IMG/VR virus record: IMGVR_UViG_3300029915_000003 | Length of the DNA stretch: 64,000 nucleotides | DNA from: a virus | Reading direction: 5' to 3' (one strand) | In this document: piece after piece, positions 1 through 64,000 of the stretch | Position numbering within the stretch: position 1 is the first letter of the stretch | How the letters are laid out: each line of letters starts with the position of its first letter | Position numbers and translations under genes: made by a program | The notes under the pieces: generated by a model | Databases searched by the model: none | What the model saw: the letters and a program-made list of their open reading frames with translations, nothing else | What the model was told of the DNA's origin: nothing

Positions 1-7
1 TGCCAAG

Positions 8-604
8 ATGTCCAAAGCAGAAAAGCGAGTAGAAATCGCAAAGGATGTCTTATTGCGACTAAAAGCCAAGAAACTGAAGGCTGAACACGGATCTTGGGTT
101 AAAGGTACACTTAAAAATGCAATCAAAAATGCCAAACCAGAACAACAATTAAACAAGGTTATGCCTGAAGTTTGCAGGGTTTGTGCTCTGGGTGCGTGCT
201 TTGTTGGAGCAGTGGGAAAGTTCAACCATTTGACTATCGGAGAGGCAAATGAAAAATATATTACATATAATTTAGGTCAGGAAGTATTTGACTACGATAG
301 CAAAGTGGATTGTATTTCCACGGACTTAGATGTTGCTTTACCTCAACTCTACCTAAAGCGTTTCTTTTCCCAAAACCAAATGGCTTTAATTGAAAATGCC
401 TTTGAAAATGGAGAGGGAGCCAATATGTATTGCTCCCTGAAAGAAGACAAGATGTATAATGCTTCTCAATATTTTCCAGAAGAATGTAAACCAAACGATC
501 GTATCCGCCTATTAATGGAAAATATCATCCTTAATAAGGGTGAATTTAAGCTTAACTTACTTCCCGTCAAGCGCAAGGGTAAGTGGGTTCTGGAAAAACA
601 ATAA
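8..604 (+). CDS. hypothetical phage protein (CxxCALG motif)
   Basis: 198-aa ORF with CRVCALGAC; stop abuts the next ATG at 606. Confidence 0.6.
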   Translation: MSKAEKRVEIAKDVLLRLKAKKLKAEHGSWVKGTLKNAIKNAKPEQQLNKVMPEVCRVCALGACFVGAVGKFNHLTIGEANEKYITYNLGQEVFDYDSKVDCISTDLDVALPQLYLKRFFSQNQMALIENAFENGEGANMYCSLKEDKMYNASQYFPEECKPNDRIRLLMENIILNKGEFKLNLLPVKRKGKWVLEKQ

Positions 605-605
605 A

Positions 606-1619
606 ATGAATAAACCAGATTTATCGTATGACGATGTAGTATTGAAGCCCCGATATTCGACTCTTAGGAGTCGGTCTGAAGCCGATACGTCTGTATCCAT
701 TAGTAATGGTATGGGGAAGACTATCACCCTAAAGGTACCTGTGTTAAGTGCCAATATGGATACAATTACAGAGGTAGCCACCGCCAAGGCCATGCATGAA
801 GCTGGAGGTTTGGGATGTCTACATCGATACGCAGATGTGGATGTCACCCTTGCGTGGATTAAACAGCTAAAAGAACACAATACACCTCCATGTGTGTCTG
901 TTGGGGTGGGTTCTGGCGAAGTAGACAAGGCCAAGCTATATATAGAGGCAGGAGCACAGGTTGTTATTGTAGATATAGCTCATGCCCACTCAATACAAAT
1001 GGGGGAAATGCTCAATAAACTACATGGGTTACCGAACCGTAAGGATTTTATCCTTATTGGAGGGAATGTAGCCACCAAAGAAGCAGCTGTCTATTTAGTA
1101 GACAATGGATGTGACGTAATTAAGGTTGGTATCGGACCGGGTATCGTTTGTACTACTACCAATGTAACAGGGCACGGCCGTCCCCAATTTACCGCCGTGG
1201 AAGAATGTGTAAATGCCGTTTCAGCCCTTTCTTACCGTAAAACAGTTAAGGTTATAGCTGATGGGGGCCTACGGAGCAGTGGAGATATTGTCAAGGCCCT
1301 AGCTGTTGGAGCGGACCTAGTTATGGTTGGAGGAATGCTAGCTGGCTGCGATGAATGCCCCAAAGACGCCCAAGGCCACACGGTCTACCGAGGTATGGCC
1401 AGTGCAGAGGCCCAACTAGATCACCACCGCTCAGTCCACAATGGAGCCCCAGAAGGAGTATCCAAGCCGGTTACACCTAAAGGTTCAATTGTCAAGGTCA
1501 TGGAAACCATTGCTGGAGGTATTCGGTCGGGGATGAGTTACAGTGGTGCTAGAACCCTCAATGAATTAGTCAACAAGGCAGAATTTACAATAACTACCAG
1601 TAATTTCAACAAAAAGTAA
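606..1619 (+). CDS. IMP dehydrogenase/GMP reductase family protein, no CBS domains (GMP reductase-like)
   Basis: Motifs LSYDDV..P, SANMDT, GGLGCLHR, DIAHAHS, GNVAT, KVGIGPGIVCTT (catalytic Cys), IADGG, ALAVGAD.VM.G, YRGMAS, PEG; ATG at 606 preferred. Confidence 0.92.
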   Translation: MNKPDLSYDDVVLKPRYSTLRSRSEADTSVSISNGMGKTITLKVPVLSANMDTITEVATAKAMHEAGGLGCLHRYADVDVTLAWIKQLKEHNTPPCVSVGVGSGEVDKAKLYIEAGAQVVIVDIAHAHSIQMGEMLNKLHGLPNRKDFILIGGNVATKEAAVYLVDNGCDVIKVGIGPGIVCTTTNVTGHGRPQFTAVEECVNAVSALSYRKTVKVIADGGLRSSGDIVKALAVGADLVMVGGMLAGCDECPKDAQGHTVYRGMASAEAQLDHHRSVHNGAPEGVSKPVTPKGSIVKVMETIAGGIRSGMSYSGARTLNELVNKAEFTITTSNFNKK

Positions 1620-1622
1620 AAA

Positions 1623-1712
1623 ATGGAAATACTATTCATCAGTTTTGGTATAACAATTCTATTAGCTACGTTAATCCCTTTAATTGAACTATTTATCGAT
1701 AAGAGGAAATAA
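1623..1712 (+). CDS. 29-aa single-pass membrane peptide
   Basis: MEILFISFGITILLATLIPLIELFIDKRK fills the gap directly after the GMPR stop. Confidence 0.45.
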   Translation: MEILFISFGITILLATLIPLIELFIDKRK

Positions 1713-1761
1713 AATGCTATTGACAATTTGTGCATTGGTCGGGTCCCAATTTTAAAGGGTA

Positions 1762-3045
1762 ATGGCTACCGTAGATATATTCAACACCCAAACCCAAGAG
1801 ACTTTTGAACTAGAGGTCTCCAATTCGGAAGAGTTGGAGATCTATCTACGTAGAAATATTAAATTCCTTAACAATAATGTACCTTTTGGTAACTTAGCCA
1901 AATGTTTGCAACTAATAGAAGATGATGGTAATTATCTATTAGACTTCTCCAAAGCAGAAGAGTTGTTTGACTCAATTCCAACTCAAAACATACCAGAAGC
2001 CATAGAATCAGACCTAAACAGCCACGCCCTTAGCAATTTAGGTAAATCAGAGTCTAGCGTACTGGAAGAAGAGTACGGTATCAAACCAGATAAATGGGCC
2101 AAAGTCCTAGGTAATAATCTCAAACCATTTAACCCAAAATTAGTAGCACCAAAGGTTATAAGTCCTTGGAATCAGGACGGAATAACCTTCTCCAAAGCCA
2201 TCAGATCTGCGTTTGATGCAAATAAAGTACATTACGTACATTTAGGTGGGAAGCACAGTAATGGTAGCATGGTAGCGTTTGATCCATCTACCAAAATACG
2301 TTACCTATTAAAGCCAGGATTTGGAGAGTCTTCTCCTGCGGCTGGTATTAGGGAAACCCCCTACACTCAATCTCAACGAGAAACGGCCTTTTACCATGCA
2401 TCTGTTTCCATGGATTTAGGTAATTATTTACCTGAATGCCAAATGTTGTTGTTTGATGGCAAGGAAGTTGCTTGCATAAAAATGCTTCCGGACTACTTTG
2501 TAAATTACGTGGACTTCACTACTGAAGACCAGTTTTTAGGTAGAGAAGTTCTGGAAAACTATTTGGTTTCAGGAACCCTACATAAATGGGCTGTCATGGA
2601 TTACGTTCTCGGGAACGTAGATAGGCACAGCTCCAACCTAATGGTGGGTAGACCCAAAGGCAACAGCAGCGACGGGAATAAAGGCGTCACTGTTCGCCTA
2701 ATAGACCACGGTAGCACCTTGGCTGGTTTGGGTTTTGACCCAGCCAATGATCCTTCCAGCTATTTACCGTATTATTTACGTATGTGGAGTTCCATTTCCA
2801 AGTTCCAACGCTTGATCCCAAAAGACAGGTTTCACCAAATGCCCACAACTTCTTTGGAGGGTGAAAAGATTTTAAGAAACTGGTTCAAAGACCTTGATTT
2901 GGTTAAATTGGCATGGGTGTTAGAATCTTATGGAATAAACCCCCAACCCATGATTGCCCGTGCGACCCAAATACACCTAAATATGGCAAACGGAAGGCTG
3001 GATGAGGCAATAAACAAACTATGGGCTGGTTACGATAATCTTTAA
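1762..3045 (+). CDS. PI3K/PI4K/HipA-like kinase-fold protein
   Basis: YLLKP (ATP-binding Lys), RETAFY, DYVLGNVDRHSSNLM (catalytic loop), LIDHG (Mg-binding). Confidence 0.8.
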   Translation: MATVDIFNTQTQETFELEVSNSEELEIYLRRNIKFLNNNVPFGNLAKCLQLIEDDGNYLLDFSKAEELFDSIPTQNIPEAIESDLNSHALSNLGKSESSVLEEEYGIKPDKWAKVLGNNLKPFNPKLVAPKVISPWNQDGITFSKAIRSAFDANKVHYVHLGGKHSNGSMVAFDPSTKIRYLLKPGFGESSPAAGIRETPYTQSQRETAFYHASVSMDLGNYLPECQMLLFDGKEVACIKMLPDYFVNYVDFTTEDQFLGREVLENYLVSGTLHKWAVMDYVLGNVDRHSSNLMVGRPKGNSSDGNKGVTVRLIDHGSTLAGLGFDPANDPSSYLPYYLRMWSSISKFQRLIPKDRFHQMPTTSLEGEKILRNWFKDLDLVKLAWVLESYGINPQPMIARATQIHLNMANGRLDEAINKLWAGYDNL

Positions 3046-3048
3046 TAT

Positions 3049-3360
3049 ATGGAAATATCAGACAAACAAATCAAAGGCAAACCCAAAGTTGTAGGAAGTA
3101 CCGAAAATGGACCGGTACTGTCTATGACCACAAAGGGTGGATTGCATTTAATCCTAGGAATGAATAAGGGCGGCAAGACCGAAACTTTAGCTATGGGTTC
3201 GCATCCTGCACTTGCAAGGCATATAGCCTCCAAAAAAGCCGATATTACGTGGAATTCATTAGAAAAATCAGAAGCTAGGGATACCGAAACATTTAAAGAA
3301 CTAATCCCTAAATACGAAAAACTAACTGACGAAATTAGAGAATTAGAAAACAAGGAATAA
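3049..3360 (+). CDS. hypothetical, probable virion protein
   Basis: 103-aa ORF preceded by late motif; SLEKSE site. Confidence 0.6.
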   Translation: MEISDKQIKGKPKVVGSTENGPVLSMTTKGGLHLILGMNKGGKTETLAMGSHPALARHIASKKADITWNSLEKSEARDTETFKELIPKYEKLTDEIRELENKE

Positions 3361-4215
3361 ATGGCTCCCAAGAACACCATTACCACAACGCCTATGCCTT
3401 ATAGCGGGATAATGCCCGCTTTCAATCCTGACGATTTTGCGGCTTTCATTGATTCAAATGGAGTAGAGCTTATTCATTATAAGGCCATACCTTGTCCCGT
3501 AGGGCTTGAAGATGAACAAGATTCTGTTCACAAGAACCATGTACCCCATGCTGGATGCAGTAACGGTTACATATTCATAGAAGCTGGCTGTTTGGTCGCC
3601 ACCTTCAATAACGCCCCAAATTTATGGAACCTAGGTGATACCGGACTAGTTTCGGGTTCTACCTGTATGGTTACATTTCCTTTTACTTATACGGATGGAA
3701 TTACACCCGTAGTAATAGCCGTACAAGATAGATTTTATCTAAAAGATATACAATGCTATGTTACCTCCCAGCAAAGGTTCCAACGTGGCAACGGTACAAC
3801 TGATTTCTTACACTTTCCCCCAGAATACATAGAATATATCTTTGATTCCAAGGGTTTGCAATACTTGTCTACGGATTATAGCGTTACTCAGGGCTCTCTT
3901 CTTTGGGTAGGAAACAGACCTGCTGAAGGTACTATTTGTGCCATTAGGTATTTATACCGCCCTTTTTGGTATGCAGCGAGATTATTACACGAAATTCGCG
4001 TAGCCAGAACAGAAAATATGGTTACAGGTGAAAGAGGGCTTACTAGAATGCCTTATTCAGCCCTTTGTAATCGTGAGAACGTAGGTAGAAATGAATATAC
4101 TCAAATTAACCCAAATCAAATTGTTCCGCCAAGAGCTATTTTGCCACCCAACCAACGAAATAATTTTTTATCTGGTAAATCACCAAGCTCTATAAGTGAA
4201 ATAGAGGAAGAATAA
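3361..4215 (+). CDS. putative head-completion/neck protein
   Basis: CP..(H)..GCSNGY motif as seen in myophage neck proteins; position in the virion cluster. Confidence 0.5.
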   Translation: MAPKNTITTTPMPYSGIMPAFNPDDFAAFIDSNGVELIHYKAIPCPVGLEDEQDSVHKNHVPHAGCSNGYIFIEAGCLVATFNNAPNLWNLGDTGLVSGSTCMVTFPFTYTDGITPVVIAVQDRFYLKDIQCYVTSQQRFQRGNGTTDFLHFPPEYIEYIFDSKGLQYLSTDYSVTQGSLLWVGNRPAEGTICAIRYLYRPFWYAARLLHEIRVARTENMVTGERGLTRMPYSALCNRENVGRNEYTQINPNQIVPPRAILPPNQRNNFLSGKSPSSISEIEEE

Positions 4216-4216
4216 A

Positions 4217-4948
4217 ATGATAGTATATGGATTAGTTTATGCTCTATTGGATCCTTTTGGAAAAATTAGATATATAGGTCAAACATGCGATACAATAGAG
4301 CAGAGATTTAAAGAACACCTATTTCCTTCAAATCTTAAAAATTTAGATCACAAAACCAATTGGATAAAATCATTATTATCAAAAAACCAAAAACCTACGA
4401 TAAGATTGCTTCAAGATAATATTCCTGTAAAATTCATAGAAACCAAAGAAAAACAATGGGATATGACTATTATTGATACCACTGAAACAGAATGGATTCG
4501 TCTATATAAACTAATTGGCGCAAAATTAACCAATAGCACAAATGGAGGGGGAGGTCAGCATGGAAGAATCCCAAGTAAAGAAACTTTACGTAAAATGTCT
4601 GAATCTCATAAGGGTAAAAACAATGGACCCGTAGCTGCTGCTAATATATCAAAAGCCTTAACAGGAAAGAAGAGAGCCCCATTTACAAAAGAACACAAAA
4701 GGAATATAGCGATAGGAGCTACAGGTAAGCTTCAATCAGAAGAATCAAAATATAAAAAATCAGTTACCTTGAAAGCAAACCAAAAGAACACAGAACATCT
4801 ACGTAAGCTATCGGAAGCAAGGAGGGGTGTGCCGCAAAGTCCAGAATTAATAGCAAAAAGAGTGGCTTCCTGTAAACTAACTCTTGAAAGAAACAAAAAA
4901 AAGAAAATAGATGCAATAAATGCTATATTTTCTTTTTTAATGTCTTAA
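4217..4948 (+). CDS. GIY-YIG homing endonuclease with NUMOD3 repeats
   Basis: VYALLDP..IRYIGQT, R..EH, LTN.T.GG; C-terminal basic SKETLRKMSESHKG-type repeats. Confidence 0.88.
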   Translation: MIVYGLVYALLDPFGKIRYIGQTCDTIEQRFKEHLFPSNLKNLDHKTNWIKSLLSKNQKPTIRLLQDNIPVKFIETKEKQWDMTIIDTTETEWIRLYKLIGAKLTNSTNGGGGQHGRIPSKETLRKMSESHKGKNNGPVAAANISKALTGKKRAPFTKEHKRNIAIGATGKLQSEESKYKKSVTLKANQKNTEHLRKLSEARRGVPQSPELIAKRVASCKLTLERNKKKKIDAINAIFSFLMS

Positions 4949-4969
4949 ACCGCAATTTTACCACTAAAT

Positions 4970-5797
4970 ATGAAAGATTCTCAATTTCTACAACTTTTCA
5001 TTGGTAAAGAAGGAGCCCAAGCCCTTTCTAAGTCTGCGCGCGCAATCCCCTCTATAAATACCGTTATAGCGCCAACAGTACTTTCCACCTGGATCAGCTT
5101 AGTTGAGAACTTCGATGGGGAGGTCCTGGGTAAATCCATTAAATTCCAAAAGAACGAAGATGGGACATATAATGGTTCAGTTCAATTTTCAAAAGGGATG
5201 TCTATAGATTTTACCCTAAAGGACATTTTTTACGTGGTATCAGCTATTGCTGTAGCCCATGACTTAACAGGCGATATTGGAAATATCAAAAAAACAGACT
5301 TAACTGCTTTAAATAAGACTATTTCTGCCTTAGTAACACATACTCTTAATAAATCCCAAATGGTAGGAATAAATGCTGGTTTGGCGGCAAAACCACTAGC
5401 TGCAATGACTCCTACTCCTCCTAGTCCACCATCAATGAAACCCTTGGGAGCTAAGGCTCAAATACCAGGGATGCCCAAAGCGGATCCTTCCTTGTTGGCC
5501 AGTCAAGGGGTACCCCCCAATGAAATTCATTCCCCCAGTAGCTCTACGGGAACTAGTAGCTTGGGTACCATGAAATTACCTTCCTTGAAGTTGAAGAAGT
5601 CAGAAATAGTAGACAAATGTGGGATATGTGCCACCAAGCATTTCAAGGAAGACGTACTCAAGGGATGTCTCTGTATTCGGGGATTGCTCAAAACCACAAC
5701 CGTCGAACTCAAAGAAGACACCTATGTATTGGTAAATACTAATAATTTAGGTTTAAGTGATTTTGGTTTTATAGCAGACGCCTTGAAGGGTTTTTAA
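4970..5797 (+). CDS. hypothetical virion-cluster protein with C-terminal CxxC..CxC
   Basis: 275-aa ORF, late motif upstream, several LxKS sites. Confidence 0.6.
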   Translation: MKDSQFLQLFIGKEGAQALSKSARAIPSINTVIAPTVLSTWISLVENFDGEVLGKSIKFQKNEDGTYNGSVQFSKGMSIDFTLKDIFYVVSAIAVAHDLTGDIGNIKKTDLTALNKTISALVTHTLNKSQMVGINAGLAAKPLAAMTPTPPSPPSMKPLGAKAQIPGMPKADPSLLASQGVPPNEIHSPSSSTGTSSLGTMKLPSLKLKKSEIVDKCGICATKHFKEDVLKGCLCIRGLLKTTTVELKEDTYVLVNTNNLGLSDFGFIADALKGF

Positions 5798-5799
5798 TA

Positions 5800-6321
5800 A
5801 TGGAAAAATCTAAAGAAAAATCAACCAAAGGTCCCCATAAGTGGATGGACAAATATGTCTTAGTAGACAAAGACGACTCAGCCTCTCTCGATAGGGACAG
5901 TGCTGTTGGTGAATTTCACAACAAACTCCCCAGAGAGGTAGCCGAAAAGGAAGCTTACCATAAATACACCCAAAAGGTCCATCAAGACGGGGCAATACAC
6001 CACTTAAAGGGAATGAAGGCTGCTGAAGCTACTGGAAATAAAGAAGCCAAAGAGTCCCATGGGTTAAAACTATATCTACATCTTAAGGCTTTGGGTGGAG
6101 ATCAAACAGAATTAGCATCTAAAATCAAGGCTTTGGCGGATGAAGACACATCTACCGGTACTTATAAGTTTCAAAGCCATTCTGGGGATGATCTTTTACA
6201 AGACTGCCTATCAAAAACAGAAACAAAAGACTATTTGCGTGAATTACTTAAAAATATGACCAAAAAACTTATCCAGAACGTCTTACAAGACAACAATCTT
6301 AATCATAATGAAATCAAATAA
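5800..6321 (+). CDS. hypothetical protein
   Basis: 173-aa ORF tightly coupled to its neighbours. Confidence 0.6.
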   Translation: MEKSKEKSTKGPHKWMDKYVLVDKDDSASLDRDSAVGEFHNKLPREVAEKEAYHKYTQKVHQDGAIHHLKGMKAAEATGNKEAKESHGLKLYLHLKALGGDQTELASKIKALADEDTSTGTYKFQSHSGDDLLQDCLSKTETKDYLRELLKNMTKKLIQNVLQDNNLNHNEIK

Positions 6322-7516
6322 AAAATACAAATGTGATATTTTAGACGGAACAAGGATCGGAAGATTGACTGTAGTCGAAAAATTAATAGAAAAGACTAAA
6401 AATGGTTCTTTGAAATATTTATGTAAATGTGATTGTGGCAATCAAAAAATCATAAAAGGAGCCAACCTTTATTCAACAAAAACAATTAAGGCGACACAAA
6501 GTTGTGGTTGTTTACAAAGGGAATCAATCAAATTAATATTTAAAGACTTAGAAATTATAGAAATTGGTAGCAGGGTGGGTCAAGTAACTATATTAAAAGA
6601 ACTAGAGATTCGCAATAAGAATGGAAGTAAATACTTTTTATGTAAATGCGATTGCGGTAAAGAGATAAAGACAACAGCGACAAGACTTAGAATCAAACAT
6701 AAAAGTTCTGCGAAATATTCAACCATAGAAAGTTGTGGATGTTTAAGAAGCGAACGACGGTTATCTGGCGGCAAAAATCCGCCTGGGTTAAATATCATTA
6801 ACAAGCTTGTTAGTGATTATATCACTGGGGCGAAACATAGAGGATATAGCAATACGCTCACCTGGGATGAGCATGTGTATTTATTTAAACAAAACTGTTA
6901 TTATTGTAATTTACCTCCATCGAATATTTTAAAAGCATATAATTCAAGTTATATTTATTCCGGTATTGATAGAATCGATAATACTATTGGATATACTATA
7001 GATAATGTTGTCTCATCTTGCAAGAAATGTAATATAGCAAAGTTCTCTGGCACACAGTTGAATTTCATTAAATGGATTAAGAGTTTATACGAATTTAAAG
7101 AAACAACGAACATTTTAATTGATTTCGATCCAAAATTCAGAGCATTGAATCAATTAATCAGTAAATACAAAACTTCAGCAAAACAAAGGAAACTAAAATA
7201 TGATTTAGACAAAGAAACAGCAATTTTCCTTTTCAAAGGGGCATGTATTTATTGTAAAAAATCGCCATACAGAATATTCAAGATAAGAGCAAAGAAAGAA
7301 TATTTATATGTCTATAACGGTATAGATAGAGTTGATAACCGTCAAGGATATATTAAGGAAAATGTTGTTTCTTGCTGCACACAATGTAATTATAGTAAAA
7401 GGGATTTGTCAGTACAAGAATTTAAAGATTGGACATTGAGAGCATACAACCATATGAAATCTAATGGTATTTTTGATAAAATAAAGCCCAAAGACAATAT
7501 TTACAAGAACTTTTGA
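6308..7516 (+). CDS. HNH homing endonuclease with duplicated modules
   Basis: Two GRLTV..CKCDCG..SCGC modules and two CxxC..GIDR.DN..GY...NVV..C..CN HNH-type modules. Confidence 0.85.
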   Translation: MKSNKKYKCDILDGTRIGRLTVVEKLIEKTKNGSLKYLCKCDCGNQKIIKGANLYSTKTIKATQSCGCLQRESIKLIFKDLEIIEIGSRVGQVTILKELEIRNKNGSKYFLCKCDCGKEIKTTATRLRIKHKSSAKYSTIESCGCLRSERRLSGGKNPPGLNIINKLVSDYITGAKHRGYSNTLTWDEHVYLFKQNCYYCNLPPSNILKAYNSSYIYSGIDRIDNTIGYTIDNVVSSCKKCNIAKFSGTQLNFIKWIKSLYEFKETTNILIDFDPKFRALNQLISKYKTSAKQRKLKYDLDKETAIFLFKGACIYCKKSPYRIFKIRAKKEYLYVYNGIDRVDNRQGYIKENVVSCCTQCNYSKRDLSVQEFKDWTLRAYNHMKSNGIFDKIKPKDNIYKNF

Positions 7517-7592
7517 AAGAAATGGTCGGAAATCTGGCCAAAGCAATAAAGAAGTAAAGCAATAATCTTATTTACAGGAGATTTAAACAATT

Positions 7593-8264
7593 ATGGCAAA
7601 TAACATTCGAAGTGCTACAGCGTCAATGGTTAATACGGGCAGCTACGACGGTCTATGCGTACTAAGCAGTGCAGACGCTTTTGACGTTGGGGCTACAGTG
7701 AGTATTACCTCAACGGTATACCCCCAACCCAACAATCTAGTAATTCTGGCTAAAAATGGAAGCATCCTCACCCTTGGTCTTCCCAATGGTGGTGGTCTAG
7801 CCAATTTAAGCCAATACTTCTGCCCTCCGATTGACACCGTTACGGTCCAGCAATCAGCCGGTCCTGGTCCTGGCAGCGGTGGCTACAACATTTTCCCTGG
7901 TACTCCGGGTCAAAACTTTTACGGTAATTTCGGTCTAACCCTTGGACCGGACGTTGGAAGTTCAGCTGTTGGTTCAACCTATTGGTCTCTAGCGGCTCTT
8001 GCCGATGCGACTACGGGTGATGCTCTTATTTGGGTTGCGGCCACTGCTGGTTATAACGCTCCGGCTTGGGGTGCGTCTCAAGTAATTCAAGCTAGCATGC
8101 AACGAGCCTCGGGCGGTAACGTATATGTTGCCCTAAATAGCGGAACGACCAATAGCGGTCAGACCCCTACCGGAACTACTACTTTTACCGGTACAGACGG
8201 TATCACTTGGCAATTCTTAGCCACTGCGACACCCGCAACCTTCACTCAAATCGGTATCAAATAA
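7593..8264 (+). CDS. virion decoration/fibre-like protein with CBM-like motif
   Basis: Strong SD (AGGAG), late motif, G/T/S-rich, W..S..Y.A..SGTT..PT....DG.TW; followed by a terminator. Confidence 0.55.
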   Translation: MANNIRSATASMVNTGSYDGLCVLSSADAFDVGATVSITSTVYPQPNNLVILAKNGSILTLGLPNGGGLANLSQYFCPPIDTVTVQQSAGPGPGSGGYNIFPGTPGQNFYGNFGLTLGPDVGSSAVGSTYWSLAALADATTGDALIWVAATAGYNAPAWGASQVIQASMQRASGGNVYVALNSGTTNSGQTPTGTTTFTGTDGITWQFLATATPATFTQIGIK

Positions 8265-8290
8265 AATTTAATTAAGGTAAATCTCCTGTG

Positions 8291-8324
8291 AAAGGGTTCT
8301 GGGTTTAAACACCTAGAACCTTTT
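8291..8324 (+). terminator. rho-independent terminator
   Basis: AAAGGGTTCTGGGT-TTAAAC-ACCTAGAACCTTTT hairpin followed by T-rich tract. Confidence 0.75.
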
Positions 8325-8350
8325 CTATTTGGGGAATAATCTTTAAGCAT

Positions 8351-9229
8351 ATGACTTTCCCCAACCAAGTTTCCAGTACTACCACGGATGTAGGTACCCC
8401 TTTTGGCCAGATAAACGTGGGTAATTCTAATGGCTTTACACCTGGAGCGACTGTATTGATAAGTTCTCAGGTATTTCCTACTCCCTATCAATTAAAAATA
8501 CTATCCATACAAGGGAATCAATTAAACCTAGTAACCCTACAAGACACCATACCTGATTTAAGCCAATTTGGTACCCTACCTACAGATACCACCACTATCA
8601 CCCAAATAACTACTCCGATAGGATGGTATACCCTTTTAGATGGTAATCCCGGTTCTTCATATTATGGTTATTTTAACAAAGTTACTGGTCCCGATACTGG
8701 CAACGCCAATGAATGGGATCAGTTTTGGTGCTTAAATGCATCCAATAATGGTGATTCAATAATTTGGATTTGTTCTTCTCCAGGTGTTTGCGCTCCTCAA
8801 TGGGCTGAAGGCCAATCCATCCAAATAAACATGCAACGCAGTAATGCTGGTCAAAACTACGTTGCTACTTCTAGTGGTACTACTACTGGGGGAAATGCCC
8901 CTACTGGTACAGCCACAGAAACAGGAACTGATGGAATTACATGGATTTATGTAAATAGTTTACCTGTTGCTACATTTAACAGTATATTATTGGCAAGTCC
9001 TGGTGGAAGTCCTCCAACCTTTGTAAACAATGAGATACCAACAGGTTCAATAGATGGTATTAACGGTACCTTTACTTTACTACACATACCTCTTGATGGC
9101 ATTAATGTGTATTTATCGGGATTAAGAGTCCCCCCTGTTAATTATACTTTAATTGGCAATGTTTTTACTTTCGTATTAGGGCAAATTCCACCAGAAGGAT
9201 CTTATCTTTATGTCGATTACTCATATTAA
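8351..9229 (+). CDS. virion protein, paralog of 7593..8264 with an extra C-terminal domain
   Basis: Colinear similarity (GATV.I.S.V.P.P..L.IL, GPD.G, GD..IW, AP.W, MQR, GTDGITW); C-terminal E.P.G.IDG.N..FTL motif. Confidence 0.6.
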   Translation: MTFPNQVSSTTTDVGTPFGQINVGNSNGFTPGATVLISSQVFPTPYQLKILSIQGNQLNLVTLQDTIPDLSQFGTLPTDTTTITQITTPIGWYTLLDGNPGSSYYGYFNKVTGPDTGNANEWDQFWCLNASNNGDSIIWICSSPGVCAPQWAEGQSIQINMQRSNAGQNYVATSSGTTTGGNAPTGTATETGTDGITWIYVNSLPVATFNSILLASPGGSPPTFVNNEIPTGSIDGINGTFTLLHIPLDGINVYLSGLRVPPVNYTLIGNVFTFVLGQIPPEGSYLYVDYSY

Positions 9230-10457
9230 GTTTTCTCGTATAACAGGTATTTTAGGTGTAATTGGTCTTATAGCTATAGGGGCCGTTGGTTTTAGGTTTA
9301 AGGACGCTATTGCTGCGGCTACTGGTATTAATACCCAACAAGCTATAACCGCTGCTCCTGTTGCTATGAATATGTCCGGTTTGGATGCAGGAGAAGGGGT
9401 TAGTGTAGCTTTTGCCAAGGCCGATCACGTACACCCTATATCCGGTATATTGTCTCCAATTAACGGAGGGACTGGTCTAAGTGTGGATTCTGGCACCTTC
9501 ATAATGACCAACGCTTTGGATGGAGGACAAATTAATGTACAAGCATACATAACTGGTAAAACAGATTATACCCAACAAAGTACCACAATGACCGTAATAG
9601 GTGGTCTTGGTTCAAATGACGGTATGGACATTTTCGGTGGAGACTCAACAGATGGAGGTCAATCTGGTTTCGGCCTAGTCATTTGGGCTGGTAACTCCAA
9701 TGGTGGCTCCGACTTAAACGCAGACGGAGGGGTCGGAGGTAGCGCCTTTTTGGCCTTCGGAACAGGAGAAGCTCAAGGACTTACAGGTATTGGTGGTCCC
9801 AGGAACGGATGGGGACTTTTAGGATATGGTGGTTGCCAAGGAGAATTCTACTATTGTGGAGCTATTGCTTCTGAATACGTAGGAGATGGAGTTGAAGGTT
9901 ATGGTTATGGGGGTAACGGTTATTACGGTGTAAGAGGTATTGGAGGTACCCTAACAGATGGAGGTGGAACCACTACAGGAGTAAGAGGTGATGGTTCTCA
10001 GGCTGGAGGTAATGGAGGTCAGTTCTACGCTCACGGTGGTAATTATGCTGGTATTATAACTCAAGGTGGTCCAGATGGTGGTCCAGGAGCATATATAATT
10101 GGTGGAACCGATGGTGGAGCAGCTTTAGTGTTGTCTCCAAATTCTGGTCCAGCAATTGCAATGCTCCCAACAGCCCCTCCAATGAGTCCAACCACAAATG
10201 GTTATATTTATCAAGATAATGTATTAAATTCATTTATGGTAGGAGATGGCACCTATTCCTACCGTATGCCTAAATGCAAAGTTCACGCTCTTAATGGTTC
10301 GGGTATTTACACCCAAAGTGTTGAAACAGGATCTACCGGATGCTCCGTTACGGACCAAGATAACGCTATTGCTGGTAAATGCAAAATAGCAGCAACCACT
10401 CTTACCGTAACAATACCCGGTGGAGCTTCAGACAATATAAACCTCTGTTACCAATAA
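9210..10457 (+). CDS. Gly-rich fibre-like protein with N-terminal signal/TM segment
   Basis: Hydrophobic N-terminus, AKADHVHP tail-fibre-type motif, many xDGG motifs. Confidence 0.55.
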   Translation: MSITHIKFSRITGILGVIGLIAIGAVGFRFKDAIAAATGINTQQAITAAPVAMNMSGLDAGEGVSVAFAKADHVHPISGILSPINGGTGLSVDSGTFIMTNALDGGQINVQAYITGKTDYTQQSTTMTVIGGLGSNDGMDIFGGDSTDGGQSGFGLVIWAGNSNGGSDLNADGGVGGSAFLAFGTGEAQGLTGIGGPRNGWGLLGYGGCQGEFYYCGAIASEYVGDGVEGYGYGGNGYYGVRGIGGTLTDGGGTTTGVRGDGSQAGGNGGQFYAHGGNYAGIITQGGPDGGPGAYIIGGTDGGAALVLSPNSGPAIAMLPTAPPMSPTTNGYIYQDNVLNSFMVGDGTYSYRMPKCKVHALNGSGIYTQSVETGSTGCSVTDQDNAIAGKCKIAATTLTVTIPGGASDNINLCYQ

Positions 10458-10479
10458 TAGACCCCAATTTTAAGGGAAT

Positions 10480-12597
10480 ATGGCTAATGACACTTTAGAG
10501 AAAAATTGGAAGAGTGCCCTATTGGGTGGAGTTTTAGGAGCTGGACTTTTAGCTAACAACAGTATAGGTCACGAACCAGCCCTTCCCAAACCAATAGTTC
10601 AACCAAAGGTGGACTCACCTTGGTCTACTACCGGTTTGCATCCAGATTTATTGCCAATAGCCTTCCTAGAAAGTTCCGGGGGTAAATTTACCCAGCACCA
10701 ACCCCACTCGGGGGGTCCATACTACACGGCCTTTGGATCTGTGGGATTAAAACCCGTAAGTGCTCATGATTATTACCTAAAAAACAAACAAGTACAAGCT
10801 AAATATCCAGATCTTTCCGATAAGGATAAGTTCACTCAAAAACTAAAGACAGATCCAAAATTCTACAACGAAATGGCTTCAGACCTATGGACTCAAAACG
10901 CCAATAAGTTCAAAAACTCTTTACCTCATGCTGTTTATGCATGGCGACACGGACGCAAGGCGGCTATTGATGCAGGTAAAGAAACAGTACAAAATGATCC
11001 TTACGTTAAATCATATTTAGGATACCAATCTAAACAAAAAGACATGATACCTAAAGTTAAAGCCGTTAAGGCTCCAGAACACCCCAAAGGGATGACTTGT
11101 TCCGATGGTCAATGCTCGGTACCAAGTCATTACGATCCTGTAGCAGCCGCAAAATACGAAGAAAGCCTTGGCTTAAACAAAAGTCTAACAGAGGGTATGC
11201 TGTTTGATATATATATAAGCTGGGCGTTAGAAGAAGTTGAGGTGGAAGCTCAACTCTATGCCAAAGAAGGGAACACCCTCGCCTTACGTAATTTAGAAGA
11301 CAAAATTAAAGACGCCAATCAGTTATGGGAATCATTTTGCCTGAGGACCATGGGCGAAGTGATTTGTGTCGGAGGAATATCAGATGTGGGTAGAATCTTG
11401 TTGCACCAAGACTCTTTAGATGAATTACCGACAATTAAAAGCGAGATAGAGGCTATATTCGACTCTCCCGTAAGTATAGGAGCTGGTAGGGATTTAAAAG
11501 AATCCGACCAAGCCCTGTATATTTGCGCTAAAGAAACCCCTGGTAAAATAGTATTCTACACCCAAGAAATAGCATATAAAATCAAATTAATATCCGATTC
11601 TATGGCTAAATCCGAAAATGCCCCTGCGGCTCAAGCCAAGGAAGACGCTCAAGCTAAAAAAAGGAATTGGAAACAAGCCTTCTCTGCTCATGTCACTACC
11701 GCTGATCCATCTAAAAATTCCAATTGGCACAAAACGGGCTCTTTTAGAGGCAAGACTCATGCTGGTTTTATTCATGCCAAAGCCGGTGGGGATGTTCCAA
11801 GCGTACACAAGCCAAAGGCACCTGAACATACACCAGAAAGAGTTGCTGGACTCCGGAAGCCGAAGGATATTTTGAATGATTTAACCAACCTATCTGCCAA
11901 GGGTTCCGGTAAACCAAAAGAAGACATAGAAGGAATAAAAAAGAAGATAGTCAAACTCCTAGAAAACCTTAAATCAGAAGAACTAGAACAATTAAAAATA
12001 GCAAATCCAGACGCTTACGCTACGATTCTAAAGCTAATAGGAGCCATTACGTCCATCGGAAGGGCTCTTCCTGAAGCTCCAAGGGAGTCCAATGAAGACT
12101 GGGTACCACCACCCGCTCCAGCTCAAGTCGCCAAAACCGAAGATGTTAACATAGTACAGGCTGCATTCCTAGATAACACCAGCAAGGTTGTATATGGTAC
12201 TGGTTCTTGTCATGATATAAACTACTTACCTACCGAATACAACGAAAAAACCTATACGGAAGGTTTCCTTACAGATGAAAATGAATTCGTATCCAGAGAA
12301 GAAGCTGGGGGATTAAGATCTGAGGACGTATTCAAAACAAATGATTCCAAAGAGTTCCTTGCTAATTTGAATAAGGGGGGTATAAAGCTGCCATCAATTA
12401 AGGTGAAAAGGTTTATTCGTCCGAGCTATCCCATTGGAACAGAAAAACAAAACGGACTAGGAGTTCTAGAAATAAAGGTGCAACACTTAGGTCCGCAAGG
12501 CGAGCCAGGGGAAATAGGCTGGAACAAGATCGGCTCTGGCAAGATAATGGGTTCAGATGGCCACCCTATAAGTTCTCAAAATCAAAGAGCTAAATAA
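10480..12597 (+). CDS. multidomain internal virion protein: lytic transglycosylase-like + degenerate mCpol-like + small GFLT..FVSREEA domain
   Basis: IAFLESSGG..AFG..GL..AVYAW..G..YV (SLT/lysozyme-like); GEVICVGG..VSIGAG..L.E...AL..AK..GK (mCpol-like). Confidence 0.6.
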   Translation: MANDTLEKNWKSALLGGVLGAGLLANNSIGHEPALPKPIVQPKVDSPWSTTGLHPDLLPIAFLESSGGKFTQHQPHSGGPYYTAFGSVGLKPVSAHDYYLKNKQVQAKYPDLSDKDKFTQKLKTDPKFYNEMASDLWTQNANKFKNSLPHAVYAWRHGRKAAIDAGKETVQNDPYVKSYLGYQSKQKDMIPKVKAVKAPEHPKGMTCSDGQCSVPSHYDPVAAAKYEESLGLNKSLTEGMLFDIYISWALEEVEVEAQLYAKEGNTLALRNLEDKIKDANQLWESFCLRTMGEVICVGGISDVGRILLHQDSLDELPTIKSEIEAIFDSPVSIGAGRDLKESDQALYICAKETPGKIVFYTQEIAYKIKLISDSMAKSENAPAAQAKEDAQAKKRNWKQAFSAHVTTADPSKNSNWHKTGSFRGKTHAGFIHAKAGGDVPSVHKPKAPEHTPERVAGLRKPKDILNDLTNLSAKGSGKPKEDIEGIKKKIVKLLENLKSEELEQLKIANPDAYATILKLIGAITSIGRALPEAPRESNEDWVPPPAPAQVAKTEDVNIVQAAFLDNTSKVVYGTGSCHDINYLPTEYNEKTYTEGFLTDENEFVSREEAGGLRSEDVFKTNDSKEFLANLNKGGIKLPSIKVKRFIRPSYPIGTEKQNGLGVLEIKVQHLGPQGEPGEIGWNKIGSGKIMGSDGHPISSQNQRAK

Positions 12598-13340
12598 TGT
12601 TTACAGTAAAACTCAAAGCTCCAGACTTTGATAAGATAGCCAAAGATCTAGGAAGTGAGATAGACGAGCGTATCGATGGACTTGTATCAACTATGGCTCA
12701 AAAAGCATTTGATCATATAGTTGATATAGCCCAAGAGGAATTAAAGACTCTAAAAGATAAATATATAGAAGGTCTAGAAATAGAACAATTGACTCCAACC
12801 TCTTGGTTGATATCTATGACCGATAAATCAGGATGGATAGAAACTGGTCACGAACCAGGATTCCAAATGTTACCGGGCTTTTTAAACAGTCCTAAAGCAA
12901 AAACAGCCAAAGACGGTTCTAAATACCTAATCATACCAATGGAACATGCTACCGAAACTAGTCATTCCACCCAAAAAGGTCAAGAAACCAAAGACCTATT
13001 GAAGAGAGAACTCAGTCAAAGAGGAGTTCCTTTTACCGGTATAGAAAATGGCAACAACGGAAAACCAAAACTAGGAACTTTGCACAATTTCAACTTTGGA
13101 GGTCGCCAGGGGCTCACTGGTATTCCATATCTTCAAGGTGTGAGGATTAGTCAAAAACAAACCAATCAGGGCGTTAAACGGTCTATAATGACCTGGAGGA
13201 CCGCTTCTAGCAAGCAAAACCCATCGGAATATTGGGTTCTAGAGAATGGAACCAAAGGATTGGGTGCTTTTGACAAAACTGTGGATTGGATAGAACAAGA
13301 ATGGGAAAAATTGGTATTGGGAGAATTTGGTACCAGTTAG
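12597..13340 (+). CDS. putative neck/head-tail connector protein
   Basis: WIETG, KYLIIP, WRTAS..W..G motifs; position before the tail completion gene. Confidence 0.5.
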   Translation: MFTVKLKAPDFDKIAKDLGSEIDERIDGLVSTMAQKAFDHIVDIAQEELKTLKDKYIEGLEIEQLTPTSWLISMTDKSGWIETGHEPGFQMLPGFLNSPKAKTAKDGSKYLIIPMEHATETSHSTQKGQETKDLLKRELSQRGVPFTGIENGNNGKPKLGTLHNFNFGGRQGLTGIPYLQGVRISQKQTNQGVKRSIMTWRTASSKQNPSEYWVLENGTKGLGAFDKTVDWIEQEWEKLVLGEFGTS

Positions 13341-13672
13341 TCTTTAGGGGTATTGTACTTAAAACCCACCATACTCAATAAGTCACTAACATCCCTAATA
13401 CTTAAGGCATCGCTAGGATTGTCTGAGTCAAATTCGGAAATTATTGAGTTAATTAGCTTAATAACCTTATTAACAGCTTTTTGCTTGAAAACCATACGAT
13501 AATGAGTAGAACATGGTCGCCCTAAGGCCACTTGTACTTCTATGGATTTCCTAAGTAAATTACCCCGCTGCACTGGCTCTCTGTAAGCCTTAAGAAAATC
13601 CTTAAAACAAGACAAAATATAAGCTTCCTTAAACTCTGGTGGCTTTAACTGTTCGGGCATATCTAATAACAT
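13337..13672 (-). CDS. hypothetical protein inserted antisense in the virion operon
   Basis: Fills the 13340-13694 gap; own sigma70-like promoter upstream; ATG at 13672. Confidence 0.6.
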   Translation of the reverse strand: MLLDMPEQLKPPEFKEAYILSCFKDFLKAYREPVQRGNLLRKSIEVQVALGRPCSTHYRMVFKQKAVNKVIKLINSIISEFDSDNPSDALSIRDVSDLLSMVGFKYNTPKD

Positions 13673-13680
13673 TGCTAGCA

Positions 13681-13710
13681 ATCTTAGTCTACAATGACCA
13701 CAAATGTCAA
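13681..13710 (-). promoter_or_regulatory. sigma70-like promoter TTGACA-18-TAAGAT
   Basis: Perfect -35 at 13710-13705; -10 at 13686-13681; 8 nt before ATG 13672. Confidence 0.55.
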
Positions 13711-14707
13711 TACAGTTTCGGTAGATTCGCCTCCTTTGGCGACACCTCAATTGCTATCCAACACAGAAACCAGGGGTATTGTAGATACTTCTTGGGTATT
13801 GCGCACCGCTATTATGGCTGGTTTGGAAGATATACGCCAAAATCCAGAACTAATCAATTATGCGCTTTCCAATCTTTTCTTAATAGACCCTATAACCAAT
13901 AAAGACATAAGAACCACTATTATAAATACTGCTAAGGACTGGATTCTTAACAGTAAAATCTCAGTGGTGCTTTACCCCAAATTAGACGAAGTGGAATTTC
14001 CTTGTGTAACTATTAATATACTGGATTCTGTTGAAGTCGAAAACCAATTAGGAGACATCCACTACAAACCGTCCCAAGAAGGGAATACAGTAGATCCGTA
14101 CCTATTGGGACCAATCACCACCTCTGCCTATAATGTAGATACCGGTGAAATCACTCTACCCGCCAGTGCTGGCTCTATATACAGTACAGAAAGAATGGCT
14201 GTAATTGGTACGGACGGAAAAGAAATACCCATAGTCAAATCTTGGTATGGAAGCAGTATTTTCATTCCTCCTAATACAAATCCGTCCCTAGTTAATATCA
14301 TAAGTGTAGGAACCGCCTCCCCTAACGCTAGGACGAGGTTGGAGTCTGCTAGATTCCTAGAGAAATTTACCATTGGATGCTTTGCTCAAGGCGAACCGTC
14401 TTATACTATTTATCTCAATAGCATAATTATGTTTGTTTTGTTAAGATATCGAGAAAATCTACTAGAAGCAAGAGGTTACGAACGTACCACCGTAAGTAAT
14501 GGAGCTTTAACCAGCTTTTCTCAATTTATAGAAGGCAAGGAAAACGTATTTGGCCGAAATATCAATATAAGTGGATATACTAATGTAGTTTGGCCTAAGT
14601 ATACCTCGATCGTTCTTAATAGTGTTGTGACTCAAGTTGTGGCTCAAGTAGTTGGAGAAACCCCATCCAATCCGGTGCCGGGGAATATCTTGTGGACTTC
14701 AAAATAA
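13694..14707 (+). CDS. putative tail completion/terminator protein
   Basis: FPCVTINI..S.E motif, similar to tail terminators; upstream of sheath. Confidence 0.5.
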   Translation: MTTNVNTVSVDSPPLATPQLLSNTETRGIVDTSWVLRTAIMAGLEDIRQNPELINYALSNLFLIDPITNKDIRTTIINTAKDWILNSKISVVLYPKLDEVEFPCVTINILDSVEVENQLGDIHYKPSQEGNTVDPYLLGPITTSAYNVDTGEITLPASAGSIYSTERMAVIGTDGKEIPIVKSWYGSSIFIPPNTNPSLVNIISVGTASPNARTRLESARFLEKFTIGCFAQGEPSYTIYLNSIIMFVLLRYRENLLEARGYERTTVSNGALTSFSQFIEGKENVFGRNINISGYTNVVWPKYTSIVLNSVVTQVVAQVVGETPSNPVPGNILWTSK

Positions 14708-14754
14708 AGCATTTTTTGGCCAAACAAAATTACCGGAATCTTAATTTTAAACAG

Positions 14755-15663
14755 ATGGACAAGATAAGATACCATATCTATATATTAAAACATCCTATTA
14801 CTAATGAAATTAGATACGTAGGACAAACGAAAAATACTCTCTCCAACAGACTATATGATCATTTATATGAAGCAAGGAAAAGAAAAAATCTAACATACAA
14901 AAATAATTGGGTGTTTTCATTGCTGCAAAAAGAATTAAAACCAAAAATAGAAATGTTAGATTATGCTTGGGGGATAGAAGAGGCAAATCAAATAGAAAAA
15001 ACATATATTAAAAGATTCAAAGAAATGGGAAAAAGATTAACCAATTCAACCACAGGAGGAGAGGGGCATGTACCAATTCCATTAACAGAAGAACAAAAAG
15101 ATAAGTATCGCAAACAAGTTATAGAATTAAATACAGGGAAAATTTACAAAAGCCAAACACATGCCGCTAAAGAATTGGGAGTTCTACCTTCAAGTATATC
15201 CGCCATATGCAAGGGAAAGCATGCTTCTATTCATGGTTATCGATTTCAATACGGGAACACGCCGGTCGATTACAAGAACCCACATAAAGCATTGAAAAGA
15301 CCAATAATTGAAGTAAAAAGTGGAATTAAATACAACAATACAAAGGAAGCTGCCGAAACACTAAAGTTAGACAAAAGCCATATATCTGCTGTTTTAAGAG
15401 GAGATCGTATTCAAACGGGTGGTTGTCAATTTAAATACGCAGACGACTCGTCCGTATTTGTATTAAGAAATAGGAAATTCAATAACAAAAAGATCATAGA
15501 GACAACCACAAATACAATTTATAACAGTATCAAAGAAGCGGCTTTAAAAAATAACCTTAAGCCATGTTCCCTGTCACAAGCAATTAACGGAAAAATCAAA
15601 AAGCTAAGATGTGGTCTTGTGTTTAAGTTTTTAATAGAAACACAACCAAACCGTAATATTTAA
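14755..15663 (+). CDS. GIY-YIG homing endonuclease with three NUMOD1/IENR1-type repeats
   Basis: IYILKHP..IRYVGQT, LTNSTTGGEG; 3x K.IIE...G..Y.S..EAA..L; start 14755 follows late motif. Confidence 0.88.
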   Translation: MDKIRYHIYILKHPITNEIRYVGQTKNTLSNRLYDHLYEARKRKNLTYKNNWVFSLLQKELKPKIEMLDYAWGIEEANQIEKTYIKRFKEMGKRLTNSTTGGEGHVPIPLTEEQKDKYRKQVIELNTGKIYKSQTHAAKELGVLPSSISAICKGKHASIHGYRFQYGNTPVDYKNPHKALKRPIIEVKSGIKYNNTKEAAETLKLDKSHISAVLRGDRIQTGGCQFKYADDSSVFVLRNRKFNNKKIIETTTNTIYNSIKEAALKNNLKPCSLSQAINGKIKKLRCGLVFKFLIETQPNRNI

Positions 15664-15669
15664 GGGTAT

Positions 15670-18069
15670 ATGTTCTTTAAATGGCGGCAGAATGATACAG
15701 CCAATATAGCTGGGGAGCCCACCCTTCACAGTACCGTTCCCCTAGGAACGAATGGGTCTAGTCATAGTGAATATGTTATCATGCGTTCACCTAAGACCCA
15801 AGGCTATACTTTAGGTCATTTCTTTGGGCATGATCCAAAGCACGAATTACATATTTTAGGTAATAATCACAAAGACATACCTTCTGCTCAAACAGCGGCC
15901 GTAGAAGATCATAAGCTAAATATAGCCAATCCAAACCGTTACGACAAACCGGTACAAGGTGAGCTTTTTCATAAGGCTGAAGCTAAAGACAAAAAGGAAG
16001 CCCCGAAGAAGAAGGCTCCATCTAAAAAGAACAAAGAAGAATCCAAACCGAAGACTTCTAAGCCTAAGGCTAAAAAAGAAGCCGAAAAAGAAACCAAGGC
16101 CAAGGAAGAAGCTCAAAAAGAGATAATCAAACCTAAAGAGGAAGCCGCTACTGAAGCGGCTCCAAAGGCAAAAGCAACGCCTAAAACCAAGAAACCGGCT
16201 GGGGAAAAGAAACCCAAAGCCAAACAAGCCTTTTCTTGGTTAAACGAATCCAAAGGTAAATCTCCTGCGGCTTTAAAGGTTAAAACCAAAGGTCCAGCCT
16301 CTAAAAATGTAGTAGTGGACCCAAACAAAGCTCCTCCAAAACCAACCATACAAAATACACCTACCTCTTCTACTCCCAATTGGATGGAAAGTCCAAACGA
16401 TCCTTTCCTTCAGGCTCCCACTGGAAAGAACGTCCCTCCTCGTCCGCAAGTAGCTAAACCGGCACCAGCCGATACTACTCCCGAATGGATGATGTCTCCT
16501 GACTCTAAAGGGCAACTGCCAGCTAAAAAACCAGTTGAGCCATGGTTTAAATCACCAGATCCAAAAGACAAAAGCGCCCCAACTCCTTTACAACCACGAA
16601 GGGTATCACCCTCTAGCTTAAGAGTCAATCCAGCTACAGATCCAAACAGTAAACCTCCGGCCTGGATGGAATCACCGGAAGATCCTTGGGCTATGTCGGC
16701 TCCAACAGGACAAGTCCCAATCAAACACCCCGCAGTTACTCCTTCTGCTCCCCAGACCGGAGAAGAGTGGCTTAAACCTCCATATGCGTTACCTCCTCCC
16801 CCTCCGGCCGATCATGACGCTCCAGACGTAGCTCCTGTTGCACCTCAAAGCACTCCATCTGTAGAACAAAACCCAGTAGAGGTGGAGGGGTATGATTATT
16901 CCCATTTATTAAATCCAAAACACAAAGAAAACGGTGTTGATTTAAGAGTATTCCATGAACCGGGTGGACATAAGGCCGTAATAAGTCATCATGGCAAGCC
17001 AGTAAGCTACATGAAGGCCAAATTCAATCCAGAAGATGGCACAACTACCGCTGGAGCCATGAAACTAGATCCAAGATATGCTGGTTCTGGACATGACAAG
17101 ATCATGCAACAAGCTGTTTTTACTCATGGTTTGAGTAGACCAAAAACACCCCATACTGATATTAAACCATTTAAAATCAAACCAGGGGCTACTTTTGATT
17201 TAAATACAAATAATTATCAAACTCCTTCATCTAATAAAAAATTAATGAGTCAACAAGCTGAGCCTGCATATTCTGAGGATTATGTAGAGAAAAAAGAATC
17301 ATTAAATAAATCCCAATCTTATAGTGAAGCAATTACCAATCAGGAGAACGCCTTGGAAGATCCTAAAGTAAATATCAACGAAATCAAGCAGGCTCTATAT
17401 AAAGCAGCCAAAGAAGAAATAGCTAATTACACCGTACAGCTAGAAAAACTGCGTAAGGCTGCTATGGATGGCGGGGCTATGGCCCCTGGAATGATGGCGG
17501 ATCCTGGAACTATGAATATGAATGAAAAATCCATGGAAAAGGTAGCCCCTCCTGGATTTGACGAAGCAACAATGCATAAGCTAAAAGCCAAATATGGGGT
17601 AGAGTCAGCTTTTAAAATTGCTTGGGCTGCTCACAACAAGAAAGACAATAAAAAGGATATGAGCAAGGATGAAGACTCTGTGTCCGGCTCAACCTTTCCC
17701 AAGGTAACTGGTATTGATGCGATCGATGCGGATACCGGTGGTGGTGAAGCTCCTGGAAAATCCAAGGAAATTAGTGCTTCTGGAGCGGGAGGATCTGTTA
17801 AGCCCTCAGTTCTTAAATCAGCCAAAGGTTTAATCAAAAACATCAAGAAGGGGATGGGTGGTGGACTAAAACCCCCAATGGCCCACGCTGGAAGTCCAAC
17901 TATTCCCTCCATGGGTGGTGGAATGGGCAAAGATGAAAAATCTATGGGTAAAACCCAAGAACCATCCGGCACAATTCCTGAAAAAACAATATCAGCTAAT
18001 GGCGAAAAGTCATGGAGCAAGGGAGCGGTAATTAAGAATTTAGCTTCTGCTCCAATTAAATCTGAATAA
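15670..18069 (+). CDS. large low-complexity probable internal head protein with W-x-x-SP repeats and a GNAT-like segment
   Basis: K/E/P-rich; WMESP/WMMSP/WFKSP repeats; LDPRYAGSG; many xxK|S/A/D sites. Confidence 0.55.
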   Translation: MFFKWRQNDTANIAGEPTLHSTVPLGTNGSSHSEYVIMRSPKTQGYTLGHFFGHDPKHELHILGNNHKDIPSAQTAAVEDHKLNIANPNRYDKPVQGELFHKAEAKDKKEAPKKKAPSKKNKEESKPKTSKPKAKKEAEKETKAKEEAQKEIIKPKEEAATEAAPKAKATPKTKKPAGEKKPKAKQAFSWLNESKGKSPAALKVKTKGPASKNVVVDPNKAPPKPTIQNTPTSSTPNWMESPNDPFLQAPTGKNVPPRPQVAKPAPADTTPEWMMSPDSKGQLPAKKPVEPWFKSPDPKDKSAPTPLQPRRVSPSSLRVNPATDPNSKPPAWMESPEDPWAMSAPTGQVPIKHPAVTPSAPQTGEEWLKPPYALPPPPPADHDAPDVAPVAPQSTPSVEQNPVEVEGYDYSHLLNPKHKENGVDLRVFHEPGGHKAVISHHGKPVSYMKAKFNPEDGTTTAGAMKLDPRYAGSGHDKIMQQAVFTHGLSRPKTPHTDIKPFKIKPGATFDLNTNNYQTPSSNKKLMSQQAEPAYSEDYVEKKESLNKSQSYSEAITNQENALEDPKVNINEIKQALYKAAKEEIANYTVQLEKLRKAAMDGGAMAPGMMADPGTMNMNEKSMEKVAPPGFDEATMHKLKAKYGVESAFKIAWAAHNKKDNKKDMSKDEDSVSGSTFPKVTGIDAIDADTGGGEAPGKSKEISASGAGGSVKPSVLKSAKGLIKNIKKGMGGGLKPPMAHAGSPTIPSMGGGMGKDEKSMGKTQEPSGTIPEKTISANGEKSWSKGAVIKNLASAPIKSE

Positions 18070-18100
18070 ATAGCAATCTTTAGAACGAGGATAAACAATT

Positions 18101-20602
18101 ATGGCTCAATCAATTAATTTCGCAAATCAAACAATCACCATTCCTGGCGGCTACGCGCAATACAACGTGCAGAATGTAGCTAATGGTTTAGCCTCAAGTG
18201 GTATTATTACGCTTGTTGGCGAATCAGAGATTGGTCCCTCATGGAATCTAGAAGCCGATCTAGACCTAAATATCTTTGGACCAGACCAATTAGCAGATGC
18301 TATTGCCAAGTATGGAGATGGTCGTCTAACCGACGCTATGCGTCAAGGAATCGGTCCATGCCTAGATCCAGCCATTACCGGCTCACCTTCTGGTTTTATT
18401 CTGGTAAAGACCAATGCAGGAACCCAAGCTTCCCTAGTAATTGCCGACCAAGTTAGCGGCAATTACGGTACTTTGTTTAGTCAAAACTACGGGGCTCAAT
18501 TCAACAGCCTTTTTAATACCATTTCAGACTCAGTATCAGAAATAGTGCCTGGATTTACAGCTACTTATATTCCTCCTCAGACCGCTTTCGGTTTAGGCAT
18601 TCGCGTAGATGGTGGCTCCTCATCCGCCATTACGGTTGCCAATTCACCCGAACTACCAGCGGCTGTAGTTTCGGCTCTAAATGGTGTAAGTGGCATTACC
18701 GCTACGGGGGGTGTGGCTCAAACACTTCTATCTGGTGGAACCACGGTATCCGGTGTTGTTAATAGCGGTACTGGTTTCGGCACTTCTGTAACTTTCTCCA
18801 TTCCCGGTTCGTATCCCACCCCATCGGTAGGAGATACTCTTTTGATGCTAACGAATACCTTGACGGCTAGCTGGAAGGGAGCCTATTCAGTAACCGGTAC
18901 ATCTACTGGTACTATTACAGCCATTAAATTAGCTGATATTGGTGGAACTTCTGGTGTAGTTACTACTCCTACCGGAACTCCATCTGCAAGTCTAACAAGT
19001 TCAGACATGGAAACGTACACAGCCATTAATGTTGTTACCTCTTCAACTCTAATCGATGGTTTGGGCAAATCACTAGAAATACTACAAACTAGTGGCTCTG
19101 CTGCTGAAACCCTATTCTACGTTCCCGGAACTGCGGTTCCAAGTGGAGTTATTGCTACCTCTACCACTCCTGAATTAAACGTTTCAGCGGCTGAACGTGT
19201 CGTTGGTATGTCCATCCTCAATGCGGCCACCAATAATGCTTATAATTTCACTGCCGGTGGACAAGTTGTATTAGAAGTTGGTTATTACACCGCTGCGACA
19301 GCTACAATGACCATTGGTGTGGTTAATGGAGTTCCCAGCTTCTCAACTACAGTAAGCGGTGGAGCCGGAGCCAGCATTGCCACAACCCCTCTAAGCCAAT
19401 TCTCCACTGTAGGAGCTATGGCTACCTGGATTAGCAGCAAACTAGGCTATTACGCCGTTCCTTTTAACGCTACTATTGGTTTAATGCCTACTTCTTCTTT
19501 GGACTATGGTACGTTTGGTATTGCTACCAGCCAAAATACAGCCAGCAAAGCTACTGTAGGTCCGGGTAGGATAAAGTCAGATGCGACTTCGTTCTTCAAC
19601 GCTCTAAGTGCTTCTGGAACAGAACAACTAAACAGTCCTGCCGCTAGGGCCAGTTCTGGTCTACCAGCCAATATCACCAGTGTACCATTGGCCGGGGGAA
19701 CCTTGGGTGGAACTACTGAAGCTCAATTCCAAGCTGCTATCGATGCTTGCCAATCTGTTACAACCAACTTCATCGTTCCTCTTATAAGCCAAAACGCCTC
19801 TTTGGATATCGCCAGTGGATTAACCGATCCTTCTTCGACATACCAAATCGATGCGGTTAACTCATACGTATTAAAGCACTGCAACTTCATGTTCGGTCCT
19901 CCCAATATGGGAAATCGTCAAGGGTTCCTCTCGAAGAGGGACACTCTAGCGAATTGTGAACAAGCTGCTGCCAACCTAAATAGCTCTTTGGTTAGTATGG
20001 CTTTCCAAGACATTAAAATCGTAGAAGCTAACGGTATAGTTCAAGAACAACCTTGGGCTAATGCGGTTACAGCTGCGGCAATACAAGCGGCTGGATTCTA
20101 TCAAGGTATATTCTTCAAATCTATCGATGTCAGTGGTGCGGTTCAAGCGGCTGGAGATTTCAACCCCAAGAACCGTAGCCAATTAACTGCGGCTCTCAAG
20201 AGTGGATTATTGATTATACAACCTGTAAATGGTTTCCGCTATGTTTCAGACCAAACCACCTACGGTACGGATAACAATCCAATCTACAACTCAATCCAAG
20301 CGATTTATGCGGCCAACCTATGCGCTCTAACTCTAGCTCAACGTATGGAAACAGCCTATGTAGGTAAATCCCTAGCAGACACCAGTGCTTCCTTGGCTTT
20401 GGCTTCAATTGACCTAATTTGCCAAAATCTATTTAATGCTAAATTGATTGCGGCCAGCACTGGAGCGCCAAAGGGATACACTAACGCATCCGTAAGGATC
20501 GTTGGTCCTCAAATGATGGTTCAATTGGACTTATACGTCGCTACTTGTTTGTACTTTGTAACCATTAATTTCAACGTACAACAAATCGTCCAAAGCGCCT
20601 AA
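18101..20602 (+). CDS. contractile tail sheath protein
   Basis: N-terminal IPGGY..LVGESEIGP; C-terminal sheath domain (L..GL.II..GFRYVSDQTTY..IQ..YVG); precedes tube. Confidence 0.88.
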   Translation: MAQSINFANQTITIPGGYAQYNVQNVANGLASSGIITLVGESEIGPSWNLEADLDLNIFGPDQLADAIAKYGDGRLTDAMRQGIGPCLDPAITGSPSGFILVKTNAGTQASLVIADQVSGNYGTLFSQNYGAQFNSLFNTISDSVSEIVPGFTATYIPPQTAFGLGIRVDGGSSSAITVANSPELPAAVVSALNGVSGITATGGVAQTLLSGGTTVSGVVNSGTGFGTSVTFSIPGSYPTPSVGDTLLMLTNTLTASWKGAYSVTGTSTGTITAIKLADIGGTSGVVTTPTGTPSASLTSSDMETYTAINVVTSSTLIDGLGKSLEILQTSGSAAETLFYVPGTAVPSGVIATSTTPELNVSAAERVVGMSILNAATNNAYNFTAGGQVVLEVGYYTAATATMTIGVVNGVPSFSTTVSGGAGASIATTPLSQFSTVGAMATWISSKLGYYAVPFNATIGLMPTSSLDYGTFGIATSQNTASKATVGPGRIKSDATSFFNALSASGTEQLNSPAARASSGLPANITSVPLAGGTLGGTTEAQFQAAIDACQSVTTNFIVPLISQNASLDIASGLTDPSSTYQIDAVNSYVLKHCNFMFGPPNMGNRQGFLSKRDTLANCEQAAANLNSSLVSMAFQDIKIVEANGIVQEQPWANAVTAAAIQAAGFYQGIFFKSIDVSGAVQAAGDFNPKNRSQLTAALKSGLLIIQPVNGFRYVSDQTTYGTDNNPIYNSIQAIYAANLCALTLAQRMETAYVGKSLADTSASLALASIDLICQNLFNAKLIAASTGAPKGYTNASVRIVGPQMMVQLDLYVATCLYFVTINFNVQQIVQSA

Positions 20603-20646
20603 GTAATAGTAATTTTAAGCAATAAATAAGAAAATGGATATAAACT

Positions 20647-21192
20647 ATGGCTACTAATCTACCCCGTGCGAAAATTTGGTCTGGAGCCCGCGCACTTGTA
20701 TACGTAAATGCGGTTCCAAACGCAAATGGTTCAGCCTCACCCAGCCAGGGGGGTGGTACCGTTCAACCCACCACTGGAGACGGTCTAGTTCTAATTGGTC
20801 TATTCACTACCGTATCGTATAATTTCAGCTATATGGAGCAAGACATTGATATACTTGGTCGTTTCGGACCAGTACAAATTGAATACGTAGGGGCTACCAC
20901 CGTATCAGGTTCAGCCAGCGGATGGCGTGTAGTTGACAATGGTCCGATGGCTACCGGTTTGTTCCCTACGATGGATCAATTGCTAAATTATACCGATTTG
21001 GTATTCCAAATAGTTGATCGCCAAGACCCAACCAAAATCTTTTGCAATATTACTAATGTTAAGCCTTTAAATTACAGCTCCGGTACTGCCAATAAAACAG
21101 CCAGTACGTTCAGCTTGGATTTCAAGGGTCTAATACTAGAAGAGGACGGCGTTTCCAACGCTGAAATCAACGTACCCAGCTTGCCAATTTAA
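20647..21192 (+). CDS. tail tube protein
   Basis: SGARA..IG...VSY..ILGRF...IEY; 181 aa directly after sheath. Confidence 0.8.
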   Translation: MATNLPRAKIWSGARALVYVNAVPNANGSASPSQGGGTVQPTTGDGLVLIGLFTTVSYNFSYMEQDIDILGRFGPVQIEYVGATTVSGSASGWRVVDNGPMATGLFPTMDQLLNYTDLVFQIVDRQDPTKIFCNITNVKPLNYSSGTANKTASTFSLDFKGLILEEDGVSNAEINVPSLPI

Positions 21193-21204
21193 ATTAAGTA
21201 GGAC

Positions 21205-21561
21205 TTGATTTTGCCCAAGGGGAACGGAATGGCCACAAGTGAATTTGATACTAATCAAATCCTATCTGCTATCGATAGGGTTAATGAAAAGCTTGACAAT
21301 ATCAAGGATAGTCTTCATTCCGTTCAGTCCGACATGAATGGAAGGTTCAGTGGCTTAACTGAATGGAAAATATCCCAAGAAGACGCCATAGAAGATTTAA
21401 AAACCAATTTCAAAGCTCTTGATACGGCGCGTCAAGAAATGGAAAAAGAATTTGCCGCAAATAGGGCTAAGGATAAAATTGTTACCTTTATAGGTACCAC
21501 CATATTAACCCTAGCTGGTTCAGTGGCAACTCATATTTTTTTACATACAGTTACCAAGTAA
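21205..21561 (+). CDS. coiled-coil protein with C-terminal TM (holin/XhlA-like)
   Basis: Heptad region followed by hydrophobic IVTFIGTTILTLAGSVA. Confidence 0.45.
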   Translation: MILPKGNGMATSEFDTNQILSAIDRVNEKLDNIKDSLHSVQSDMNGRFSGLTEWKISQEDAIEDLKTNFKALDTARQEMEKEFAANRAKDKIVTFIGTTILTLAGSVATHIFLHTVTK

Positions 21562-21599
21562 TACTTTGATTGCCATAGAAGTCCTAATTTTAGGACCAT

Positions 21600-22181
21600 A
21601 TGAACACTCAAATACTAACTGATGCCCTTAATTGGATTATAACCCATAAAACTGCAATAATCGCTGGAGCCTTAGCGGCCCTTCCGACCATTATTACGGC
21701 CCTGTCCAACTACCCCAAGGCGGCTGGATTAGAAGCTGTACTCAAAACAATTCTAAATATACTGTCTATTGCTACTCACAACGATAGTCCTGGTACATTG
21801 AAGCTCCCAGGAACGATGTCCAAGCCTCCGGCTGGGCAAACAGCCACACTCAGTGTGGGCAATGGAGCCAAAGTAGCCATAATCATAGCAATGCTACTTC
21901 CTTCTACCGGATGTACCTTCATGAAGTCAATCGCCAAGCCATCAGAACAATGTGGCATGGCCGAAGTTGTTCCAGTGGTAGGAGCTATTTCTGCTGGGGA
22001 TGAAGCTACGATTGTTGCTGATCTTGGAAACGCAGTCGAATGTGAAATAGGAGTTATCGTAAGCACTCTTCAAGGTAAAATCGATACTGCTACCGCTGCT
22101 GGCAAGGCGAATCCTTTAACCAAGACCGAACAAAAGTTACTACGGGTTGGTCAAGCATGGCTCAAAGCTCATAACAAATAA
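21600..22181 (+). CDS. membrane protein, holin-like N-half with internal lipobox-like segment
   Basis: Hydrophobic AIIAGALAALPTIITAL; KVAIIIAMLLPSTGC. Confidence 0.45.
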   Translation: MNTQILTDALNWIITHKTAIIAGALAALPTIITALSNYPKAAGLEAVLKTILNILSIATHNDSPGTLKLPGTMSKPPAGQTATLSVGNGAKVAIIIAMLLPSTGCTFMKSIAKPSEQCGMAEVVPVVGAISAGDEATIVADLGNAVECEIGVIVSTLQGKIDTATAAGKANPLTKTEQKLLRVGQAWLKAHNK

Positions 22182-22207
22182 TTTAGTATTAATTAAAGGA
22201 ATAAAAA

Positions 22208-23365
22208 ATGGATAATTGGCTATTGGTAGCTTTATTTTCTGTAGGAAGCTGGGGGCTCAGCTTTCTTTTAATGAAGCTTTACGACAATAATATAAAATCT
22301 GAATTTAAAGCTACCGCCAAATCCATTAAAGATACGGCTGATAAGGTAACTAAGGATCTAGTTGCCATTTTAGAAGAAAAGGACAAAACCGTCAATGCTT
22401 TGGCACAGGGGATCTCTTCACTTAATAGCCACAAAGTTGTAATGGAAGGATTCAGCAAAGAAACAGCTGAAAAACTAGTAGCCATCGATATTGAACACCT
22501 TAATGTAAATGGAAGTATCCGACAAACAAACGATGTATTAAATAAACACAAAACATCGGTTCAAGACAGCTTTACGTCCATAAATAACAAATACGAGGAC
22601 TTAAGAAATCAATTAACAGGCTGTACTCAACACATGGAAATGATGACTAGGATTCAAGAACAAACAACCAAATCCCTAGAATCAGCCATTGCTAATTTAA
22701 ACGTAAATAAAGCTACGGTGCTTTCTTTAGATCAAACAAACAATGAAATAAATAAAATCAACCAAGAATTAGCCAAAATCAATAAGTTTGATGAGCTAAA
22801 AGAGTCTATTGTACGTACAGACATGGCTAAAGTCAACAACGAGAGGCTAACTGAGCTACAAGCCGCCCTATTAGACAACAAGAACCTACACACCCAGCTA
22901 GAAATATCCCTTAAAGAACAACTGGCTAATATTAAAGAATCTTTAATTGGTATTAACAGTGAAAAATCCAAACTAGAATTAGACATAATCAATAAGTTCA
23001 ATGAATTCAAAGCTAATTTAGATAAAGAGTCTATTATTAGATTTAATGATCTAAAGAAGGCCGTGGAAAATATTATACCTAATTCCGATACAGCAAATAT
23101 CGTTAAAACAGCCATAGAAGAAGTAGACGCCCTAAAAGATGAAACAATACAAGAATCTATAGTTAAAGCTAAACAAAACCATGAAGCTTATATAGAAGAG
23201 CGTAAAAGCCGTAGGGCTGCTAATCATGAAAATGATCCTAAAACCTTAGAATTTCATCCAGACCAAAAAATAAAAGCCTTAGCCCAAAGAGTCCAAAGAG
23301 ATTTAACCCAAAAAGGATACAAAGTAACACTAGAAAAAATAATCAGTATGGTTAAGGGGAGCTAA
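22208..23365 (+). CDS. N-terminal TM + long coiled-coil protein
   Basis: MDNWLLVALFSVGSWGLSFLL followed by ~340 aa of heptads. Confidence 0.55.
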   Translation: MDNWLLVALFSVGSWGLSFLLMKLYDNNIKSEFKATAKSIKDTADKVTKDLVAILEEKDKTVNALAQGISSLNSHKVVMEGFSKETAEKLVAIDIEHLNVNGSIRQTNDVLNKHKTSVQDSFTSINNKYEDLRNQLTGCTQHMEMMTRIQEQTTKSLESAIANLNVNKATVLSLDQTNNEINKINQELAKINKFDELKESIVRTDMAKVNNERLTELQAALLDNKNLHTQLEISLKEQLANIKESLIGINSEKSKLELDIINKFNEFKANLDKESIIRFNDLKKAVENIIPNSDTANIVKTAIEEVDALKDETIQESIVKAKQNHEAYIEERKSRRAANHENDPKTLEFHPDQKIKALAQRVQRDLTQKGYKVTLEKIISMVKGS

Positions 23366-23369
23366 CCAA

Positions 23370-23711
23370 ATGAATGTATTCACTCCGGTTCCATTTGGAC
23401 CAACATACAACGTATCTACCTTAACTCCATTGATAGGTAATTTTCTTATTAGTGGCTATGATACAGTTATAATTACAATCCAAAACCTAGATTCAACTCA
23501 TACGGTAACTCTAGTGGTAGATCCTAGTACTTCTGGGGTCGTATTCAATACAACCCAGCGCCAGCAAAGTTATGCATTGCCGTTAGAGGAAGGGTCGGTG
23601 ACTATCCAAACTTCTGCATATCAATATATAAGAGTTTCAGCTCAAACAGACGGTCCATCTTACCCTACCGTTCAAGTAAAGTTTCAAATTAATGGTAGTA
23701 AGGATATATAA
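23370..23711 (+). CDS. small beta-sandwich virion-type protein
   Basis: 113 aa beta-rich, ends YIRV..Q. Confidence 0.5.
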   Translation: MNVFTPVPFGPTYNVSTLTPLIGNFLISGYDTVIITIQNLDSTHTVTLVVDPSTSGVVFNTTQRQQSYALPLEEGSVTIQTSAYQYIRVSAQTDGPSYPTVQVKFQINGSKDI

Positions 23712-26700
23712 TGAAACGATTTTTCCTACTTATAATTCTAGTGAGTTTTGGTTCTTTAGCCAATGTAAGCGACCCAGCCGTAACAGCTCCGGTTGGTAGG
23801 GCTACCCCTTCGGCCCTGTCTGTTCAAGGTCAAGCCGGAATGATTCCTATAGCTGTTACTTGCTCTAATTGTGGTTCAGGGGGTGGCTCTGGAGGAGGTT
23901 CGGGTGGAGGCAGCGGTGGTTCGGGTGGAGATGTAAACATTATAGAGGTTGGAGGCGCAGCTGTTTCTTTGGGTTCTAAAACTTCTGTTAATAGCTTTCC
24001 TGTAGTAATAGCTTCAGATCAGGGGGATGTGCCTGTTTCTGCTGTTTCTTTGCCACTACCTACCGGCGCGGCAACTTCTGCCAATCAAACCAGTGAAATA
24101 ACCGTACTGGAAGCAATTTCAGCTCAATTACCCGCCTCACTAGATGGATCTGGAGATCTAAAGGTACATGAACAAGGCATAGCAAATGTAGATATTACCA
24201 ACTCAAGCATTCCCGTGACGCAAAGCGGTTCCTGGACCGTTACAGCTAATGCCGGTACTAACCTAAATACATCCCTGTTGGCCTTGGATACGTCTGTAAA
24301 TGGTATTTTGGTAGCCCAAGCATCTACTACCTCTGGAGAAAAGGGACCGCTAGTTCAGGCTGCGGTAACAACATCCGCCCCAACCTATTCCAATGGGCAA
24401 ACAAGTCCATTATCTTTGGATTCTACTGGTAGCTTACGTGTAAACGTAACGGCTGGTGGAGGAGCCAACGCTTCTATAGGTACAATTGGCGCTACTTTGC
24501 CTGGATCTGCTACCACTGTAGGTTTCAAGGACGGCTCAGGTAATTTGCAAGCGTTTATTGGAGACACCACAAATGGCATTAAAGTACAATTACCTACTGG
24601 TTTTGCTACTTCTGCTTTGCAAACAACAGGAAATGCCACATTGGTTACCATAAATTCAACACTTGGAACCCCTATGCAACAAACAGGTGGTAGCGTTACT
24701 GCTAATGCCGGTACCAACCTAAACACATCCCTATTGTCTTTGGATACTTCAGTTAATGGTATATTGGTAGCTCAAGGTTCAACGACTTCTGGAGAAAAAG
24801 GACCATTAGTTCAAGCTGCGGTAAACACAGCTGCTCCTGTTTATTTAGACGGTCAAACAAGCGCCCTGTCCTTAGATACTACCGGTAGCTTACGTGTAAA
24901 CGTAACGGCTGGTGGAGGAGCCAACGCTTCTATAGGTACAATTGGAAGCGCAATACCATCTTCTGCTACCACTGTTGGATTTAAAGATGGTTCTGGCAAT
25001 CTACAAGCTTTCATTGGTGATACAACAAACGGTATTAAAGTACAATTACCCGGTGGTAGCGTTACTGCTAATGCTGGTACTAACTTAAATACATCCTTAT
25101 TAGCTTTAGATACTTCAGTTAATGGTATTTTAGCTACTCAAGGCTCTACCACCGCTGGAGAAAAGGGTTCCCTGATGATGGGAGCGGTTACCACGTCCGC
25201 TCCATCGTACTCCAATGGGCAGACAAATCCATTCTCTTTGGACGCTGCTGGTAATTTAAGGGTCAACGTAGTGAGCGGAGGTGGTTCTAATGCTTCGGTT
25301 GGTTTAACCGGTACAACGGCTCCTACTTCAGCGACAGAAATGGGTATGATCACCAGTGGTAACTTAGTTGGTATTACAAGTGGTCAAACAACCATGACGA
25401 ATAGCCTTCCAGTGGTAATAGCGTCGGACCAATCTACAATTACGGTACAAGGCGCTGGAACTGGATTAGCTCAATCGGGAGGAGTGTTGTTGACTCAGCC
25501 GACCCAAGCAAAAACAGCCTCTACCGTATTTAACGCATTAAGTCAAACACTTGTTATCCCTTTGGCTGGCTCTCAAGGGGCTGTATTCCAGCTGACAGCT
25601 ATTTCAGCGGGTACTATGACTGCTGTAGTGGATGCCAGCTGGGACAACGGAACTACGTGGACTAGCTCAGGTTACCAATTCGAAGGAGTATTGAGTTCTG
25701 CTACATTTGCATCCTTAGCTGCAAATACAGGTACAAACGCACTAGACGCTTACATGTTGATCCCAAACAACTCAACCTTTACAGCCAATGCTCCCGCCTA
25801 CACCCCTACCCATTTGAGGATTAGGGTTTCAGCCTATTCATCTGGCTCCATTACAGGAACCCTTACTGCTATACCTGTTAATGCAAATCCAAGCACGGGA
25901 GCTATTAACGGCACATACAACCTTCCAGGTGCCGCCACCCTAAACGGTGTAGATATCGGTAACGGTTCAATGGGACCCGTTTGGGGTGCAACTGTCAACT
26001 CATTAGCTCCTCAAGTCGGTATGGAAGTATTGACAGGTGTTGCTACGTCGGCTATCAGGGCTGCAACCTCAGGAAATATGGTCATGCCTAGCATCGATAA
26101 TGCCAACGGAGATGCTTTTGTCGAAATTGCGAGCGGTGTAACAAAAGCGGCTGTAGTTACAAACAATACCACCGCCGTTGGTATTGGTTTGGAAGTGCTA
26201 GATCACGTAGCTGAAACACTAGGAAGCACTGCGTCATATTCAACCGGAAATAGCGTGGCCGCAGCTGTGGACCTTTCGGGTCGTACATATATAGTAGGGC
26301 AGATAGCAGATAACACCGCTGCCGCTGGCAATCCTGTAGCCATTGCAGCCAAGGGCGTAGCCGATGGCGCTGCTCCTTCAGCCGTATCTGCCGGTAGCAC
26401 TGGTTATCCAATTATGTCACTCGATCGTCGTCTTTATGTGGATACCACTCATCCTAATTTTTTCTCTTACAACATGAGCGGACAAACGACAAATACTCAA
26501 TTAGTTGGTTTATCTGGTGCTAGCGTTTCATATTATATTGATTCTGTTACGTTTTCGACTAGCGCTGCTACAAACATGTCTTTGGTTAGTAGCACTACAG
26601 CTGGTACGGCTTGCGTTTCAACACCAACAATTGTTGTTCCTACTATATACCTAAACTCGGGTGGGGCTGGTGCCACCATGACTTTCCCAAGTCCCATCAA

Positions 26701-26785
26701 AGTGACCGCAAACTCCGCGTTATGCTGCACTGTAAGTGCAGCCAACGCTTCTAGCTGTGTCGTAACTGGACATTTGGCTCCTTAA
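23711..26785 (+). CDS. signal-peptide-bearing T/S/G-rich repeat protein
   Basis: MKRFFLLIILVSFGSLA signal; Gly linker; three internal repeats. Confidence 0.7.
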   Translation: MKRFFLLIILVSFGSLANVSDPAVTAPVGRATPSALSVQGQAGMIPIAVTCSNCGSGGGSGGGSGGGSGGSGGDVNIIEVGGAAVSLGSKTSVNSFPVVIASDQGDVPVSAVSLPLPTGAATSANQTSEITVLEAISAQLPASLDGSGDLKVHEQGIANVDITNSSIPVTQSGSWTVTANAGTNLNTSLLALDTSVNGILVAQASTTSGEKGPLVQAAVTTSAPTYSNGQTSPLSLDSTGSLRVNVTAGGGANASIGTIGATLPGSATTVGFKDGSGNLQAFIGDTTNGIKVQLPTGFATSALQTTGNATLVTINSTLGTPMQQTGGSVTANAGTNLNTSLLSLDTSVNGILVAQGSTTSGEKGPLVQAAVNTAAPVYLDGQTSALSLDTTGSLRVNVTAGGGANASIGTIGSAIPSSATTVGFKDGSGNLQAFIGDTTNGIKVQLPGGSVTANAGTNLNTSLLALDTSVNGILATQGSTTAGEKGSLMMGAVTTSAPSYSNGQTNPFSLDAAGNLRVNVVSGGGSNASVGLTGTTAPTSATEMGMITSGNLVGITSGQTTMTNSLPVVIASDQSTITVQGAGTGLAQSGGVLLTQPTQAKTASTVFNALSQTLVIPLAGSQGAVFQLTAISAGTMTAVVDASWDNGTTWTSSGYQFEGVLSSATFASLAANTGTNALDAYMLIPNNSTFTANAPAYTPTHLRIRVSAYSSGSITGTLTAIPVNANPSTGAINGTYNLPGAATLNGVDIGNGSMGPVWGATVNSLAPQVGMEVLTGVATSAIRAATSGNMVMPSIDNANGDAFVEIASGVTKAAVVTNNTTAVGIGLEVLDHVAETLGSTASYSTGNSVAAAVDLSGRTYIVGQIADNTAAAGNPVAIAAKGVADGAAPSAVSAGSTGYPIMSLDRRLYVDTTHPNFFSYNMSGQTTNTQLVGLSGASVSYYIDSVTFSTSAATNMSLVSSTTAGTACVSTPTIVVPTIYLNSGGAGATMTFPSPIKVTANSALCCTVSAANASSCVVTGHLAP
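24239..25330 (+). repeat. intragenic repeats, 2 full + 1 partial, first two 456 bp apart
   Basis: VTANAGTNLNTSLL..GEKG..SLD..G.LRVNV x3; 62 bp identical at 24428-24489 and 24884-24945. Confidence 0.9.
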
Positions 26786-26786
26786 T

Positions 26787-29700
26787 ATGCTTAAGAGATT
26801 ATTTATATTATTAACAATAGTTGGAAGTGCAGCCTATGCCGGAGATGCATGGGTAGGAAGCAACAGTGCTACATCCTATTATAGCACTAATAACGGTTCT
26901 ACGTGGACTGCTGCAACTGGAATGGCAAGTCAAGGAATACAACCTTCATGCGTTGGTAGTAATTGCACTACCTTTTTTTATGCAGCTACTGGAAATACAG
27001 CTTATTATACAACAAATGGAGGAGCTACATGGAGTACATCAACACTGCCAGCAACTCAGGGGTGGCAAACTCCAAGTTGTGTTGGAACCAACTGTAGCGC
27101 AACTGCTGGTTGGTTTGCTGGAGTAAACACAACGACTGCGGCTTTTAGCTCTAACAACGGACAAACATGGGTATCGTCTACATTGCCATCATCTCAATTG
27201 TGGTGGGCTCCCTCTTGTTCTACTGGAAGTGTTTGTGTTGTTGTATCTGGAAGCACATCAACAAACGTTGCCGCTTTTTCTACTAATAGTGGATCTACAT
27301 GGACCGCTTCTACTTTACCGGCAACCGCCTCATGGGGATATTCGGTGTGCAATGGTTCAAACTGTGTCGTCACGGAAACAGGATCAACCACAACGGCGGC
27401 CTTTAGCAGTAATGGTGGTTCTACCTGGGCAACATCTACGATGCCAAGTTCAGGTCAGTGGAGAGTTTCTTGTTCTGGAACAACATGTGCTGGAACAAGA
27501 TATGATACAAACACAACAGCGGGAGCTTTCTCTTCCAATGGAGGAGCTACTTGGTCTGCGTCAACCCTACCATCAAGCGGAACTTGGAGTTCCATATCAT
27601 GTTATTCATCTACTTGCTTTGCTTTTAGGAATGACTCTGCCACCACCGCTGCTGCCGTATCAACCAATGGTGGCTCTACTTGGTCAGCTTCTACAATGCC
27701 ATCGTCAGCAGCACCGTGGGGTAATCCTTACGCTGATTTTGGCGTTACAAACAATGCAGCCGTTGTCTGCAATGCCACTCTATCTGGGTGTATGACATAC
27801 AATGGAGGTACTGGTTATGCCTTTACGGCAAATAGCGGTACTTCTTGGACGGGTGGCACTATTGGTTCTGGTTATAGCGGATGTGGTCTAGCGTATGCTT
27901 CAGTGGCACCGGCTATCACGTCCTTTACTGGCTCTCCAGGTGTATTTGGGGCGGCTGTAACAATTACAGGTTCTGGGTTTACAGGCGCTACATCATTGTT
28001 GTTTAATAATTTTTCCCAACCAACATTCACTATAGCTTCTGATTCTACAATTACAACTACAGTTCCAACCGGGGCAACAACAGGACAATTATCTGTAACA
28101 TCACCATCAGGTACTGGTCTGTCCGCTTCCAATTTCATAGTTTCTGGACATTCTGGTGGGGCCTTCTTTATAGGTAATAACGGTAGCAATCCAAAAGCCA
28201 ATGTAGCTTACAGTACAAACGGCTCATCTTGGTTTTCAGCAACAGCTTTTGGATCAACATTTTGGAGTAATCTACAAGGAAATACAACGTCTTGCAATTC
28301 TACCACAAATACATGTGTTCTTACTGTCGATCCAAGTTCACTGGGTTTTTTTACAGCTTATTCTCCCAATGGAGGTCAAACATGGCAATTAAGTTCTCAA
28401 TTAGCCGCCAACACATGGGGGGGTGGGGTGAGCTGCCCATCTCTTTCTGGATGCGTAATGGTACAAGGTATTTCGACCAATACGGTAGCTTTTTCAACAA
28501 ATGGAGGCTTATCATGGAGTACTTCTACAACTCCATCTACCACGACCTGGAATGCTCCTGCATGTGTTGGAGCTAATTGTACACTTACCTCAAATGCCGG
28601 TACGGCTGGAGCGGCTTATTCAACAAATGGAGGTTCTACATGGACCGCTGCGACGATGCCTTCTGCCGCAACATGGAACACACCTACATGTGTAAGTACG
28701 TTTTGTACGGTAACGGCTTATTTTACAACTACAACAGCGGCGGCTTATTCAGCCAATAACGGACAAACTTGGTCTGCCGCCATAATGCCTTCTTCCCAAT
28801 CATGGAATCCTCCGACTTGTAGCGGAACGACTTGTTCAGCAACAACAAACACAACAACAACCGCAGCTGCCTATAGCACCAACAATGGCTCTACGTGGGG
28901 TGCAGCTACAATGCCATCTTCAAATCAATGGAACTCACCATCTTGTAGCGGAACTGTTTGTGTCGCCACTATAGTAGCATCCGGCACCACAGCGGCTTAT
29001 TCAACAAATAGCGGGCAAACCTGGACAGCCGCTACAATGCCATCTTCTCATGCTTGGGGAAATCCAGTTTGTGTGAGTAGCAATTGCATTGCGATTCCTT
29101 TTGGAGGTACAGCTACTACCGCTGCTGCATATTCAATAAACGGTGGTCAAACTTGGACAGCCACTACACTACCAACATCGCAATCGTGGGGTCAACCAAC
29201 ATGTATTAATACAAATTGTACGGTAACGGCTTATTACAGCTCAAGCGCTGCTGCATATTCGACAAATAACGGTCAAACTTGGACTGCAACAACTATGCCA
29301 CCGCAAGACGTTCCATTAAATGCAATATCATGTGGCTCTACAACATGCGCAAGCACAAGTAGCTTGTATTCTGGCACTGGAAGTTTCTATACTGGTAATG
29401 GATATTACTGGACCAGTCCAAACTCTCTTCCGGGAAATTCATTAAACTGGAAGGCTGCTTCCTGTGCTGGTTCTACATGTTCAACAGTAGTAACCAATTC
29501 TAGTACAGCCGCTGCTTTTAGCTCTAATGGAGGATCGTCTTGGGTATCCGCAACAATGCCTTCTTCGGCAATATGGAATACACCTCTATGTATTGTTGGC
29601 GGGTTTTGCGTTGCAACAAACGCTACATCTGGTACTGCTGCTGCCTATTCGACAAACGGTGGTTCTACTTGGGTCGCAGCAACGATGCCTTCGAGTGGTG

Positions 29701-30362
29701 TTTGGAACACTCCTTCCTGTTATGGAATTTACTGTTCTGCTACAAATACAACCTCCGGAACCGCTGCTGCTTATAGCTCTAATAACGGTTCTACCTGGGT
29801 TGCCGCAACGATGCCTTCGAGTGGTGTCTGGAACGCTCCAGGTTGTTCTGGTTATACTTGTGCCGCCACAACCACGGCATCGGGTACTGTTGCTGCTTAT
29901 AGCTCTAATAACGGCTCTACCTGGGTAGCCGCAACGATGCCTTCAAGTGGTGTTTGGAACGCTCCATATTGCTATGGTGTATATTGCATAGCTACACTTA
30001 CTACGTCTTCCACAGCGGCTGCTTATAGTTCTAACGGTGGTTCTACCTGGGTTGCAGCAACGATGCCTTCGGCGGCGGTATGGAATGGTAATCCTATTTG
30101 CAATGGAGCTATTTGTGTAGATGTAACGGCTGCGGCTGGTGTTACGACTATGGCCTACAGTCTTAACAATGGAGCTACTTGGTCTTTGGGTACCCTACCT
30201 GTAGCGGCTACGTGGAGCAATCCAACCGTAGGGGTTCTCAATATCACTATAGCAAATACAGGATTTACTAATTATTGGGGATACAACGACTTAATCCACG
30301 ATCCTGTGGGTTGGCCATCCTCATTAGAAATATTTAATCAATACACACGTAATTTTAATTAA
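26787..30362 (+). CDS. secreted Cys-rich BNR/Asp-box beta-propeller protein with central IPT/TIG domain
   Basis: Signal MLKRLFILLTIVGSAAYA; ~24 S-x-N-x-G-x-T-W boxes; PAITSF..GAAVTITGSGF..TVP.GATTG.L.V IPT motif. Confidence 0.8.
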   Translation: MLKRLFILLTIVGSAAYAGDAWVGSNSATSYYSTNNGSTWTAATGMASQGIQPSCVGSNCTTFFYAATGNTAYYTTNGGATWSTSTLPATQGWQTPSCVGTNCSATAGWFAGVNTTTAAFSSNNGQTWVSSTLPSSQLWWAPSCSTGSVCVVVSGSTSTNVAAFSTNSGSTWTASTLPATASWGYSVCNGSNCVVTETGSTTTAAFSSNGGSTWATSTMPSSGQWRVSCSGTTCAGTRYDTNTTAGAFSSNGGATWSASTLPSSGTWSSISCYSSTCFAFRNDSATTAAAVSTNGGSTWSASTMPSSAAPWGNPYADFGVTNNAAVVCNATLSGCMTYNGGTGYAFTANSGTSWTGGTIGSGYSGCGLAYASVAPAITSFTGSPGVFGAAVTITGSGFTGATSLLFNNFSQPTFTIASDSTITTTVPTGATTGQLSVTSPSGTGLSASNFIVSGHSGGAFFIGNNGSNPKANVAYSTNGSSWFSATAFGSTFWSNLQGNTTSCNSTTNTCVLTVDPSSLGFFTAYSPNGGQTWQLSSQLAANTWGGGVSCPSLSGCVMVQGISTNTVAFSTNGGLSWSTSTTPSTTTWNAPACVGANCTLTSNAGTAGAAYSTNGGSTWTAATMPSAATWNTPTCVSTFCTVTAYFTTTTAAAYSANNGQTWSAAIMPSSQSWNPPTCSGTTCSATTNTTTTAAAYSTNNGSTWGAATMPSSNQWNSPSCSGTVCVATIVASGTTAAYSTNSGQTWTAATMPSSHAWGNPVCVSSNCIAIPFGGTATTAAAYSINGGQTWTATTLPTSQSWGQPTCINTNCTVTAYYSSSAAAYSTNNGQTWTATTMPPQDVPLNAISCGSTTCASTSSLYSGTGSFYTGNGYYWTSPNSLPGNSLNWKAASCAGSTCSTVVTNSSTAAAFSSNGGSSWVSATMPSSAIWNTPLCIVGGFCVATNATSGTAAAYSTNGGSTWVAATMPSSGVWNTPSCYGIYCSATNTTSGTAAAYSSNNGSTWVAATMPSSGVWNAPGCSGYTCAATTTASGTVAAYSSNNGSTWVAATMPSSGVWNAPYCYGVYCIATLTTSSTAAAYSSNGGSTWVAATMPSAAVWNGNPICNGAICVDVTAAAGVTTMAYSLNNGATWSLGTLPVAATWSNPTVGVLNITIANTGFTNYWGYNDLIHDPVGWPSSLEIFNQYTRNFN
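29500..30100 (+). repeat. 126-bp tandem coding repeats (42-aa propeller blades)
   Basis: GCAACGATGCCTTC recurs at 29679, 29805, 29931, 30057. Confidence 0.9.
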
Positions 30363-30382
30363 ATTCAAAGGAAATAATCAAA

Positions 30383-30712
30383 ATGCCAGCTAATTTAAGT
30401 TGTGACCGTTGTGGAACTCCATACGTACCTACAAACGGTGATACCACCGAAAATGCCACTATAAGCATTCGCAGGGCTAGTGATGCTGCTCCTGGAGGTA
30501 ACTTCGTTCGATTTGTTTGCCCTACTTGTGAGGCTATGGACGAACAAATCGTTGCTTTTGCATTCCCATGGTCTAATTATGCTGATTTGGTGTTAAATCC
30601 ACAACAAATAGCGGCTGCAAAGGCGGCTGTGGTAGCGTCAATGACTCCACCTGTCACTACCACTCAAGCTCCTGCTCAACCTCCGTCTGAAACGACCGTA
30701 GCGCCTCAATAA
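30383..30712 (+). CDS. small CxxC..CxxC protein
   Basis: CDRC and CPTC; SD AAGGA. Confidence 0.6.
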   Translation: MPANLSCDRCGTPYVPTNGDTTENATISIRRASDAAPGGNFVRFVCPTCEAMDEQIVAFAFPWSNYADLVLNPQQIAAAKAAVVASMTPPVTTTQAPAQPPSETTVAPQ

Positions 30713-30715
30713 GCC

Positions 30716-31198
30716 ATGAAAAACATATATTTGGGGTTCTCAAACCACAATGATTGGTTTTCAAAACTAATCATGTGGGTTACCGAGGCACCGGTAAGTC
30801 ATTGTTTTGTATTGATTAATGATCCCATATTGGGAGACATGGTTATGCAAGCTACTTCGGGAGGAGTGCAGATAAACACTCTGAAAACCTTTAAATTGAC
30901 TCACAATATAGTTACCGTGATAGAACCCAAAGTTGATTTATCTCAAGCCATAAAGGAAATCATAGAAGAAGACTTGGGAGACGGATATGACTATACGGGT
31001 GATTTAGGTGTAGCTTGGATTAGACTGGGAAAATGGTTAGGAAAGAAATGGCACAACATTTTCCATACCAAAAAACATGAGTTTTGCTCTGCATTGTTAA
31101 CCAAATTAATACAAAAAGCCCGGTGGCCTGGATCGGAAACACTGGTACCAGACGAAGTGGACCCTGGCGAACTATTAAAGTTCGTCAGTAAACCTTAA
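30716..31198 (+). CDS. permuted papain-like NlpC/P60 amidase (YiiX/YebB-like)
   Basis: S.LI...T...SHC, GYDY, FCSAL, P.EL in His-before-Cys order. Confidence 0.8.
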   Translation: MKNIYLGFSNHNDWFSKLIMWVTEAPVSHCFVLINDPILGDMVMQATSGGVQINTLKTFKLTHNIVTVIEPKVDLSQAIKEIIEEDLGDGYDYTGDLGVAWIRLGKWLGKKWHNIFHTKKHEFCSALLTKLIQKARWPGSETLVPDEVDPGELLKFVSKP

Positions 31199-31980
31199 TT
31201 ACTCCAATCTATTGGGTAAATTAGGTAGTGGTTTCGTATTTTATCTACAGCATGGACTTGTAATGCCTCTTCTGAATCCATCTTCCAGTCAGCATCTTTA
31301 ATTTTAGAAACATAGTCTTCCACCTTCATATACATACGTTTGGCTATAAAATCAGCCATAGAGTTAGACATTTCTTCCAATGAATCCAATCTTTCCTTTA
31401 ATTCATACTTATTAAGACTTGACTCAGGAATAACCGAAAACGGTTCATGGGTTAAAAGTATAGCGTCAGGAGCCATTTCTCTGAATGGGCACGCCTGTAA
31501 TATGTAAAATCCCATACTAGCACTGTATTCATCTACATAACAAGTTACAGTCTTAGGGTAGGAGGCGATTAATTGAGCCAATCTCATTCCTATCTCTACA
31601 TCTCCACCTTCGGTGTTTAGTCTCAATAAAATGGTATCTATAGAAGGATCCCGAACGTGATCTATAAATATATCTATTAGTTTTATAGAGTTACTACCAT
31701 TAATCTTGCCGTCGAAGTCTATAATCAGTTGACGGTCTTTGACTCCCATCTCTATAACCCTATCGGTACTCTTAGTTCCCTCACCGTCAGGTATGCACAA
31801 AAGACGGGAAAATGGTAAATGTAGGTAATTGGGTACATTTACTACTGTTTGATTCGGAGAATCGTTCTTAATTACGCTTTGGGGTAGCAATCTGCAATCA
31901 TATCCACCAACTAAAGGCAATAGAAACAAACCTATATTAAACCCCAACACCAACGCCACAATCTTAGATAATGAAACCAT
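31195..31980 (-). CDS. ClpP-like serine protease with N-terminal signal/TM
   Basis: LRLNTEGG, SASMG (Ser), LLTHEP (His), DWKMDSEEAL..VD. Confidence 0.82.
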   Translation of the reverse strand: MVSLSKIVALVLGFNIGLFLLPLVGGYDCRLLPQSVIKNDSPNQTVVNVPNYLHLPFSRLLCIPDGEGTKSTDRVIEMGVKDRQLIIDFDGKINGSNSIKLIDIFIDHVRDPSIDTILLRLNTEGGDVEIGMRLAQLIASYPKTVTCYVDEYSASMGFYILQACPFREMAPDAILLTHEPFSVIPESSLNKYELKERLDSLEEMSNSMADFIAKRMYMKVEDYVSKIKDADWKMDSEEALQVHAVDKIRNHYLIYPIDWSN

Positions 31981-32003
31981 TTTTACACCCTATATAACTT
32001 AAA

Positions 32004-32198
32004 TTACCTCTTACGTTTCTGGGTGGAATGGTAAGACCAATTACAGCCTAATTTGATGGCCTCTCTAGTGGAGTCGTTCATTGTATATATTAATCCACAA
32101 GACGTACAATAAGGCCATTTAAGTATTTTACCGCTTGACTTATGCGGTTCATAAGAGTAAGATATACGTTTGGTTTCATTAACTTCATCTATAGTCAT
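32004..32198 (-). CDS. small Cys/His protein
   Basis: H..YCTSCGL..GC; leaderless promoter upstream. Confidence 0.55.
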   Translation of the reverse strand: MTIDEVNETKRISYSYEPHKSSGKILKWPYCTSCGLIYTMNDSTREAIKLGCNWSYHSTQKRKR

Positions 32199-32204
32199 AG
32201 TTAT

Positions 32205-32233
32205 ACCCTAACCCAAAGCAACAAGCAAGTCAA
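32205..32233 (-). promoter_or_regulatory. sigma70-like promoter TTGACT-17-TAGGGT, 6 nt before ATG (leaderless)
   Basis: Direct reading of 32233-32228 and 32210-32205. Confidence 0.5.
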
Positions 32234-32253
32234 GTATCAACAAAAGGAAACAC

Positions 32254-32643
32254 ATGTTAAAGTCAGAACCAGTTGATTTTGAAATAAATGTAATTGCCGA
32301 AAACGGAGAAGAATACCGGGGTTTCTTTTCAGCCCTACCCCAACTATCCCATCGCCTAACCCTCCAAAAGGATCGTAAGTACCGAGAACTATTAGGAGAC
32401 AAACCCGATCAGGCTGATGAGTATTCCAAGCTCCTAAGTATTTACTTGGCAGATTTAGGTGTACGTTTAGTACGCACCCCCAATTGGTGGAAGGAAACGG
32501 ACGGGGGTCTAGAATTGGAATCTTTCAATGTAATTAGCGAAATAGCTCAAAAAGTAAGTGAAATCATCAAAAAGGCAAACGATGAAATTCAAGCCAAAGC
32601 GGAAAAGTCTCGTAAAGAACTAAAAGACACAAAACCGCTATAA
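32254..32643 (+). CDS. tail assembly chaperone (putative)
   Basis: Y.G.F, LG, L...P.WW motif; two genes before the tape measure. Confidence 0.6.
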   Translation: MLKSEPVDFEINVIAENGEEYRGFFSALPQLSHRLTLQKDRKYRELLGDKPDQADEYSKLLSIYLADLGVRLVRTPNWWKETDGGLELESFNVISEIAQKVSEIIKKANDEIQAKAEKSRKELKDTKPL

Positions 32644-32649
32644 TTCAAT

Positions 32650-33066
32650 ATGAATAAGTATCGGGCTATTCAAACAATAGCCCTAAACTCAGTTCTCAAG
32701 AAAACCACTGAATCCCAATTAAACCATATATTTCGGTGGTTTAGCAGGGAATTTAGCACTCCATTGCATTTAGTGGAAGAAATGAGTTTAGAGTACATTT
32801 TAACACAATACTATGAAGACTGTTATGAAAACATGACCAAAGAAGAACTAGAAAAGGAACGAATAGATCTATCTTTGGACGAAAATGACATAATAGCCCG
32901 AGAAGAAGAGGACGATGAGTTCGTAGAAACCATCAAAAAACAGATCAAACAGGCGTCAGTACCCACCCCCATAGCTAGTTCCGTTAAAAACATACATCCC
33001 ATAACCAAAGAAGAACTGGAAAAAGAACTAGAGCAATGGAAAGACATTAAAATGACCTTCGATTAG
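32650..33066 (+). CDS. tail assembly chaperone 2 (putative)
   Basis: RWFSREFSTPL; acidic; directly before the tape measure. Confidence 0.55.
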   Translation: MNKYRAIQTIALNSVLKKTTESQLNHIFRWFSREFSTPLHLVEEMSLEYILTQYYEDCYENMTKEELEKERIDLSLDENDIIAREEEDDEFVETIKKQIKQASVPTPIASSVKNIHPITKEELEKELEQWKDIKMTFD

Positions 33067-33109
33067 ATTTCTGCCCTAATTTTAATAAGTTAACCCCGGA
33101 AAATAAGAT

Positions 33110-35251
33110 ATGTCTGACCCCAAAAAACCCAAATTAGAGATAGGTATTGAAGTTGACAAAAAAGGCGACGCTGAAACCTTAAAAATTCTAAAAGGAACTA
33201 AGAGTGAAATCAAAGGGATAAGCCAAGAGGCAAAGGAAGCCACCAAAAGCCTTAAGGAAATGAAGAGTGCTCTCGATTCTGTTAAATCGACAAGAACGGG
33301 AGGAGTTAAAAACGGAGGGGGATTTGGGAAACCACCAGACAATGGCGATAGAGGAACTCCGGGAACCAATGGAGGTACTATCGGGGGAAGTGGGAATAAT
33401 TTTAAATTTCCAGAAGCTCCAGGTATAGATGAATCGAGATTCTCTCCAAGGAGCAGTCTAGGGGGAAAGTCTTTGGCTGGCATTGCAGCATTGGCCTACA
33501 GTGGACTCCGAATTCCACAATTAATAACATCTGGATTGGACGCAAACAATCTACAATATAGTCAATATGCCAGTTCTTTTGGGATTCAACAACAGTTTTC
33601 CCAGGGTAAGATGAATAGGGATCTATCCAGCCAAGTGGCGCTCAATAGAATAATGGCGAATCCAAACCGTAGAGCCGAATACGAAGGATTGTCAAATTAC
33701 AATACAAGATATACAGATGCAATCGGAAAAGGATTAGCCAATGTTGGAGGGTTTGCCTCTGGGGCCATTACCGCTGGAACCGGTATAGGACTCATGACTG
33801 GAAGTGGTGGGTTGGGAGCAGGAGTCGGATTGGGAATGTTTGGCTTTGGAGTCAACATGATGAGTGGCTCCAACTTAGCAGAGGGATTGAATTTATTAGG
33901 CAATAGCGAAGTTAGAGATGCATATATAAAGAAAAATATATTAGAAAAACAAAAAATGATGATAGATTCTCAAAAAGAACAAAATCCAATACTTATGGCT
34001 GGATTAAGTGCTGTTGCTGGAAACTCTTCTTCGGATGTCGATCTTCAGCGCAGATTATTTGGAGGTATGTCCAAAGACAATCCTCTACGTAAAAACAATA
34101 ACAACTTCCAGGACTTTTACCAATCAATTGGAAGTGAATATAAATTCAGAGGAAATCAAAAGTTATCACCTGACGACCAAAGGACTTTACTTTCAAATTT
34201 AGCGGCGGCCGGAACAGCTACTACGGCCGTTAATAGAGGTGTGTTAAATACAGCTATAGACATGAAACTGGCAGGTATAAGTCCACAGGCGGCTGCTACC
34301 TTATTGGGAACATACGCCAATGGAAGTATCGTTGGAGCCAAAGCCATGGGAGCCCAACTGGCACACATGTTAGGAGACAATAGAGTGAAGGATCAGGCAG
34401 CTGCCTTTGTTGGAAATCAAGCCTATAGTCTAAATTATGGAGCTACTGACGGCTCAGGTCTATTGAGCACATTAGCGGTAAGGCGTGGAATGAGCGATCC
34501 AAACAAAATGTTAGCCAACACGGCAGCGGTAGCCTCTTTTCCTCAGTGGCAGACAAAAGATCAATATCAAATGGCTTACGGACAGGTTCAAGACTTAAAA
34601 TTCGCAAAAGCAAACGGAGGAAATGTAAATCTAGCCTATGCGTTGGATAGATTTCGACAAAACCCTCAATTTATGAAAATAATGCAAAACGGCTCCTTGC
34701 CCCAGGAATTAATTGATGAGGGAATGACCCCAAAGGGATGGGAAGACTTTAAACAACACTACGATGTTTATGGAACAAAAACAATTATGGCCAGAAGGAT
34801 ACCATCTGGTATTCCGGGAAACAAAGGCGACAAAATAGCCAAATTACTAATGGAGCACAATGGAGATTTAAGGGATCCATCAATTACGGACGACCTAAGA
34901 GATGCTTACGCAAGTGACATGGCCGGATTAGGTGTTGATCGGGAAACAGCTCTTTCTCAATGGGACGAAAGACGAAGGGGCTTAGGGGTTAAACACAAAA
35001 AACGGAAAGGGAACGGGTCCTCATCGGCAGGAGAAGATGTTGCTGAGCAAGGAACAGGGGCAGCTCTTGGGGTTAATTCTGGAGCAGCAGACGAAGCAAG
35101 CAGAGCGTACAATCAAGGGGTAGGGGCGGTTCTTAATGCTCAATTGTCAGAACAACAGAAAACAAACGTATTCCTAGAGAGATTATTAGGTAAACCTGGA
35201 GCATTTTCTGTTGATTATTCACACAAACCAAAGAAAACTGGTGGGAAATAA
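33110..35251 (+). CDS. tape measure protein (putative)
   Basis: A/G-rich helical 713 aa with hydrophobic Gly stretch; position between chaperones and hub. Confidence 0.65.
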   Translation: MSDPKKPKLEIGIEVDKKGDAETLKILKGTKSEIKGISQEAKEATKSLKEMKSALDSVKSTRTGGVKNGGGFGKPPDNGDRGTPGTNGGTIGGSGNNFKFPEAPGIDESRFSPRSSLGGKSLAGIAALAYSGLRIPQLITSGLDANNLQYSQYASSFGIQQQFSQGKMNRDLSSQVALNRIMANPNRRAEYEGLSNYNTRYTDAIGKGLANVGGFASGAITAGTGIGLMTGSGGLGAGVGLGMFGFGVNMMSGSNLAEGLNLLGNSEVRDAYIKKNILEKQKMMIDSQKEQNPILMAGLSAVAGNSSSDVDLQRRLFGGMSKDNPLRKNNNNFQDFYQSIGSEYKFRGNQKLSPDDQRTLLSNLAAAGTATTAVNRGVLNTAIDMKLAGISPQAAATLLGTYANGSIVGAKAMGAQLAHMLGDNRVKDQAAAFVGNQAYSLNYGATDGSGLLSTLAVRRGMSDPNKMLANTAAVASFPQWQTKDQYQMAYGQVQDLKFAKANGGNVNLAYALDRFRQNPQFMKIMQNGSLPQELIDEGMTPKGWEDFKQHYDVYGTKTIMARRIPSGIPGNKGDKIAKLLMEHNGDLRDPSITDDLRDAYASDMAGLGVDRETALSQWDERRRGLGVKHKKRKGNGSSSAGEDVAEQGTGAALGVNSGAADEASRAYNQGVGAVLNAQLSEQQKTNVFLERLLGKPGAFSVDYSHKPKKTGGK

Positions 35252-35254
35252 AGA

Positions 35255-37093
35255 ATGGCTCAAACATATGATTTGGTTAAGGATTTTAATATAACCTCGA
35301 ATTCAAGCACTCCTCAAACCGTCTCAGTTTCGAGTGGATGGGTAGTGGCTATATTTCCCTATCAAAATCAAATTACGGGGAATAGAAGTAAATTATTATC
35401 AAGCAATGTCAACGACGTGTCTTTCACTAAAGAAGCGGACGTAAAAACCAATCCAACAATAATAATATCCCATGGATGTGTTAGTTTAACTGTTTCTGCA
35501 CAAAAAGAAAACCACACAATGTCTCTTCAGGCAGAGCTAGCCCCCACCAGGAATTTCATAAAAGAGTGCCATCCGGGAGACTGGGTGATGGCCTGGATGT
35601 GTCAAAATCAGGAAGAAATTAACAAAATCATAAAAATTATTAATACAACCAATACATATGTGGGTGGTTCGGCAAGAGCTAATTACTTCAATTCAGGACT
35701 TAAATTCGTAGGGAAAATTTGGAGCGTATCTCAAAATGGTTCAATTGATGGATCTGGAGACAAGAGGATCTCTTATAGCTTAAATGCTTATGGATTTAGT
35801 GAATTAGATAATGAAATATTATACTTTTACGCTATAGAGTTAGCGTCTCAAACCTATGGTGATTGGATGAGTAGGATGGGTATATTGTTTAATGATATAG
35901 TAGTGGAGGGGGAGGCTGATATAAACTTATTGTATCCAGCAATGATACAAGCCACCCTTGGAAATAAAACAGCCACAGGAACACCAAATCCGGCTGGAAG
36001 TATACCGGAACTCCCCCTAACTCCAAACGTACCATACGCCATTCCCGGCAACGTATATTCATATTTAACAGGGAATCCATACAGCGGAGGAACAAAAGCC
36101 TATACGGACATAATGGCTGCTTTTATTGGAATACAGGACTATGGTAGTAGCAGTTTAACTGAAAATAATACTTTTGGTATATTTTTACCAAAAACCTCCA
36201 CTCCTATCGAATCTGATTTTCCTAAATTATACGCAACTAAAACTCCAATGATAGGCAGAACCCCTCCCATCCCTCCATCCTTGGATTATAAACCTATATG
36301 GAATATGCTGGGTGAATTTTTAAATCCTGGATTAAATGAAATGTACATGGCGTTAAGAGTTGCCGATAATTCCGGAAATATATATCCTACATTTGTCTCT
36401 AGACAAAAACCATTCACTACGAATGAATTAGATCAAGACATAAAAACAGCCAACTCTAGTAGTTCGAGTCTTAATACTACGAATTTTCCATATACAAAAT
36501 TTACGGATCTACCAAGATGGTTAATAGATGATGAAATCATTTTAAATTATTCCGTTTCAAATGACAATTCACTTAGGCATAATATGATAGATATTGTCGG
36601 AGTTAGTCCTGCCTTCGATACAGTTCAAAATGCTCCAAGGGATAGATTTTTAAGAGCTAGTCCAAAATGGGACTCAACAGACATATCAAGAAATGGGGTC
36701 CGGGCCTTTATGCAAAACGTAAACGCAACGATACAGGATGTAAATCAAAATAACCCCCAGTGGGTTGCTTTTAATGCTGATATATTAATGAATCAACAAT
36801 TACAGTTAACGGGCACCTTTGTTGTTCATGGCATACAGTCCCCCATTGCAATAGGGGACAACCTGCAATACAAAGACGTTGTATACCATATAGAGGGACT
36901 AGCGCATTCTTGCTCCATAGATAGGGGTGGGAACAAAAGATTCTTTACTACCATACAGGTTACAAATGGAATGACATCAGATAAATACGGAGAATACATT
37001 GGGGTATACATGTATCCCACTCTGACCAAAAACATCAACATAGGCAACGAACCGGCTATCGATGGAACACAAATAACCAAAGGATCTCAATAA
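35255..37093 (+). CDS. baseplate hub protein
   Basis: PGDWV, G.V..V, RNG.R, GT..V.G..PI.IGDNL...YHIE...HS. Confidence 0.65.
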   Translation: MAQTYDLVKDFNITSNSSTPQTVSVSSGWVVAIFPYQNQITGNRSKLLSSNVNDVSFTKEADVKTNPTIIISHGCVSLTVSAQKENHTMSLQAELAPTRNFIKECHPGDWVMAWMCQNQEEINKIIKIINTTNTYVGGSARANYFNSGLKFVGKIWSVSQNGSIDGSGDKRISYSLNAYGFSELDNEILYFYAIELASQTYGDWMSRMGILFNDIVVEGEADINLLYPAMIQATLGNKTATGTPNPAGSIPELPLTPNVPYAIPGNVYSYLTGNPYSGGTKAYTDIMAAFIGIQDYGSSSLTENNTFGIFLPKTSTPIESDFPKLYATKTPMIGRTPPIPPSLDYKPIWNMLGEFLNPGLNEMYMALRVADNSGNIYPTFVSRQKPFTTNELDQDIKTANSSSSSLNTTNFPYTKFTDLPRWLIDDEIILNYSVSNDNSLRHNMIDIVGVSPAFDTVQNAPRDRFLRASPKWDSTDISRNGVRAFMQNVNATIQDVNQNNPQWVAFNADILMNQQLQLTGTFVVHGIQSPIAIGDNLQYKDVVYHIEGLAHSCSIDRGGNKRFFTTIQVTNGMTSDKYGEYIGVYMYPTLTKNINIGNEPAIDGTQITKGSQ

Positions 37094-38034
37094 TGTCTAC
37101 AGTAATTCCTCATTATCTAAAATCATACGAAACGGATTCCTCCAAAACAGATTCAGAGCATTTTACCAATAAATCATTAAGATACGGCGTCGTAATAAAA
37201 GCTTACTATCCAAAAGATCCTAAAAACACCAATAAAAACTTCATGGAGTATGATGTAAATGTTAATGTAAGAAATGGTCTCAACACCCGAGAGGTGAATA
37301 CCGTTTATCGTTGCATTTGTGCAAATTTATTAGGAAGTACCGATTATATCAAATTTGCACTAAGGGTAGATCCATCTCAATTACAAAACAATCAAATATC
37401 CGAGGGGGCCAACGTGTTGATACTTTGTGCCAACGGAGAGACTACAAATGCAATAATAATAGGCGGAACAAGTAACGGCGGTTCTCATTCAAACAACAAA
37501 TCAACAACTCCTCCAGATCCAAATTCCGGCCTATTTTATCAATTTTTATACAACGGAGTAGGTATAAATGTAGACAACGATGGACAACTATCCATATCTG
37601 CGGCTGGAGCTACCAAAATAGACGGCTCTCCAGACGACAATAGACCAGAAACCAACAAAACACCTACCATTAATTTCACCAAAGAGGGGAATCTGCAATT
37701 AACTGACAATACTACTGAATCAGTACTATTGGACACGGTTAATTCTGCCCTAAACATAGAAGCTGGCAAACAAATAGAGGTTACGGCCCCTCAGGTAGGT
37801 CTTGGACCAGATCCAATAGGTGGGGCTCTAAATGGAATTGCCTATAACGAAGCCCTAGCACCTATAAACCAGACATTAATACCCCTGTTGACCACAATAG
37901 CGGCTCTTTCGGCTCTACCTGTTGTTCCTGGAGCTACTCTGGTTCCAATTCTGACAGACATAGTAGCTGCCCTTCAAGCCATAATTGGTTCAATCCAACC
38001 ATCCACCTCTCAATCTGTAATTATATCTAAGTAA
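37093..38034 (+). CDS. baseplate central spike (gpV/gp5-like)
   Basis: N-terminal OB-fold (G.V...Y..EYDV; G..VLILC.NG..AIIIG) followed by beta-helix. Confidence 0.7.
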   Translation: MSTVIPHYLKSYETDSSKTDSEHFTNKSLRYGVVIKAYYPKDPKNTNKNFMEYDVNVNVRNGLNTREVNTVYRCICANLLGSTDYIKFALRVDPSQLQNNQISEGANVLILCANGETTNAIIIGGTSNGGSHSNNKSTTPPDPNSGLFYQFLYNGVGINVDNDGQLSISAAGATKIDGSPDDNRPETNKTPTINFTKEGNLQLTDNTTESVLLDTVNSALNIEAGKQIEVTAPQVGLGPDPIGGALNGIAYNEALAPINQTLIPLLTTIAALSALPVVPGATLVPILTDIVAALQAIIGSIQPSTSQSVIISK

Positions 38035-38053
38035 GGAGCAATTTTAATCAATT

Positions 38054-40588
38054 ATGGCTACTACTTATGCAAATCCACCCCAAGATACCACTCCGCTAGA
38101 TACTATAGACCACACAATCATTCCGATTGGTGGTAACAATCTCAATCCTACCCTATTTGCCCAGGTAGGCACGGATGCCACCTTATGGAATAAAGCTTTC
38201 CCTTATAGATTTCAGATACTTGAACAGGATCCCATTAAAGGTCTAATGAATACAGGTAGATATTTCGACCTACCCATCCCACCGGAAGCTTTGGAAATCA
38301 ACACACCCTTTGCCATTAATACATCTGTAACCCTAAATGGTATTATAGAACAACACAATGCGTTCCCATTGCTCAATATCTTTCTTAGGGGCTCTACGGG
38401 TGTATTAAACAAACTAAACGTAAGGACTGGGAGTAATCAATTACCAGCCAAAGGTATTCTTGCTGGTACAATAAACGCTGTAAATGCCTTTGCTAAAGAT
38501 ATTAAAAGCTTAAATGCACAACCAGGACCAAATACGGCTATTTATTCTCCTTCACTGATAGGAAATACAGATTTTTCAGGAAGCGGTCAGTCTCTTTCAG
38601 ATGCAGTAACTGGAGCTGTTAATGCCTCTTTGGCTGGAACCGGCTATTCCAGGTTCCTGGCCTTACGTAACTTCTTAGAATCATACGCTATTTTGAAGAA
38701 ACAACAAGCCTACCAAGGATATCGATTAGCATTTACCACCTACAAAGACCAATATAGTTATATTTGTACTCCCAAGATGTTCCGTATGGTAAGATCTGCG
38801 GAAAGTCCTTTCGAGTTTAAATACGAAATACAATTGGAATCTTGGCAAAGAATCAAAGCTGACCAAATTAAACCAAATTTTAGCGGTCAGCATCGTGCAT
38901 CGCAAGCCAATAATAGTACTTGGCAAAACATACTGAAATACGTTCAATTAGGATTGACCTTACTAAACGACCTTTCCGGTATAATTTCAGGTGTAATCAG
39001 TGACGTTCAAGGCATTTTGAATGTTGTTAGGGAAATATCATTATTCCTTAAGAATCTGGTAGGAGTAGCGTTACAAGCTGCCGACATGCCTGCGGTCATT
39101 GTTAATAACCTAAAAAATGCTATTTTAGCTTCTATAAATAATATAGCTACCGCTACTGCTGGTTCCAATGGTCAATTTCCGTCCAGTCAACAAGTTCAAG
39201 CAGATTATCAAGCCTGTTTAAGATGGTGGACGACCCAGCAAATGGTTAATCCAATAGTGATAAACGGTCCTGTTAACAATATGTTAAGGACTAATGTGGA
39301 TTACATATTTGAAAATCCAAGCCAGCACTATGGGTTTTTCAACTCTATTGCTTTGAATAGTCTAAACAACATGACTTCAGCTATACAAGCTCAAATCAAT
39401 ACAGAGATTCAAAATGTATCGGCTTACAGTGTGGTTGATTTTAAGAACGCAGTAGCCACCCTACAGAACGCATCGAATGTATATGCTCAAGCGGTAGGAG
39501 CTAGTGACCCAACCTATATAGAAACCTACCAATTGGGATCTGTAAATCAAATAAGGGACACACCTACAGATGATGATTATGCGGTATTAAATACCATTAA
39601 TGATATGATCATTCAAACCAACAATATAATAGCAGCTCTACAAAGCAATACAAACATCACAACACCTCAAGCGGTTACATTTGTTGCAAATCTAGCAAAT
39701 CAGGCCGGAATACCGTTTGATATTCCTTTAAGTAAATATCCAATTCCATTTCCTTACGGTGGAACCCTTGAAATGATAGCTCAAAATTACCTAGGAGATC
39801 CAGATAAATGGATAGAAATAGCCACCCTGAATGGCTTAAGGTCTCCCTATGTAGACGAAATAGGATTTTTGCTAGATTTAACCACCAATGGCAACAACGA
39901 CACTATTACCGTAGCGGATGTAAGCAATCTAATACTAGGGCAAACAGTATGGATTGGTTCCAATACGGTGCCAGTACAATCCAGGTCTATTTTGGCAATT
40001 AATAATCTAAGTCCAGATAGCTGGTCTGTGACCTTGGATGGTCCAGATGATCTAGGTATACTAAAAACTAGTGACAATGCCTATTTACATGCATTTTTAC
40101 CATTTACCGTAAACTCACAAGGATTCGTAGCTATTCCATCTCAAAATCCACCGGTTGGAGCTAGCGATCCTGTATCTAGAAACGATCAAATCAGTGTTGC
40201 CCAGCAAATATTCGATGCTGCTGGTACAGATTTATTAATAGACTCCGACAACGACCTAATTATAACTCAAAACGGTGATTGCAGATTAAGCCAAGGTGTC
40301 CAAAATATCATCCAAACCCTCAAAATTCTTATCGAATTACCAAGAGGGTCTCTCCTACATCACCCTACAATAGGTGTAAATCTAGTAGGTGGCAGTTTGG
40401 CAGACCTGAGCGCTACAGACATAGCATCTACCATCAAAACAGCTATAGATCAAGATGGTTTTTTCAGCAATTGGACATATTCCGTTACAGTAAAGGTTGA
40501 CTCCAATTGGGCCAATGTAACCATTAACCTAAATGTAAGCAATGTACAACAATTACTGCCAATTACATTCAAGCTAAACATTAACTAA
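38054..40588 (+). CDS. baseplate fusion protein: tube-initiator-like + LysM-like + gp25-like
   Basis: LPIPPE..I.L.G.TG; TLEMIAQNYLGDPDKWIEIATLNGL; GTDL..DL..G.QN..Q..PRGSL..HP..G. Confidence 0.7.
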   Translation: MATTYANPPQDTTPLDTIDHTIIPIGGNNLNPTLFAQVGTDATLWNKAFPYRFQILEQDPIKGLMNTGRYFDLPIPPEALEINTPFAINTSVTLNGIIEQHNAFPLLNIFLRGSTGVLNKLNVRTGSNQLPAKGILAGTINAVNAFAKDIKSLNAQPGPNTAIYSPSLIGNTDFSGSGQSLSDAVTGAVNASLAGTGYSRFLALRNFLESYAILKKQQAYQGYRLAFTTYKDQYSYICTPKMFRMVRSAESPFEFKYEIQLESWQRIKADQIKPNFSGQHRASQANNSTWQNILKYVQLGLTLLNDLSGIISGVISDVQGILNVVREISLFLKNLVGVALQAADMPAVIVNNLKNAILASINNIATATAGSNGQFPSSQQVQADYQACLRWWTTQQMVNPIVINGPVNNMLRTNVDYIFENPSQHYGFFNSIALNSLNNMTSAIQAQINTEIQNVSAYSVVDFKNAVATLQNASNVYAQAVGASDPTYIETYQLGSVNQIRDTPTDDDYAVLNTINDMIIQTNNIIAALQSNTNITTPQAVTFVANLANQAGIPFDIPLSKYPIPFPYGGTLEMIAQNYLGDPDKWIEIATLNGLRSPYVDEIGFLLDLTTNGNNDTITVADVSNLILGQTVWIGSNTVPVQSRSILAINNLSPDSWSVTLDGPDDLGILKTSDNAYLHAFLPFTVNSQGFVAIPSQNPPVGASDPVSRNDQISVAQQIFDAAGTDLLIDSDNDLIITQNGDCRLSQGVQNIIQTLKILIELPRGSLLHHPTIGVNLVGGSLADLSATDIASTIKTAIDQDGFFSNWTYSVTVKVDSNWANVTINLNVSNVQQLLPITFKLNIN

Positions 40589-40618
40589 GCACCAATTTTA
40601 TCATCAGAACCCCAAATT

Positions 40619-43600
40619 ATGGCAAACTCTCCCCAACCACAGCCGTTGTCGTATCAACAATTGCTAGGTAATAGCGTAAATACGCTTTTAACCAAGCTTG
40701 GTCTATCCGGTTTAACTGTCGGAGGTCCCCTATTATCAGTAATGGAGACCGTAGCTACCGGTCAGGCACGCACCAATGCCGACCTGTTTGCCATGTTGGC
40801 TTCTCAGGACTTGGACAATTGCACTGGAACCGCCCTAATTAATCGGGGAGCAGATGAGGGCTTGACTCCCATCAATGCCACCTACGCCCAGCAAAACAAC
40901 CTAGTAATTACAGATACTTCTTTTACTCCAATTACTTCTTCTGTATACCAAGGGGCTCCAGCCCCAATTGCGGGAAGTTCGGCTGTAGTGATCTTGACTA
41001 ATACCTCATTCCCTTCTACCGGAGCTATTTACATCGGTAGGGGTACTCTGAACTACGAAGGCCCTTTAAATTATAGTTCCATAACAAATTCAGGTGCTTA
41101 CTCTACTATTAATTTGACTACCCCCACAACCCGTTACCACAACAAGGGTGAATCAGTAATTCTATCTCAAGGTGGAAGTCGGTTAATCCAAACCGGTACT
41201 ATTTGCTCCACCCAGCCAAACAACAACGTATCAGTAGCCCAATACAGTATTTTGAATGATTACACCATTTTAGATGGTGATAATACCTTGGGTGGTATAG
41301 CGATTATAGCTCTAAATCCTGGAAGTGGTGGGAATGCCGCTGCTAATAGTATTACATATTTCCCAACCCCTCCGTTCAATGGTGCTACTATTAACAATCC
41401 ACAGCCACTCACCAATGGGTTAGACCAAGAATCAGAAGACTCCTTCCGGCAACGTATAAAAGACGTTATCTCCAGCCGGAACACTGGTACCAACCTAGCC
41501 ATTACGACCGCCGTTACAGGGGCTACGGCTCCAGACGAGTCAGCTGTAGTGGTATCAGCTACCACCTATGCCAGTCCGGTAAACACATTATATATTGATG
41601 ATGGAACCGGTTACGAAGAGAAATCCGAAGGAATTGGGCTTGAAACCATTTATGTGGATCCTAGCGGTGGAAGCCAATACGTTGGCCTTACCGGTGGGAC
41701 CCCAATGGCTAAGGCTTTCGTTCAAACAACGATTCAAGAACCATACGCTTTGGTCGATGGAGCCGAACTAAGGGTGGCGGTAAACGGAGTAGCCTACAGC
41801 GTATTCTTTGACAGTTATGAGTTTAACAATATTAACAATGCTACGGCCTATGAGGTAGTTGCGGCTATCAATAACGACCCCCAAGCTCCGTTTTTAGCCA
41901 GAGTTTGCAATGTTGGTAATTCAGTAGCCATTCAAGCTAAAGCCGACACAGACGAAGACATTCAAGTTGTATCAGCTTTAAGCACAATTGATGCCAATAA
42001 TTACCTACAGTTCCCTCTAACGCATACCTATACGTTAGATCTATACAAAAACGACCGTCTACTAAGTAAAGACGGAGTGTTAGCCCAAGTATACTCTGCC
42101 GACCAATCTGTTTGGGGTGGTATTTCAGATGGAGCTACTTTAGATATAGCCATAGATGGAACCTCTACCCAATCAATAACCTTTACCAATGCAGATTTTA
42201 TTGCGTTAGGACAGTTGGGGGTAAGTGCTTCTGTTCCCTTGAGCATATGGGCTCAAGTATTTAATAACAAAATAGCCGGTATCACCGCTACCGTACAAAA
42301 TGGACAATTATTGGTAACTTCCAATGCCGGACCGGTTAGCAGGGCTGAAGTATCTATCATAAGTGGTTCTTTAATTACGTCTGGTATGTTTATTGTACAA
42401 ACAGCCATGGGTCAACCAAATGATTACACCCTTAATAGAAATACAGCTACTATTAGTTTGACCAATCCACTACTAATCGGAGATACCCTATCGGCCGGTA
42501 GTGAATACACTCGCAGTTATATTAAAAGCCAATCATTTACAACCATAACCACCCCAACGGGAACATCCAATCAGTGGTGGGTTGTAGATGGTAATGTAAA
42601 TATCATTCAAACTGGTCTAAATAACAATATATCTATAGCGGTAACATACAATTCAGCTAGGAATTCAACTACCTTAACTGACTCTACCTTTGGTACTGCT
42701 TTTTCAACCCTATCAGATGGCGATTGGATTATAGTTTGGGACCCAAGTTTAGCCGGAGTGGGAATATCGGGTGTTTTTCGGGTATATTCTTGCAATCCAG
42801 CTTCCATTTCTTTCCGTCAAGCATCCACTCCTACTGTTGGTAGTATTACCATGTCAAACAATGGAGTTACAGCCTTGAGTTGTACCGCTCCAATACAGAA
42901 GTTCACAGTAAGCTCATCAACAACCTATTCTGCCGCTACGCTGCTAAATCTATACCTAGCTCAGCTAGAAGGGGTAGATGTTTACCAAACCAACACGACC
43001 AGCTTAAGGGTAGCCACCAAGACGTGGGGAACTTCTGGTCAAATAGCTTTGGTTGCCGCTGATTTAAATGGCCAATTATTGCCATTTAGTACTGGAATTG
43101 TATCCAATCAGTTTTACCATTATGGATTTGATGTCTCTAAATCTGTACTAGGAACCCCGGAATTCTACTGGTTGGGACAAACTGGCTCCCCTAGTGGTTC
43201 TACCATACCTGTTGATTATGCCCAAGCTAGCTTTATTGGTCTACAGGCTAATTATGAGGATCCAATAAAACTTGGGATAGGACCTCCCACAAGTGCCTGG
43301 AACGCATTGTTAACTTCCGATAAATACAGTTTCAATAATATTTACGATTTCACCAGTACTTCAATCACTACGGATACCATTACCAATCCATCTATAACAA
43401 ATGACAGTTTGTTTTTAACTAATCCTTTTGCCTTGTTACCAACAGACACCCTAGATGTAGTATTTGATGGCGACAATACCTCCAAGAACTACTCGGTACC
43501 ATTAGGGTATCCAGTAAAGCCATACTCTCCATCCCCTTCAGATGTAGGTTGGTATCAAACCAATAGTTATCTAACAAATCCAGACGGTACGTCCCTAAAT

Positions 43601-46315
43601 GTACAGTTTGGCAATTCAAATGATTTTAGTCAATACAAGATATTTGCCCATCCAAGGACCTATCTCCAATACCCTCCAAGTTCCAATACGGAAACTCAAG
43701 GAATGTTGTTTAGATTAAATACCTATGGTTCTTCAGCGGGTACATTCTATAATAACCAGAACAACTTTAGTGGAAATACCTACGTTCAGTACGTAAATCC
43801 ACCGGTACCCAACGCTCCTGTAACTGTTACTGCTGGACCGCAAGTAAGTGGTACGCCCCCTTACAATCTAGATGGATTTGTAATTAATATAGCCCTACCA
43901 TCAACTCCCCAATTAACTGGATTCCAACCCCAACCCTTATGGGCTGCGGAGTACATAGCTGGCTCTTCAACCTCACCCCAAGGTGCAGCCATTATGATGT
44001 GTGGCGTTACTGGAAATGCCACGTATATTAGTTCTAATCTTTGGAGTTTTTCAGTTACAGCTAATGCTTATACCGGAAATCATCACTTCAAAAATGGGGA
44101 CTATTTTTATATATTTTCTGGTTCTGGATTACCTGCGGGCCAATGCCAAGTTCAAGCTGCTGGATTAACTTCTACTGGTTTTGAGTTTGTTTATGTAATT
44201 GCAAATGGAAGCACGGCAAGTTCAACCAACTCCGTATTGGTTGCCATACCCAACCCCACATACGTACCGGCCACGCCAGCTTGGGGTACCGGAGCGGGAC
44301 CTGGAGATTTGATGTCCTTTTATGGGGCTGGATTCAACAATGCTTTTCTCGATAATGCATTTAGAATCAAAGCCATGGATAATACCAATAGGTTGTGGGT
44401 ATTAATTTATGGTGATTACACTTTGTTTGCATCCTTGGGTACGACCTTAAACTACACGACCCTACAACAACCCAACTCACTCTACGCTCCAGACCTTAGC
44501 CAAACAACTGCCAATTCTGCATTTGCCAACCTAATAAATAGTGCCCCTGGCAATCAATGGGTGACAGCGGCTGCTCCAGTCTGGACTCTTAGCGCCGGAC
44601 CAGTCACTCAAGTGAGTGAATCATCTAGCGATCGTTTGTGGTTTCTCGGAGACACCTATTTTGACCAGGGTTTATTTACAGGAGGGGATTTCTATGTGGA
44701 ATCGTCTGTATACAACCCAGGTTCAGCACCAAATGAATACCAATTACAAAGTGGTGTTTTCGCTACGGTCCCAAATCCATCCAACTCGGCATGGGCTACA
44801 AACGAAGACTGGCCATACGAAACAGCATATTTAGTGCCAGTAACCATTAAAAGTTTATTGAATTACCTTAATAATCTCTCCATTAATGGTATTAGTAATA
44901 CCGGGAACGTAGAAGCCGCCAATAATATGTTGGAACTACAGATTAATACCGACACTATTGGATCTACCGGTAGTGTGCAAATATCTGCCACTAAGGGCAA
45001 TACCGCTACCGCCTCTGTGGTTGGTATGGCCACGCCCCAACTTAATGGTAATTGTACCATGTTCGATGTAGAGACTTCCCAAGCGTTGGGTTTCTGTGCC
45101 AATCAATGGGTTTCTTTACAAAATACTACTCCGGTATCGTTGAACCTAGGTTTTGGTTCAACATCAACAATGACGGTTACCAATCCAACATCAACAACCA
45201 GTAGTCTTACGGTTGGTACTGCTGGTCAATGGGGAACCCAACTTGCTGATATATCGGGAGGAATATGGAGAGTAGAAAAACAAGGTAATTTCGCTTGCTA
45301 TATACTAATGCCCGATAATTATTCCAGTTTTGGTGGACCAGACGAGCTATGCTGGGTTAATTTTGCAGATTCTGGTCTTCCGGCTGGGAATCAGGGATAT
45401 TTCCGTATAGTAAACTTCGTAAACAATGGTTCTTCTGGAGCCTTCAAACGTAACGCTATTTGGGTTGAAAATCCAAATGCGGTCGAGGGTGTTTATACTA
45501 TTTCAGACGTATTTATTTACGACCAAAATTCAGTACGACCAGGAGACACTCTAAATATAAATGGAACAGTGCTTGGTGCGTCTGTTTCGGGGAGTTATAA
45601 AGTATCTGAAATCACAGATGCCGGAACCGTAACAACCATAACAGTTACCGGAAACATACCAGCCCAAGGACCTGTAACCCTATCGGGTTCAACTTATGGT
45701 CAATTCCAGGTAGTACCTCAAAAACCAGCTAGATTAATTGAAAAGCTAGCATACGTTCAACCGGATGGAGCCAATATTGGTTATACATTAATGGGTATTT
45801 GCTCCGGAAACGGGTCAGAATACATCTCTGCGGCCCTGGGAACGGTAGTGACAGCCTTGGACAAGCTAGATTTCAATACGGATCTTCTAAGTGGTATCGA
45901 TGCCTACAGAGTAAATACAGGTCTAATAGCCCAATGCAACAAAATAGTATATGGAGATCCATCCGATACGGTAACATTTCCAGGAGTATTAAGCTCTGGT
46001 ACCAATATAAATATAAATGGTCCAATTGTAACCAGGGTTGTATTAAGCATGGCTGTTAGAATAGTTCAAGGAATCCAAAACAACATCGTTCCTCAAGTAC
46101 AGAACGCTGTTACTCAGTTGATTAATTCAAACACCATAGGAACTCCAATAGCTCTAAGCTCAATAATCGATGCGGCCAGCAATGTTCCAGGAGTGGAATC
46201 GGTCGTAATGATATCTCCCCCCTTAACAGATTCTACAGATACCATTTCGGTTCAACCATACGAAAAGGCTATGGTAATTAACGTAAACGATATAGCGGTA
46301 AGTGTGTTATCCTAA
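40619..46315 (+). CDS. giant baseplate J-like wedge protein
   Basis: N-terminal J motifs (G..GN.AA..I..NG.DQES...RQRI..GT), C-terminal IN...IG..I.LS.II....VPGVESV; ~1400-aa insertion. Confidence 0.8.
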   Translation: MANSPQPQPLSYQQLLGNSVNTLLTKLGLSGLTVGGPLLSVMETVATGQARTNADLFAMLASQDLDNCTGTALINRGADEGLTPINATYAQQNNLVITDTSFTPITSSVYQGAPAPIAGSSAVVILTNTSFPSTGAIYIGRGTLNYEGPLNYSSITNSGAYSTINLTTPTTRYHNKGESVILSQGGSRLIQTGTICSTQPNNNVSVAQYSILNDYTILDGDNTLGGIAIIALNPGSGGNAAANSITYFPTPPFNGATINNPQPLTNGLDQESEDSFRQRIKDVISSRNTGTNLAITTAVTGATAPDESAVVVSATTYASPVNTLYIDDGTGYEEKSEGIGLETIYVDPSGGSQYVGLTGGTPMAKAFVQTTIQEPYALVDGAELRVAVNGVAYSVFFDSYEFNNINNATAYEVVAAINNDPQAPFLARVCNVGNSVAIQAKADTDEDIQVVSALSTIDANNYLQFPLTHTYTLDLYKNDRLLSKDGVLAQVYSADQSVWGGISDGATLDIAIDGTSTQSITFTNADFIALGQLGVSASVPLSIWAQVFNNKIAGITATVQNGQLLVTSNAGPVSRAEVSIISGSLITSGMFIVQTAMGQPNDYTLNRNTATISLTNPLLIGDTLSAGSEYTRSYIKSQSFTTITTPTGTSNQWWVVDGNVNIIQTGLNNNISIAVTYNSARNSTTLTDSTFGTAFSTLSDGDWIIVWDPSLAGVGISGVFRVYSCNPASISFRQASTPTVGSITMSNNGVTALSCTAPIQKFTVSSSTTYSAATLLNLYLAQLEGVDVYQTNTTSLRVATKTWGTSGQIALVAADLNGQLLPFSTGIVSNQFYHYGFDVSKSVLGTPEFYWLGQTGSPSGSTIPVDYAQASFIGLQANYEDPIKLGIGPPTSAWNALLTSDKYSFNNIYDFTSTSITTDTITNPSITNDSLFLTNPFALLPTDTLDVVFDGDNTSKNYSVPLGYPVKPYSPSPSDVGWYQTNSYLTNPDGTSLNVQFGNSNDFSQYKIFAHPRTYLQYPPSSNTETQGMLFRLNTYGSSAGTFYNNQNNFSGNTYVQYVNPPVPNAPVTVTAGPQVSGTPPYNLDGFVINIALPSTPQLTGFQPQPLWAAEYIAGSSTSPQGAAIMMCGVTGNATYISSNLWSFSVTANAYTGNHHFKNGDYFYIFSGSGLPAGQCQVQAAGLTSTGFEFVYVIANGSTASSTNSVLVAIPNPTYVPATPAWGTGAGPGDLMSFYGAGFNNAFLDNAFRIKAMDNTNRLWVLIYGDYTLFASLGTTLNYTTLQQPNSLYAPDLSQTTANSAFANLINSAPGNQWVTAAAPVWTLSAGPVTQVSESSSDRLWFLGDTYFDQGLFTGGDFYVESSVYNPGSAPNEYQLQSGVFATVPNPSNSAWATNEDWPYETAYLVPVTIKSLLNYLNNLSINGISNTGNVEAANNMLELQINTDTIGSTGSVQISATKGNTATASVVGMATPQLNGNCTMFDVETSQALGFCANQWVSLQNTTPVSLNLGFGSTSTMTVTNPTSTTSSLTVGTAGQWGTQLADISGGIWRVEKQGNFACYILMPDNYSSFGGPDELCWVNFADSGLPAGNQGYFRIVNFVNNGSSGAFKRNAIWVENPNAVEGVYTISDVFIYDQNSVRPGDTLNINGTVLGASVSGSYKVSEITDAGTVTTITVTGNIPAQGPVTLSGSTYGQFQVVPQKPARLIEKLAYVQPDGANIGYTLMGICSGNGSEYISAALGTVVTALDKLDFNTDLLSGIDAYRVNTGLIAQCNKIVYGDPSDTVTFPGVLSSGTNININGPIVTRVVLSMAVRIVQGIQNNIVPQVQNAVTQLINSNTIGTPIALSSIIDAASNVPGVESVVMISPPLTDSTDTISVQPYEKAMVINVNDIAVSVLS

Positions 46316-46318
46316 TAT

Positions 46319-47662
46319 ATGGCATTTACAGTTACAAACTCAGTTCAAAATAGTAACTTTTCGATCAGGTTAACCTTTTCGTTGCCACCTAGAGCTTTAG
46401 GGGATGGAAACTTTGCCGATGCATTAAATCCTATAAATTATCTGATTAAATCACCAAGTGCGGCTACTGCTCCTACTAGCAACATAAATACAGTTCCAGG
46501 AGATCCTCTATCTATAGACTTGGTATTCACTCAAATATTAAACACGGGTAATTATCTGGTTCAAGTAGGACCCAATATCGAATCAGCGGGTAACTTACCG
46601 GAATCTATAGGTATTATTACCAATCTAACGGTGCCCATAGATATATCTATACCCCAAAGCCTTACGGTTGGAATAGACGCCCAAACAAGCGAAACGCAAT
46701 TAATGGATAATTTCAATTTAGCCCTTAGGGGTGACAATTGGACTGCCTTGATTTCTTCTTTGGCCGTTGGACAACAAGCCATATCTGAAAACTCAGAAGC
46801 TGTATTTAATCAATTATTCTACTCTACAGCTCAAGGACAATATCTAGACAAAAAGATGGCTGAGATTAACTTAACCAGACCTATAAATTTTGGTTTAAAT
46901 GATGAGGTATTTAGAGAAGTTGGATTGGTTACAAAAAACCATAAGCTGTTAAATAGTTCTATTTGGAAAATACTAGACGCCTATTACGGCGACAACGAAG
47001 TTAAAGTATTTCAAGAAACCACCACATTCCAACCATGGGCTCTATCCAATGGGCAGCAATTATTCATACAAATAGATGGTTTTCCAATGATTAAAGCAAC
47101 ATTTAATACGGCTAATTTTACAGATATAGCCAATGCCACAGCTATAGAATGTGCGGGAGTAATCAATAGAGCCTTTACGTTAAACAATATAAACGCTTAT
47201 GCTATAGATTATTTCAATCCAGAAGATTCAAATACATATTTACGTATATTTTCAAATACATACAGTTTGGCTGCGGACGTAAGGATATTGGGTGGTGAAG
47301 CTCAAAATGAGTTCCTTTTTGCTCTGTTGGTCGGAAGGTCGTTGGGAGAACTACCAACCGTTCCTACTTGGCATATAGTCCCTCAAGGCAACGGAATAGT
47401 TAGAATGACTTACTATGCTGGACCGACTCCTGATATTTCTGGGGTACAAGTAGGAGATTACCTTAATTTTTATGGTACAACAACAACTAATAGGGGTACC
47501 TGGGTTATAACAGCTATATATGTAGATCCAGTATCCAATACCTATTGGTTTGAATTTTTCAATCTAAATGGAGTTACAGAGACATTTATAGAATCCACAA
47601 ATACTGATTTGATGTTCTTTAGACCGGTTAGGGGAAGTGTTCAGAAGGGGTATGTAGTATAA
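46319..47662 (+). CDS. baseplate wedge protein (gpI-like)
   Basis: TAQGQYLD..RP..GL.DE.FR motif; follows J. Confidence 0.6.
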   Translation: MAFTVTNSVQNSNFSIRLTFSLPPRALGDGNFADALNPINYLIKSPSAATAPTSNINTVPGDPLSIDLVFTQILNTGNYLVQVGPNIESAGNLPESIGIITNLTVPIDISIPQSLTVGIDAQTSETQLMDNFNLALRGDNWTALISSLAVGQQAISENSEAVFNQLFYSTAQGQYLDKKMAEINLTRPINFGLNDEVFREVGLVTKNHKLLNSSIWKILDAYYGDNEVKVFQETTTFQPWALSNGQQLFIQIDGFPMIKATFNTANFTDIANATAIECAGVINRAFTLNNINAYAIDYFNPEDSNTYLRIFSNTYSLAADVRILGGEAQNEFLFALLVGRSLGELPTVPTWHIVPQGNGIVRMTYYAGPTPDISGVQVGDYLNFYGTTTTNRGTWVITAIYVDPVSNTYWFEFFNLNGVTETFIESTNTDLMFFRPVRGSVQKGYVV

Positions 47663-48630
47663 TGTCAGATAATTCAATACTGGTTGTATTACCTGTAACT
47701 ACTACCTCTTTATCCAGGGAAGAGGGTACAGGCTCTTACCTGCACGCCTCCACTGTACACAACATAACAGACTATTCGATTACCATAGCCTCCAACCAAA
47801 CCACAGCCAGCATCATAGTGACTACGGTAGACAACCACGGCCTACAAGTTGGCGATTGGGTGTTTATCGATGGAGTACAATGGCCAGTCACTTTGGTTAG
47901 TGGAGATTGGGTTATCAATGGAAACGATCCATCCATTATTTTTGCTGCGGGTAGATTAAATGGATTATTCAGGGTCAGCATAATAGGTACCAGCACAATA
48001 TTTGGTTTTAATATAGAAAATACTATTTTAGGACCGTTACCAACCCAACATATTACCAATACAGGTACAGTGGCTGCTGTTGCACAACCAGTAAATACAG
48101 AGTTTCCGGGTCCTTATATATTTGATCCTGTCGATGGTATAAGTATAACCGATACCTCTACTGATATAGAACAATCAATTCCGGTTGGTTCCACCAATCC
48201 TGTCTTGACCGTATCATCTACAAACGGCTGGCCAAATACTCCTGGCTGGGTAGCCATAGGATATGGTTCTAGTTATTTCGATAGGCCGATTAAATATGTA
48301 GGAGTGCAAGATTCTACCCATTTACAAATAGACCCCAACTATGTTTTTCCAAAGAACATAAGTTCTGGTACAGACGTAACCTTACTATACAGCAAGGCTC
48401 CTTGGATTCCTCCCAATATAACGTCAGTAGGGGCTTTTTGGGCTACCGCCAATACAGCCGGAGTAAATGCAGCCATTACGGATATAACAGCCATAGTTGC
48501 TTCAGGAGTGGATTTGACCTTTGACGTTATTTATCCAGGAGATACAGGCTTGGGGGCCGCAGGTTATCCTACCAGTGGTAACGGTAAATTATCAAGTATT
48601 ACGCAGGTATACGATATTAACGGGGAATAA
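47662..48630 (+). CDS. baseplate/tail structural protein
   Basis: TVDNHGLQVGDWVFIDG beta-barrel motif; IVASGV C-terminus. Confidence 0.55.
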   Translation: MSDNSILVVLPVTTTSLSREEGTGSYLHASTVHNITDYSITIASNQTTASIIVTTVDNHGLQVGDWVFIDGVQWPVTLVSGDWVINGNDPSIIFAAGRLNGLFRVSIIGTSTIFGFNIENTILGPLPTQHITNTGTVAAVAQPVNTEFPGPYIFDPVDGISITDTSTDIEQSIPVGSTNPVLTVSSTNGWPNTPGWVAIGYGSSYFDRPIKYVGVQDSTHLQIDPNYVFPKNISSGTDVTLLYSKAPWIPPNITSVGAFWATANTAGVNAAITDITAIVASGVDLTFDVIYPGDTGLGAAGYPTSGNGKLSSITQVYDINGE

Positions 48631-49077
48631 ATGACCCAAGCTGCTTCCAATAAAGTAATGGGTGGTTCCCAAATACTGGTATTTATTAACGGATTTCCAT
48701 GGGGAAACTGCCGTAGCATAAGGTTGCGTATCGTAAACACATCCAAAAAGCTGTTTGGATTAGATAGCGCCTTTCCTTTTGATAACATCCCTACCACAAT
48801 ACAGGTAGATGGAACCATAGAACTATATAAACTGGTGGGGGATGGAGGGTTGGAGGGACAAGAAATAACAGCCCCTCCTCTTTTGGTTCAAAACTCCATG
48901 TTTGCCAGCATAATTTTAATAAACAGAATAAGCCAAGAAGTGATATTTCGTTCCGATACCTGTTTGGTCCAATCTCAAGATTGGGATATACCCTCCAGAG
49001 GTATAATTAGTGGGTCAGTAGGCTTTACGGCCATCGATTGGACCAGCGACGGTATCCAACTAGAAAGCACGATTTAA
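48631..49077 (+). CDS. tail tube-like paralog
   Basis: G..I.VFING..G...I..GLDS..P; V.G.I; QSW; 148 aa. Confidence 0.55.
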   Translation: MTQAASNKVMGGSQILVFINGFPWGNCRSIRLRIVNTSKKLFGLDSAFPFDNIPTTIQVDGTIELYKLVGDGGLEGQEITAPPLLVQNSMFASIILINRISQEVIFRSDTCLVQSQDWDIPSRGIISGSVGFTAIDWTSDGIQLESTI

Positions 49078-49150
49078 AAGGATAGACTATGAAAAAACAA
49101 CAACTTGAAAATCCAAAAATGGCTAAAAAAGAACAAAAAGGCGGTATATA

Positions 49151-51460
49151 ATGTCTGTACTTAGAGCGGCTGCTTTATATAGTCAACAGCGCGTAGACGT
49201 TTCTACATTGCGGCTTTTTGACGCAGGAGTGCAAGGAGATTTTGACTGTTTAGCCGGTCAAATTATGAGTGGTAGGGATCCTTTGGTGATCAGAGGGGCT
49301 ACTATCAATCCAGCCGGTATTGGTGGTCCTCCTACGGCCCTACAATTAGACCTTTCCGATACAGCGCTGCTCCATTATGGAGCCACCTCTTCGGGAACCA
49401 TATTTTATACAGCTGAATCAGAGCCAGTACAAATACTATCCACCACAAATCCACTAATTGTTGGTTCCTTTACGGCAAATACAGTAAATTATGTTGGTTT
49501 GGATTTGGTCCGAATACCAGACGACACAACTGCCGACCAAGTAGCTTTTTTGATACCCAATTTGGATCAAGAAGTATACCGCGAAACAGATACAGGGCAA
49601 ATTCTACAATACCGTATTTACATTTCTACTACCCTTTTCGGTTCTAGTCCAAATGTTTGCCCGGTAGCTCAAGTCGCTGTAGATGACCGTGGCAACGTAA
49701 CGAGCATAGAGGACTGCCGACCCATGTCGTTCCGGCTAGGAAGCGGTGGAGACAGTCCTAGCGCCTCAAATAGCTATGTTTGGCCTTCGTCCACCCTGCG
49801 CTTAGTAGAACCAAATATAAGTTCGACCAGCACCAGCAATAATCCATTCGTTTCTGCTGATAAGTCTATTTACAGCCAAAAAGCTTGGCAAGATGCCGTA
49901 ATGTCTCGTATATGGGAAATAGGTGGTGGTAGCAATTGGTACAGCCCATCCACAGGTGCAAACGATGTTGTAACGGCCATAGGTGCTGGAGGTGGATTTA
50001 CCTATGTATCTCCAACACTTACATGGACCGGAATAACTGTTGGTTTTACAAATTCAAACGCCAACTACAATACCATTACAAATGGTACTGCCGATTTAAG
50101 CGCTACAGGTAGTGTACTTTACATACTATTAGACAGAAGCGATACCAGCCCTAGTACCGCTTTAGTTCCTGCTGTTTGTCAGTGGAACAACCTATACTTA
50201 CAGGGATCTGGGACTCCTGGAATCCCATATGCTTTGGCTTGGAATTTCAACGGTACGGTTTACGCTAGAGGAGATGGAAATCCAGTTCCTATTGTTTTAG
50301 GAGGGGTTGCTACGGTTAGCTCTGGAGGTACTGGCACTACTGGTATCGTTGAAATCTACAACGACCCCACTAGCTTATACACAAACAGTGGAACCTCCAG
50401 TACCTCCACCCCTATTGTACCGGTGATGTCTGGAGCCCATAGCGGACAAATATTAGCTCTAGGCTTAACACGTCCAGCTTCAGGAACAATAATGATTGGT
50501 GCCAATACCTATGATACTGGAGTGAGTATTGGTCAATCTGGATTTGGAACAAGTTTAACTTTAACTGGCGCTCTTAATCATCACAACTCAGTTTCATCAG
50601 GAGTTACATGGTTTCAGACAGACAACGTAATTGGTGGATATTCAGACGTGTTCCGGGGAAAAGCTGGAAATTCAACCACAAATGCCTTAATTGAGGTGGT
50701 TGGACAAACCCCTGGCGCTCAAATTAAACTAGAAAACGACTCTTCTACTTTATTGAGTTTGGTAGGAAATACAACCGCCTACCCTGCCGCTGGAACAGGA
50801 ACAGGAGCTACAAATACTGGTTCTCAAATCAATACGGGGACATCAGGCCCATTGGTTCTAGTTGGAGGTGGAGTGTCAACTAGCGGTCCTGGAGTGATTT
50901 TAAATACAGAAGCAGCGTTAGTAAGTGGGAAAGCTGTGTCTATTAGAAATTTCAACACAGAAATAGCATCAATAGACTATCAAGGTTATATAACAAGTGC
51001 CGGAAATCTAATTCCACCTCCAGGTGTTGGTATGTGTAATTATGCATCAGCCGCCGTAAGCGTTACAAATAGTCAAAGTCATTTATGGGTAGGTTCCGTA
51101 AGTGCAAACCCCGTAACACCAATTGGCGGTGTTACAATTTCTACAACCGCTGGAGCTACAAATGGAGCACTTACAATACCAGCGACTCAGGGTACATACA
51201 TAATAACCATTGGAGGGACGGCCCTTTTTTCAAGCGCTGCAAATTATACCTACTCAATTTATAACATGACTGTTGGTTCGGCATCTTTTACTGGAACAGT
51301 CACACTAAGCTCCACGGCAGCCGTCGTATTGTCTGGAGCCTATGTCTTCCAGCCACTTGGGATTTCAAATACATTTATTATTTCATTGGTAGCTGGTCTT
51401 GCTGGACCATACACTGTCACAAGTGATAGTTTGTTTTTAATGGCACAAAGAGTGGCTTAA
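49151..51460 (+). CDS. tail fibre/receptor-binding protein
   Basis: Baseplate-anchor-like N-terminus (QQRVD..DF..IRG, P.A.V..D.R); G/T/S-rich C-terminus. Confidence 0.6.
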   Translation: MSVLRAAALYSQQRVDVSTLRLFDAGVQGDFDCLAGQIMSGRDPLVIRGATINPAGIGGPPTALQLDLSDTALLHYGATSSGTIFYTAESEPVQILSTTNPLIVGSFTANTVNYVGLDLVRIPDDTTADQVAFLIPNLDQEVYRETDTGQILQYRIYISTTLFGSSPNVCPVAQVAVDDRGNVTSIEDCRPMSFRLGSGGDSPSASNSYVWPSSTLRLVEPNISSTSTSNNPFVSADKSIYSQKAWQDAVMSRIWEIGGGSNWYSPSTGANDVVTAIGAGGGFTYVSPTLTWTGITVGFTNSNANYNTITNGTADLSATGSVLYILLDRSDTSPSTALVPAVCQWNNLYLQGSGTPGIPYALAWNFNGTVYARGDGNPVPIVLGGVATVSSGGTGTTGIVEIYNDPTSLYTNSGTSSTSTPIVPVMSGAHSGQILALGLTRPASGTIMIGANTYDTGVSIGQSGFGTSLTLTGALNHHNSVSSGVTWFQTDNVIGGYSDVFRGKAGNSTTNALIEVVGQTPGAQIKLENDSSTLLSLVGNTTAYPAAGTGTGATNTGSQINTGTSGPLVLVGGGVSTSGPGVILNTEAALVSGKAVSIRNFNTEIASIDYQGYITSAGNLIPPPGVGMCNYASAAVSVTNSQSHLWVGSVSANPVTPIGGVTISTTAGATNGALTIPATQGTYIITIGGTALFSSAANYTYSIYNMTVGSASFTGTVTLSSTAAVVLSGAYVFQPLGISNTFIISLVAGLAGPYTVTSDSLFLMAQRVA

Positions 51461-51483
51461 CGGAAAGGTAATTTTACTAAATT

Positions 51484-51882
51484 ATGGCTCAACCAACCAC
51501 TTTACAACAATTTAACGTAGCATTATCCTCCAACGGCGCTGCCAATGGAACCGTAGTTATTCCAACAAACAACGCATCTATGACTATGGTAGGAGCTACT
51601 GTGTTCTTGAACGACAGTACCAATACCATTGGGCAAGAATGCGTTGTAACGTCTGTAGACGGGACCACCGGTACGATAGGTATACGGTTTGTACGTAATG
51701 AGCAAACTACCAACAATGACTATGGTTTCGGTGGAAGCGCCAATTACGGACCGCCTCAATATGGCAGGACTAGTTGTGCGGCTTACCTAACAGCCAATAG
51801 TGCCTACATGTTACAGCCGGCCCAGCTATTGTTTAATGGTAAATCAGACGATAGCTCAACTGCTGGCCCTCTAACAACCTAG
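51484..51882 (+). CDS. small virion protein related to the N-terminal domain of 7593/8351
   Basis: G...G.V......VGATV.L; late motif 7 nt upstream. Confidence 0.5.
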   Translation: MAQPTTLQQFNVALSSNGAANGTVVIPTNNASMTMVGATVFLNDSTNTIGQECVVTSVDGTTGTIGIRFVRNEQTTNNDYGFGGSANYGPPQYGRTSCAAYLTANSAYMLQPAQLLFNGKSDDSSTAGPLTT

Positions 51883-51884
51883 AC

Positions 51885-52331
51885 CTATTTATGGCCCTTG
51901 CTGGTCATAAGGACACCCCAAGCATGATCTATTTCATGTTGTATACATTGAGCTTTTAAGCCCGTAGCTGTGTCGGTCCATGTAGTACCATGTGGGTCTT
52001 GGTAGGTTACCTTGATTTTATCAAATCTAGATACAAACAGATAATTACCTTTATCAGATAAACACCCTTCGTATTTTTCCACCAAAACACTTCTCGGAGT
52101 TGTAACCCAGGAAGCATTTATGTATACCTTTTTGATACCGTCAATATAGGTAACAAATACTTGTACCGGCACACCTATCTGTACGGCTGATAATCCAACT
52201 CCACCCTCTACCATTAAGGTGTCTTGAAGATTTTTGATTAAATCAAGGATTTCACTGTTAAATTCAGTAACAGGAGCCGACTTTTGGGAAAGTAACGGCT
52301 CTGATATAGAGAGAACTGGATATACAGCCAT
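51885..52331 (-). CDS. def: peptide deformylase
   Basis: GVGLSAVQIG, EGCLS, QHEIDH. Confidence 0.95.
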   Translation of the reverse strand: MAVYPVLSISEPLLSQKSAPVTEFNSEILDLIKNLQDTLMVEGGVGLSAVQIGVPVQVFVTYIDGIKKVYINASWVTTPRSVLVEKYEGCLSDKGNYLFVSRFDKIKVTYQDPHGTTWTDTATGLKAQCIQHEIDHAWGVLMTSKGHK

Positions 52332-52339
52332 GGTATTCC

Positions 52340-52624
52340 TTAAGGCAAGAAACCATCTGGAATGCTATTGTTGCTTAGATGGGCTCGTACTTCTTCTTGA
52401 CTTGGAGGAAGTCCAAGGACCTGAATTTTCTTGACCCACCGAAACGCATTCATTTGTGACTCAACTGTAGGTTTAGAGGAATTGTCAAAAAAATTACTGT
52501 AAACTTTATAGACTGGCCAGCCATCTTCCTTGCGTACTAACTCTCCTCGGTACTCAGCTACTATTTTGGTACCAGTAAATGGATCATTAACAAATACTTC
52601 GTATTGTTGCTTTGGAATTGCCAT
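52340..52624 (-). CDS. hypothetical protein
   Basis: 94-aa ORF with SD AAGGAAG and an upstream promoter. Confidence 0.6.
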   Translation of the reverse strand: MAIPKQQYEVFVNDPFTGTKIVAEYRGELVRKEDGWPVYKVYSNFFDNSSKPTVESQMNAFRWVKKIQVLGLPPSQEEVRAHLSNNSIPDGFLP

Positions 52625-52669
52625 GTGTTTTTCTTCCTTTTAGTTTAGTTAGGTAGAGACTACCCAAGC

Positions 52670-52697
52670 ACTATACCAGACTCTCAATAAAAGTCAA
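52670..52697 (-). promoter_or_regulatory. sigma70-like promoter TTGACT-16-(TG)TATAGT
   Basis: Direct reading; extended -10 TG present. Confidence 0.6.
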
Positions 52698-52804
52698 GGC
52701 TTGCGATTGGAATTGATTGCTTTTGTTAATGGGGCCAAAATAACCATTAACAACACAGAACCAAATACAAACTCAGCGATTAATAGCTTTTTAAGCTTAA
52801 ACAT
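52694..52804 (-). CDS. 36-aa membrane peptide
   Basis: MFKLKKLLIAEFVFGSVLLMVILAPLTKAINSNRKP; ATG overlaps the upstream stop. Confidence 0.4.
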   Translation of the reverse strand: MFKLKKLLIAEFVFGSVLLMVILAPLTKAINSNRKP

Positions 52805-53115
52805 TACGCAGCCTTACGGAATTTACAATCCGAGCAGATCAAAAACACCTTAAATCCTAGATCGTGGACATCTAATTCCCCCTCACAATTAGGGCAGGGA
52901 GGCTTAGTAGAAGGTGGTTGGTCGAATGGCTCGTCTTCTTCTTCAAACGCTTCAGGAGACCCACCCTCGGCCCTAGATAGGGCCTTTCTAGCCTTAGCTA
53001 GCTGTCGGGTTAGGTGTTTGACTTCTGACTCGAGTTCCCTCTCTCGACGACTGAGTTTTGCTTCTCTGCTTGGACGATGTTGTGTTGCTTGCCTATTGAG
53101 AGTTCCATGTGCCAT
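52804..53115 (-). CDS. coiled-coil + C-terminal zinc ribbon protein
   Basis: CPNC..CSDC; ATG at 53115 with GAGG SD. Confidence 0.6.
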   Translation of the reverse strand: MAHGTLNRQATQHRPSREAKLSRRERELESEVKHLTRQLAKARKALSRAEGGSPEAFEEEDEPFDQPPSTKPPCPNCEGELDVHDLGFKVFLICSDCKFRKAA

Positions 53116-53169
53116 GATGCCTCTTGTATATAAATTGTCTCTACAGAAGCGACAACCCAAGCAGAAAAG

Positions 53170-53412
53170 TTACTTCTTAACAACAGCCTCCATACGGACT
53201 ATCCAGTACCCATCTCTAAAATACATCTCCAAATAGTCAAACGGTTTTCCATCACAAAGAGCGTTGTTTGGGTCCATAAGGAATGTAAGCAAAATACCCC
53301 TCTCTTCCAGACCTTGAAGAGAAAGGGGTTCTTGACAAAAACTAGACTTCAAAACAGTAGAAATTTTCTTGCTACCGTAATCCAAATCTGAGGTATAAAC
53401 CTTGCGGTCCAT
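53170..53412 (-). CDS. hypothetical protein
   Basis: 80-aa ORF with SD AAGGA. Confidence 0.55.
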   Translation of the reverse strand: MDRKVYTSDLDYGSKKISTVLKSSFCQEPLSLQGLEERGILLTFLMDPNNALCDGKPFDYLEMYFRDGYWIVRMEAVVKK

Positions 53413-53424
53413 TCGATCCTTTAG

Positions 53425-53610
53425 TTAGTCTGCAAATGAGAGTTCTTCTTCTTCATCTTTTTTGGCAGGATCATCATGAGCTTCCAAACTCTCTTCCAGC
53501 CGAGTAATTACACTTTCAATAATATCTGGAATAAGTTCTTCATCTACTTTATTTTCAACCAAAACATCCTCCAAAGAGGATTCCAGCAACTTATAGGCGA
53601 GACGGTTCAT
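53425..53610 (-). CDS. small acidic hypothetical protein
   Basis: 61 aa, very acidic, SD AAGGA. Confidence 0.55.
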   Translation of the reverse strand: MNRLAYKLLESSLEDVLVENKVDEELIPDIIESVITRLEESLEAHDDPAKKDEEEELSFAD

Positions 53611-53618
53611 GTTTTTCC

Positions 53619-54248
53619 TTAAAATGTTATACTTGCTTGAATTCCTACGTTTTTTTGCTTATCCGCATAAATTCCCAACCAAATGGGACCTACAATGCGT
53701 CTATCTAATTGCAACCCAAAGTTTATATTGTCTTTAGTTGGAGTCTGAGTTACGTTCAGGCCAGCATAGATCCCCAACCGCCAGTTTAATGGATCATTTG
53801 TTACGGTAACAGTGTTGATTTTGGTATCTTTATCTATGGTTTTTGTATCTGTAGCTACTTTAGTTTCGGTGGTAGGAATGGATGCTGTTTGATTTTTGTT
53901 ACTGTAGTCTGTTTGGTTGTTCCAGTCAATGGTTTTCTTTATGGTTACGTTACCTTGAGGATCCTTATGCTCTTCCACGACTACATGACCGGACCTATGA
54001 ACCTCTTGGGCTTTCTCTTCATTCTTTATGGTAGGAGTGGTCGTGACCTGGGTTGTAACGGTTTGACCTACAGTCTTATCGTCATTTTTAATGATTTGTT
54101 GCTGTACGGTCTTTAATGGCTTAGACATCTTACCAGTACCAAAACCTATTAAAAACATAACTATAAGAGCTACGGTAATTCCACCAAGCTTCTTCCAATT
54201 AGTCTTTAAATAAGCTAAAATGTCTGTCAATATAGTAACTTCACTCAT
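53619..54248 (-). CDS. membrane protein: N-terminal TM, C-terminal amphipathic beta-strands ending in Phe
   Basis: LGGITVALIVMFLIGF; WRLGIYAG..FGLQLD..WLGIYA..VGIQASITF. Confidence 0.6.
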   Translation of the reverse strand: MSEVTILTDILAYLKTNWKKLGGITVALIVMFLIGFGTGKMSKPLKTVQQQIIKNDDKTVGQTVTTQVTTTPTIKNEEKAQEVHRSGHVVVEEHKDPQGNVTIKKTIDWNNQTDYSNKNQTASIPTTETKVATDTKTIDKDTKINTVTVTNDPLNWRLGIYAGLNVTQTPTKDNINFGLQLDRRIVGPIWLGIYADKQKNVGIQASITF

Positions 54249-54892
54249 TAATTCTTCTTCTTTTTGGTATAAGGTACAATTTCATCAACCAAACCAAGGT
54301 CTATAGCCTGTTGAGCATCGTAATAGGTATCTTTCTTGCAAGCCTTAACTACGTCCGAATGACTCATTTTACCCTTAGACGAATTAGCTAAAACATTGTA
54401 ATACCGTTCGTTGTTTTCTTTTAGATCTTCTGCGTGTTCAAGCATTTCGTGAGCTTGAAATTGGTTCTCGCCAGAAATAAATAGTTTCCCCTGGTGAATC
54501 ATGATCCTACTTTCCGGCATCATCCTGCGGGTGTCTGCGGCTTGAAGGATAAGGGCTCCAATGCTACTTGCGGCTCCAGCCACGTCCATAGTAACGTGGT
54601 TTCGGGCCGTTCTAATGGCATCGTAGATAGCCATCCCTATCTCCATGGAGCCGCCATTGGAGTGAAAGGTTATATAGATAGGAGCTTCAAAAGTATCCAT
54701 AACTGAAAATGCAGTTATAAATGCCTTAAATAGTTCTTCATCTACATCCCCAACCAGAAACAGTCTACGCTCCCTAAGGCTGACACCCATGCTGACGGCT
54801 ATTTGTAACTCACCAGCTACAGTACTAATTTCTACTAACTCACCAGGATCTGTCCTGGTTGTGGTTTTCGTCTTTTTGGGGGCTTTAGGCAT
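54248..54892 (-). CDS. clpP: ATP-dependent Clp protease proteolytic subunit-like
   Basis: RRLFLVG.V, HSNGG..G.AIYD, AASSIG, RIMIHQ, KDTYYDAQQA..GLVDEI. Confidence 0.9.
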   Translation of the reverse strand: MPKAPKKTKTTTRTDPGELVEISTVAGELQIAVSMGVSLRERRLFLVGDVDEELFKAFITAFSVMDTFEAPIYITFHSNGGSMEIGMAIYDAIRTARNHVTMDVAGAASSIGALILQAADTRRMMPESRIMIHQGKLFISGENQFQAHEMLEHAEDLKENNERYYNVLANSSKGKMSHSDVVKACKKDTYYDAQQAIDLGLVDEIVPYTKKKKN

Positions 54893-56386
54893 TTATTGAC
54901 CATTTCCTTGATTTTGATAGGCTGCTAAGAACTCATCCGTTACAAACTTATTGGGGTACTGTAGCATTAAGTACTGGGCCATGTCAATGTCTGAGGATGT
55001 ACCCCTATATGCTACCCCTCCGAGTTCATTACTATGGGTAGTAGTAGTACCGAAATTACTATTACAGGTAACAGCTATACCGGTTTCGCTGCCACGGGAT
55101 TTATCCACATAATACGTAATCAAGTTCTTGGCTTGAGATTCAGGGTTACGATTGACAGTTATGATGTTAGAGGCTGTTTGCATAGGTCCGTAAGCTTCGG
55201 CTGCATCTTCTTGCGTTAGGAACCTTGAGTCGTCAGCCTTGTTCACCTTAGCCCCCTCACGGTTGGATTGGTAGGCAACAATGCTATGCCAATTAAATTC
55301 CAAAGCGTAATTAACGTAATAATCATAGACAATATCCAAGCTAAAACGCTTTTCTAGCTTGCCCCCAGCATTTTGCTTGGTCCGTAGTTTGGCCGGGTAG
55401 TCACAAACAAACAGGTCGTATCCTTTGCCAAACTTAGCGACACGCTCATCCTGCTTGGTTCGGATGATAGGTTCAACGTCTTCAATACTCATTCCGGCTT
55501 TAGCGTAATGAATAAATGTTAGATTGCGCTTTAGTTGAGCCAAAGCTGTATCTAGACGCTTCTTTCCTTCTGGATCGGTTAGCATCTTAAATAGTTCGGC
55601 TCGTTTAACCCCAAGCATGCATTGCCAGATTTTGAAGTTAATATCTGCTGGACGGCCCTCATGAACCATGAATAATACTGATTTATTGCGCTTTACGTTG
55701 GCACAGATGGTAGTTATTAGGGTTGAAGTTTTGCCAGTATTACTTGGAGCAAGTACGATAGTCTGGTCGCCAGGGAGGAGTCCTCCCCCCTGATTGTCTG
55801 GCAGTAAAACCTTATCCATAACTCCAATACCAAATGTTAAAGCCTTGTCCCGATCTACTAGTTCTTGTTGGAAATCAGTAAGATAGTTCTCGAATTGAAA
55901 TTCCTTGTCTTCTACGAAGCGGGTGGTTTTAATGTCTTCTATCTTTTTACCAAAAAAATGATAACACTCCTGAAATCGTTGTTGTAGGAACAACGTCTTA
56001 GCTTCTTGGGCTGTACCTTGAAACATTACAGCCTGTAGCCATCCTTGTAGTTCGGTAGCAATTACATCCTTACCATAGTTTTTGGACTCCAAAAGGGAAA
56101 GCTTAACCTTTTGTTGCATTTTGCTACGAACCAAAGGTTCTTCCGTAACGAAGTCTCCCCACTCCGTAAGTTCTTCTACGGTTGGAATGCGCTTAAATTC
56201 ATCATAAAACTTTATCTTGGTGGTCCAAACCTTGCTAGAAATGGCATCTAAAAACCAATTAGCTTGGATTTTATAACGGGAAAGAGTAAAAAACTGAGGA
56301 TCTGTAAGTAAGTGACCCAAAACGGCATCTTGTTTTTTAGCACTAAAGGGGAGTTGAATTGCGTCTAGATCGTTTTCGACAGACAT
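54893..56386 (-). CDS. DnaB-like replicative helicase
   Basis: Walker A APSNTGKT, HE, Walker B FVCDY, YQSNRE, KSR. Confidence 0.88.
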   Translation of the reverse strand: MSVENDLDAIQLPFSAKKQDAVLGHLLTDPQFFTLSRYKIQANWFLDAISSKVWTTKIKFYDEFKRIPTVEELTEWGDFVTEEPLVRSKMQQKVKLSLLESKNYGKDVIATELQGWLQAVMFQGTAQEAKTLFLQQRFQECYHFFGKKIEDIKTTRFVEDKEFQFENYLTDFQQELVDRDKALTFGIGVMDKVLLPDNQGGGLLPGDQTIVLAPSNTGKTSTLITTICANVKRNKSVLFMVHEGRPADINFKIWQCMLGVKRAELFKMLTDPEGKKRLDTALAQLKRNLTFIHYAKAGMSIEDVEPIIRTKQDERVAKFGKGYDLFVCDYPAKLRTKQNAGGKLEKRFSLDIVYDYYVNYALEFNWHSIVAYQSNREGAKVNKADDSRFLTQEDAAEAYGPMQTASNIITVNRNPESQAKNLITYYVDKSRGSETGIAVTCNSNFGTTTTHSNELGGVAYRGTSSDIDMAQYLMLQYPNKFVTDEFLAAYQNQGNGQ

Positions 56387-56410
56387 TTAGATGGTATTCC
56401 TTGTTAGAAG

Positions 56411-56728
56411 TTAGGGTAATTGAGACTTCTTAAATTTATATCCGTACTGCTTTTTCTTTATTATGTCGGGCGAGCACTCTGATACCATATAGGCTTTCGC
56501 TGCATTTAATTGTCTCAAAAGTTCGTCAATCCAAGTACTAGACGCACACATCTGATTAAACCAAACACCATCATCCTCCATTAATATATTAATCATAACG
56601 TGTGGGTCTTTATCGCCATTGCGAGGGGATAATCCAACCCCAAGACACTTTCCTTTGAATTCTTCGGTGTAATCCATCTCATTGTCTCCATCATACCCAA
56701 AATCTGTCATGTCGTCTGTATCTGCCAT
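56411..56728 (-). CDS. hypothetical protein
   Basis: 105-aa ORF with SD AAGGAG. Confidence 0.6.
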   Translation of the reverse strand: MADTDDMTDFGYDGDNEMDYTEEFKGKCLGVGLSPRNGDKDPHVMINILMEDDGVWFNQMCASSTWIDELLRQLNAAKAYMVSECSPDIIKKKQYGYKFKKSQLP

Positions 56729-56736
56729 AACTCTCC

Positions 56737-58812
56737 TTAGAAGTTAAAAGCTTGATCAAAAATCAGTTTGGCTTTATTTATTCGTTTTGCCACACTATAC
56801 TGCTCAAGTACTTCTTCAAATGTCATTTCGCCTAGGTCTTTGTGGCCCTTAGAGGGTTCCATCAAATACAAATCAAACTCATCTTCGTATTTTTGAACCA
56901 ATTTAATAGTCTCATCTAAAGCGTCTGGGTCTAATCCAAGGTATATTTTCTTAATGCCGAGATGGCGTAACAGTTGTATTTGGTGTTTAGTGACGATTTT
57001 GCCCATAGAGGCTACGTTCCCGCCAATCATATCACAGTTGTGTACAACTGTAAAGTCTTTAAGAAGAAACAAATGATCTCCGTCTGTTTCAATACCATAA
57101 AAAACCCCATCTTCAACTGAATTTATTTTGAACTGGCTTTTTGTTGGAATATGTTTTGGGGTGTAGGAAGTAGGAACTTTTTTTCTAGGGACGCGCAAGG
57201 GAATTTCAGACAAATCACCACCAATCGTAACACTATAATATAAACTTGGTCTGCCGGGAGTTTTGCTCGTAGAACGCACATAAGGCGTCAGACATGTTTT
57301 AAACCCCAAGGATCTGGATAGCCACACAAAAGAATCTACGATAACTTTGGATTTTTGAGTAAACCTTATATGATTTTTGTTAGTAGTACCGTCCGTATCA
57401 ATCAAACCCGCTAAAAGTTCTAGTCTTTGTTGTCTAGATCCATGTAAATAAATGTCTGGAATGTGTTTATTATTTAATACTCCCAATTCATTTAATTTTA
57501 ATTTAGAATTAGTCATTATTGTTCGAGCTTTACCCTTACACCCATTTCTCTTTCTTAGTACCTTTCCTGACAAAAATTCCAAAGCGATAGTAAATGGTTT
57601 AGCTGCATATTTTGAAGCTTTGTTTCCCGTCCTATCTAAAATTTCTACAAAATCATCATTTTTATTGACCCAATTACACCACTCTTGGGCTATCTCACTA
57701 TCCATACTAGTCAAAAGAGCTTGATCAGAATCTCCGTCACCCAGCCAAATACCAAGAATATACGGTGGAATGGACAACGATTTTTCTGGAAATTCTAAAA
57801 TAGCTCGATATAAAGAAAAGTGTTGTTGAGTGTTATGCTTGTATTTTAAATAATTATTGACCGAAATTTCTATTTTATTATATATAGGTTTTTTATCGTG
57901 TCTCTTTTCCAATGACAAAATATGTTCTCCATTACAAACCCACGAGTCCCCACCGCCAGATGGAGTGATCTTATATAGCGGACCAAATCCATCATTAACA
58001 GAAAGAACGTTACGGGCGTTGCCGTCTGGACCCATTAGTTGGTCACCCACTACAATATTTTGAACGGCTTTTGAAGAGCCATCCGACATCATAACCATTG
58101 TATCGATACCAAAACATTTCATAGAATCCAGAGGCCCCTCGCTTATAACAGCTTTGTCGCCGGGAGTCAAGCGGTCATAAAACATCACCAATTTATCCCT
58201 AGGAGTTCCATTTTCTGTAAGGATCTTGGGGATCCTTCTTACTTGACCATCCTTAAAGTAGGTGGTTTCACCCGTAAAGCGACCTTGCCAGCCGTAAAGG
58301 GTACCACCGGCTTTGACCGGGAAGACCACCCGTCTCGACGTAATGTCATAGTGCAGGTCGTATTTAACGGCAACTTCCAGGGGGATTCCACGGGATTCCA
58401 AATAGCGGAGCCCTCGGGAGGACAACTTGTGCGAGATAGGGTAATAACCATACGGATATACTTTCGGTTCTAATACTAAAGGTTCTTCTGGTTCTGGTTC
58501 TTGCTGAAAATCTAAAAAATTAAATACAAATGTCTCTTCAAAATTACTTAAGGTTATTTCCCCATACAGCTTGGATTTCATTTCACTTAAGGGAATACCA
58601 GTCAACACAGATAGAGCGTATTCTGCTTTGCCCTTGAAATTATTAGTTTCAGCGCAACTAAAGCATATAAACGCTCCATCTTTCTTACGTATATAGAGTT
58701 TGTCAGGCTTGTCGCATAACGGACATCTAAATACGTAAGAATTTGTTGTTGTTCGAAAATTAAGACCCAGGTCGTCTATGACCTTAAATAATTGTTTGGG
58801 TTCTATAGACAT
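56737..58812 (-). CDS. DNA primase (Zn-finger + TOPRIM) containing an intein
   Basis: CPLC..CFSC, YLESRGI, RVVFP, WQGR, SEGPLD, GLDPDA, KDLGEM. Confidence 0.9.
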   Translation of the reverse strand: MSIEPKQLFKVIDDLGLNFRTTTNSYVFRCPLCDKPDKLYIRKKDGAFICFSCAETNNFKGKAEYALSVLTGIPLSEMKSKLYGEITLSNFEETFVFNFLDFQQEPEPEEPLVLEPKVYPYGYYPISHKLSSRGLRYLESRGIPLEVAVKYDLHYDITSRRVVFPVKAGGTLYGWQGRFTGETTYFKDGQVRRIPKILTENGTPRDKLVMFYDRLTPGDKAVISEGPLDSMKCFGIDTMVMMSDGSSKAVQNIVVGDQLMGPDGNARNVLSVNDGFGPLYKITPSGGGDSWVCNGEHILSLEKRHDKKPIYNKIEISVNNYLKYKHNTQQHFSLYRAILEFPEKSLSIPPYILGIWLGDGDSDQALLTSMDSEIAQEWCNWVNKNDDFVEILDRTGNKASKYAAKPFTIALEFLSGKVLRKRNGCKGKARTIMTNSKLKLNELGVLNNKHIPDIYLHGSRQQRLELLAGLIDTDGTTNKNHIRFTQKSKVIVDSFVWLSRSLGFKTCLTPYVRSTSKTPGRPSLYYSVTIGGDLSEIPLRVPRKKVPTSYTPKHIPTKSQFKINSVEDGVFYGIETDGDHLFLLKDFTVVHNCDMIGGNVASMGKIVTKHQIQLLRHLGIKKIYLGLDPDALDETIKLVQKYEDEFDLYLMEPSKGHKDLGEMTFEEVLEQYSVAKRINKAKLIFDQAFNF
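57037..58116 (-). mobile_element. 360-aa intein with LAGLIDADG homing endonuclease
   Basis: Starts C-FGIDT.V.M.DG, block B CNGEH, ILGIWLGDG and LLAGLIDTDG, ends VVHN before +1 Cys. Confidence 0.93.
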
Positions 58813-58821
58813 GGGCTCATC

Positions 58822-59907
58822 TTACTTCGATACGATGCCCAAGTCCAGTTCTTTGATTTTCTTTAAAACATCATTATAAAGGACATTATCGTCACGCAAA
58901 CCTAGTAAAAAGGCTTCCTTACTAGTAAAAGTCTTACCTCCAAATTCATAGGTGCGATTATTTGGGCGATGAATGATATTTTGGTTTACAGATAGGGTGA
59001 AAAGCTCTTCGTGTTGATTAATAATACCCTTCTTGTAATCAAAAAGGAATTCACCGGTACGACCTACGCAAGAACCGTCAGCTGAACTTCCCTTCATAGT
59101 AACTTTGATTTTATGACCAGTTAAAATGGGCTTTTCATTAAAGTCCAAACGAGTATCATCTTCAAACTTATTCCCTAATTCATCAACCTTACCGTCTGCA
59201 TTCATAAGTCTCTGAACATGCATAAAGTACTCAGCATAGTGTTGGACGCCCCAGCTAGCAGACATCTTGGTTGTGTTTCCACGCATACGTTCAACTTGGT
59301 CCAGTTCGGCCCTAACGTGGGCTGTGGCAATAACAGCAAACTTGTATTTACGTTGAACAGGAAGTATGCGCTTGAAGCCTTCTTGTAGGGTCTGGGCTAC
59401 ATCACCAATGGTCATATCCATAATAGACTCATTATTTAAACCTCTGCGTCCTTGAATTTGAGTGATAGAGTCTATAATAATAAGTTTAATCGGCGCGCCC
59501 TCTTCGCATTGTTCAGCTATATTATGCTCAATAGTATCAAATATAGAAGGAGAATTGGTTTGGATAGTGCGAATACGGTCCGGATCTATTCCAAACAGCT
59601 TATTGGCTTGTTCTGTATCATCCTGGCCTCCCTGTAGACCTTCTCTGAACTCAGTGTCGAACTTAATAACCAAAGCTTCCGGATCGTATTTATGAAGGTG
59701 ACCTGCAAAGTAATTACTTAAAACACTTTTTCCACACTTTGGAGGACCATACATAATAAGGCTATAAGCAAGAGGTAAGCCGTGAGACTTCCCAAAAGTA
59801 TAATTTACACTAGGTGAAGGAGTTTCGATTGTATGAGCAAATGGGTTATAGTTCTTTTGCATTACACCGTCCCATTTGTCTATTTTTGCCATCCATTTAT
59901 TAGCCAT
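58822..59907 (-). CDS. RecA/UvsX-like recombinase
   Basis: GLP, YGPPKCGKS, FDTE, IIIDSI, G.VA. Confidence 0.9.
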   Translation of the reverse strand: MANKWMAKIDKWDGVMQKNYNPFAHTIETPSPSVNYTFGKSHGLPLAYSLIMYGPPKCGKSVLSNYFAGHLHKYDPEALVIKFDTEFREGLQGGQDDTEQANKLFGIDPDRIRTIQTNSPSIFDTIEHNIAEQCEEGAPIKLIIIDSITQIQGRRGLNNESIMDMTIGDVAQTLQEGFKRILPVQRKYKFAVIATAHVRAELDQVERMRGNTTKMSASWGVQHYAEYFMHVQRLMNADGKVDELGNKFEDDTRLDFNEKPILTGHKIKVTMKGSSADGSCVGRTGEFLFDYKKGIINQHEELFTLSVNQNIIHRPNNRTYEFGGKTFTSKEAFLLGLRDDNVLYNDVLKKIKELDLGIVSK

Positions 59908-60474
59908 TTATTTAATATCTCCAAAATACGTATCTACTCTTGCTTTACTATTAAAACCAAGCCGACGATTAGCCTCATCGGCACCATTTAATTCAGATTG
60001 ACGATTATTTAGGTTAGGATTATGCTCACCAATCTGCTTCTTGGCTCCAGTATAGCCCATCTCTAAAGACTTTAAATGATGCTTTAGGAGTTCTTGAAGA
60101 GCCGCCAATTGCTCTACTACGTCCTTAATTTGAACGTAGTCAGAATCAGTCTCCATCATTGCGTCTATATTACTTTTAGTGTCTTTGAGGTGCTTTTCCT
60201 TTAGTTTAGTAGGTATTTCATCCAAAACAAGGATACTCTTACGCTTGTTAAGAGCAGCAACAGCATTGATTTCTTCCAAGCGAACAACATTTAAATATTT
60301 TCCTAATACCAAATAAGCCTTATTAAAAGTACTCATTAGCTCGGGTGCTTTCATTGGGCTTAGGCTTCCAACCTCAGATATGCGACCCAAAACTTCGTAT
60401 ACATGGGTTAGATCAACCTCTAGACCATCTGTTCTTCCAGGTAGGGTTGGGATTTTTACTATTAAGTTTGACAT
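59908..60474 (-). CDS. UvsY-like recombination mediator (putative)
   Basis: Helical, T...ID.....D.DY pattern; between SSB and RecA. Confidence 0.45.
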   Translation of the reverse strand: MSNLIVKIPTLPGRTDGLEVDLTHVYEVLGRISEVGSLSPMKAPELMSTFNKAYLVLGKYLNVVRLEEINAVAALNKRKSILVLDEIPTKLKEKHLKDTKSNIDAMMETDSDYVQIKDVVEQLAALQELLKHHLKSLEMGYTGAKKQIGEHNPNLNNRQSELNGADEANRRLGFNSKARVDTYFGDIK

Positions 60475-60492
60475 AATTTAGATTTATAAAAG

Positions 60493-60643
60493 CTCCCTCT
60501 TGTGAAAAATAGCGTTCAGTCCTAACCCATGGTGGAATTCGTTTACTACTTATCCACATCTCCGGGCCATCCTCCAGGGATACCCGGTATTTTGATTAAA
60601 ATAGGAGTCGGTTCCAGCCCGGTTATTTTCCAACAAGAGAGAG
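60493..60643 (-). ncRNA. putative structured non-coding RNA
   Basis: Ends pair over ~20 bp (CUCUCUCUUG-U-UGGAAAAUA / UAUUUUUCA-CAAGAGGGAG) and enclose three hairpins; G-U pairs favour the minus strand; U-tract follows. Confidence 0.6.
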
Positions 60644-60696
60644 AAGTATAGTAACATCTATAATACTGCGTTATATTACCTCACCACAACTACATT

Positions 60697-61773
60697 TTAC
60701 TGACTTAGGTGATCCATTAGTTCTTGTTCGGTAGGGGTAGCTACCGTGACTGATTTGTGTTTAGTGGCTGCCCGTAGGTAGTCCAACCCGCTGTCCTCCG
60801 AAGCAACAGGAGCTACGGTACGCTTTACCTCGACAACCCCAGGAGCGGTCGGTTTGGCCTGATTGACTTCGCCTGGAGCTAGCTCTATGACATTATGCAG
60901 GGTAGTTTGGGCTGCATCCATGATTGTATCTACTAGTTCTAGGTTCCCCTCACCATTATCAACCAATTGTTGAATTTGAACTTCCGTTAATACCGGTGTA
61001 GCGTGGGCATGATTTAGATCCATGCAGAAACGGCTGATCTTCTCAACATCGTCTTGGACCAGAGGAGCCTTTACGCGCTTCTGGAGAGCCTCTCCGTCAA
61101 CATTGACTTCAACGCTGTAAGGTTTGGCTGAATATACAGTCTTACCAGAAGAATCAACTCCCCGACTAAACTCAAAGAAGCAACCTTCCTTGGGGCTAAT
61201 GGTCTTCTCTTCGCCCATCTTATCGATGCAATCCTTTACATCGTTATAGGCCCCAGCCCCAATGCACATATTTCCAAAGGTTCCGTCTAGGTACTTAACA
61301 GCGATATAGTACTTGCGATCACAGTTGAAGTTGCGAATCCAAGCTGATAGGTTAACCCAACGGGCATCGGCCTTCTTGGCGACTTTGATTTGTTCCTTGC
61401 TGGGATTTGCCCCTAGGCTGTTCTCAATGTCACTCTCTAGCTTCTTGAGGGTGTTGGATTGTTCCTCAAACGAGGTGCATTGAGGGCAGTTTTGGGTAAC
61501 CATCTTGGTCTTCCAGTCTCTTTCTTCAATGCAAAGAAACGGAGCGATCCAGGGAGAACCATTTACGTCCTTTTTGTTGGTACGCTTGAAGCCCCAATGG
61601 ACGCCATGGCGCTTGGCCCAGCGACCAATACTCCTATTGCTCTTAAAGGGTGGAACGACCCTGGCAACTACCGTTTCGCCTTCTTTTAGCTTACGGGCAC
61701 TAAGATAAGTGCGCTTTGAAAGGGTTTCATTTTTACCAGCTACTCCAAATACATCATCGAAATTATTGTCCAT
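60697..61773 (-). CDS. single-stranded DNA-binding protein (T4 gp32-like)
   Basis: R.VPP, H, C..NCPQC, YY..V, ISP.EG..F..R..T.Y; acidic tail; ATG at 61773. Confidence 0.7.
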   Translation of the reverse strand: MDNNFDDVFGVAGKNETLSKRTYLSARKLKEGETVVARVVPPFKSNRSIGRWAKRHGVHWGFKRTNKKDVNGSPWIAPFLCIEERDWKTKMVTQNCPQCTSFEEQSNTLKKLESDIENSLGANPSKEQIKVAKKADARWVNLSAWIRNFNCDRKYYIAVKYLDGTFGNMCIGAGAYNDVKDCIDKMGEEKTISPKEGCFFEFSRGVDSSGKTVYSAKPYSVEVNVDGEALQKRVKAPLVQDDVEKISRFCMDLNHAHATPVLTEVQIQQLVDNGEGNLELVDTIMDAAQTTLHNVIELAPGEVNQAKPTAPGVVEVKRTVAPVASEDSGLDYLRAATKHKSVTVATPTEQELMDHLSQ

Positions 61774-62488
61774 TTTTGTTTTTCCTCTTTGACTTGTTGC
61801 TGCTTTTTGGGGACGACATGTCCACTTGGTTTTCAGTGCTAGGTTCAATATTAGGACTCTGTTCGGTCCCAATTGACTTCGTGTAAGTACCCGAAAACAT
61901 ACGGGAAATTGTACTTACTTTATTTGGTTTTACATTTTTAATAACAACATTTGGAAGTGTTTCCTTGGTATCCTTGCGTTCGAATAGCTTATCCAAAATA
62001 GACTTACTTAGGTATCGGTCAGCAAAGTAATCTATATGGGCTTTTTCAAATAGCTCTTTAAGGTGTACTGGTAGTCCTTGAGCGTCTGTTGCAACCGCAA
62101 ATAAACGACTATAATCAATAGCATCGAACTCCATTATACCTAACTCTAGCGCGTTTTCAAGCATAAAATTACGCATGTGAGCTATATTGTTTACATCAAA
62201 ACGTCCCTTAACGAAGTTAGGAATAGACTTACCCATATCGACGTAAAACTGATTTGCATCAAACACCAGCGTATCTACCGAAGGCTCTACATCATCGGCA
62301 AATACAGGCGTAACCGCCTTAGCAATGAGACCACCGTATGAAGAACGTAAGTTCTTTAGCTCTTCCACAGATTGGTTCTTACGCATGGTCCAAGCCGCAC
62401 GAACGTTCAAGGGAACCTCATCCACATTCATAGTGCTGGCCTTGACAGCCAATTTGGCCTTGTCTACGATAATATCTATTTTATCCAT
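61763..62488 (-). CDS. hypothetical protein
   Basis: 241-aa ORF with SD AAGGA. Confidence 0.6.
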   Translation of the reverse strand: MDKIDIIVDKAKLAVKASTMNVDEVPLNVRAAWTMRKNQSVEELKNLRSSYGGLIAKAVTPVFADDVEPSVDTLVFDANQFYVDMGKSIPNFVKGRFDVNNIAHMRNFMLENALELGIMEFDAIDYSRLFAVATDAQGLPVHLKELFEKAHIDYFADRYLSKSILDKLFERKDTKETLPNVVIKNVKPNKVSTISRMFSGTYTKSIGTEQSPNIEPSTENQVDMSSPKSSNKSKRKNKNGQ

Positions 62489-62511
62489 TATTAGATTTTC
62501 CTTTAAACTAT

Positions 62512-62721
62512 TTACGTAACCACTTGAAATAACTTAGCGAATGCAGTTTGGTCCAATACTTGAACAATACCAGTTTCATGGTCCCTGACAACCCAGTCGC
62601 CAGGATTGGCGTTAAGTGCAAAACCAAAGGGGGTTTCGACTTGAATATAATCATCAACTTGATACGCTATTGCCGGTGTAGGTTGATGTACCACCTGTAA
62701 ATATACGATTTCTTTAGCCAT
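62512..62721 (-). CDS. small PGDYG-like phage protein
   Basis: VETPFG..ANPGDWVV..F...F. Confidence 0.5.
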   Translation of the reverse strand: MAKEIVYLQVVHQPTPAIAYQVDDYIQVETPFGFALNANPGDWVVRDHETGIVQVLDQTAFAKLFQVVT

Positions 62722-63127
62722 TTTTATTCTTCCTTTTTACCTTCAGCACGTCCGCTAGATTAAGAAGAGGAAACACAAGACGATCTGCTTGATTTTCGTC
62801 GTAATAAGCATGATCATTCGCCTCCATTACAAGGTCGGCAGCGGTTTCAAATGAAGTCGGATTGCGACTCCAAGGCATTTGTTCGTCATGAAGGTAGTTA
62901 GCTTCCCACTTGACGTGACCAAGAGCGCAGCTTGGGCCAATGATCTTATCTTTTGAATCAACATTCAATAAATCATTAAATGAATAAAATGTATTATTTG
63001 AAACAATAGGTTCCTTTTTGAATTCCTGTCCAATGTCAAAATGCTTTACTTCCCCACTTGCACATTTTAACGCTAGATTGCGCGCTGCTCGTGCCATTCG
63101 TGTACGGATCTTATCTTGTGTAGCCAT
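62714..63127 (-). CDS. hypothetical protein
   Basis: 137 aa, SCALGH..AND; own promoter. Confidence 0.6.
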   Translation of the reverse strand: MATQDKIRTRMARAARNLALKCASGEVKHFDIGQEFKKEPIVSNNTFYSFNDLLNVDSKDKIIGPSCALGHVKWEANYLHDEQMPWSRNPTSFETAADLVMEANDHAYYDENQADRLVFPLLNLADVLKVKRKNKNG

Positions 63128-63326
63128 TTTTTATTCTTCCTTTTGGGTTATAGGTTCTCTTATTACATTGATTAAAAACTTAACAACAAGATACACTAAA
63201 AAAACTTACTTGTCAAGCAAGACGGGTGGATTTTAAATAATTTGCAGCATTAACACAAAATTATCAATATCTTCCATTTTTTATTCTTCCTTTTGGGTTA
63301 TAGGTTCTCTTATTACATTGATTAAA
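63124..63326. repeat. exact 53-bp direct repeat (63124-63176, 63274-63326)
   Basis: CCATTTTTTATTCTTCCTTTTGGGTTATAGGTTCTCTTATTACATTGATTAAA occurs twice. Confidence 0.95.
63188..63216 (-). promoter_or_regulatory. sigma70 promoter TTGACA-17-TATCTT
   Basis: Near-consensus; lies between the two 53-bp repeats. Confidence 0.75.
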
Positions 63327-64000
63327 TCAAGTGAAGGATCTTTCCCCTTCTTTGATTTAGTTAAAACAGCAATAACTATACAGCCTGTCAAGTCTTTTTT
63401 GAAGGAAGATATTAACTCTCCTGTATTGTAATCTGGCCACTTTACCACTTTAATTTGTTGTCCAGCTACATCCAATACATACTCCGCAGCTTCCTTGGTT
63501 CCATGGTAAGTAAACAACCTATACTCCAAAACAACCGCCGCTACAGCCACTGTTGTCTTATTTGGCAATACGGGTAAATCTTCAAGCATAGACAAATAGG
63601 AGGGGTTAACAAACGGATATCGATCTAGGTAAACATACATCCGTTTTTCTTCATTCCTGGTAACATCCTGGATTTTAGAATCTACCATAATAGGAAGAAC
63701 AGATCCAGCAAAATAAGGCATAAGTTGTTTACGGTACTGGTATCGAGTCAAAGCGTCAAATTTAAGAAACTTTTGTTCTATTGATTTTTGTTTAGATCCA
63801 GTAATTAATGCTTTTTCTTGTTCATACAGTTGTAATTTAGACAATATGTCCATATTTTCAGGAAATAGAGAATCAGCAATACCAGATATAATCAAATTAT
63901 AAGCAACCTTGCGATTTATAGCAGAGTGAGCTTTTTTAATCTTTGGTGGTTCGTTAGGAGTGGAGAATAGGTCTATTTGTTTGGATTCCTTAACCTCTGG
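63281..64000 (-). CDS. dnaE: DNA polymerase III alpha subunit, C-terminal part (runs off the window)
   Basis: INRKVAYNLIISGIADSL (HhH region), L..EK.L, C-terminal OB-fold. Confidence 0.65.
   Translation of the reverse strand, partial: PEVKESKQIDLFSTPNEPPKIKKAHSAINRKVAYNLIISGIADSLFPENMDILSKLQLYEQEKALITGSKQKSIEQKFLKFDALTRYQYRKQLMPYFAGSVLPIMVDSKIQDVTRNEEKRMYVYLDRYPFVNPSYLSMLEDLPVLPNKTTVAVAAVVLEYRLFTYHGTKEAAEYVLDVAGQQIKVVKWPDYNTGELISSFKKDLTGCIVIAVLTKSKKGKDPSLDLINVIREPITQKEE

Follow-up and report, generated by a model that had tools for sequence, protein, structure and literature searches.

A Leu-x-Lys motif common to the capsid protein and to the borders of late-protein modules suggests processed head cargo in a relative of Myxococcus phage Mx1

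The borders of the enzyme modules found in a set of phage late proteins share a Leu-x-Lys signal with the predicted trimming site of the capsid protein; thus, the capsid protease probably cuts these late proteins in the head. The window analysed here is a stretch of 64,000 nucleotides (IMG/VR record IMGVR_UViG_3300029915_000003) from the 126-kb genome of an uncultured relative of Myxococcus phage Mx1. The motif-bearing ORFs, named below by their first position in the window and all located on the plus strand, sit between homologues of the capsid module and the sheath, in synteny with Mx1, and hence in a virion/late gene setting. We consider it rather likely that an Mx1-like myovirus here encodes its "polyvalent protein" cargo in split form, a reading that includes cutting by the head protease, packaging and injection.

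The first-pass annotation had described a recurrent motif, [LMFV]-x-K|[S/A/T/D/G] (the bar marks the putative cut), in six ORFs, and every example that it named is present in the translation of the respective ORF. Residue shuffling inside each ORF served as the chance test. Corrected in this way for composition, the named ORFs were enriched as a pool, whereas the rest of the genome was not: [LMFV]xK[SATDG] was observed 28 times versus 15.4 expected (z 3.3) in five of the six, ORF 3049 having dropped out of that gene list, and 154 times versus 143 expected (z 0.9) in all other ORFs. The same held for L-x-K-S, which occurs eight times in the six ORFs (1.7 expected, z 5.0) and 13 times in the remaining 33.5 k residues (12.3 expected, z 0.2), and for [LIVMF]xK[ST][ED], with seven versus 1.0 expected in the six ORFs and five versus 8.8 elsewhere. 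Taken singly, the only ORF that stood out with the loose motif was 4970-5797 (nine versus 2.4 expected, z 4.8), the other five having z < 1.4 each. As originally written, the motif is too loose, a similar form ([LIVMF]xK[SAG]) fitting about 5.5 % of the Lys residues of unrelated ORFs; two of the sites proposed, FSK|AEE in ORF 1762 and MEK|SK in ORF 5800, are not conserved and probably arose by chance. The motif is indeed inconspicuous in the sheath and baseplate proteins, as had been claimed, but this contrast is trivial because those proteins hold almost no Lys (0.3-2.8 %); per Lys, the sheath is not depleted (four observed versus 1.7 expected).

The capsid precursor carries the same signal, so that the check for LxK|S proposed in the first-pass annotation gave a positive answer. 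Its first 11-14 residues are variable and are followed by LTK|A, the L-x-K|A core (residue 12) being present in all 120 listed homologues out of 1416. The bond K12|A13 aligns with LNK|ALEAG of SPO1 gp6.1 and with K24|S25 of a Staphylococcus phage capsid protein. Of the latter, 5lii is the full-length chain of 463 aa, and the mature chain deposited as 9row, of 439 aa, begins exactly at S25. The mature capsid protein, on the other hand, avoids the motif (0.13 sites versus 1.6 expected), which is absent altogether from 87 % of 119 homologues. In the scaffold candidate, used as a positive control, the motif occupies eight of 22 Lys (z 4.3), and the homologue from Mx1 shows the same crowding.

The enzyme that would read this code is a putative head protease encoded outside the window, at genome positions 105402-107330. 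Its AlphaFold model has a pLDDT > 90 over aa 20-185, its top Foldseek matches are all herpesvirus proteases (E 1.5e-4, prob 1.0, TM about 0.4), and BLASTP relates it to the annotated U35 protease of Listeria phage LMTA-34 (E 1e-8). The assignment to the assemblin/U35 serine proteases derives from the BLASTP match together with the fold; no family was matched in Pfam (E <= 0.01) or PHROGs (E <= 0.001). Residues H60, S138 (in GLSIEG) and K194, the P1 Lys, are invariant across 16 homologues; the first two, which align with NFEH and GFSIEG of the LMTA-34 enzyme, are probably catalytic. In 13 of 15 homologues, and also in LMTA-34, a copy of the capsid N-terminal sequence stands behind a motif of the type h-x-K|. 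Moreover, several homologues harbor kinase or GGDEF domains at the C-terminal side, and one protein of a relative (P0154) has the order protease, LEK|G, SLT, LQK|D, capsid N-arm copy.

Among the late proteins, ORF 10480 (10480..12597, 705 aa) is a probable cargo protein whose AlphaFold domain/linker map comprises the leader MANDTLEK|, a hydrophobic helix and five modules, that is, a transglycosylase, an mCpol-like domain, a helical module and two small beta modules. The claim that its sites fall at domain borders was borne out: K8, K234, K377, K552, K619 and K632 are located in, or at the edge of, low-confidence AlphaFold linkers, although a Fisher test on pLDDT alone was weak (p 0.10). All of these also correspond to ORF or module starts or to conserved sites in homologues; K8, K234, K377, K552 and K632, the five sites assigned to this protein, are at nt 10501, 11179, 11608, 12133 and 12373, respectively. 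The putative lytic transglycosylase (SLT-like) module, aa 46-188 (10615..11043), is modelled with pLDDT > 90 and matches Slt of P. aeruginosa in Foldseek (5ohu, E 8e-3, 155 columns, rmsd 4.7 A); E64 within its LESSGG motif is nearly invariant, and no SLT family of Pfam was matched. According to its predicted structure, the following module, aa 241-380 (11200..11619), has the fold of mCpol (minimal CRISPR polymerase / GGDEF-fold), the top Foldseek matches being the Panoptes OptS mCpol structures 9pd0 and 9mnr (target TM-score 0.80-0.83, rmsd 2.0-2.5 A, E 1e-4). It carries GGISD where some relatives have GGDE and, in five relatives, it forms the N-terminus of a separate ORF. Two unrelated effector-type domains, SLT-like and mCpol-like, are therefore joined with three further modules in a single chain.

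ORF 1762 (1762..3045, 427 aa) contains a PI3/PI4-kinase-like domain (Pfam PF00454, E 1.1e-8, 35.8 bits versus a curated cut-off of 27.1) after a variable region spanning aa 1 to about 145; its loops DRHxxN (DRHSSN) and IDHG are present and conserved in Mx1. In three related loci (L006, L007 and L013) this kinase is the C-terminal module of ORFs of 1488-1622 aa, and a [LV]-x-[KR]|[SGAKN] site precedes it by about 25 aa in nine out of nine relatives. At the aligned position ORF 1762 has NLK|PF, with Pro at P1', its candidate site LGK|SES (K95, nt 2044-2046) being located farther upstream. The identities guessed from the sequence for the modules (PI3/PI4-kinase-like, lytic transglycosylase, mCpol-like and GNAT-like) agree with the Pfam and Foldseek results.

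Three smaller proteins share the motif, and no enzyme domain was recognised by Pfam in any of them. ORF 3049 (3049..3360, 103 aa, conserved and Lys-rich) has homologues in nine out of nine related loci; its site LEK|SE (K73, nt 3265-3267) belongs to an L-x-K|[SN]-[ED] column that is invariant in 10/10 sequences, and the tail beyond it varies. ORF 4970 (4970..5797, 275 aa) consists of an N-domain, a Pro-rich linker and a Cys4 C-domain, with sites at K21, K61, K116, K210 and K241 (nt 5030, 5150, 5315, 5597 and 5690); in the alignment of eight homologues the motif occupies five of the ten conserved Lys columns, and the homologues from L006, L007 and L008 contain a GNAT-like insert flanked by such sites. 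Its product is probably a head core or carrier protein. ORF 5800 (5800..6321, 173 aa) shows, in an alignment of nine homologues, a conserved N-domain, the site LSK|TE (K139, nt 6214-6216) and a variable tail; in four relatives, ELAK|A-type sites directly follow the conserved domain and precede unrelated extensions.

The membership of ORF 15670 (15670..18069, 799 aa) in the cargo set is uncertain. It encodes a disordered protein rich in Lys, Pro and Ala, in which a P-x-W-[MLF]-x-[SP]-P repeat occurs five times; a GNAT-like module ("YDYSHLL") at aa ~405-496 matches parts of the polyproteins of relatives. Its motif count is not above chance in the shuffling test (eight versus 5.3 expected), and a search for homologues of similar length retrieved none, the GNAT-like module being the only alignable part. 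The window also encodes a ClpP-family ORF (31195-31980, minus strand).

The analysis of homologues extends these observations. Using phmmer, the first module of ORF 10480 retrieved 592 homologues (E <= 0.001); among the best 150 of them it occurs at any position of proteins of 114-2336 aa. An unbiased scan of all a-x-b-c patterns in 149 representatives sharing <= 50 % identity placed LxKS third among all patterns (150 versus 43.7 expected, z 15.8), with LxKA at z 11, z-scores that overstate independence because the sequences of the homologue sets share a common ancestry. In 68 of 127 proteins a site precedes the SLT core by 30-40 aa, and in 105 of 114 one follows at a distance of <= 30 aa. Inside the core there are fewer motifs than expected (24 versus 81), and the 45-aa flanks are enriched on both sides (90 versus 28.8 and 125 versus 28.9), which fits the release of intact modules. 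Furthermore, the SLT and kinase modules are united in ORFs of 1488-1622 aa in relatives, and a Pfam census of 30 proteins sharing the SLT module revealed NUDIX (22), GNAT (13), kinase (12), PBECR5 (4), ART-PolyVal (2) and ParB_N (1); no ART-PolyVal, PBECR or ParB-like domain was matched by the ORFs of the window itself.

On the whole, the idea of a packaged polyprotein toolkit, put forward in the first-pass annotation, is partly supported: by the protease-like code common to capsid protein, scaffold and head protease, by the placement of sites at module borders and by the identity of the modules. The motif as written is too loose, and several of its sites are probably due to chance. The term "polyproteins" suits the relatives, where modules are joined to one another and even to the protease, better than this genome, where they are mostly separate ORFs already.

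We can depict the following scenario. The kinase, membrane-anchored transglycosylase, mCpol-like and GNAT-like modules would be built into the prohead together with core proteins (3049, 4970 and 5800); there, the assemblin-fold serine protease would cut after Lys, at hydrophobic-x-Lys|Ser/Ala/Gly(-Glu). The same Lys code would also remove 12 residues from the capsid protein, shred the scaffold and free the head protease from its own C-terminal cargo, and the freed modules would remain in the head and exit together with the DNA. Packaging in the head is suggested by the fusions and the shared motifs, and injection by precedent in other phages. The protease might even be loading vehicle and scissors at once, its capsid N-arm mimic docking it together with its fusions, so that the L-x-K|S code would yield swappable injected modules, a natural programmable protein delivery whose payload includes an mCpol look-alike of the Panoptes sensor, which might supply host immunity with decoy cyclic nucleotides during the first seconds of infection; we regard this extension as doubtful. 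A search of the ORFs of the window for a capsid-N-arm copy or another loading signal retrieved none.

Other explanations of the motif have to be weighed. That Lys-rich proteins simply hold many h-x-K-small matches by chance or composition is suggested by the looseness of the motif and by at least four of the six named ORFs not being enriched singly; the shuffle tests, the conservation at fixed positions and the contrast between flanks and core in the 149 distant homologues refute it, and its probability is practically negligible. The motif might instead be a conserved linker with no proteolytic role, acting in scaffold or portal docking, as a helix cap before a membrane segment or as a junction for module swapping. 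The Lys ahead of the SLT module does directly precede a hydrophobic helix, as the positive end of a signal anchor would, and conservation spans just 3-4 residues, but the motif is also found behind that module, where there is no hydrophobic segment, and 3-4 codons are too short to guide recombination. Since, in addition, the scaffold candidate is full of the motif, mature head proteins avoid it and it aligns with the deposited mature chain start of a solved relative (9row), we judge this explanation highly improbable.

If the motif is a genuine cutting signal, its reader could be a ClpP-like protease, a host protease acting after injection or the proteins themselves, or cutting could occur at another time. 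The ClpP-family ORF of the window agrees with this, and Iyer et al. propose that embedded peptidases cut polyvalent proteins, possibly after delivery (PMC5512222). However, Mx1 lacks a homologue of the ClpP-like gene and nevertheless keeps the motif, and the presence of the motif at the predicted capsid maturation site, in the scaffold candidate and in the head protease linker, together with its avoidance in the mature shell, points to an enzyme acting inside the prohead; a different reader or timing is thus very unlikely. It is also quite unlikely that the proteins, though cut in the prohead, are core- or scaffold-like assembly parts, degraded and expelled rather than injected as an enzyme kit. 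This would account for the at least five conserved sites along ORF 4970, as in the scaffold candidate, and for the lack of a recognisable enzyme domain in ORFs 3049, 4970 and 5800, to which it may apply; against it, the motif is depleted within the SLT domain and confined to its flanks, and an assembly function is not obvious for the kinase, NUDIX, GNAT, ART and nuclease domains. Finally, the transglycosylase with its hydrophobic anchor could equally ride in the tail instead of the head.

Should the code prove real, one could predict from sequence what hundreds of giant phage proteins without annotation yield on maturation, with at least 592 representative clusters for a single module; the code would join the literature on polyvalent effector proteins with that on protease-driven head maturation, and it would offer a simple rule for placing foreign proteins in phage heads. 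Since Mx1 can be cultivated and has the same motifs, the prediction is directly testable. Current ideas would not be overturned, processed head cargo being established already, as are polyvalent proteins; we class the system of processed cargo proposed here as a variation on polyvalent proteins and on processed head proteins of the T4/phiKZ type.

Polyvalent proteins are late products of phages in which several domains (kinase, GNAT, ART, nuclease and peptidoglycan-cleaving) are combined and which, by prediction, travel in the capsid and are co-delivered with the DNA (Iyer, Burroughs, Anand, de Souza and Aravind 2017, PMC5512222). In that paper, their processing is assigned mostly to embedded zincin-like peptidases, rare assemblin-like peptidase domains are suggested to process them during assembly, and a search of the text by term retrieved neither a recurrent cleavage motif nor linkers (PMC5512222). 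Homologues of the window modules carry their signature families ART-PolyVal and PBECR5. Here, unlike in polyvalent proteins, an L-x-K|S/A/G code common to the capsid protein and the scaffold is placed at module borders, and the polyvalent protein is, in this genome, divided among several ORFs whose short leaders still end in the motif.

In phages of the SPN3US type, a single short motif directs the prohead protease to the capsid protein, the portal and abundant internal head proteins, as well as to its own chain. The propeptides undergo cleavage at several positions, and the mature pieces remain inside the head, from where they are believed to reach the cell (PMC10052503). The use of one short motif for capsid protein, protease and internal head proteins is a likeness, here predicted, to T4, phiKZ, 201phi2-1 and SPN3US. 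The proteases of the T4/phiKZ/SPN3US type cut after Glu (A-X-E in SPN3US, PMC10052503), whereas here cutting is predicted after Lys. They belong to the T4 gp21 lineage, in contrast to the assemblin fold found here, and remove mostly N-terminal propeptides, while here strings of swappable enzymes would be separated; their processing was shown by mass spectrometry, whereas ours is predicted from sequence. The site of the T4 prohead protease is L/I-x-E.

The Herelleviridae (SPO1 gp6.1, Staphylococcus phages K/812 and Listeria A511/LMTA-34) have a homologous capsid protein (23-26 % identity) with the same N-terminal block, K|(A/S)-x-x-x-G...P...AL..E, and a U35/assemblin-type protease followed by a copy of that block. 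Their proteases, however, have about 260 aa and lack cargo, and no polyvalent cargo genes were seen in the single head-module locus inspected. Loessner and Scherer are said to have reported in 1995 that the Cps protein of A511 is matured at a Lys-Ser bond. HK97 gp4 is likewise an assemblin-fold serine protease packed in the prohead, and the capsid protein gp5 is cut after Lys (K103|S104); in HK97, however, the cut removes a scaffold-like delta domain of 102 residues, and there are no cargo proteins, whereas in the Mx1-like phage the same type of enzyme would trim 12 residues from the capsid protein and separate the cargo modules.

The first-pass annotation had proposed that a recurrent motif, [LMFV]xK[SATDG], cut after its lysine (marked here by a vertical bar), divides packaged head proteins encoded by six ORFs of the window (1762, 3049, 4970, 5800, 10480, and 15670, named by their start coordinates) into modules. 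Every example site listed there is present in the translated ORFs. With residues shuffled inside each ORF as the chance test, the motif was, as claimed, commoner in the named ORFs than elsewhere: five of the six (ORF 3049 lay outside the gene list used) hold together 28 sites vs. 15.4 expected (z 3.3), and the rest of the genome 154 vs. 143 (z 0.9). Taken one by one, clear enrichment was limited to ORF 4970-5797 (9 vs. 2.4 expected), and no other named ORF was clearly enriched; ORF 15670 did not differ from its shuffled residues and is only a possible member. The latter (15670-18069) is Lys/Pro/Ala-rich and disordered, with a GNAT-like 'YDYSHLL' module and the element P-x-W-[MLF]-x-[SP]-P repeated five times, at amino acids 238, 273, 292, 332, and 367; a word-indexed search turned up no homologue comparable in length. 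In a similarly loose form, [LIVMF]xK[SAG], the broad motif takes in 7.7% of Lys in the cargo and 5.5% elsewhere; because this is a mere 1.4-fold difference, it predicts single sites poorly. The narrower L-x-K-S occurs 8 times vs. 1.7 expected in the six ORFs, 4 vs. 0.9 in five prohead proteins, and 13 vs. 12.3 in the other 33.5 k residues; for [LIVMF]xK[ST][ED] the corresponding values are 7 vs. 1.0, 5 vs. 0.6, and 5 vs. 8.8.

The reported absence of the motif from sheath and baseplate proteins merely mirrors the scarcity of Lys (and Arg) there. Tail, baseplate, and fibre ORFs (23711-30362, 38054-51882, and 7593-10457) are nearly without both residues, and Lys is very uneven across the ORFs of the genome (0.3% Lys and 0.4% Arg in the 1191 aa of ORF 26787-30362; 6-15% Lys in other ORFs). 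The idea of selection acting specifically against Lys in the Lys-poor tail proteins was dropped because Arg is depleted equally.

Window positions 214-64000 correspond to the opening 63.8 kb of an IMG/VR viral contig of 125,960 bp, rated 78% complete; positions 1-213 lie ahead of this contig. Megablast against phage records gave no match for the window, and neither did locus searches with a single protein, either ORF 10480 or the sheath; eight related IMG/VR loci were obtained by an alignment-based scan with Myxococcus phage Mx1, the sole approach that succeeded. Mx1 is the only cultured relative (40% identity for the sheath, 55% for the capsid protein), and between kinase and sheath its genes follow an identical order.

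The genes for the capsid protein (genome positions 101104-102495, minus strand), the scaffold candidate (102536-103438, minus strand), and the head protease (105402-107330, plus strand) lie outside the window. For the capsid protein, over 1400 uncultured homologues were retrieved; it is distantly related (23-26% identity) to those of the Herelleviridae SPO1, CP-51, and Listeria phage LMTA-34. The expectation that the capsid precursor carries the motif was borne out: each of the 120 homologues listed, out of the more than 1400, begins with 11-14 variable residues that end in L-x-K and are directly followed by a strongly conserved block (ALEAG.YN.AP..L.QG.AL..EDLS). In Mx1 the site reads LRK|AMEAG, its Lys being K15. 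In the HMMER alignment, K12|A13 of the capsid protein, within LTK|ALEAG, corresponds to K24|S25 of a Staphylococcus phage capsid protein, for which PDB 5lii gives the 463-residue precursor sequence and chains 9row, 9rox, and 9roz have 439 residues, the first being exactly S25; SPO1 gp6.1 (9vel) has LNK|ALEAG at the equivalent position. The motif position is a predicted maturation site, the deposited chain start being indirect evidence of cleavage; this start stands in for N-terminal sequencing of the capsid proteins of A511, phage K, and SPO1, of which none was found among the papers searched. In the mature capsid protein, our negative control, the motif is avoided (on average 0.13 sites vs. 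1.6 expected; zero in 87% of 119 homologues), figures that overstate independence because the homologues share descent. The Ala/Pro/Glu-rich protein adjoining the capsid gene is likely the scaffold; used as a positive control, it contains 22 Lys, of which 8 belong to motif sites, including ITK|SE, LKK|SQ, AMK|SE, and LSK|SE, and its Mx1 homologue carries LAK|SE, ALK|SE, and LKK|SD.

The head protease (642 residues) was recognized by neither Pfam nor PHROGs. Its residues 20-185 have an assemblin-type fold in a high-confidence model, with herpesvirus proteases as the top Foldseek matches, and 16 homologues all share H60, S138, and K194; BLASTP matched it to the LMTA-34 protein annotated as a U35 protease (E 1e-8), aligning ELGK|SLEAGN with TFMK|SWTTGH. 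The protease domain is followed by a disordered linker with LGK|S and then by a copy, of about 30 residues, of the capsid N-terminus. This arrangement recurs in Mx1, LMTA-34, and 13 of 15 further homologues, the copy always standing immediately behind hydrophobic-x-K; an HMM of the capsid N-arm detected no copy in the window ORFs. Relatives of the protease have PI3/PI4-kinase or GGDEF domains downstream. Because of PF00454 matches in these relatives and a DRxxxN...IDH consensus, the C-terminal part was read as a kinase; its BLASTP comparison with the ORF 1762 kinase was not significant.

Within the families of the window ORFs, LEK|SE of ORF 3049 is invariant (10 of 10 sequences), and five of the ten conserved Lys columns of ORF 4970 bear the motif, three relatives of the latter having a GNAT-like insert between sites. 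In ORF 5800, an L-x-K|A/T site closes the conserved domain, and the tails beyond it are unrelated. The ORF 1762 kinase is the C-terminal module of ORFs of 1488-1622 residues in three relatives; a [LV]-x-[KR]|[SGAKN] site precedes the kinase domain by about 25 residues in all nine relatives, ORF 1762 having NLK|PF at the aligned position and its own LGK|SES further upstream. The ORF at 540-1619, immediately upstream of the cargo block, strongly matches the PHROG 'dehydrogenase' phrog_9582 (E 5e-82).

The start of ORF 10480, MANDTLEK|NWKS plus a hydrophobic helix, corresponds to the internal ELSK|SWKS of a 1479-residue Mx1 protein; its K234 falls where, in five relatives, a stand-alone ORF has its opening residues, and K377, K552, and K632 are conserved. 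Its sites do fall at domain borders, all being in or at the edge of linkers in the AlphaFold model; a comparison of motif Lys with other Lys in low-pLDDT segments is weak alone (Fisher p 0.10). As for the modules guessed previously, the second domain matched mCpol by Foldseek (Panoptes OptS, target TM-score 0.8), and the first matched a lytic transglycosylase more weakly. In structure, the mCpol-like domain (11200-11619) is nearest to OptS (9pd0), which serves the Panoptes defence system as its sensor-synthase; carried by a phage, such a domain might act on cyclic-nucleotide immunity.

A phmmer search with ORF 10480 against 1.8 billion representatives retrieved 592 proteins at E <= 0.001; in the best 150 of these, the transglycosylase module occupies any position in chains of 114-2336 residues. 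Given the domains found in 30 such proteins (NUDIX in 22, GNAT in 13, PI3/PI4-kinase in 12, PBECR5 in 4, ART-PolyVal in 2, and also pentapeptide repeats and ParB_N), these are polyvalent proteins sensu Iyer et al. 2017. When all a-x-b-c patterns were scanned in the non-transglycosylase parts (116 k residues, 149 representatives), LxKS ranked third (150 vs. 43.7 expected, z 15.8) and first among large-count patterns, the two ranked higher occurring just 21-22 times each; LxKA, LxKM, and LxKG came next. The Met of L-x-K-M, enriched in the 149 representatives (58 vs. 16 expected), may be the relic start codon of modules that were formerly separate ORFs. The motif is depleted inside the transglycosylase core (24 vs. 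81 expected) and enriched in its 45-residue flanks (90 vs. 28.8 and 125 vs. 28.9). The nearest upstream site peaks at 30-40 residues (68 of 127), and the nearest downstream site lies within 30 residues in 105 of 114, the background being 0.83 sites per 100 residues. In one 800-aa representative (P0154), the protease domain is joined through LEK|G to the anchor and transglycosylase, and LQK|D then leads to a capsid N-arm copy; past about residue 520 it is Arg/Ala-rich, as if the tail were mis-called or frameshifted.

On the simplest interpretation, the head protease would cleave after the Lys of h-x-K|S/A/G(-E) in all proteins inside the prohead, the putative cargo included. ORFs 3049, 4970, and 5800 may instead encode core components that end up degraded and not delivered. 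A ClpP-family protease is also encoded in the window (31195-31980, minus strand; PF00574, E 5e-12), on the opposite strand to the tail module that surrounds it and beside a crotonase-like ORF (30716-31198, plus strand); its best phage matches are mycobacteriophage ClpP-like proteins. That this enzyme reads the motif is unlikely, since Mx1 has no ClpP-like gene, and it was rejected as the processing enzyme. Three homing-endonuclease-like ORFs (4217-4948, 6308-7516, and 14692-15663), with HNH and endonuclease VII PHROG matches, sit among cargo and neck genes and may have contributed to breaking the polyvalent protein up into individual ORFs.

The literature already describes polyvalent proteins and their likely delivery in the capsid, and the same article mentions rare assemblin-like peptidase domains (PMC5512222). 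Processing of ejection proteins by the prohead protease, at Glu-specific motifs, is established for T4, phiKZ, and SPN3US (for SPN3US, PMC10052503). What is new is a putative Lys-specific code common to capsid, scaffold, protease, and cargo borders, together with the capsid N-arm copy as a putative link from protease to cargo, and the division of the cargo among separate genes in this genome, with the leaders retained.

Follow-up and report, generated by a model that had tools for sequence, protein, structure and literature searches.

A catalytically degenerate mCpol-fold domain within a modular late protein of an Mx1-like phage

Why would a phage build a domain resembling a bacterial nucleotide synthase into a large protein of its structural gene block, and then lose its catalytic acids? 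This question is raised by a segment of a 64,000-nucleotide stretch of viral DNA (IMG/VR record IMGVR_UViG_3300029915_000003; hereafter the window), in which an earlier note, made from the letters alone, had recognised a degenerate minimal CRISPR polymerase (mCpol)/GGDEF-like domain and had proposed that it could act as a decoy or sponge against nucleotide-signalling defence. We examined the identity of this domain, the protein that carries it, and its counterparts in related phages.

A modular late protein of an Mx1-like phage

The domain is part of P0002, a 705-aa open reading frame (10480–12597, + strand; taken from the ORF list and its translation) that encodes a modular late protein. The source is a large, uncultured Mx1-like myovirus, a relative of Myxococcus phage Mx1, represented by a 126-kb genome record that is only ~78% complete. 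When 12 kb were compared by megablast with 50,697 phage records, no match emerged, and tblastn of phage records returned Mx1 as the sole match. P0002 is syntenic with Mx1 protein WNM70340.1 within a conserved block running from the capsid protein gene to the sheath gene, the tail sheath gene being located four genes downstream of P0002. Its neighbours are phage late and structural genes and homing endonucleases, with neck/tail genes adjoining and sheath and baseplate genes downstream. A search among these neighbours for a Panoptes partner effector (S-2TM-beta or CARF-TM) found none. A second, intact mCpol that might serve as a pairing partner was ruled out in the 126-kb record, where the only other palm-type domain is GGDEF-like.

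Relatives of P0002 have an overall identity to it of 35–46%. P0003 is a full-length homologue (46% identity) and was the sole relative recovered by a word-based search with aa 470–705; P0005 and P0006 have the same architecture as P0002. Since this architecture is common to three independent metagenomic homologues, we rejected the possibility that the reading frame is an assembly chimera.

The modules of P0002 are listed in Table 1. The N-terminal hydrophobic helix may have a membrane- or SAR-like role. The domain that follows it had no match in Pfam or among PDB sequences, while its AF2 model (pLDDT 83.5) gave top Foldseek matches in the PDB that were all lytic transglycosylases, albeit weak ones (best Slt 6fc4, E = 7.8e−3, TMq 0.50), with phiKZ gp144 and the T7 core protein gp16 also among the structural matches; the Glu of its Glu-Ser motif was present in seven of eight homologues. 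The linker is 50% identical in P0003, weakly alignable in P0006 (29%, E = 0.027) and not alignable in P0005, whereas the helical module was common to most family members when searched by blastp against 150 mCpol hits. The placement of the AAFL module in some relatives indicates that module order is shuffled. The C-terminal tail has the consensus K.KVQH..DG..GW..V.AGQ..S.DGHPISS.NP.GK, in which, across 41 aligned tails, the K and W are invariant and 10 more columns are at least 90% conserved.

Table 1 Features of P0002, with positions in the window (↓ marks a putative protease cut)
Feature	Position	Strand	Basis or remark
N-terminal Gly/Ala-rich hydrophobic helix, aa 11–30	10510..10569	+	read from sequence; also in P0003, P0005, P0006
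Lytic-transglycosylase-like domain, aa ~50–190; conserved Glu-Ser motif FLESSGGK, aa 62–69	10627..11049	+	AF2, Foldseek, homologues
LNK↓SLTEG, aa 232–239, putative head-protease site directly before the mCpol-like domain	11173..11196	+	motif statistics
Catalytically degenerate mCpol-fold domain, aa 235–377 (143 residues)	11182..11610	+	folded core aa ~242–360 plus C-terminal helix
Beta1 and loop YISWALEEVE, aa 245–254, in place of mCpol WDGDxIG	11212..11241	+	alignments
Beta2-hairpin-beta3 GEVICVGGISDVGRILL, aa 292–308	11353..11403	+	GG, one Asp (D302) and GR kept; two-residue insert
Beta4 VSIGAG, helix ESDQALYICAKETPGK, beta5 IVFY, aa 331–360	11470..11559	+	fold core common to active mCpols and GGDEF domains
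MAK↓SE, aa 375–379, putative protease site after the mCpol-like domain	11602..11616	+	family motif statistics
Lys/Pro/Ala-rich linker, aa 378–470	11611..11889	+	read from sequence
Helical module, aa 471–552 (core aa 490–530)	11890..12135	+	blastp of C-terminal part against 150 mCpol hits
VAK↓TE, aa 550–554, putative protease site before the next module	12127..12141	+	P0003 VQK↓SE, P0005 VNK↓SE at the same boundary
'AAFL...HD..LPTEY' module, aa 553–629	12136..12366	+	in some relatives directly after mCpol
LNK↓GG site, aa 630–634, then conserved C-terminal tail (family hallmark)	12367..12597	+	alignment of 41 tails

Homology, fold and catalytic centre of the mCpol-like domain

Routine searches were blind to the domain. 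Pfam and PHROGs scans of the reading frame and of the domain, and a single-sequence PDB search, returned nothing; the Pfam mCpol model PF18182 missed aa 225–390 even at E ≤ 10 (gathering score 26.4 bits), and also failed to detect the domain when run against all six reading frames of the phage genome. Homology surfaced only by exhaustive phmmer of aa 228–385 against 1.84 billion representative proteins, which yielded 169 matches at E ≤ 1e−3, those of E 3e−12 to 1e−8 (e.g. P0007, 3.2e−12) being PF18182 proteins (Pfam E 1e−12 to 1e−14). Two OptS/mCpol chains of known structure, 9mnr and 9nwn, were matched by a family profile at E ~1e−7. The AF2 model, built on an alignment dominated by intact mCpols, reached a pLDDT of 93.7, and its top five Foldseek matches were KpOptS (9pd0/9mnr) and mCpol (9nwn; TM on target 0.78–0.83, rmsd 2.0–2.7 Å), followed by GGDEF domains, GTP cyclohydrolase III and class III cyclases. 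By these sequence comparisons and the predicted model, aa 235–377 is a true mCpol homologue with an mCpol/Cas10-palm fold and an identity to cellular OptS of only 18–19%; the mCpol resemblance first suggested by pattern alone is thus borne out by phmmer, by the family profile and by the structural search.

In characterised synthases, KpOptS Asp6 and Cst D11 are catalytic residues (PMC12657218, PMC13577387) at the position of the canonical palm metal ligand (PMC13577387), and the hairpin acids are KpOptS Asp57 and Cst D63/D64 (PMC12657218, PMC13577387). Our alignments agreed with the earlier note that the acidic motifs are altered, WDGDxIG having become WALEEVE and GGDEGR having become GGISDVGR. 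The homologue alignment proposed there as a check on catalytic Asp retention placed Ala249 at the KpOptS Asp6/Cst D11 position, with Gly in P0003, P0005 and P0006, so that the first Asp is lost; the second Asp is replaced by Glu251, and D302 follows a two-residue insert (GG-IS-D-VGR) in the beta2–beta3 hairpin.

These changes extend to the whole clade of P0002, P0003, P0005 and P0006, from which the DGDxIGRxVGR block is absent and in which the GGDE hairpin, the alpha4 Lys column and the phosphate-loop glycines are lost and the base-contact residues changed (S30 equivalent E/E/Q/Q, N34 equivalent K/V/D/D, first Asp A/G/G/G, alpha4 Lys K/L/T/L). Across the wider family, the named positions of DGDxIGRxVGR were 75–100% conserved in 92 intact members versus 6–21% in degenerate ones (second Asp, 52%), and the glycine-rich loop after beta1, replaced in P0002, had glycine frequencies of 0.99 and 0.96 in intact members. 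In contrast, G334, G336, E341, A345 and L346 were retained at 83–100% in intact and degenerate members alike. No RxxD I-site could be read upstream of the hairpin.

Judged from the alignments, then, the catalytic centre is gone, and only the hairpin D302 and the fold core remain. With the metal- and triphosphate-binding centre lost, the domain most likely makes no nucleotide. Some residual metal binding is possible, because the Glu251 (E/E/E/D) and Asp302 (D/D/D/D, the last shifted by one) columns are conserved in the clade and the hairpin of active KpOptS has one acid only (QAADG).

The domain is probably a dimer, according to structure prediction. Its homodimer score was 0.54, compared with 0.09 for the best of three controls, and it passed a mark that 20 of 30 proteins with a solved pair structure attain, as does 1 of 23 whose solved structure is a single chain; since OptS dimers are solved, similarity to them may be all that this result reflects. 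Contact agreement between runs was at least 94%, partner pLDDT was at least 86, and the beta2–beta3 hairpin was at the centre of the predicted interface.

The tail-bearing family and its putative protease sites

Comparison of protein sequences defines a family in Mx1-like phages in which mCpol, preceded in some members by a lytic-transglycosylase-like domain, is followed by variable modules and, at the C-terminus, by a conserved tail. P0002 has the mCpol-type domain, helical module and tail that mark its carriers, and lies upstream of neck/sheath genes as they do. Searching with only the tail recovered 156 proteins, 120 of them listed, and a family HMM found an mCpol-type domain in all 120. 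By a census based on two alignment columns, both acids were present in 55 of these and one was missing in 65 (a few of them truncated). Changes of catalytic state numbered 16 by parsimony, with at least six forced by well-supported branches, and terminal branches were longer in degenerate members (0.80 vs 0.32). Mx1 itself is degenerate, as is the entire P0002 clade.

Within P0002, the mCpol-like domain is the fastest-evolving folded module (44, 34 and 31% identity to P0003, P0005 and P0006, versus 59, 52 and 45% for the N-terminal domain), and its beta1 loop is variable within the clade; the pattern of substitution indicates that it is under relaxed but real constraint. Other degenerate subfamilies have conserved replacement motifs of their own, such as WRSTA-N/TEGQ and WDVIWGK/AAGR, which look like new function rather than mere scaffolding. 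One relative, P0061, carries an ART-PolyVal domain (PF18760) between mCpol and tail. In the ten relatives searched with PHROGs, the carrier part received no informative name.

The boundaries assigned to the domain in the earlier note, LNK↓S (aa 232–235) and MAK↓S (aa 375–378), are plausible protease sites, in view of an 8-mer shared with the capsid protein and of conserved positions. The 8-mer L.K[SA]L[ET][AE]G occurred three times in the 38,844-aa proteome and in none of 100 shuffles, and the three sites were at aa 10 of the capsid protein, aa 192 of the prohead-protease protein and aa 232 of P0002; in the capsid protein of Mx1 the equivalent N-terminal place is occupied by LRK↓AMEAG. All six [LMIVF]xK↓ sites were positionally conserved in the 46%-identical P0003, which has LSK↓A at the place of MAK↓SE. 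Among family members, 103 of 144 had [LMIVF]xK[STA][EDLAQ] within 60 aa past beta5, compared with 9.7 ± 2.8 in shuffled tails, mostly 20–30 aa downstream and typically in the form EYLxK↓A.

Since these intermodule motifs match the N-terminal site of the capsid protein, which would itself be cut, the head protease probably cleaves P0002 inside the capsid, at [LMV]-x-K↓[S/T/G] motifs. Judged by gene position and motifs, P0002 would be packaged in the virion and delivered at infection. Lys↓Ser capsid cleavage reportedly has precedents in A511 and HK97; no paper on such cleavage of myovirus capsid proteins was found in the literature searched. Pfam identified no MuF or other recognised anchor domain in P0002.

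Possible roles and comparison with known systems

We favour, with a probability of roughly 0.55, the view that aa 235–377 is a non-catalytic mCpol pseudo-enzyme module, probably dimeric, within a protease-processed cargo protein of an Mx1-like phage. Its ancestor would be the active mCpol modules that occupy the same place in many related phages. Cleavage of P0002 by the head protease inside the capsid would free an mCpol-like piece of ~16 kDa, and the fold would most likely serve during assembly to dimerise the cargo protein symmetrically or to organise it. A non-catalytic job is suggested by the fact that the fold is kept in all listed relatives found by their tail while about half of them have lost an acid.

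The same retention, in 120 of 120 listed tail-bearing relatives despite frequent catalytic loss, could also be read in favour of the decoy or sponge proposed earlier, in which a pre-packed, injected dead palm dimer would bind cyclic di- or trinucleotides or ATP between its hairpins and soak up CBASS, type III CRISPR or Panoptes-type signals as DNA enters. Kept together with the fold is the predicted hairpin-to-hairpin dimer, the pockets of some degenerate subfamilies contain replacement motifs that are conserved, and degenerate GGDEFs (PelD, PopA, LapD) and Cas10 Palm1 are known to bind nucleotides. We nevertheless consider this role unlikely: the positions that contact substrate lack conservation among the four closest relatives, with the phosphate loop lost and the Lys variable, the I-site is absent, and the domain evolves faster than its neighbouring modules. 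Moreover, the fold is found in no known phage sponge (review PMC13712596), structural matches were to cyclases and polymerases only, with no relation to Acb2, Acb4, Tad1, Tad2, Sequestin, Lockin or TadIV-1, and in Panoptes hosts signal sequestration would trigger defence rather than block it (PMC12657218). A similar difficulty meets the idea that the dead domain is a poison subunit that blocks signal synthesis by pairing with a host mCpol (OptS) as a heterodimer or by docking on Cas10. mCpol does work as a dimer with its active site at the interface (PMC12657230), and the degenerate domain is predicted to keep such an interface; however, blocking OptS would lower the decoy signal and cause the Panoptes effector to fire, harming the phage (PMC12657218, PMC12657230), and the low identity to cellular OptS also makes this role very improbable. 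Framed more generally, as a pre-packed, injected immune-interference module whose dimer binds signal nucleotides or docks on a host mCpol/Cas10-type synthase, a defence-directed function is distinctly unlikely; if true, phages would be reusing a bacterial synthase fold as a non-catalytic inhibitor, and the half or so of the family without catalysis would be a second functional class, not decay.

Decay is what the repeated independent losses, the longer branches of degenerate members, the variable beta1 loop and the lowest identity among folded modules would suggest if the domain were an evolutionary relic of an mCpol once useful in ancestral hosts, for example in topping up Panoptes decoy nucleotides. 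Now without a function of its own, it would persist because, were it removed, the cargo would no longer be spaced, folded or cleaved properly. This too we hold to be unlikely, given that none of the 120 listed tail-bearing proteins has lost the domain, that the fold is predicted at very high confidence with core residues 83–100% conserved even in degenerate members, and that 31–44% identity is maintained across the whole domain in relatives that are 35–46% identical overall. The domain might alternatively still be an enzyme, in which Glu251, Asp302 and Arg305 form a reduced working centre for a nucleotide signal, another nucleotidyl transfer or hydrolysis. A single Asp per motif is enough for class III cyclases. 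Clade conservation of Glu251 and Asp302 fits such a centre, and KpOptS is active without a canonical GGDD, on the single hairpin Asp57 (PMC12657218). Against this, and making residual catalysis quite improbable, each of the four clade members has Ala or Gly at the KpOptS Asp6/Cst D11 position, another sequence has taken the place of the glycine-rich loop after beta1, and base-contact residues are changed.

To our knowledge, work on mCpol has so far been confined to its role as the bacterial synthase in the Panoptes guard system, and we found no description of it in phages in the literature searched. In Mx1-like phages, according to our comparison, the mCpol fold is a constant component of a modular late protein, and its retention despite repeated catalytic loss in about half of the relatives examined argues that it is used for more than nucleotide making. 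The family thus offers a pseudo-enzyme and enzyme pair for side-by-side comparison, as well as a candidate protease code (x-K↓ followed by S, A, T or G) for cargo loading and release in such phages. As a mere scaffold the domain would be of local interest, to phage assembly; as a binder of a signal or of a host synthase it would represent a new class of counter-defence.

With Panoptes OptS/mCpol (PF18182; 9mnr, 9pd0, 9nwn; PMC12657218, PMC12657230, PMC13577387), the phage domain shares a homologous palm of ~120–140 aa with the same strand and helix order, the SxGxG strand, the E-x-D-x-A-L helix and, by prediction, a symmetric hairpin dimer. It differs in lacking the first catalytic Asp as well as the base-contact residues and the glycine-rich phosphate loop, in scoring below the PF18182 threshold, and in being an internal module of a 705-aa protein rather than free-standing; its gene lies among phage structural genes instead of in a bacterial defence island, without an adjoining 2TM-beta or CARF-TM effector. 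Loss of catalysis with retention as receptor, allosteric module or interaction surface is also seen in degenerate GGDEFs (PelD, PopA, LapD, PdeA/CC3396, GdpP) and in Cas10 Palm1, which belong to a different branch of the palm superfamily from mCpol. Unlike degenerate GGDEFs, the phage domain has neither the RxxD inhibitory site nor clade-conserved ligand-contact residues.

The nearest counterparts are the mCpol carriers of Mx1-like phages (Mx1 WNM70340.1; BFVD A0A6J5L1I5), which have mCpol, a K↓A/S site, helical module and tail as in P0002 and the same gene position upstream of neck and sheath genes. Most listed carrier relatives start with mCpol, whereas in P0002 it is internal, after the lytic-transglycosylase-like domain, and about half to two-thirds of them keep DGD/GGDE, whereas P0002 is degenerate. 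Among better-known cargo, T4 internal proteins and the ejection proteins of phiKZ and SPN3US (PMC7411985, PMC10052503) are packaged in the head, are trimmed at a short motif that the prohead protease also uses on the capsid protein, and are ejected into the cell; T7 gp16, which has an N-terminal lytic transglycosylase, is among the weak structural matches of the N-terminal domain of P0002. P0002 has no sequence relationship to these proteins, its motif ends in Lys rather than Glu, and packaging and ejection are putative in its family. Lastly, the polyvalent proteins of phages and conjugative elements, for which delivery with the DNA was proposed (Iyer, Burroughs, Anand, de Souza and Aravind 2017, PMC5512222), are large modular phage proteins that combine cell-wall hydrolase, nucleotide-signalling (GGDEF, 2H, RelA/SpoT) and other effector domains; the text of that paper makes no mention of mCpol. 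P0002 has the same multi-domain character, with an SLT-like domain, an mCpol-like domain and further modules, and its relative P0061 even has the ART-PolyVal domain; P0002 differs from them in that its nucleotide-signalling domain is most likely inactive and in that putative Lys cleavage at a capsid-like motif is a feature of its own phage group.

Phage setting and fold of the domain

The window is phage DNA, encoding tail sheath and baseplate proteins and several homing endonucleases scattered among the late genes. The 126-kb record to which it belongs matches the cultured Myxococcus phage Mx1 at 30–55% identity in conserved order (tblastn), including terminase, portal, capsid protein, prohead-protease protein, sheath and many neighbours. 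The Mx1 protein WNM70340.1 is the counterpart of the mCpol and C-terminal parts of P0002, the ORF product under study, and the sheath lies four genes downstream of both. The GIY-YIG gene lies between two genes that adjoin each other in Mx1. The PI3/PI4-kinase-like protein, another enzyme-bearing product of the pre-sheath block, has its Mx1 homologue in the 'kinase' gene, with 39% identity, and bears LGK/SE-type motifs.

Searches of Pfam, PHROGs and, with single sequences, the PDB found nothing for P0002 or its domain. An exhaustive phmmer search of 1.84 billion representative proteins with aa 228–385 returned 169 proteins at E ≤ 1e-3; those tested matched Pfam mCpol (PF18182) at 1e-12 to 1e-14, and a 16-sequence family profile matched solved chains of OptS/mCpol, the signal-nucleotide synthase of Panoptes defence, at about 1e-7 (9mnr and 9nwn). 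An AlphaFold2 model built from 144 aligned domains (pLDDT 93.7) follows the palm order beta-alpha-alpha-beta-beta-alpha-beta-alpha-beta and ends with an additional helix at the C-terminus. Foldseek placed KpOptS 9pd0, 9mnr and mCpol 9nwn first (TM on target 0.78–0.83, rmsd 2.0–2.7 Å), with GGDEF domains, class III cyclases and GTP cyclohydrolase III, which the earlier note had also considered, further down. The underlying alignment is rich in true mCpols; the sequence evidence is independent of the model. Phmmer, Pfam on its matches, the profile and the model thus confirm the mCpol-like domain claimed in that note.

Two modelled copies scored 0.54 (best of three controls, 0.09). Of proteins with solved structures, 20 of 30 pairs and 1 of 23 single chains pass the same mark. 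Runs agreed in at least 94% of contacts with partner pLDDT of at least 86, and the predicted interface comprises the hairpin (aa 293–307) together with aa 257–273 and 338–343. The model supports a homodimer, but since OptS dimers are already solved, the pass may reflect likeness to OptS only.

Features of the phage genome and of P0002 (a slash follows the K of each motif)
Feature	Location	Strand	Description
P0002, 705-aa ORF	window 10480-12597	+	ORF list, translation
mCpol-like segment of P0002	window 11182-11610	+	143 residues, aa 235-377
N-terminal helix of P0002	window 10510-10569	+	Gly/Ala-rich, weakly hydrophobic; just behind LEK/N motif; kept in P0003, P0005, P0006
8-mer site, P0002	aa 232		LNK/SLTEG, exactly ahead of mCpol-like domain
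8-mer site, capsid protein	aa 10		LTK/ALEAG
8-mer site, prohead-protease protein	aa 192		LGK/SLEAG
PI3/PI4-kinase-like protein, 427 aa	window 1762-3045	+	PF00454, 35.8 bits, above cut-off
PHROG homing-endonuclease match	window 4217-4948	+	homing-endonuclease-type
HNH/endonuclease VII-like gene	window 6308-7516	+	homing-endonuclease-type
GIY-YIG gene with NUMOD domains	window 14692-15663	+	homing-endonuclease-type
Tail sheath gene	window 18101-20602
Baseplate protein gene	window 38054-40588
Capsid protein	G000:C1:101104-102495	-	own genome, outside window
Prohead-protease protein	G000:C1:105402-107330	+	own genome, outside window
P0154, 375 aa	G000:C1:107805-108932 (L005:7806-8933)	+	own genome, outside window; head-gene block beside prohead-protease gene; GGDEF-like N-terminus and GNAT acetyltransferase

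Active site and conservation of the fold

Catalysis relies on Asp6 and Asp57 in KpOptS, with base contacts S30 and N34 (PMC12657218), and on D11 and D63/D64 in Cst mCpol (PMC13577387). Alignment with the closest relatives (P0003, P0005 and P0006) bears out the claim that the DGD and GGD acids are altered: Asp6 corresponds to Ala249 (Gly in all three), the second Asp of DGD to Glu251 (E, E, D), S30 to Glu273 (E, Q, Q) and N34 to Lys277 (V, D, D), while the GGDE hairpin reads GG-IS-D302-VGR, one Asp being retained in all three. Among 92 relatives with both acids, conservation is 75–100% at the positions named in DGDxIGRxVGR and 97% in the alpha4 Lys column; in 52 members without an acid it falls to 6–27% at most of these sites, with the fold core (G292, G334, G336, E341, A345, L346) still at 83–100%. 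Given these replacements, canonical catalysis and canonical NTP binding by the P0002 domain are very unlikely. There is one reservation about "catalytically dead": the domain may bind some metal, since active KpOptS has just one Asp in its hairpin and the clade conserves Glu251/Asp302.

The C-terminal tail alone, used as a query, returned 156 proteins. A family HMM found an mCpol-type domain in all 120 listed matches examined; catalytic acids, whose retention among homologues the earlier note had singled out, were both present in 55 and incomplete in 65, a few of which are truncated. On a domain tree made with the motif columns left out, parsimony counts 16 switches between the intact and degenerate states, at least six of them forced by well-supported branches, and terminal branches are longer for degenerate than for intact members (0.80 versus 0.32). 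Of the folded modules in the P0002 clade, the mCpol-like domain is conserved least, at 44/34/31% identity to P0003/P0005/P0006 versus 59/52/45% for the N-terminal domain. As all listed tail-bearing relatives keep the fold while the acids are repeatedly lost, the fold appears to be under selection independent of catalysis, with relaxed constraint.

Two large degenerate subfamilies (P0088, P0027, P0085, P0158-P0160, P0080, P0163 and P0115; P0201, P0214, P0219, P0222, P0225, P0227, P0230 and P0238) each show conserved motifs of their own where the active site used to be, WDVIWGK with AAGR in the first and WRSTA-N with TEGQ in the second. This pattern resembles selection for a new pocket more than decay.

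Putative protease motifs and modular architecture

The segment is K-bounded as previously described, with LNK (aa 232–234) directly ahead and MAK (aa 375–377) closing it. In 38,844 aa of phage proteome the 8-mer L.K[SA]L[ET][AE]G is found at three sites, and none of 100 shuffles yields it; in Mx1, the capsid protein carries LRK/AMEAG at the position equivalent to the capsid site. A [LMIVF]xK[STA] motif lies within 60 residues past the domain in 103 of 144 relatives (shuffled tails, 9.7 ± 2.8), mostly 20–30 after the last strand. All six such motifs in P0002 are positionally conserved in P0003, and a further [LMIVF]xK motif precedes the conserved tail throughout the carrier family. These patterns suggest that the head protease cuts P0002 at K motifs; we found no proteomic data on such cleavage. 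The first ~40 capsid protein residues (LTK/ALEAGNYNAAPSTLTQGAALQRE) recur from aa 192 onwards (LGK/SLEAGNCNSAPGTLTQGAALQRE) in the prohead-protease protein of 642 aa, whose C-terminal part resembles by eye the PI3/PI4-kinase-like region of P0004 (DRxxxN and IDN motifs).

In almost all phmmer matches the domain sits at the extreme N-terminus, and the C-terminal modules of P0002 recur in them as well: the helical one, the 'AAFL...LPTEY' one and the strongly conserved tail. Many relatives lie on 150–180 kb contigs; the two contigs inspected are both phage-like. P0002, P0003, P0005 and P0006 form one clade (SH-aLRT 81–89), all four degenerate and all four with an extra N-terminal domain. Structural matches to its model in P0002 (pLDDT 83.5) are lytic transglycosylases throughout, including phiKZ gp144 and T7 core protein gp16, though weak (best E 7.8e-3), and a Glu-Ser motif is present in 7 of 8 homologues. 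The helix ahead of this cell-wall domain is reminiscent of a signal-arrest-release or membrane-insertion segment. The lytic-transglycosylase-like domain of P0002 also occurs within an Mx1 protein of 1479 aa that is annotated as a NUDIX hydrolase (OR576727.2 24404-28843) and, with NUDIX and kinase-like domains, in P0004, a 714-aa metagenomic protein. Its presence in several different fusions indicates that the cell-wall module moves between cargo proteins.

A second palm-type protein, P0154, matches Pfam GGDEF below threshold (E 1.1e-3) and PF18182 weakly in its N-terminal domain. An IYK/SE motif separates this from the GNAT domain, and in Mx1 the homologous protein carries the annotation 'nucleotide cyclase'. 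Given its motifs, IEGND and LEGDKF, P0154 could be enzymatically active.

Possible roles and known systems

On the best-supported reading, the P0002 domain is an mCpol module turned pseudo-enzyme, part of a modular protein that is punctuated by protease sites and probably packaged. What keeps the fold would be a role other than catalysis, dimerisation or cargo organisation being the most plausible. The domain may instead soak up nucleotide signals as a sponge, as first proposed, but the clade conserves no ligand-contact residues and Panoptes logic counts against this. It may also be a pure evolutionary relic, a residual enzyme or a poison subunit.

In the literature searched we found no paper describing a phage-encoded mCpol. 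In one relative an ART-PolyVal domain lies between mCpol and the tail, which links the carrier family with the polyvalent proteins described by Iyer et al. 2017, whose domains as given there, mCpol not among them, include GGDEF (PMC5512222).
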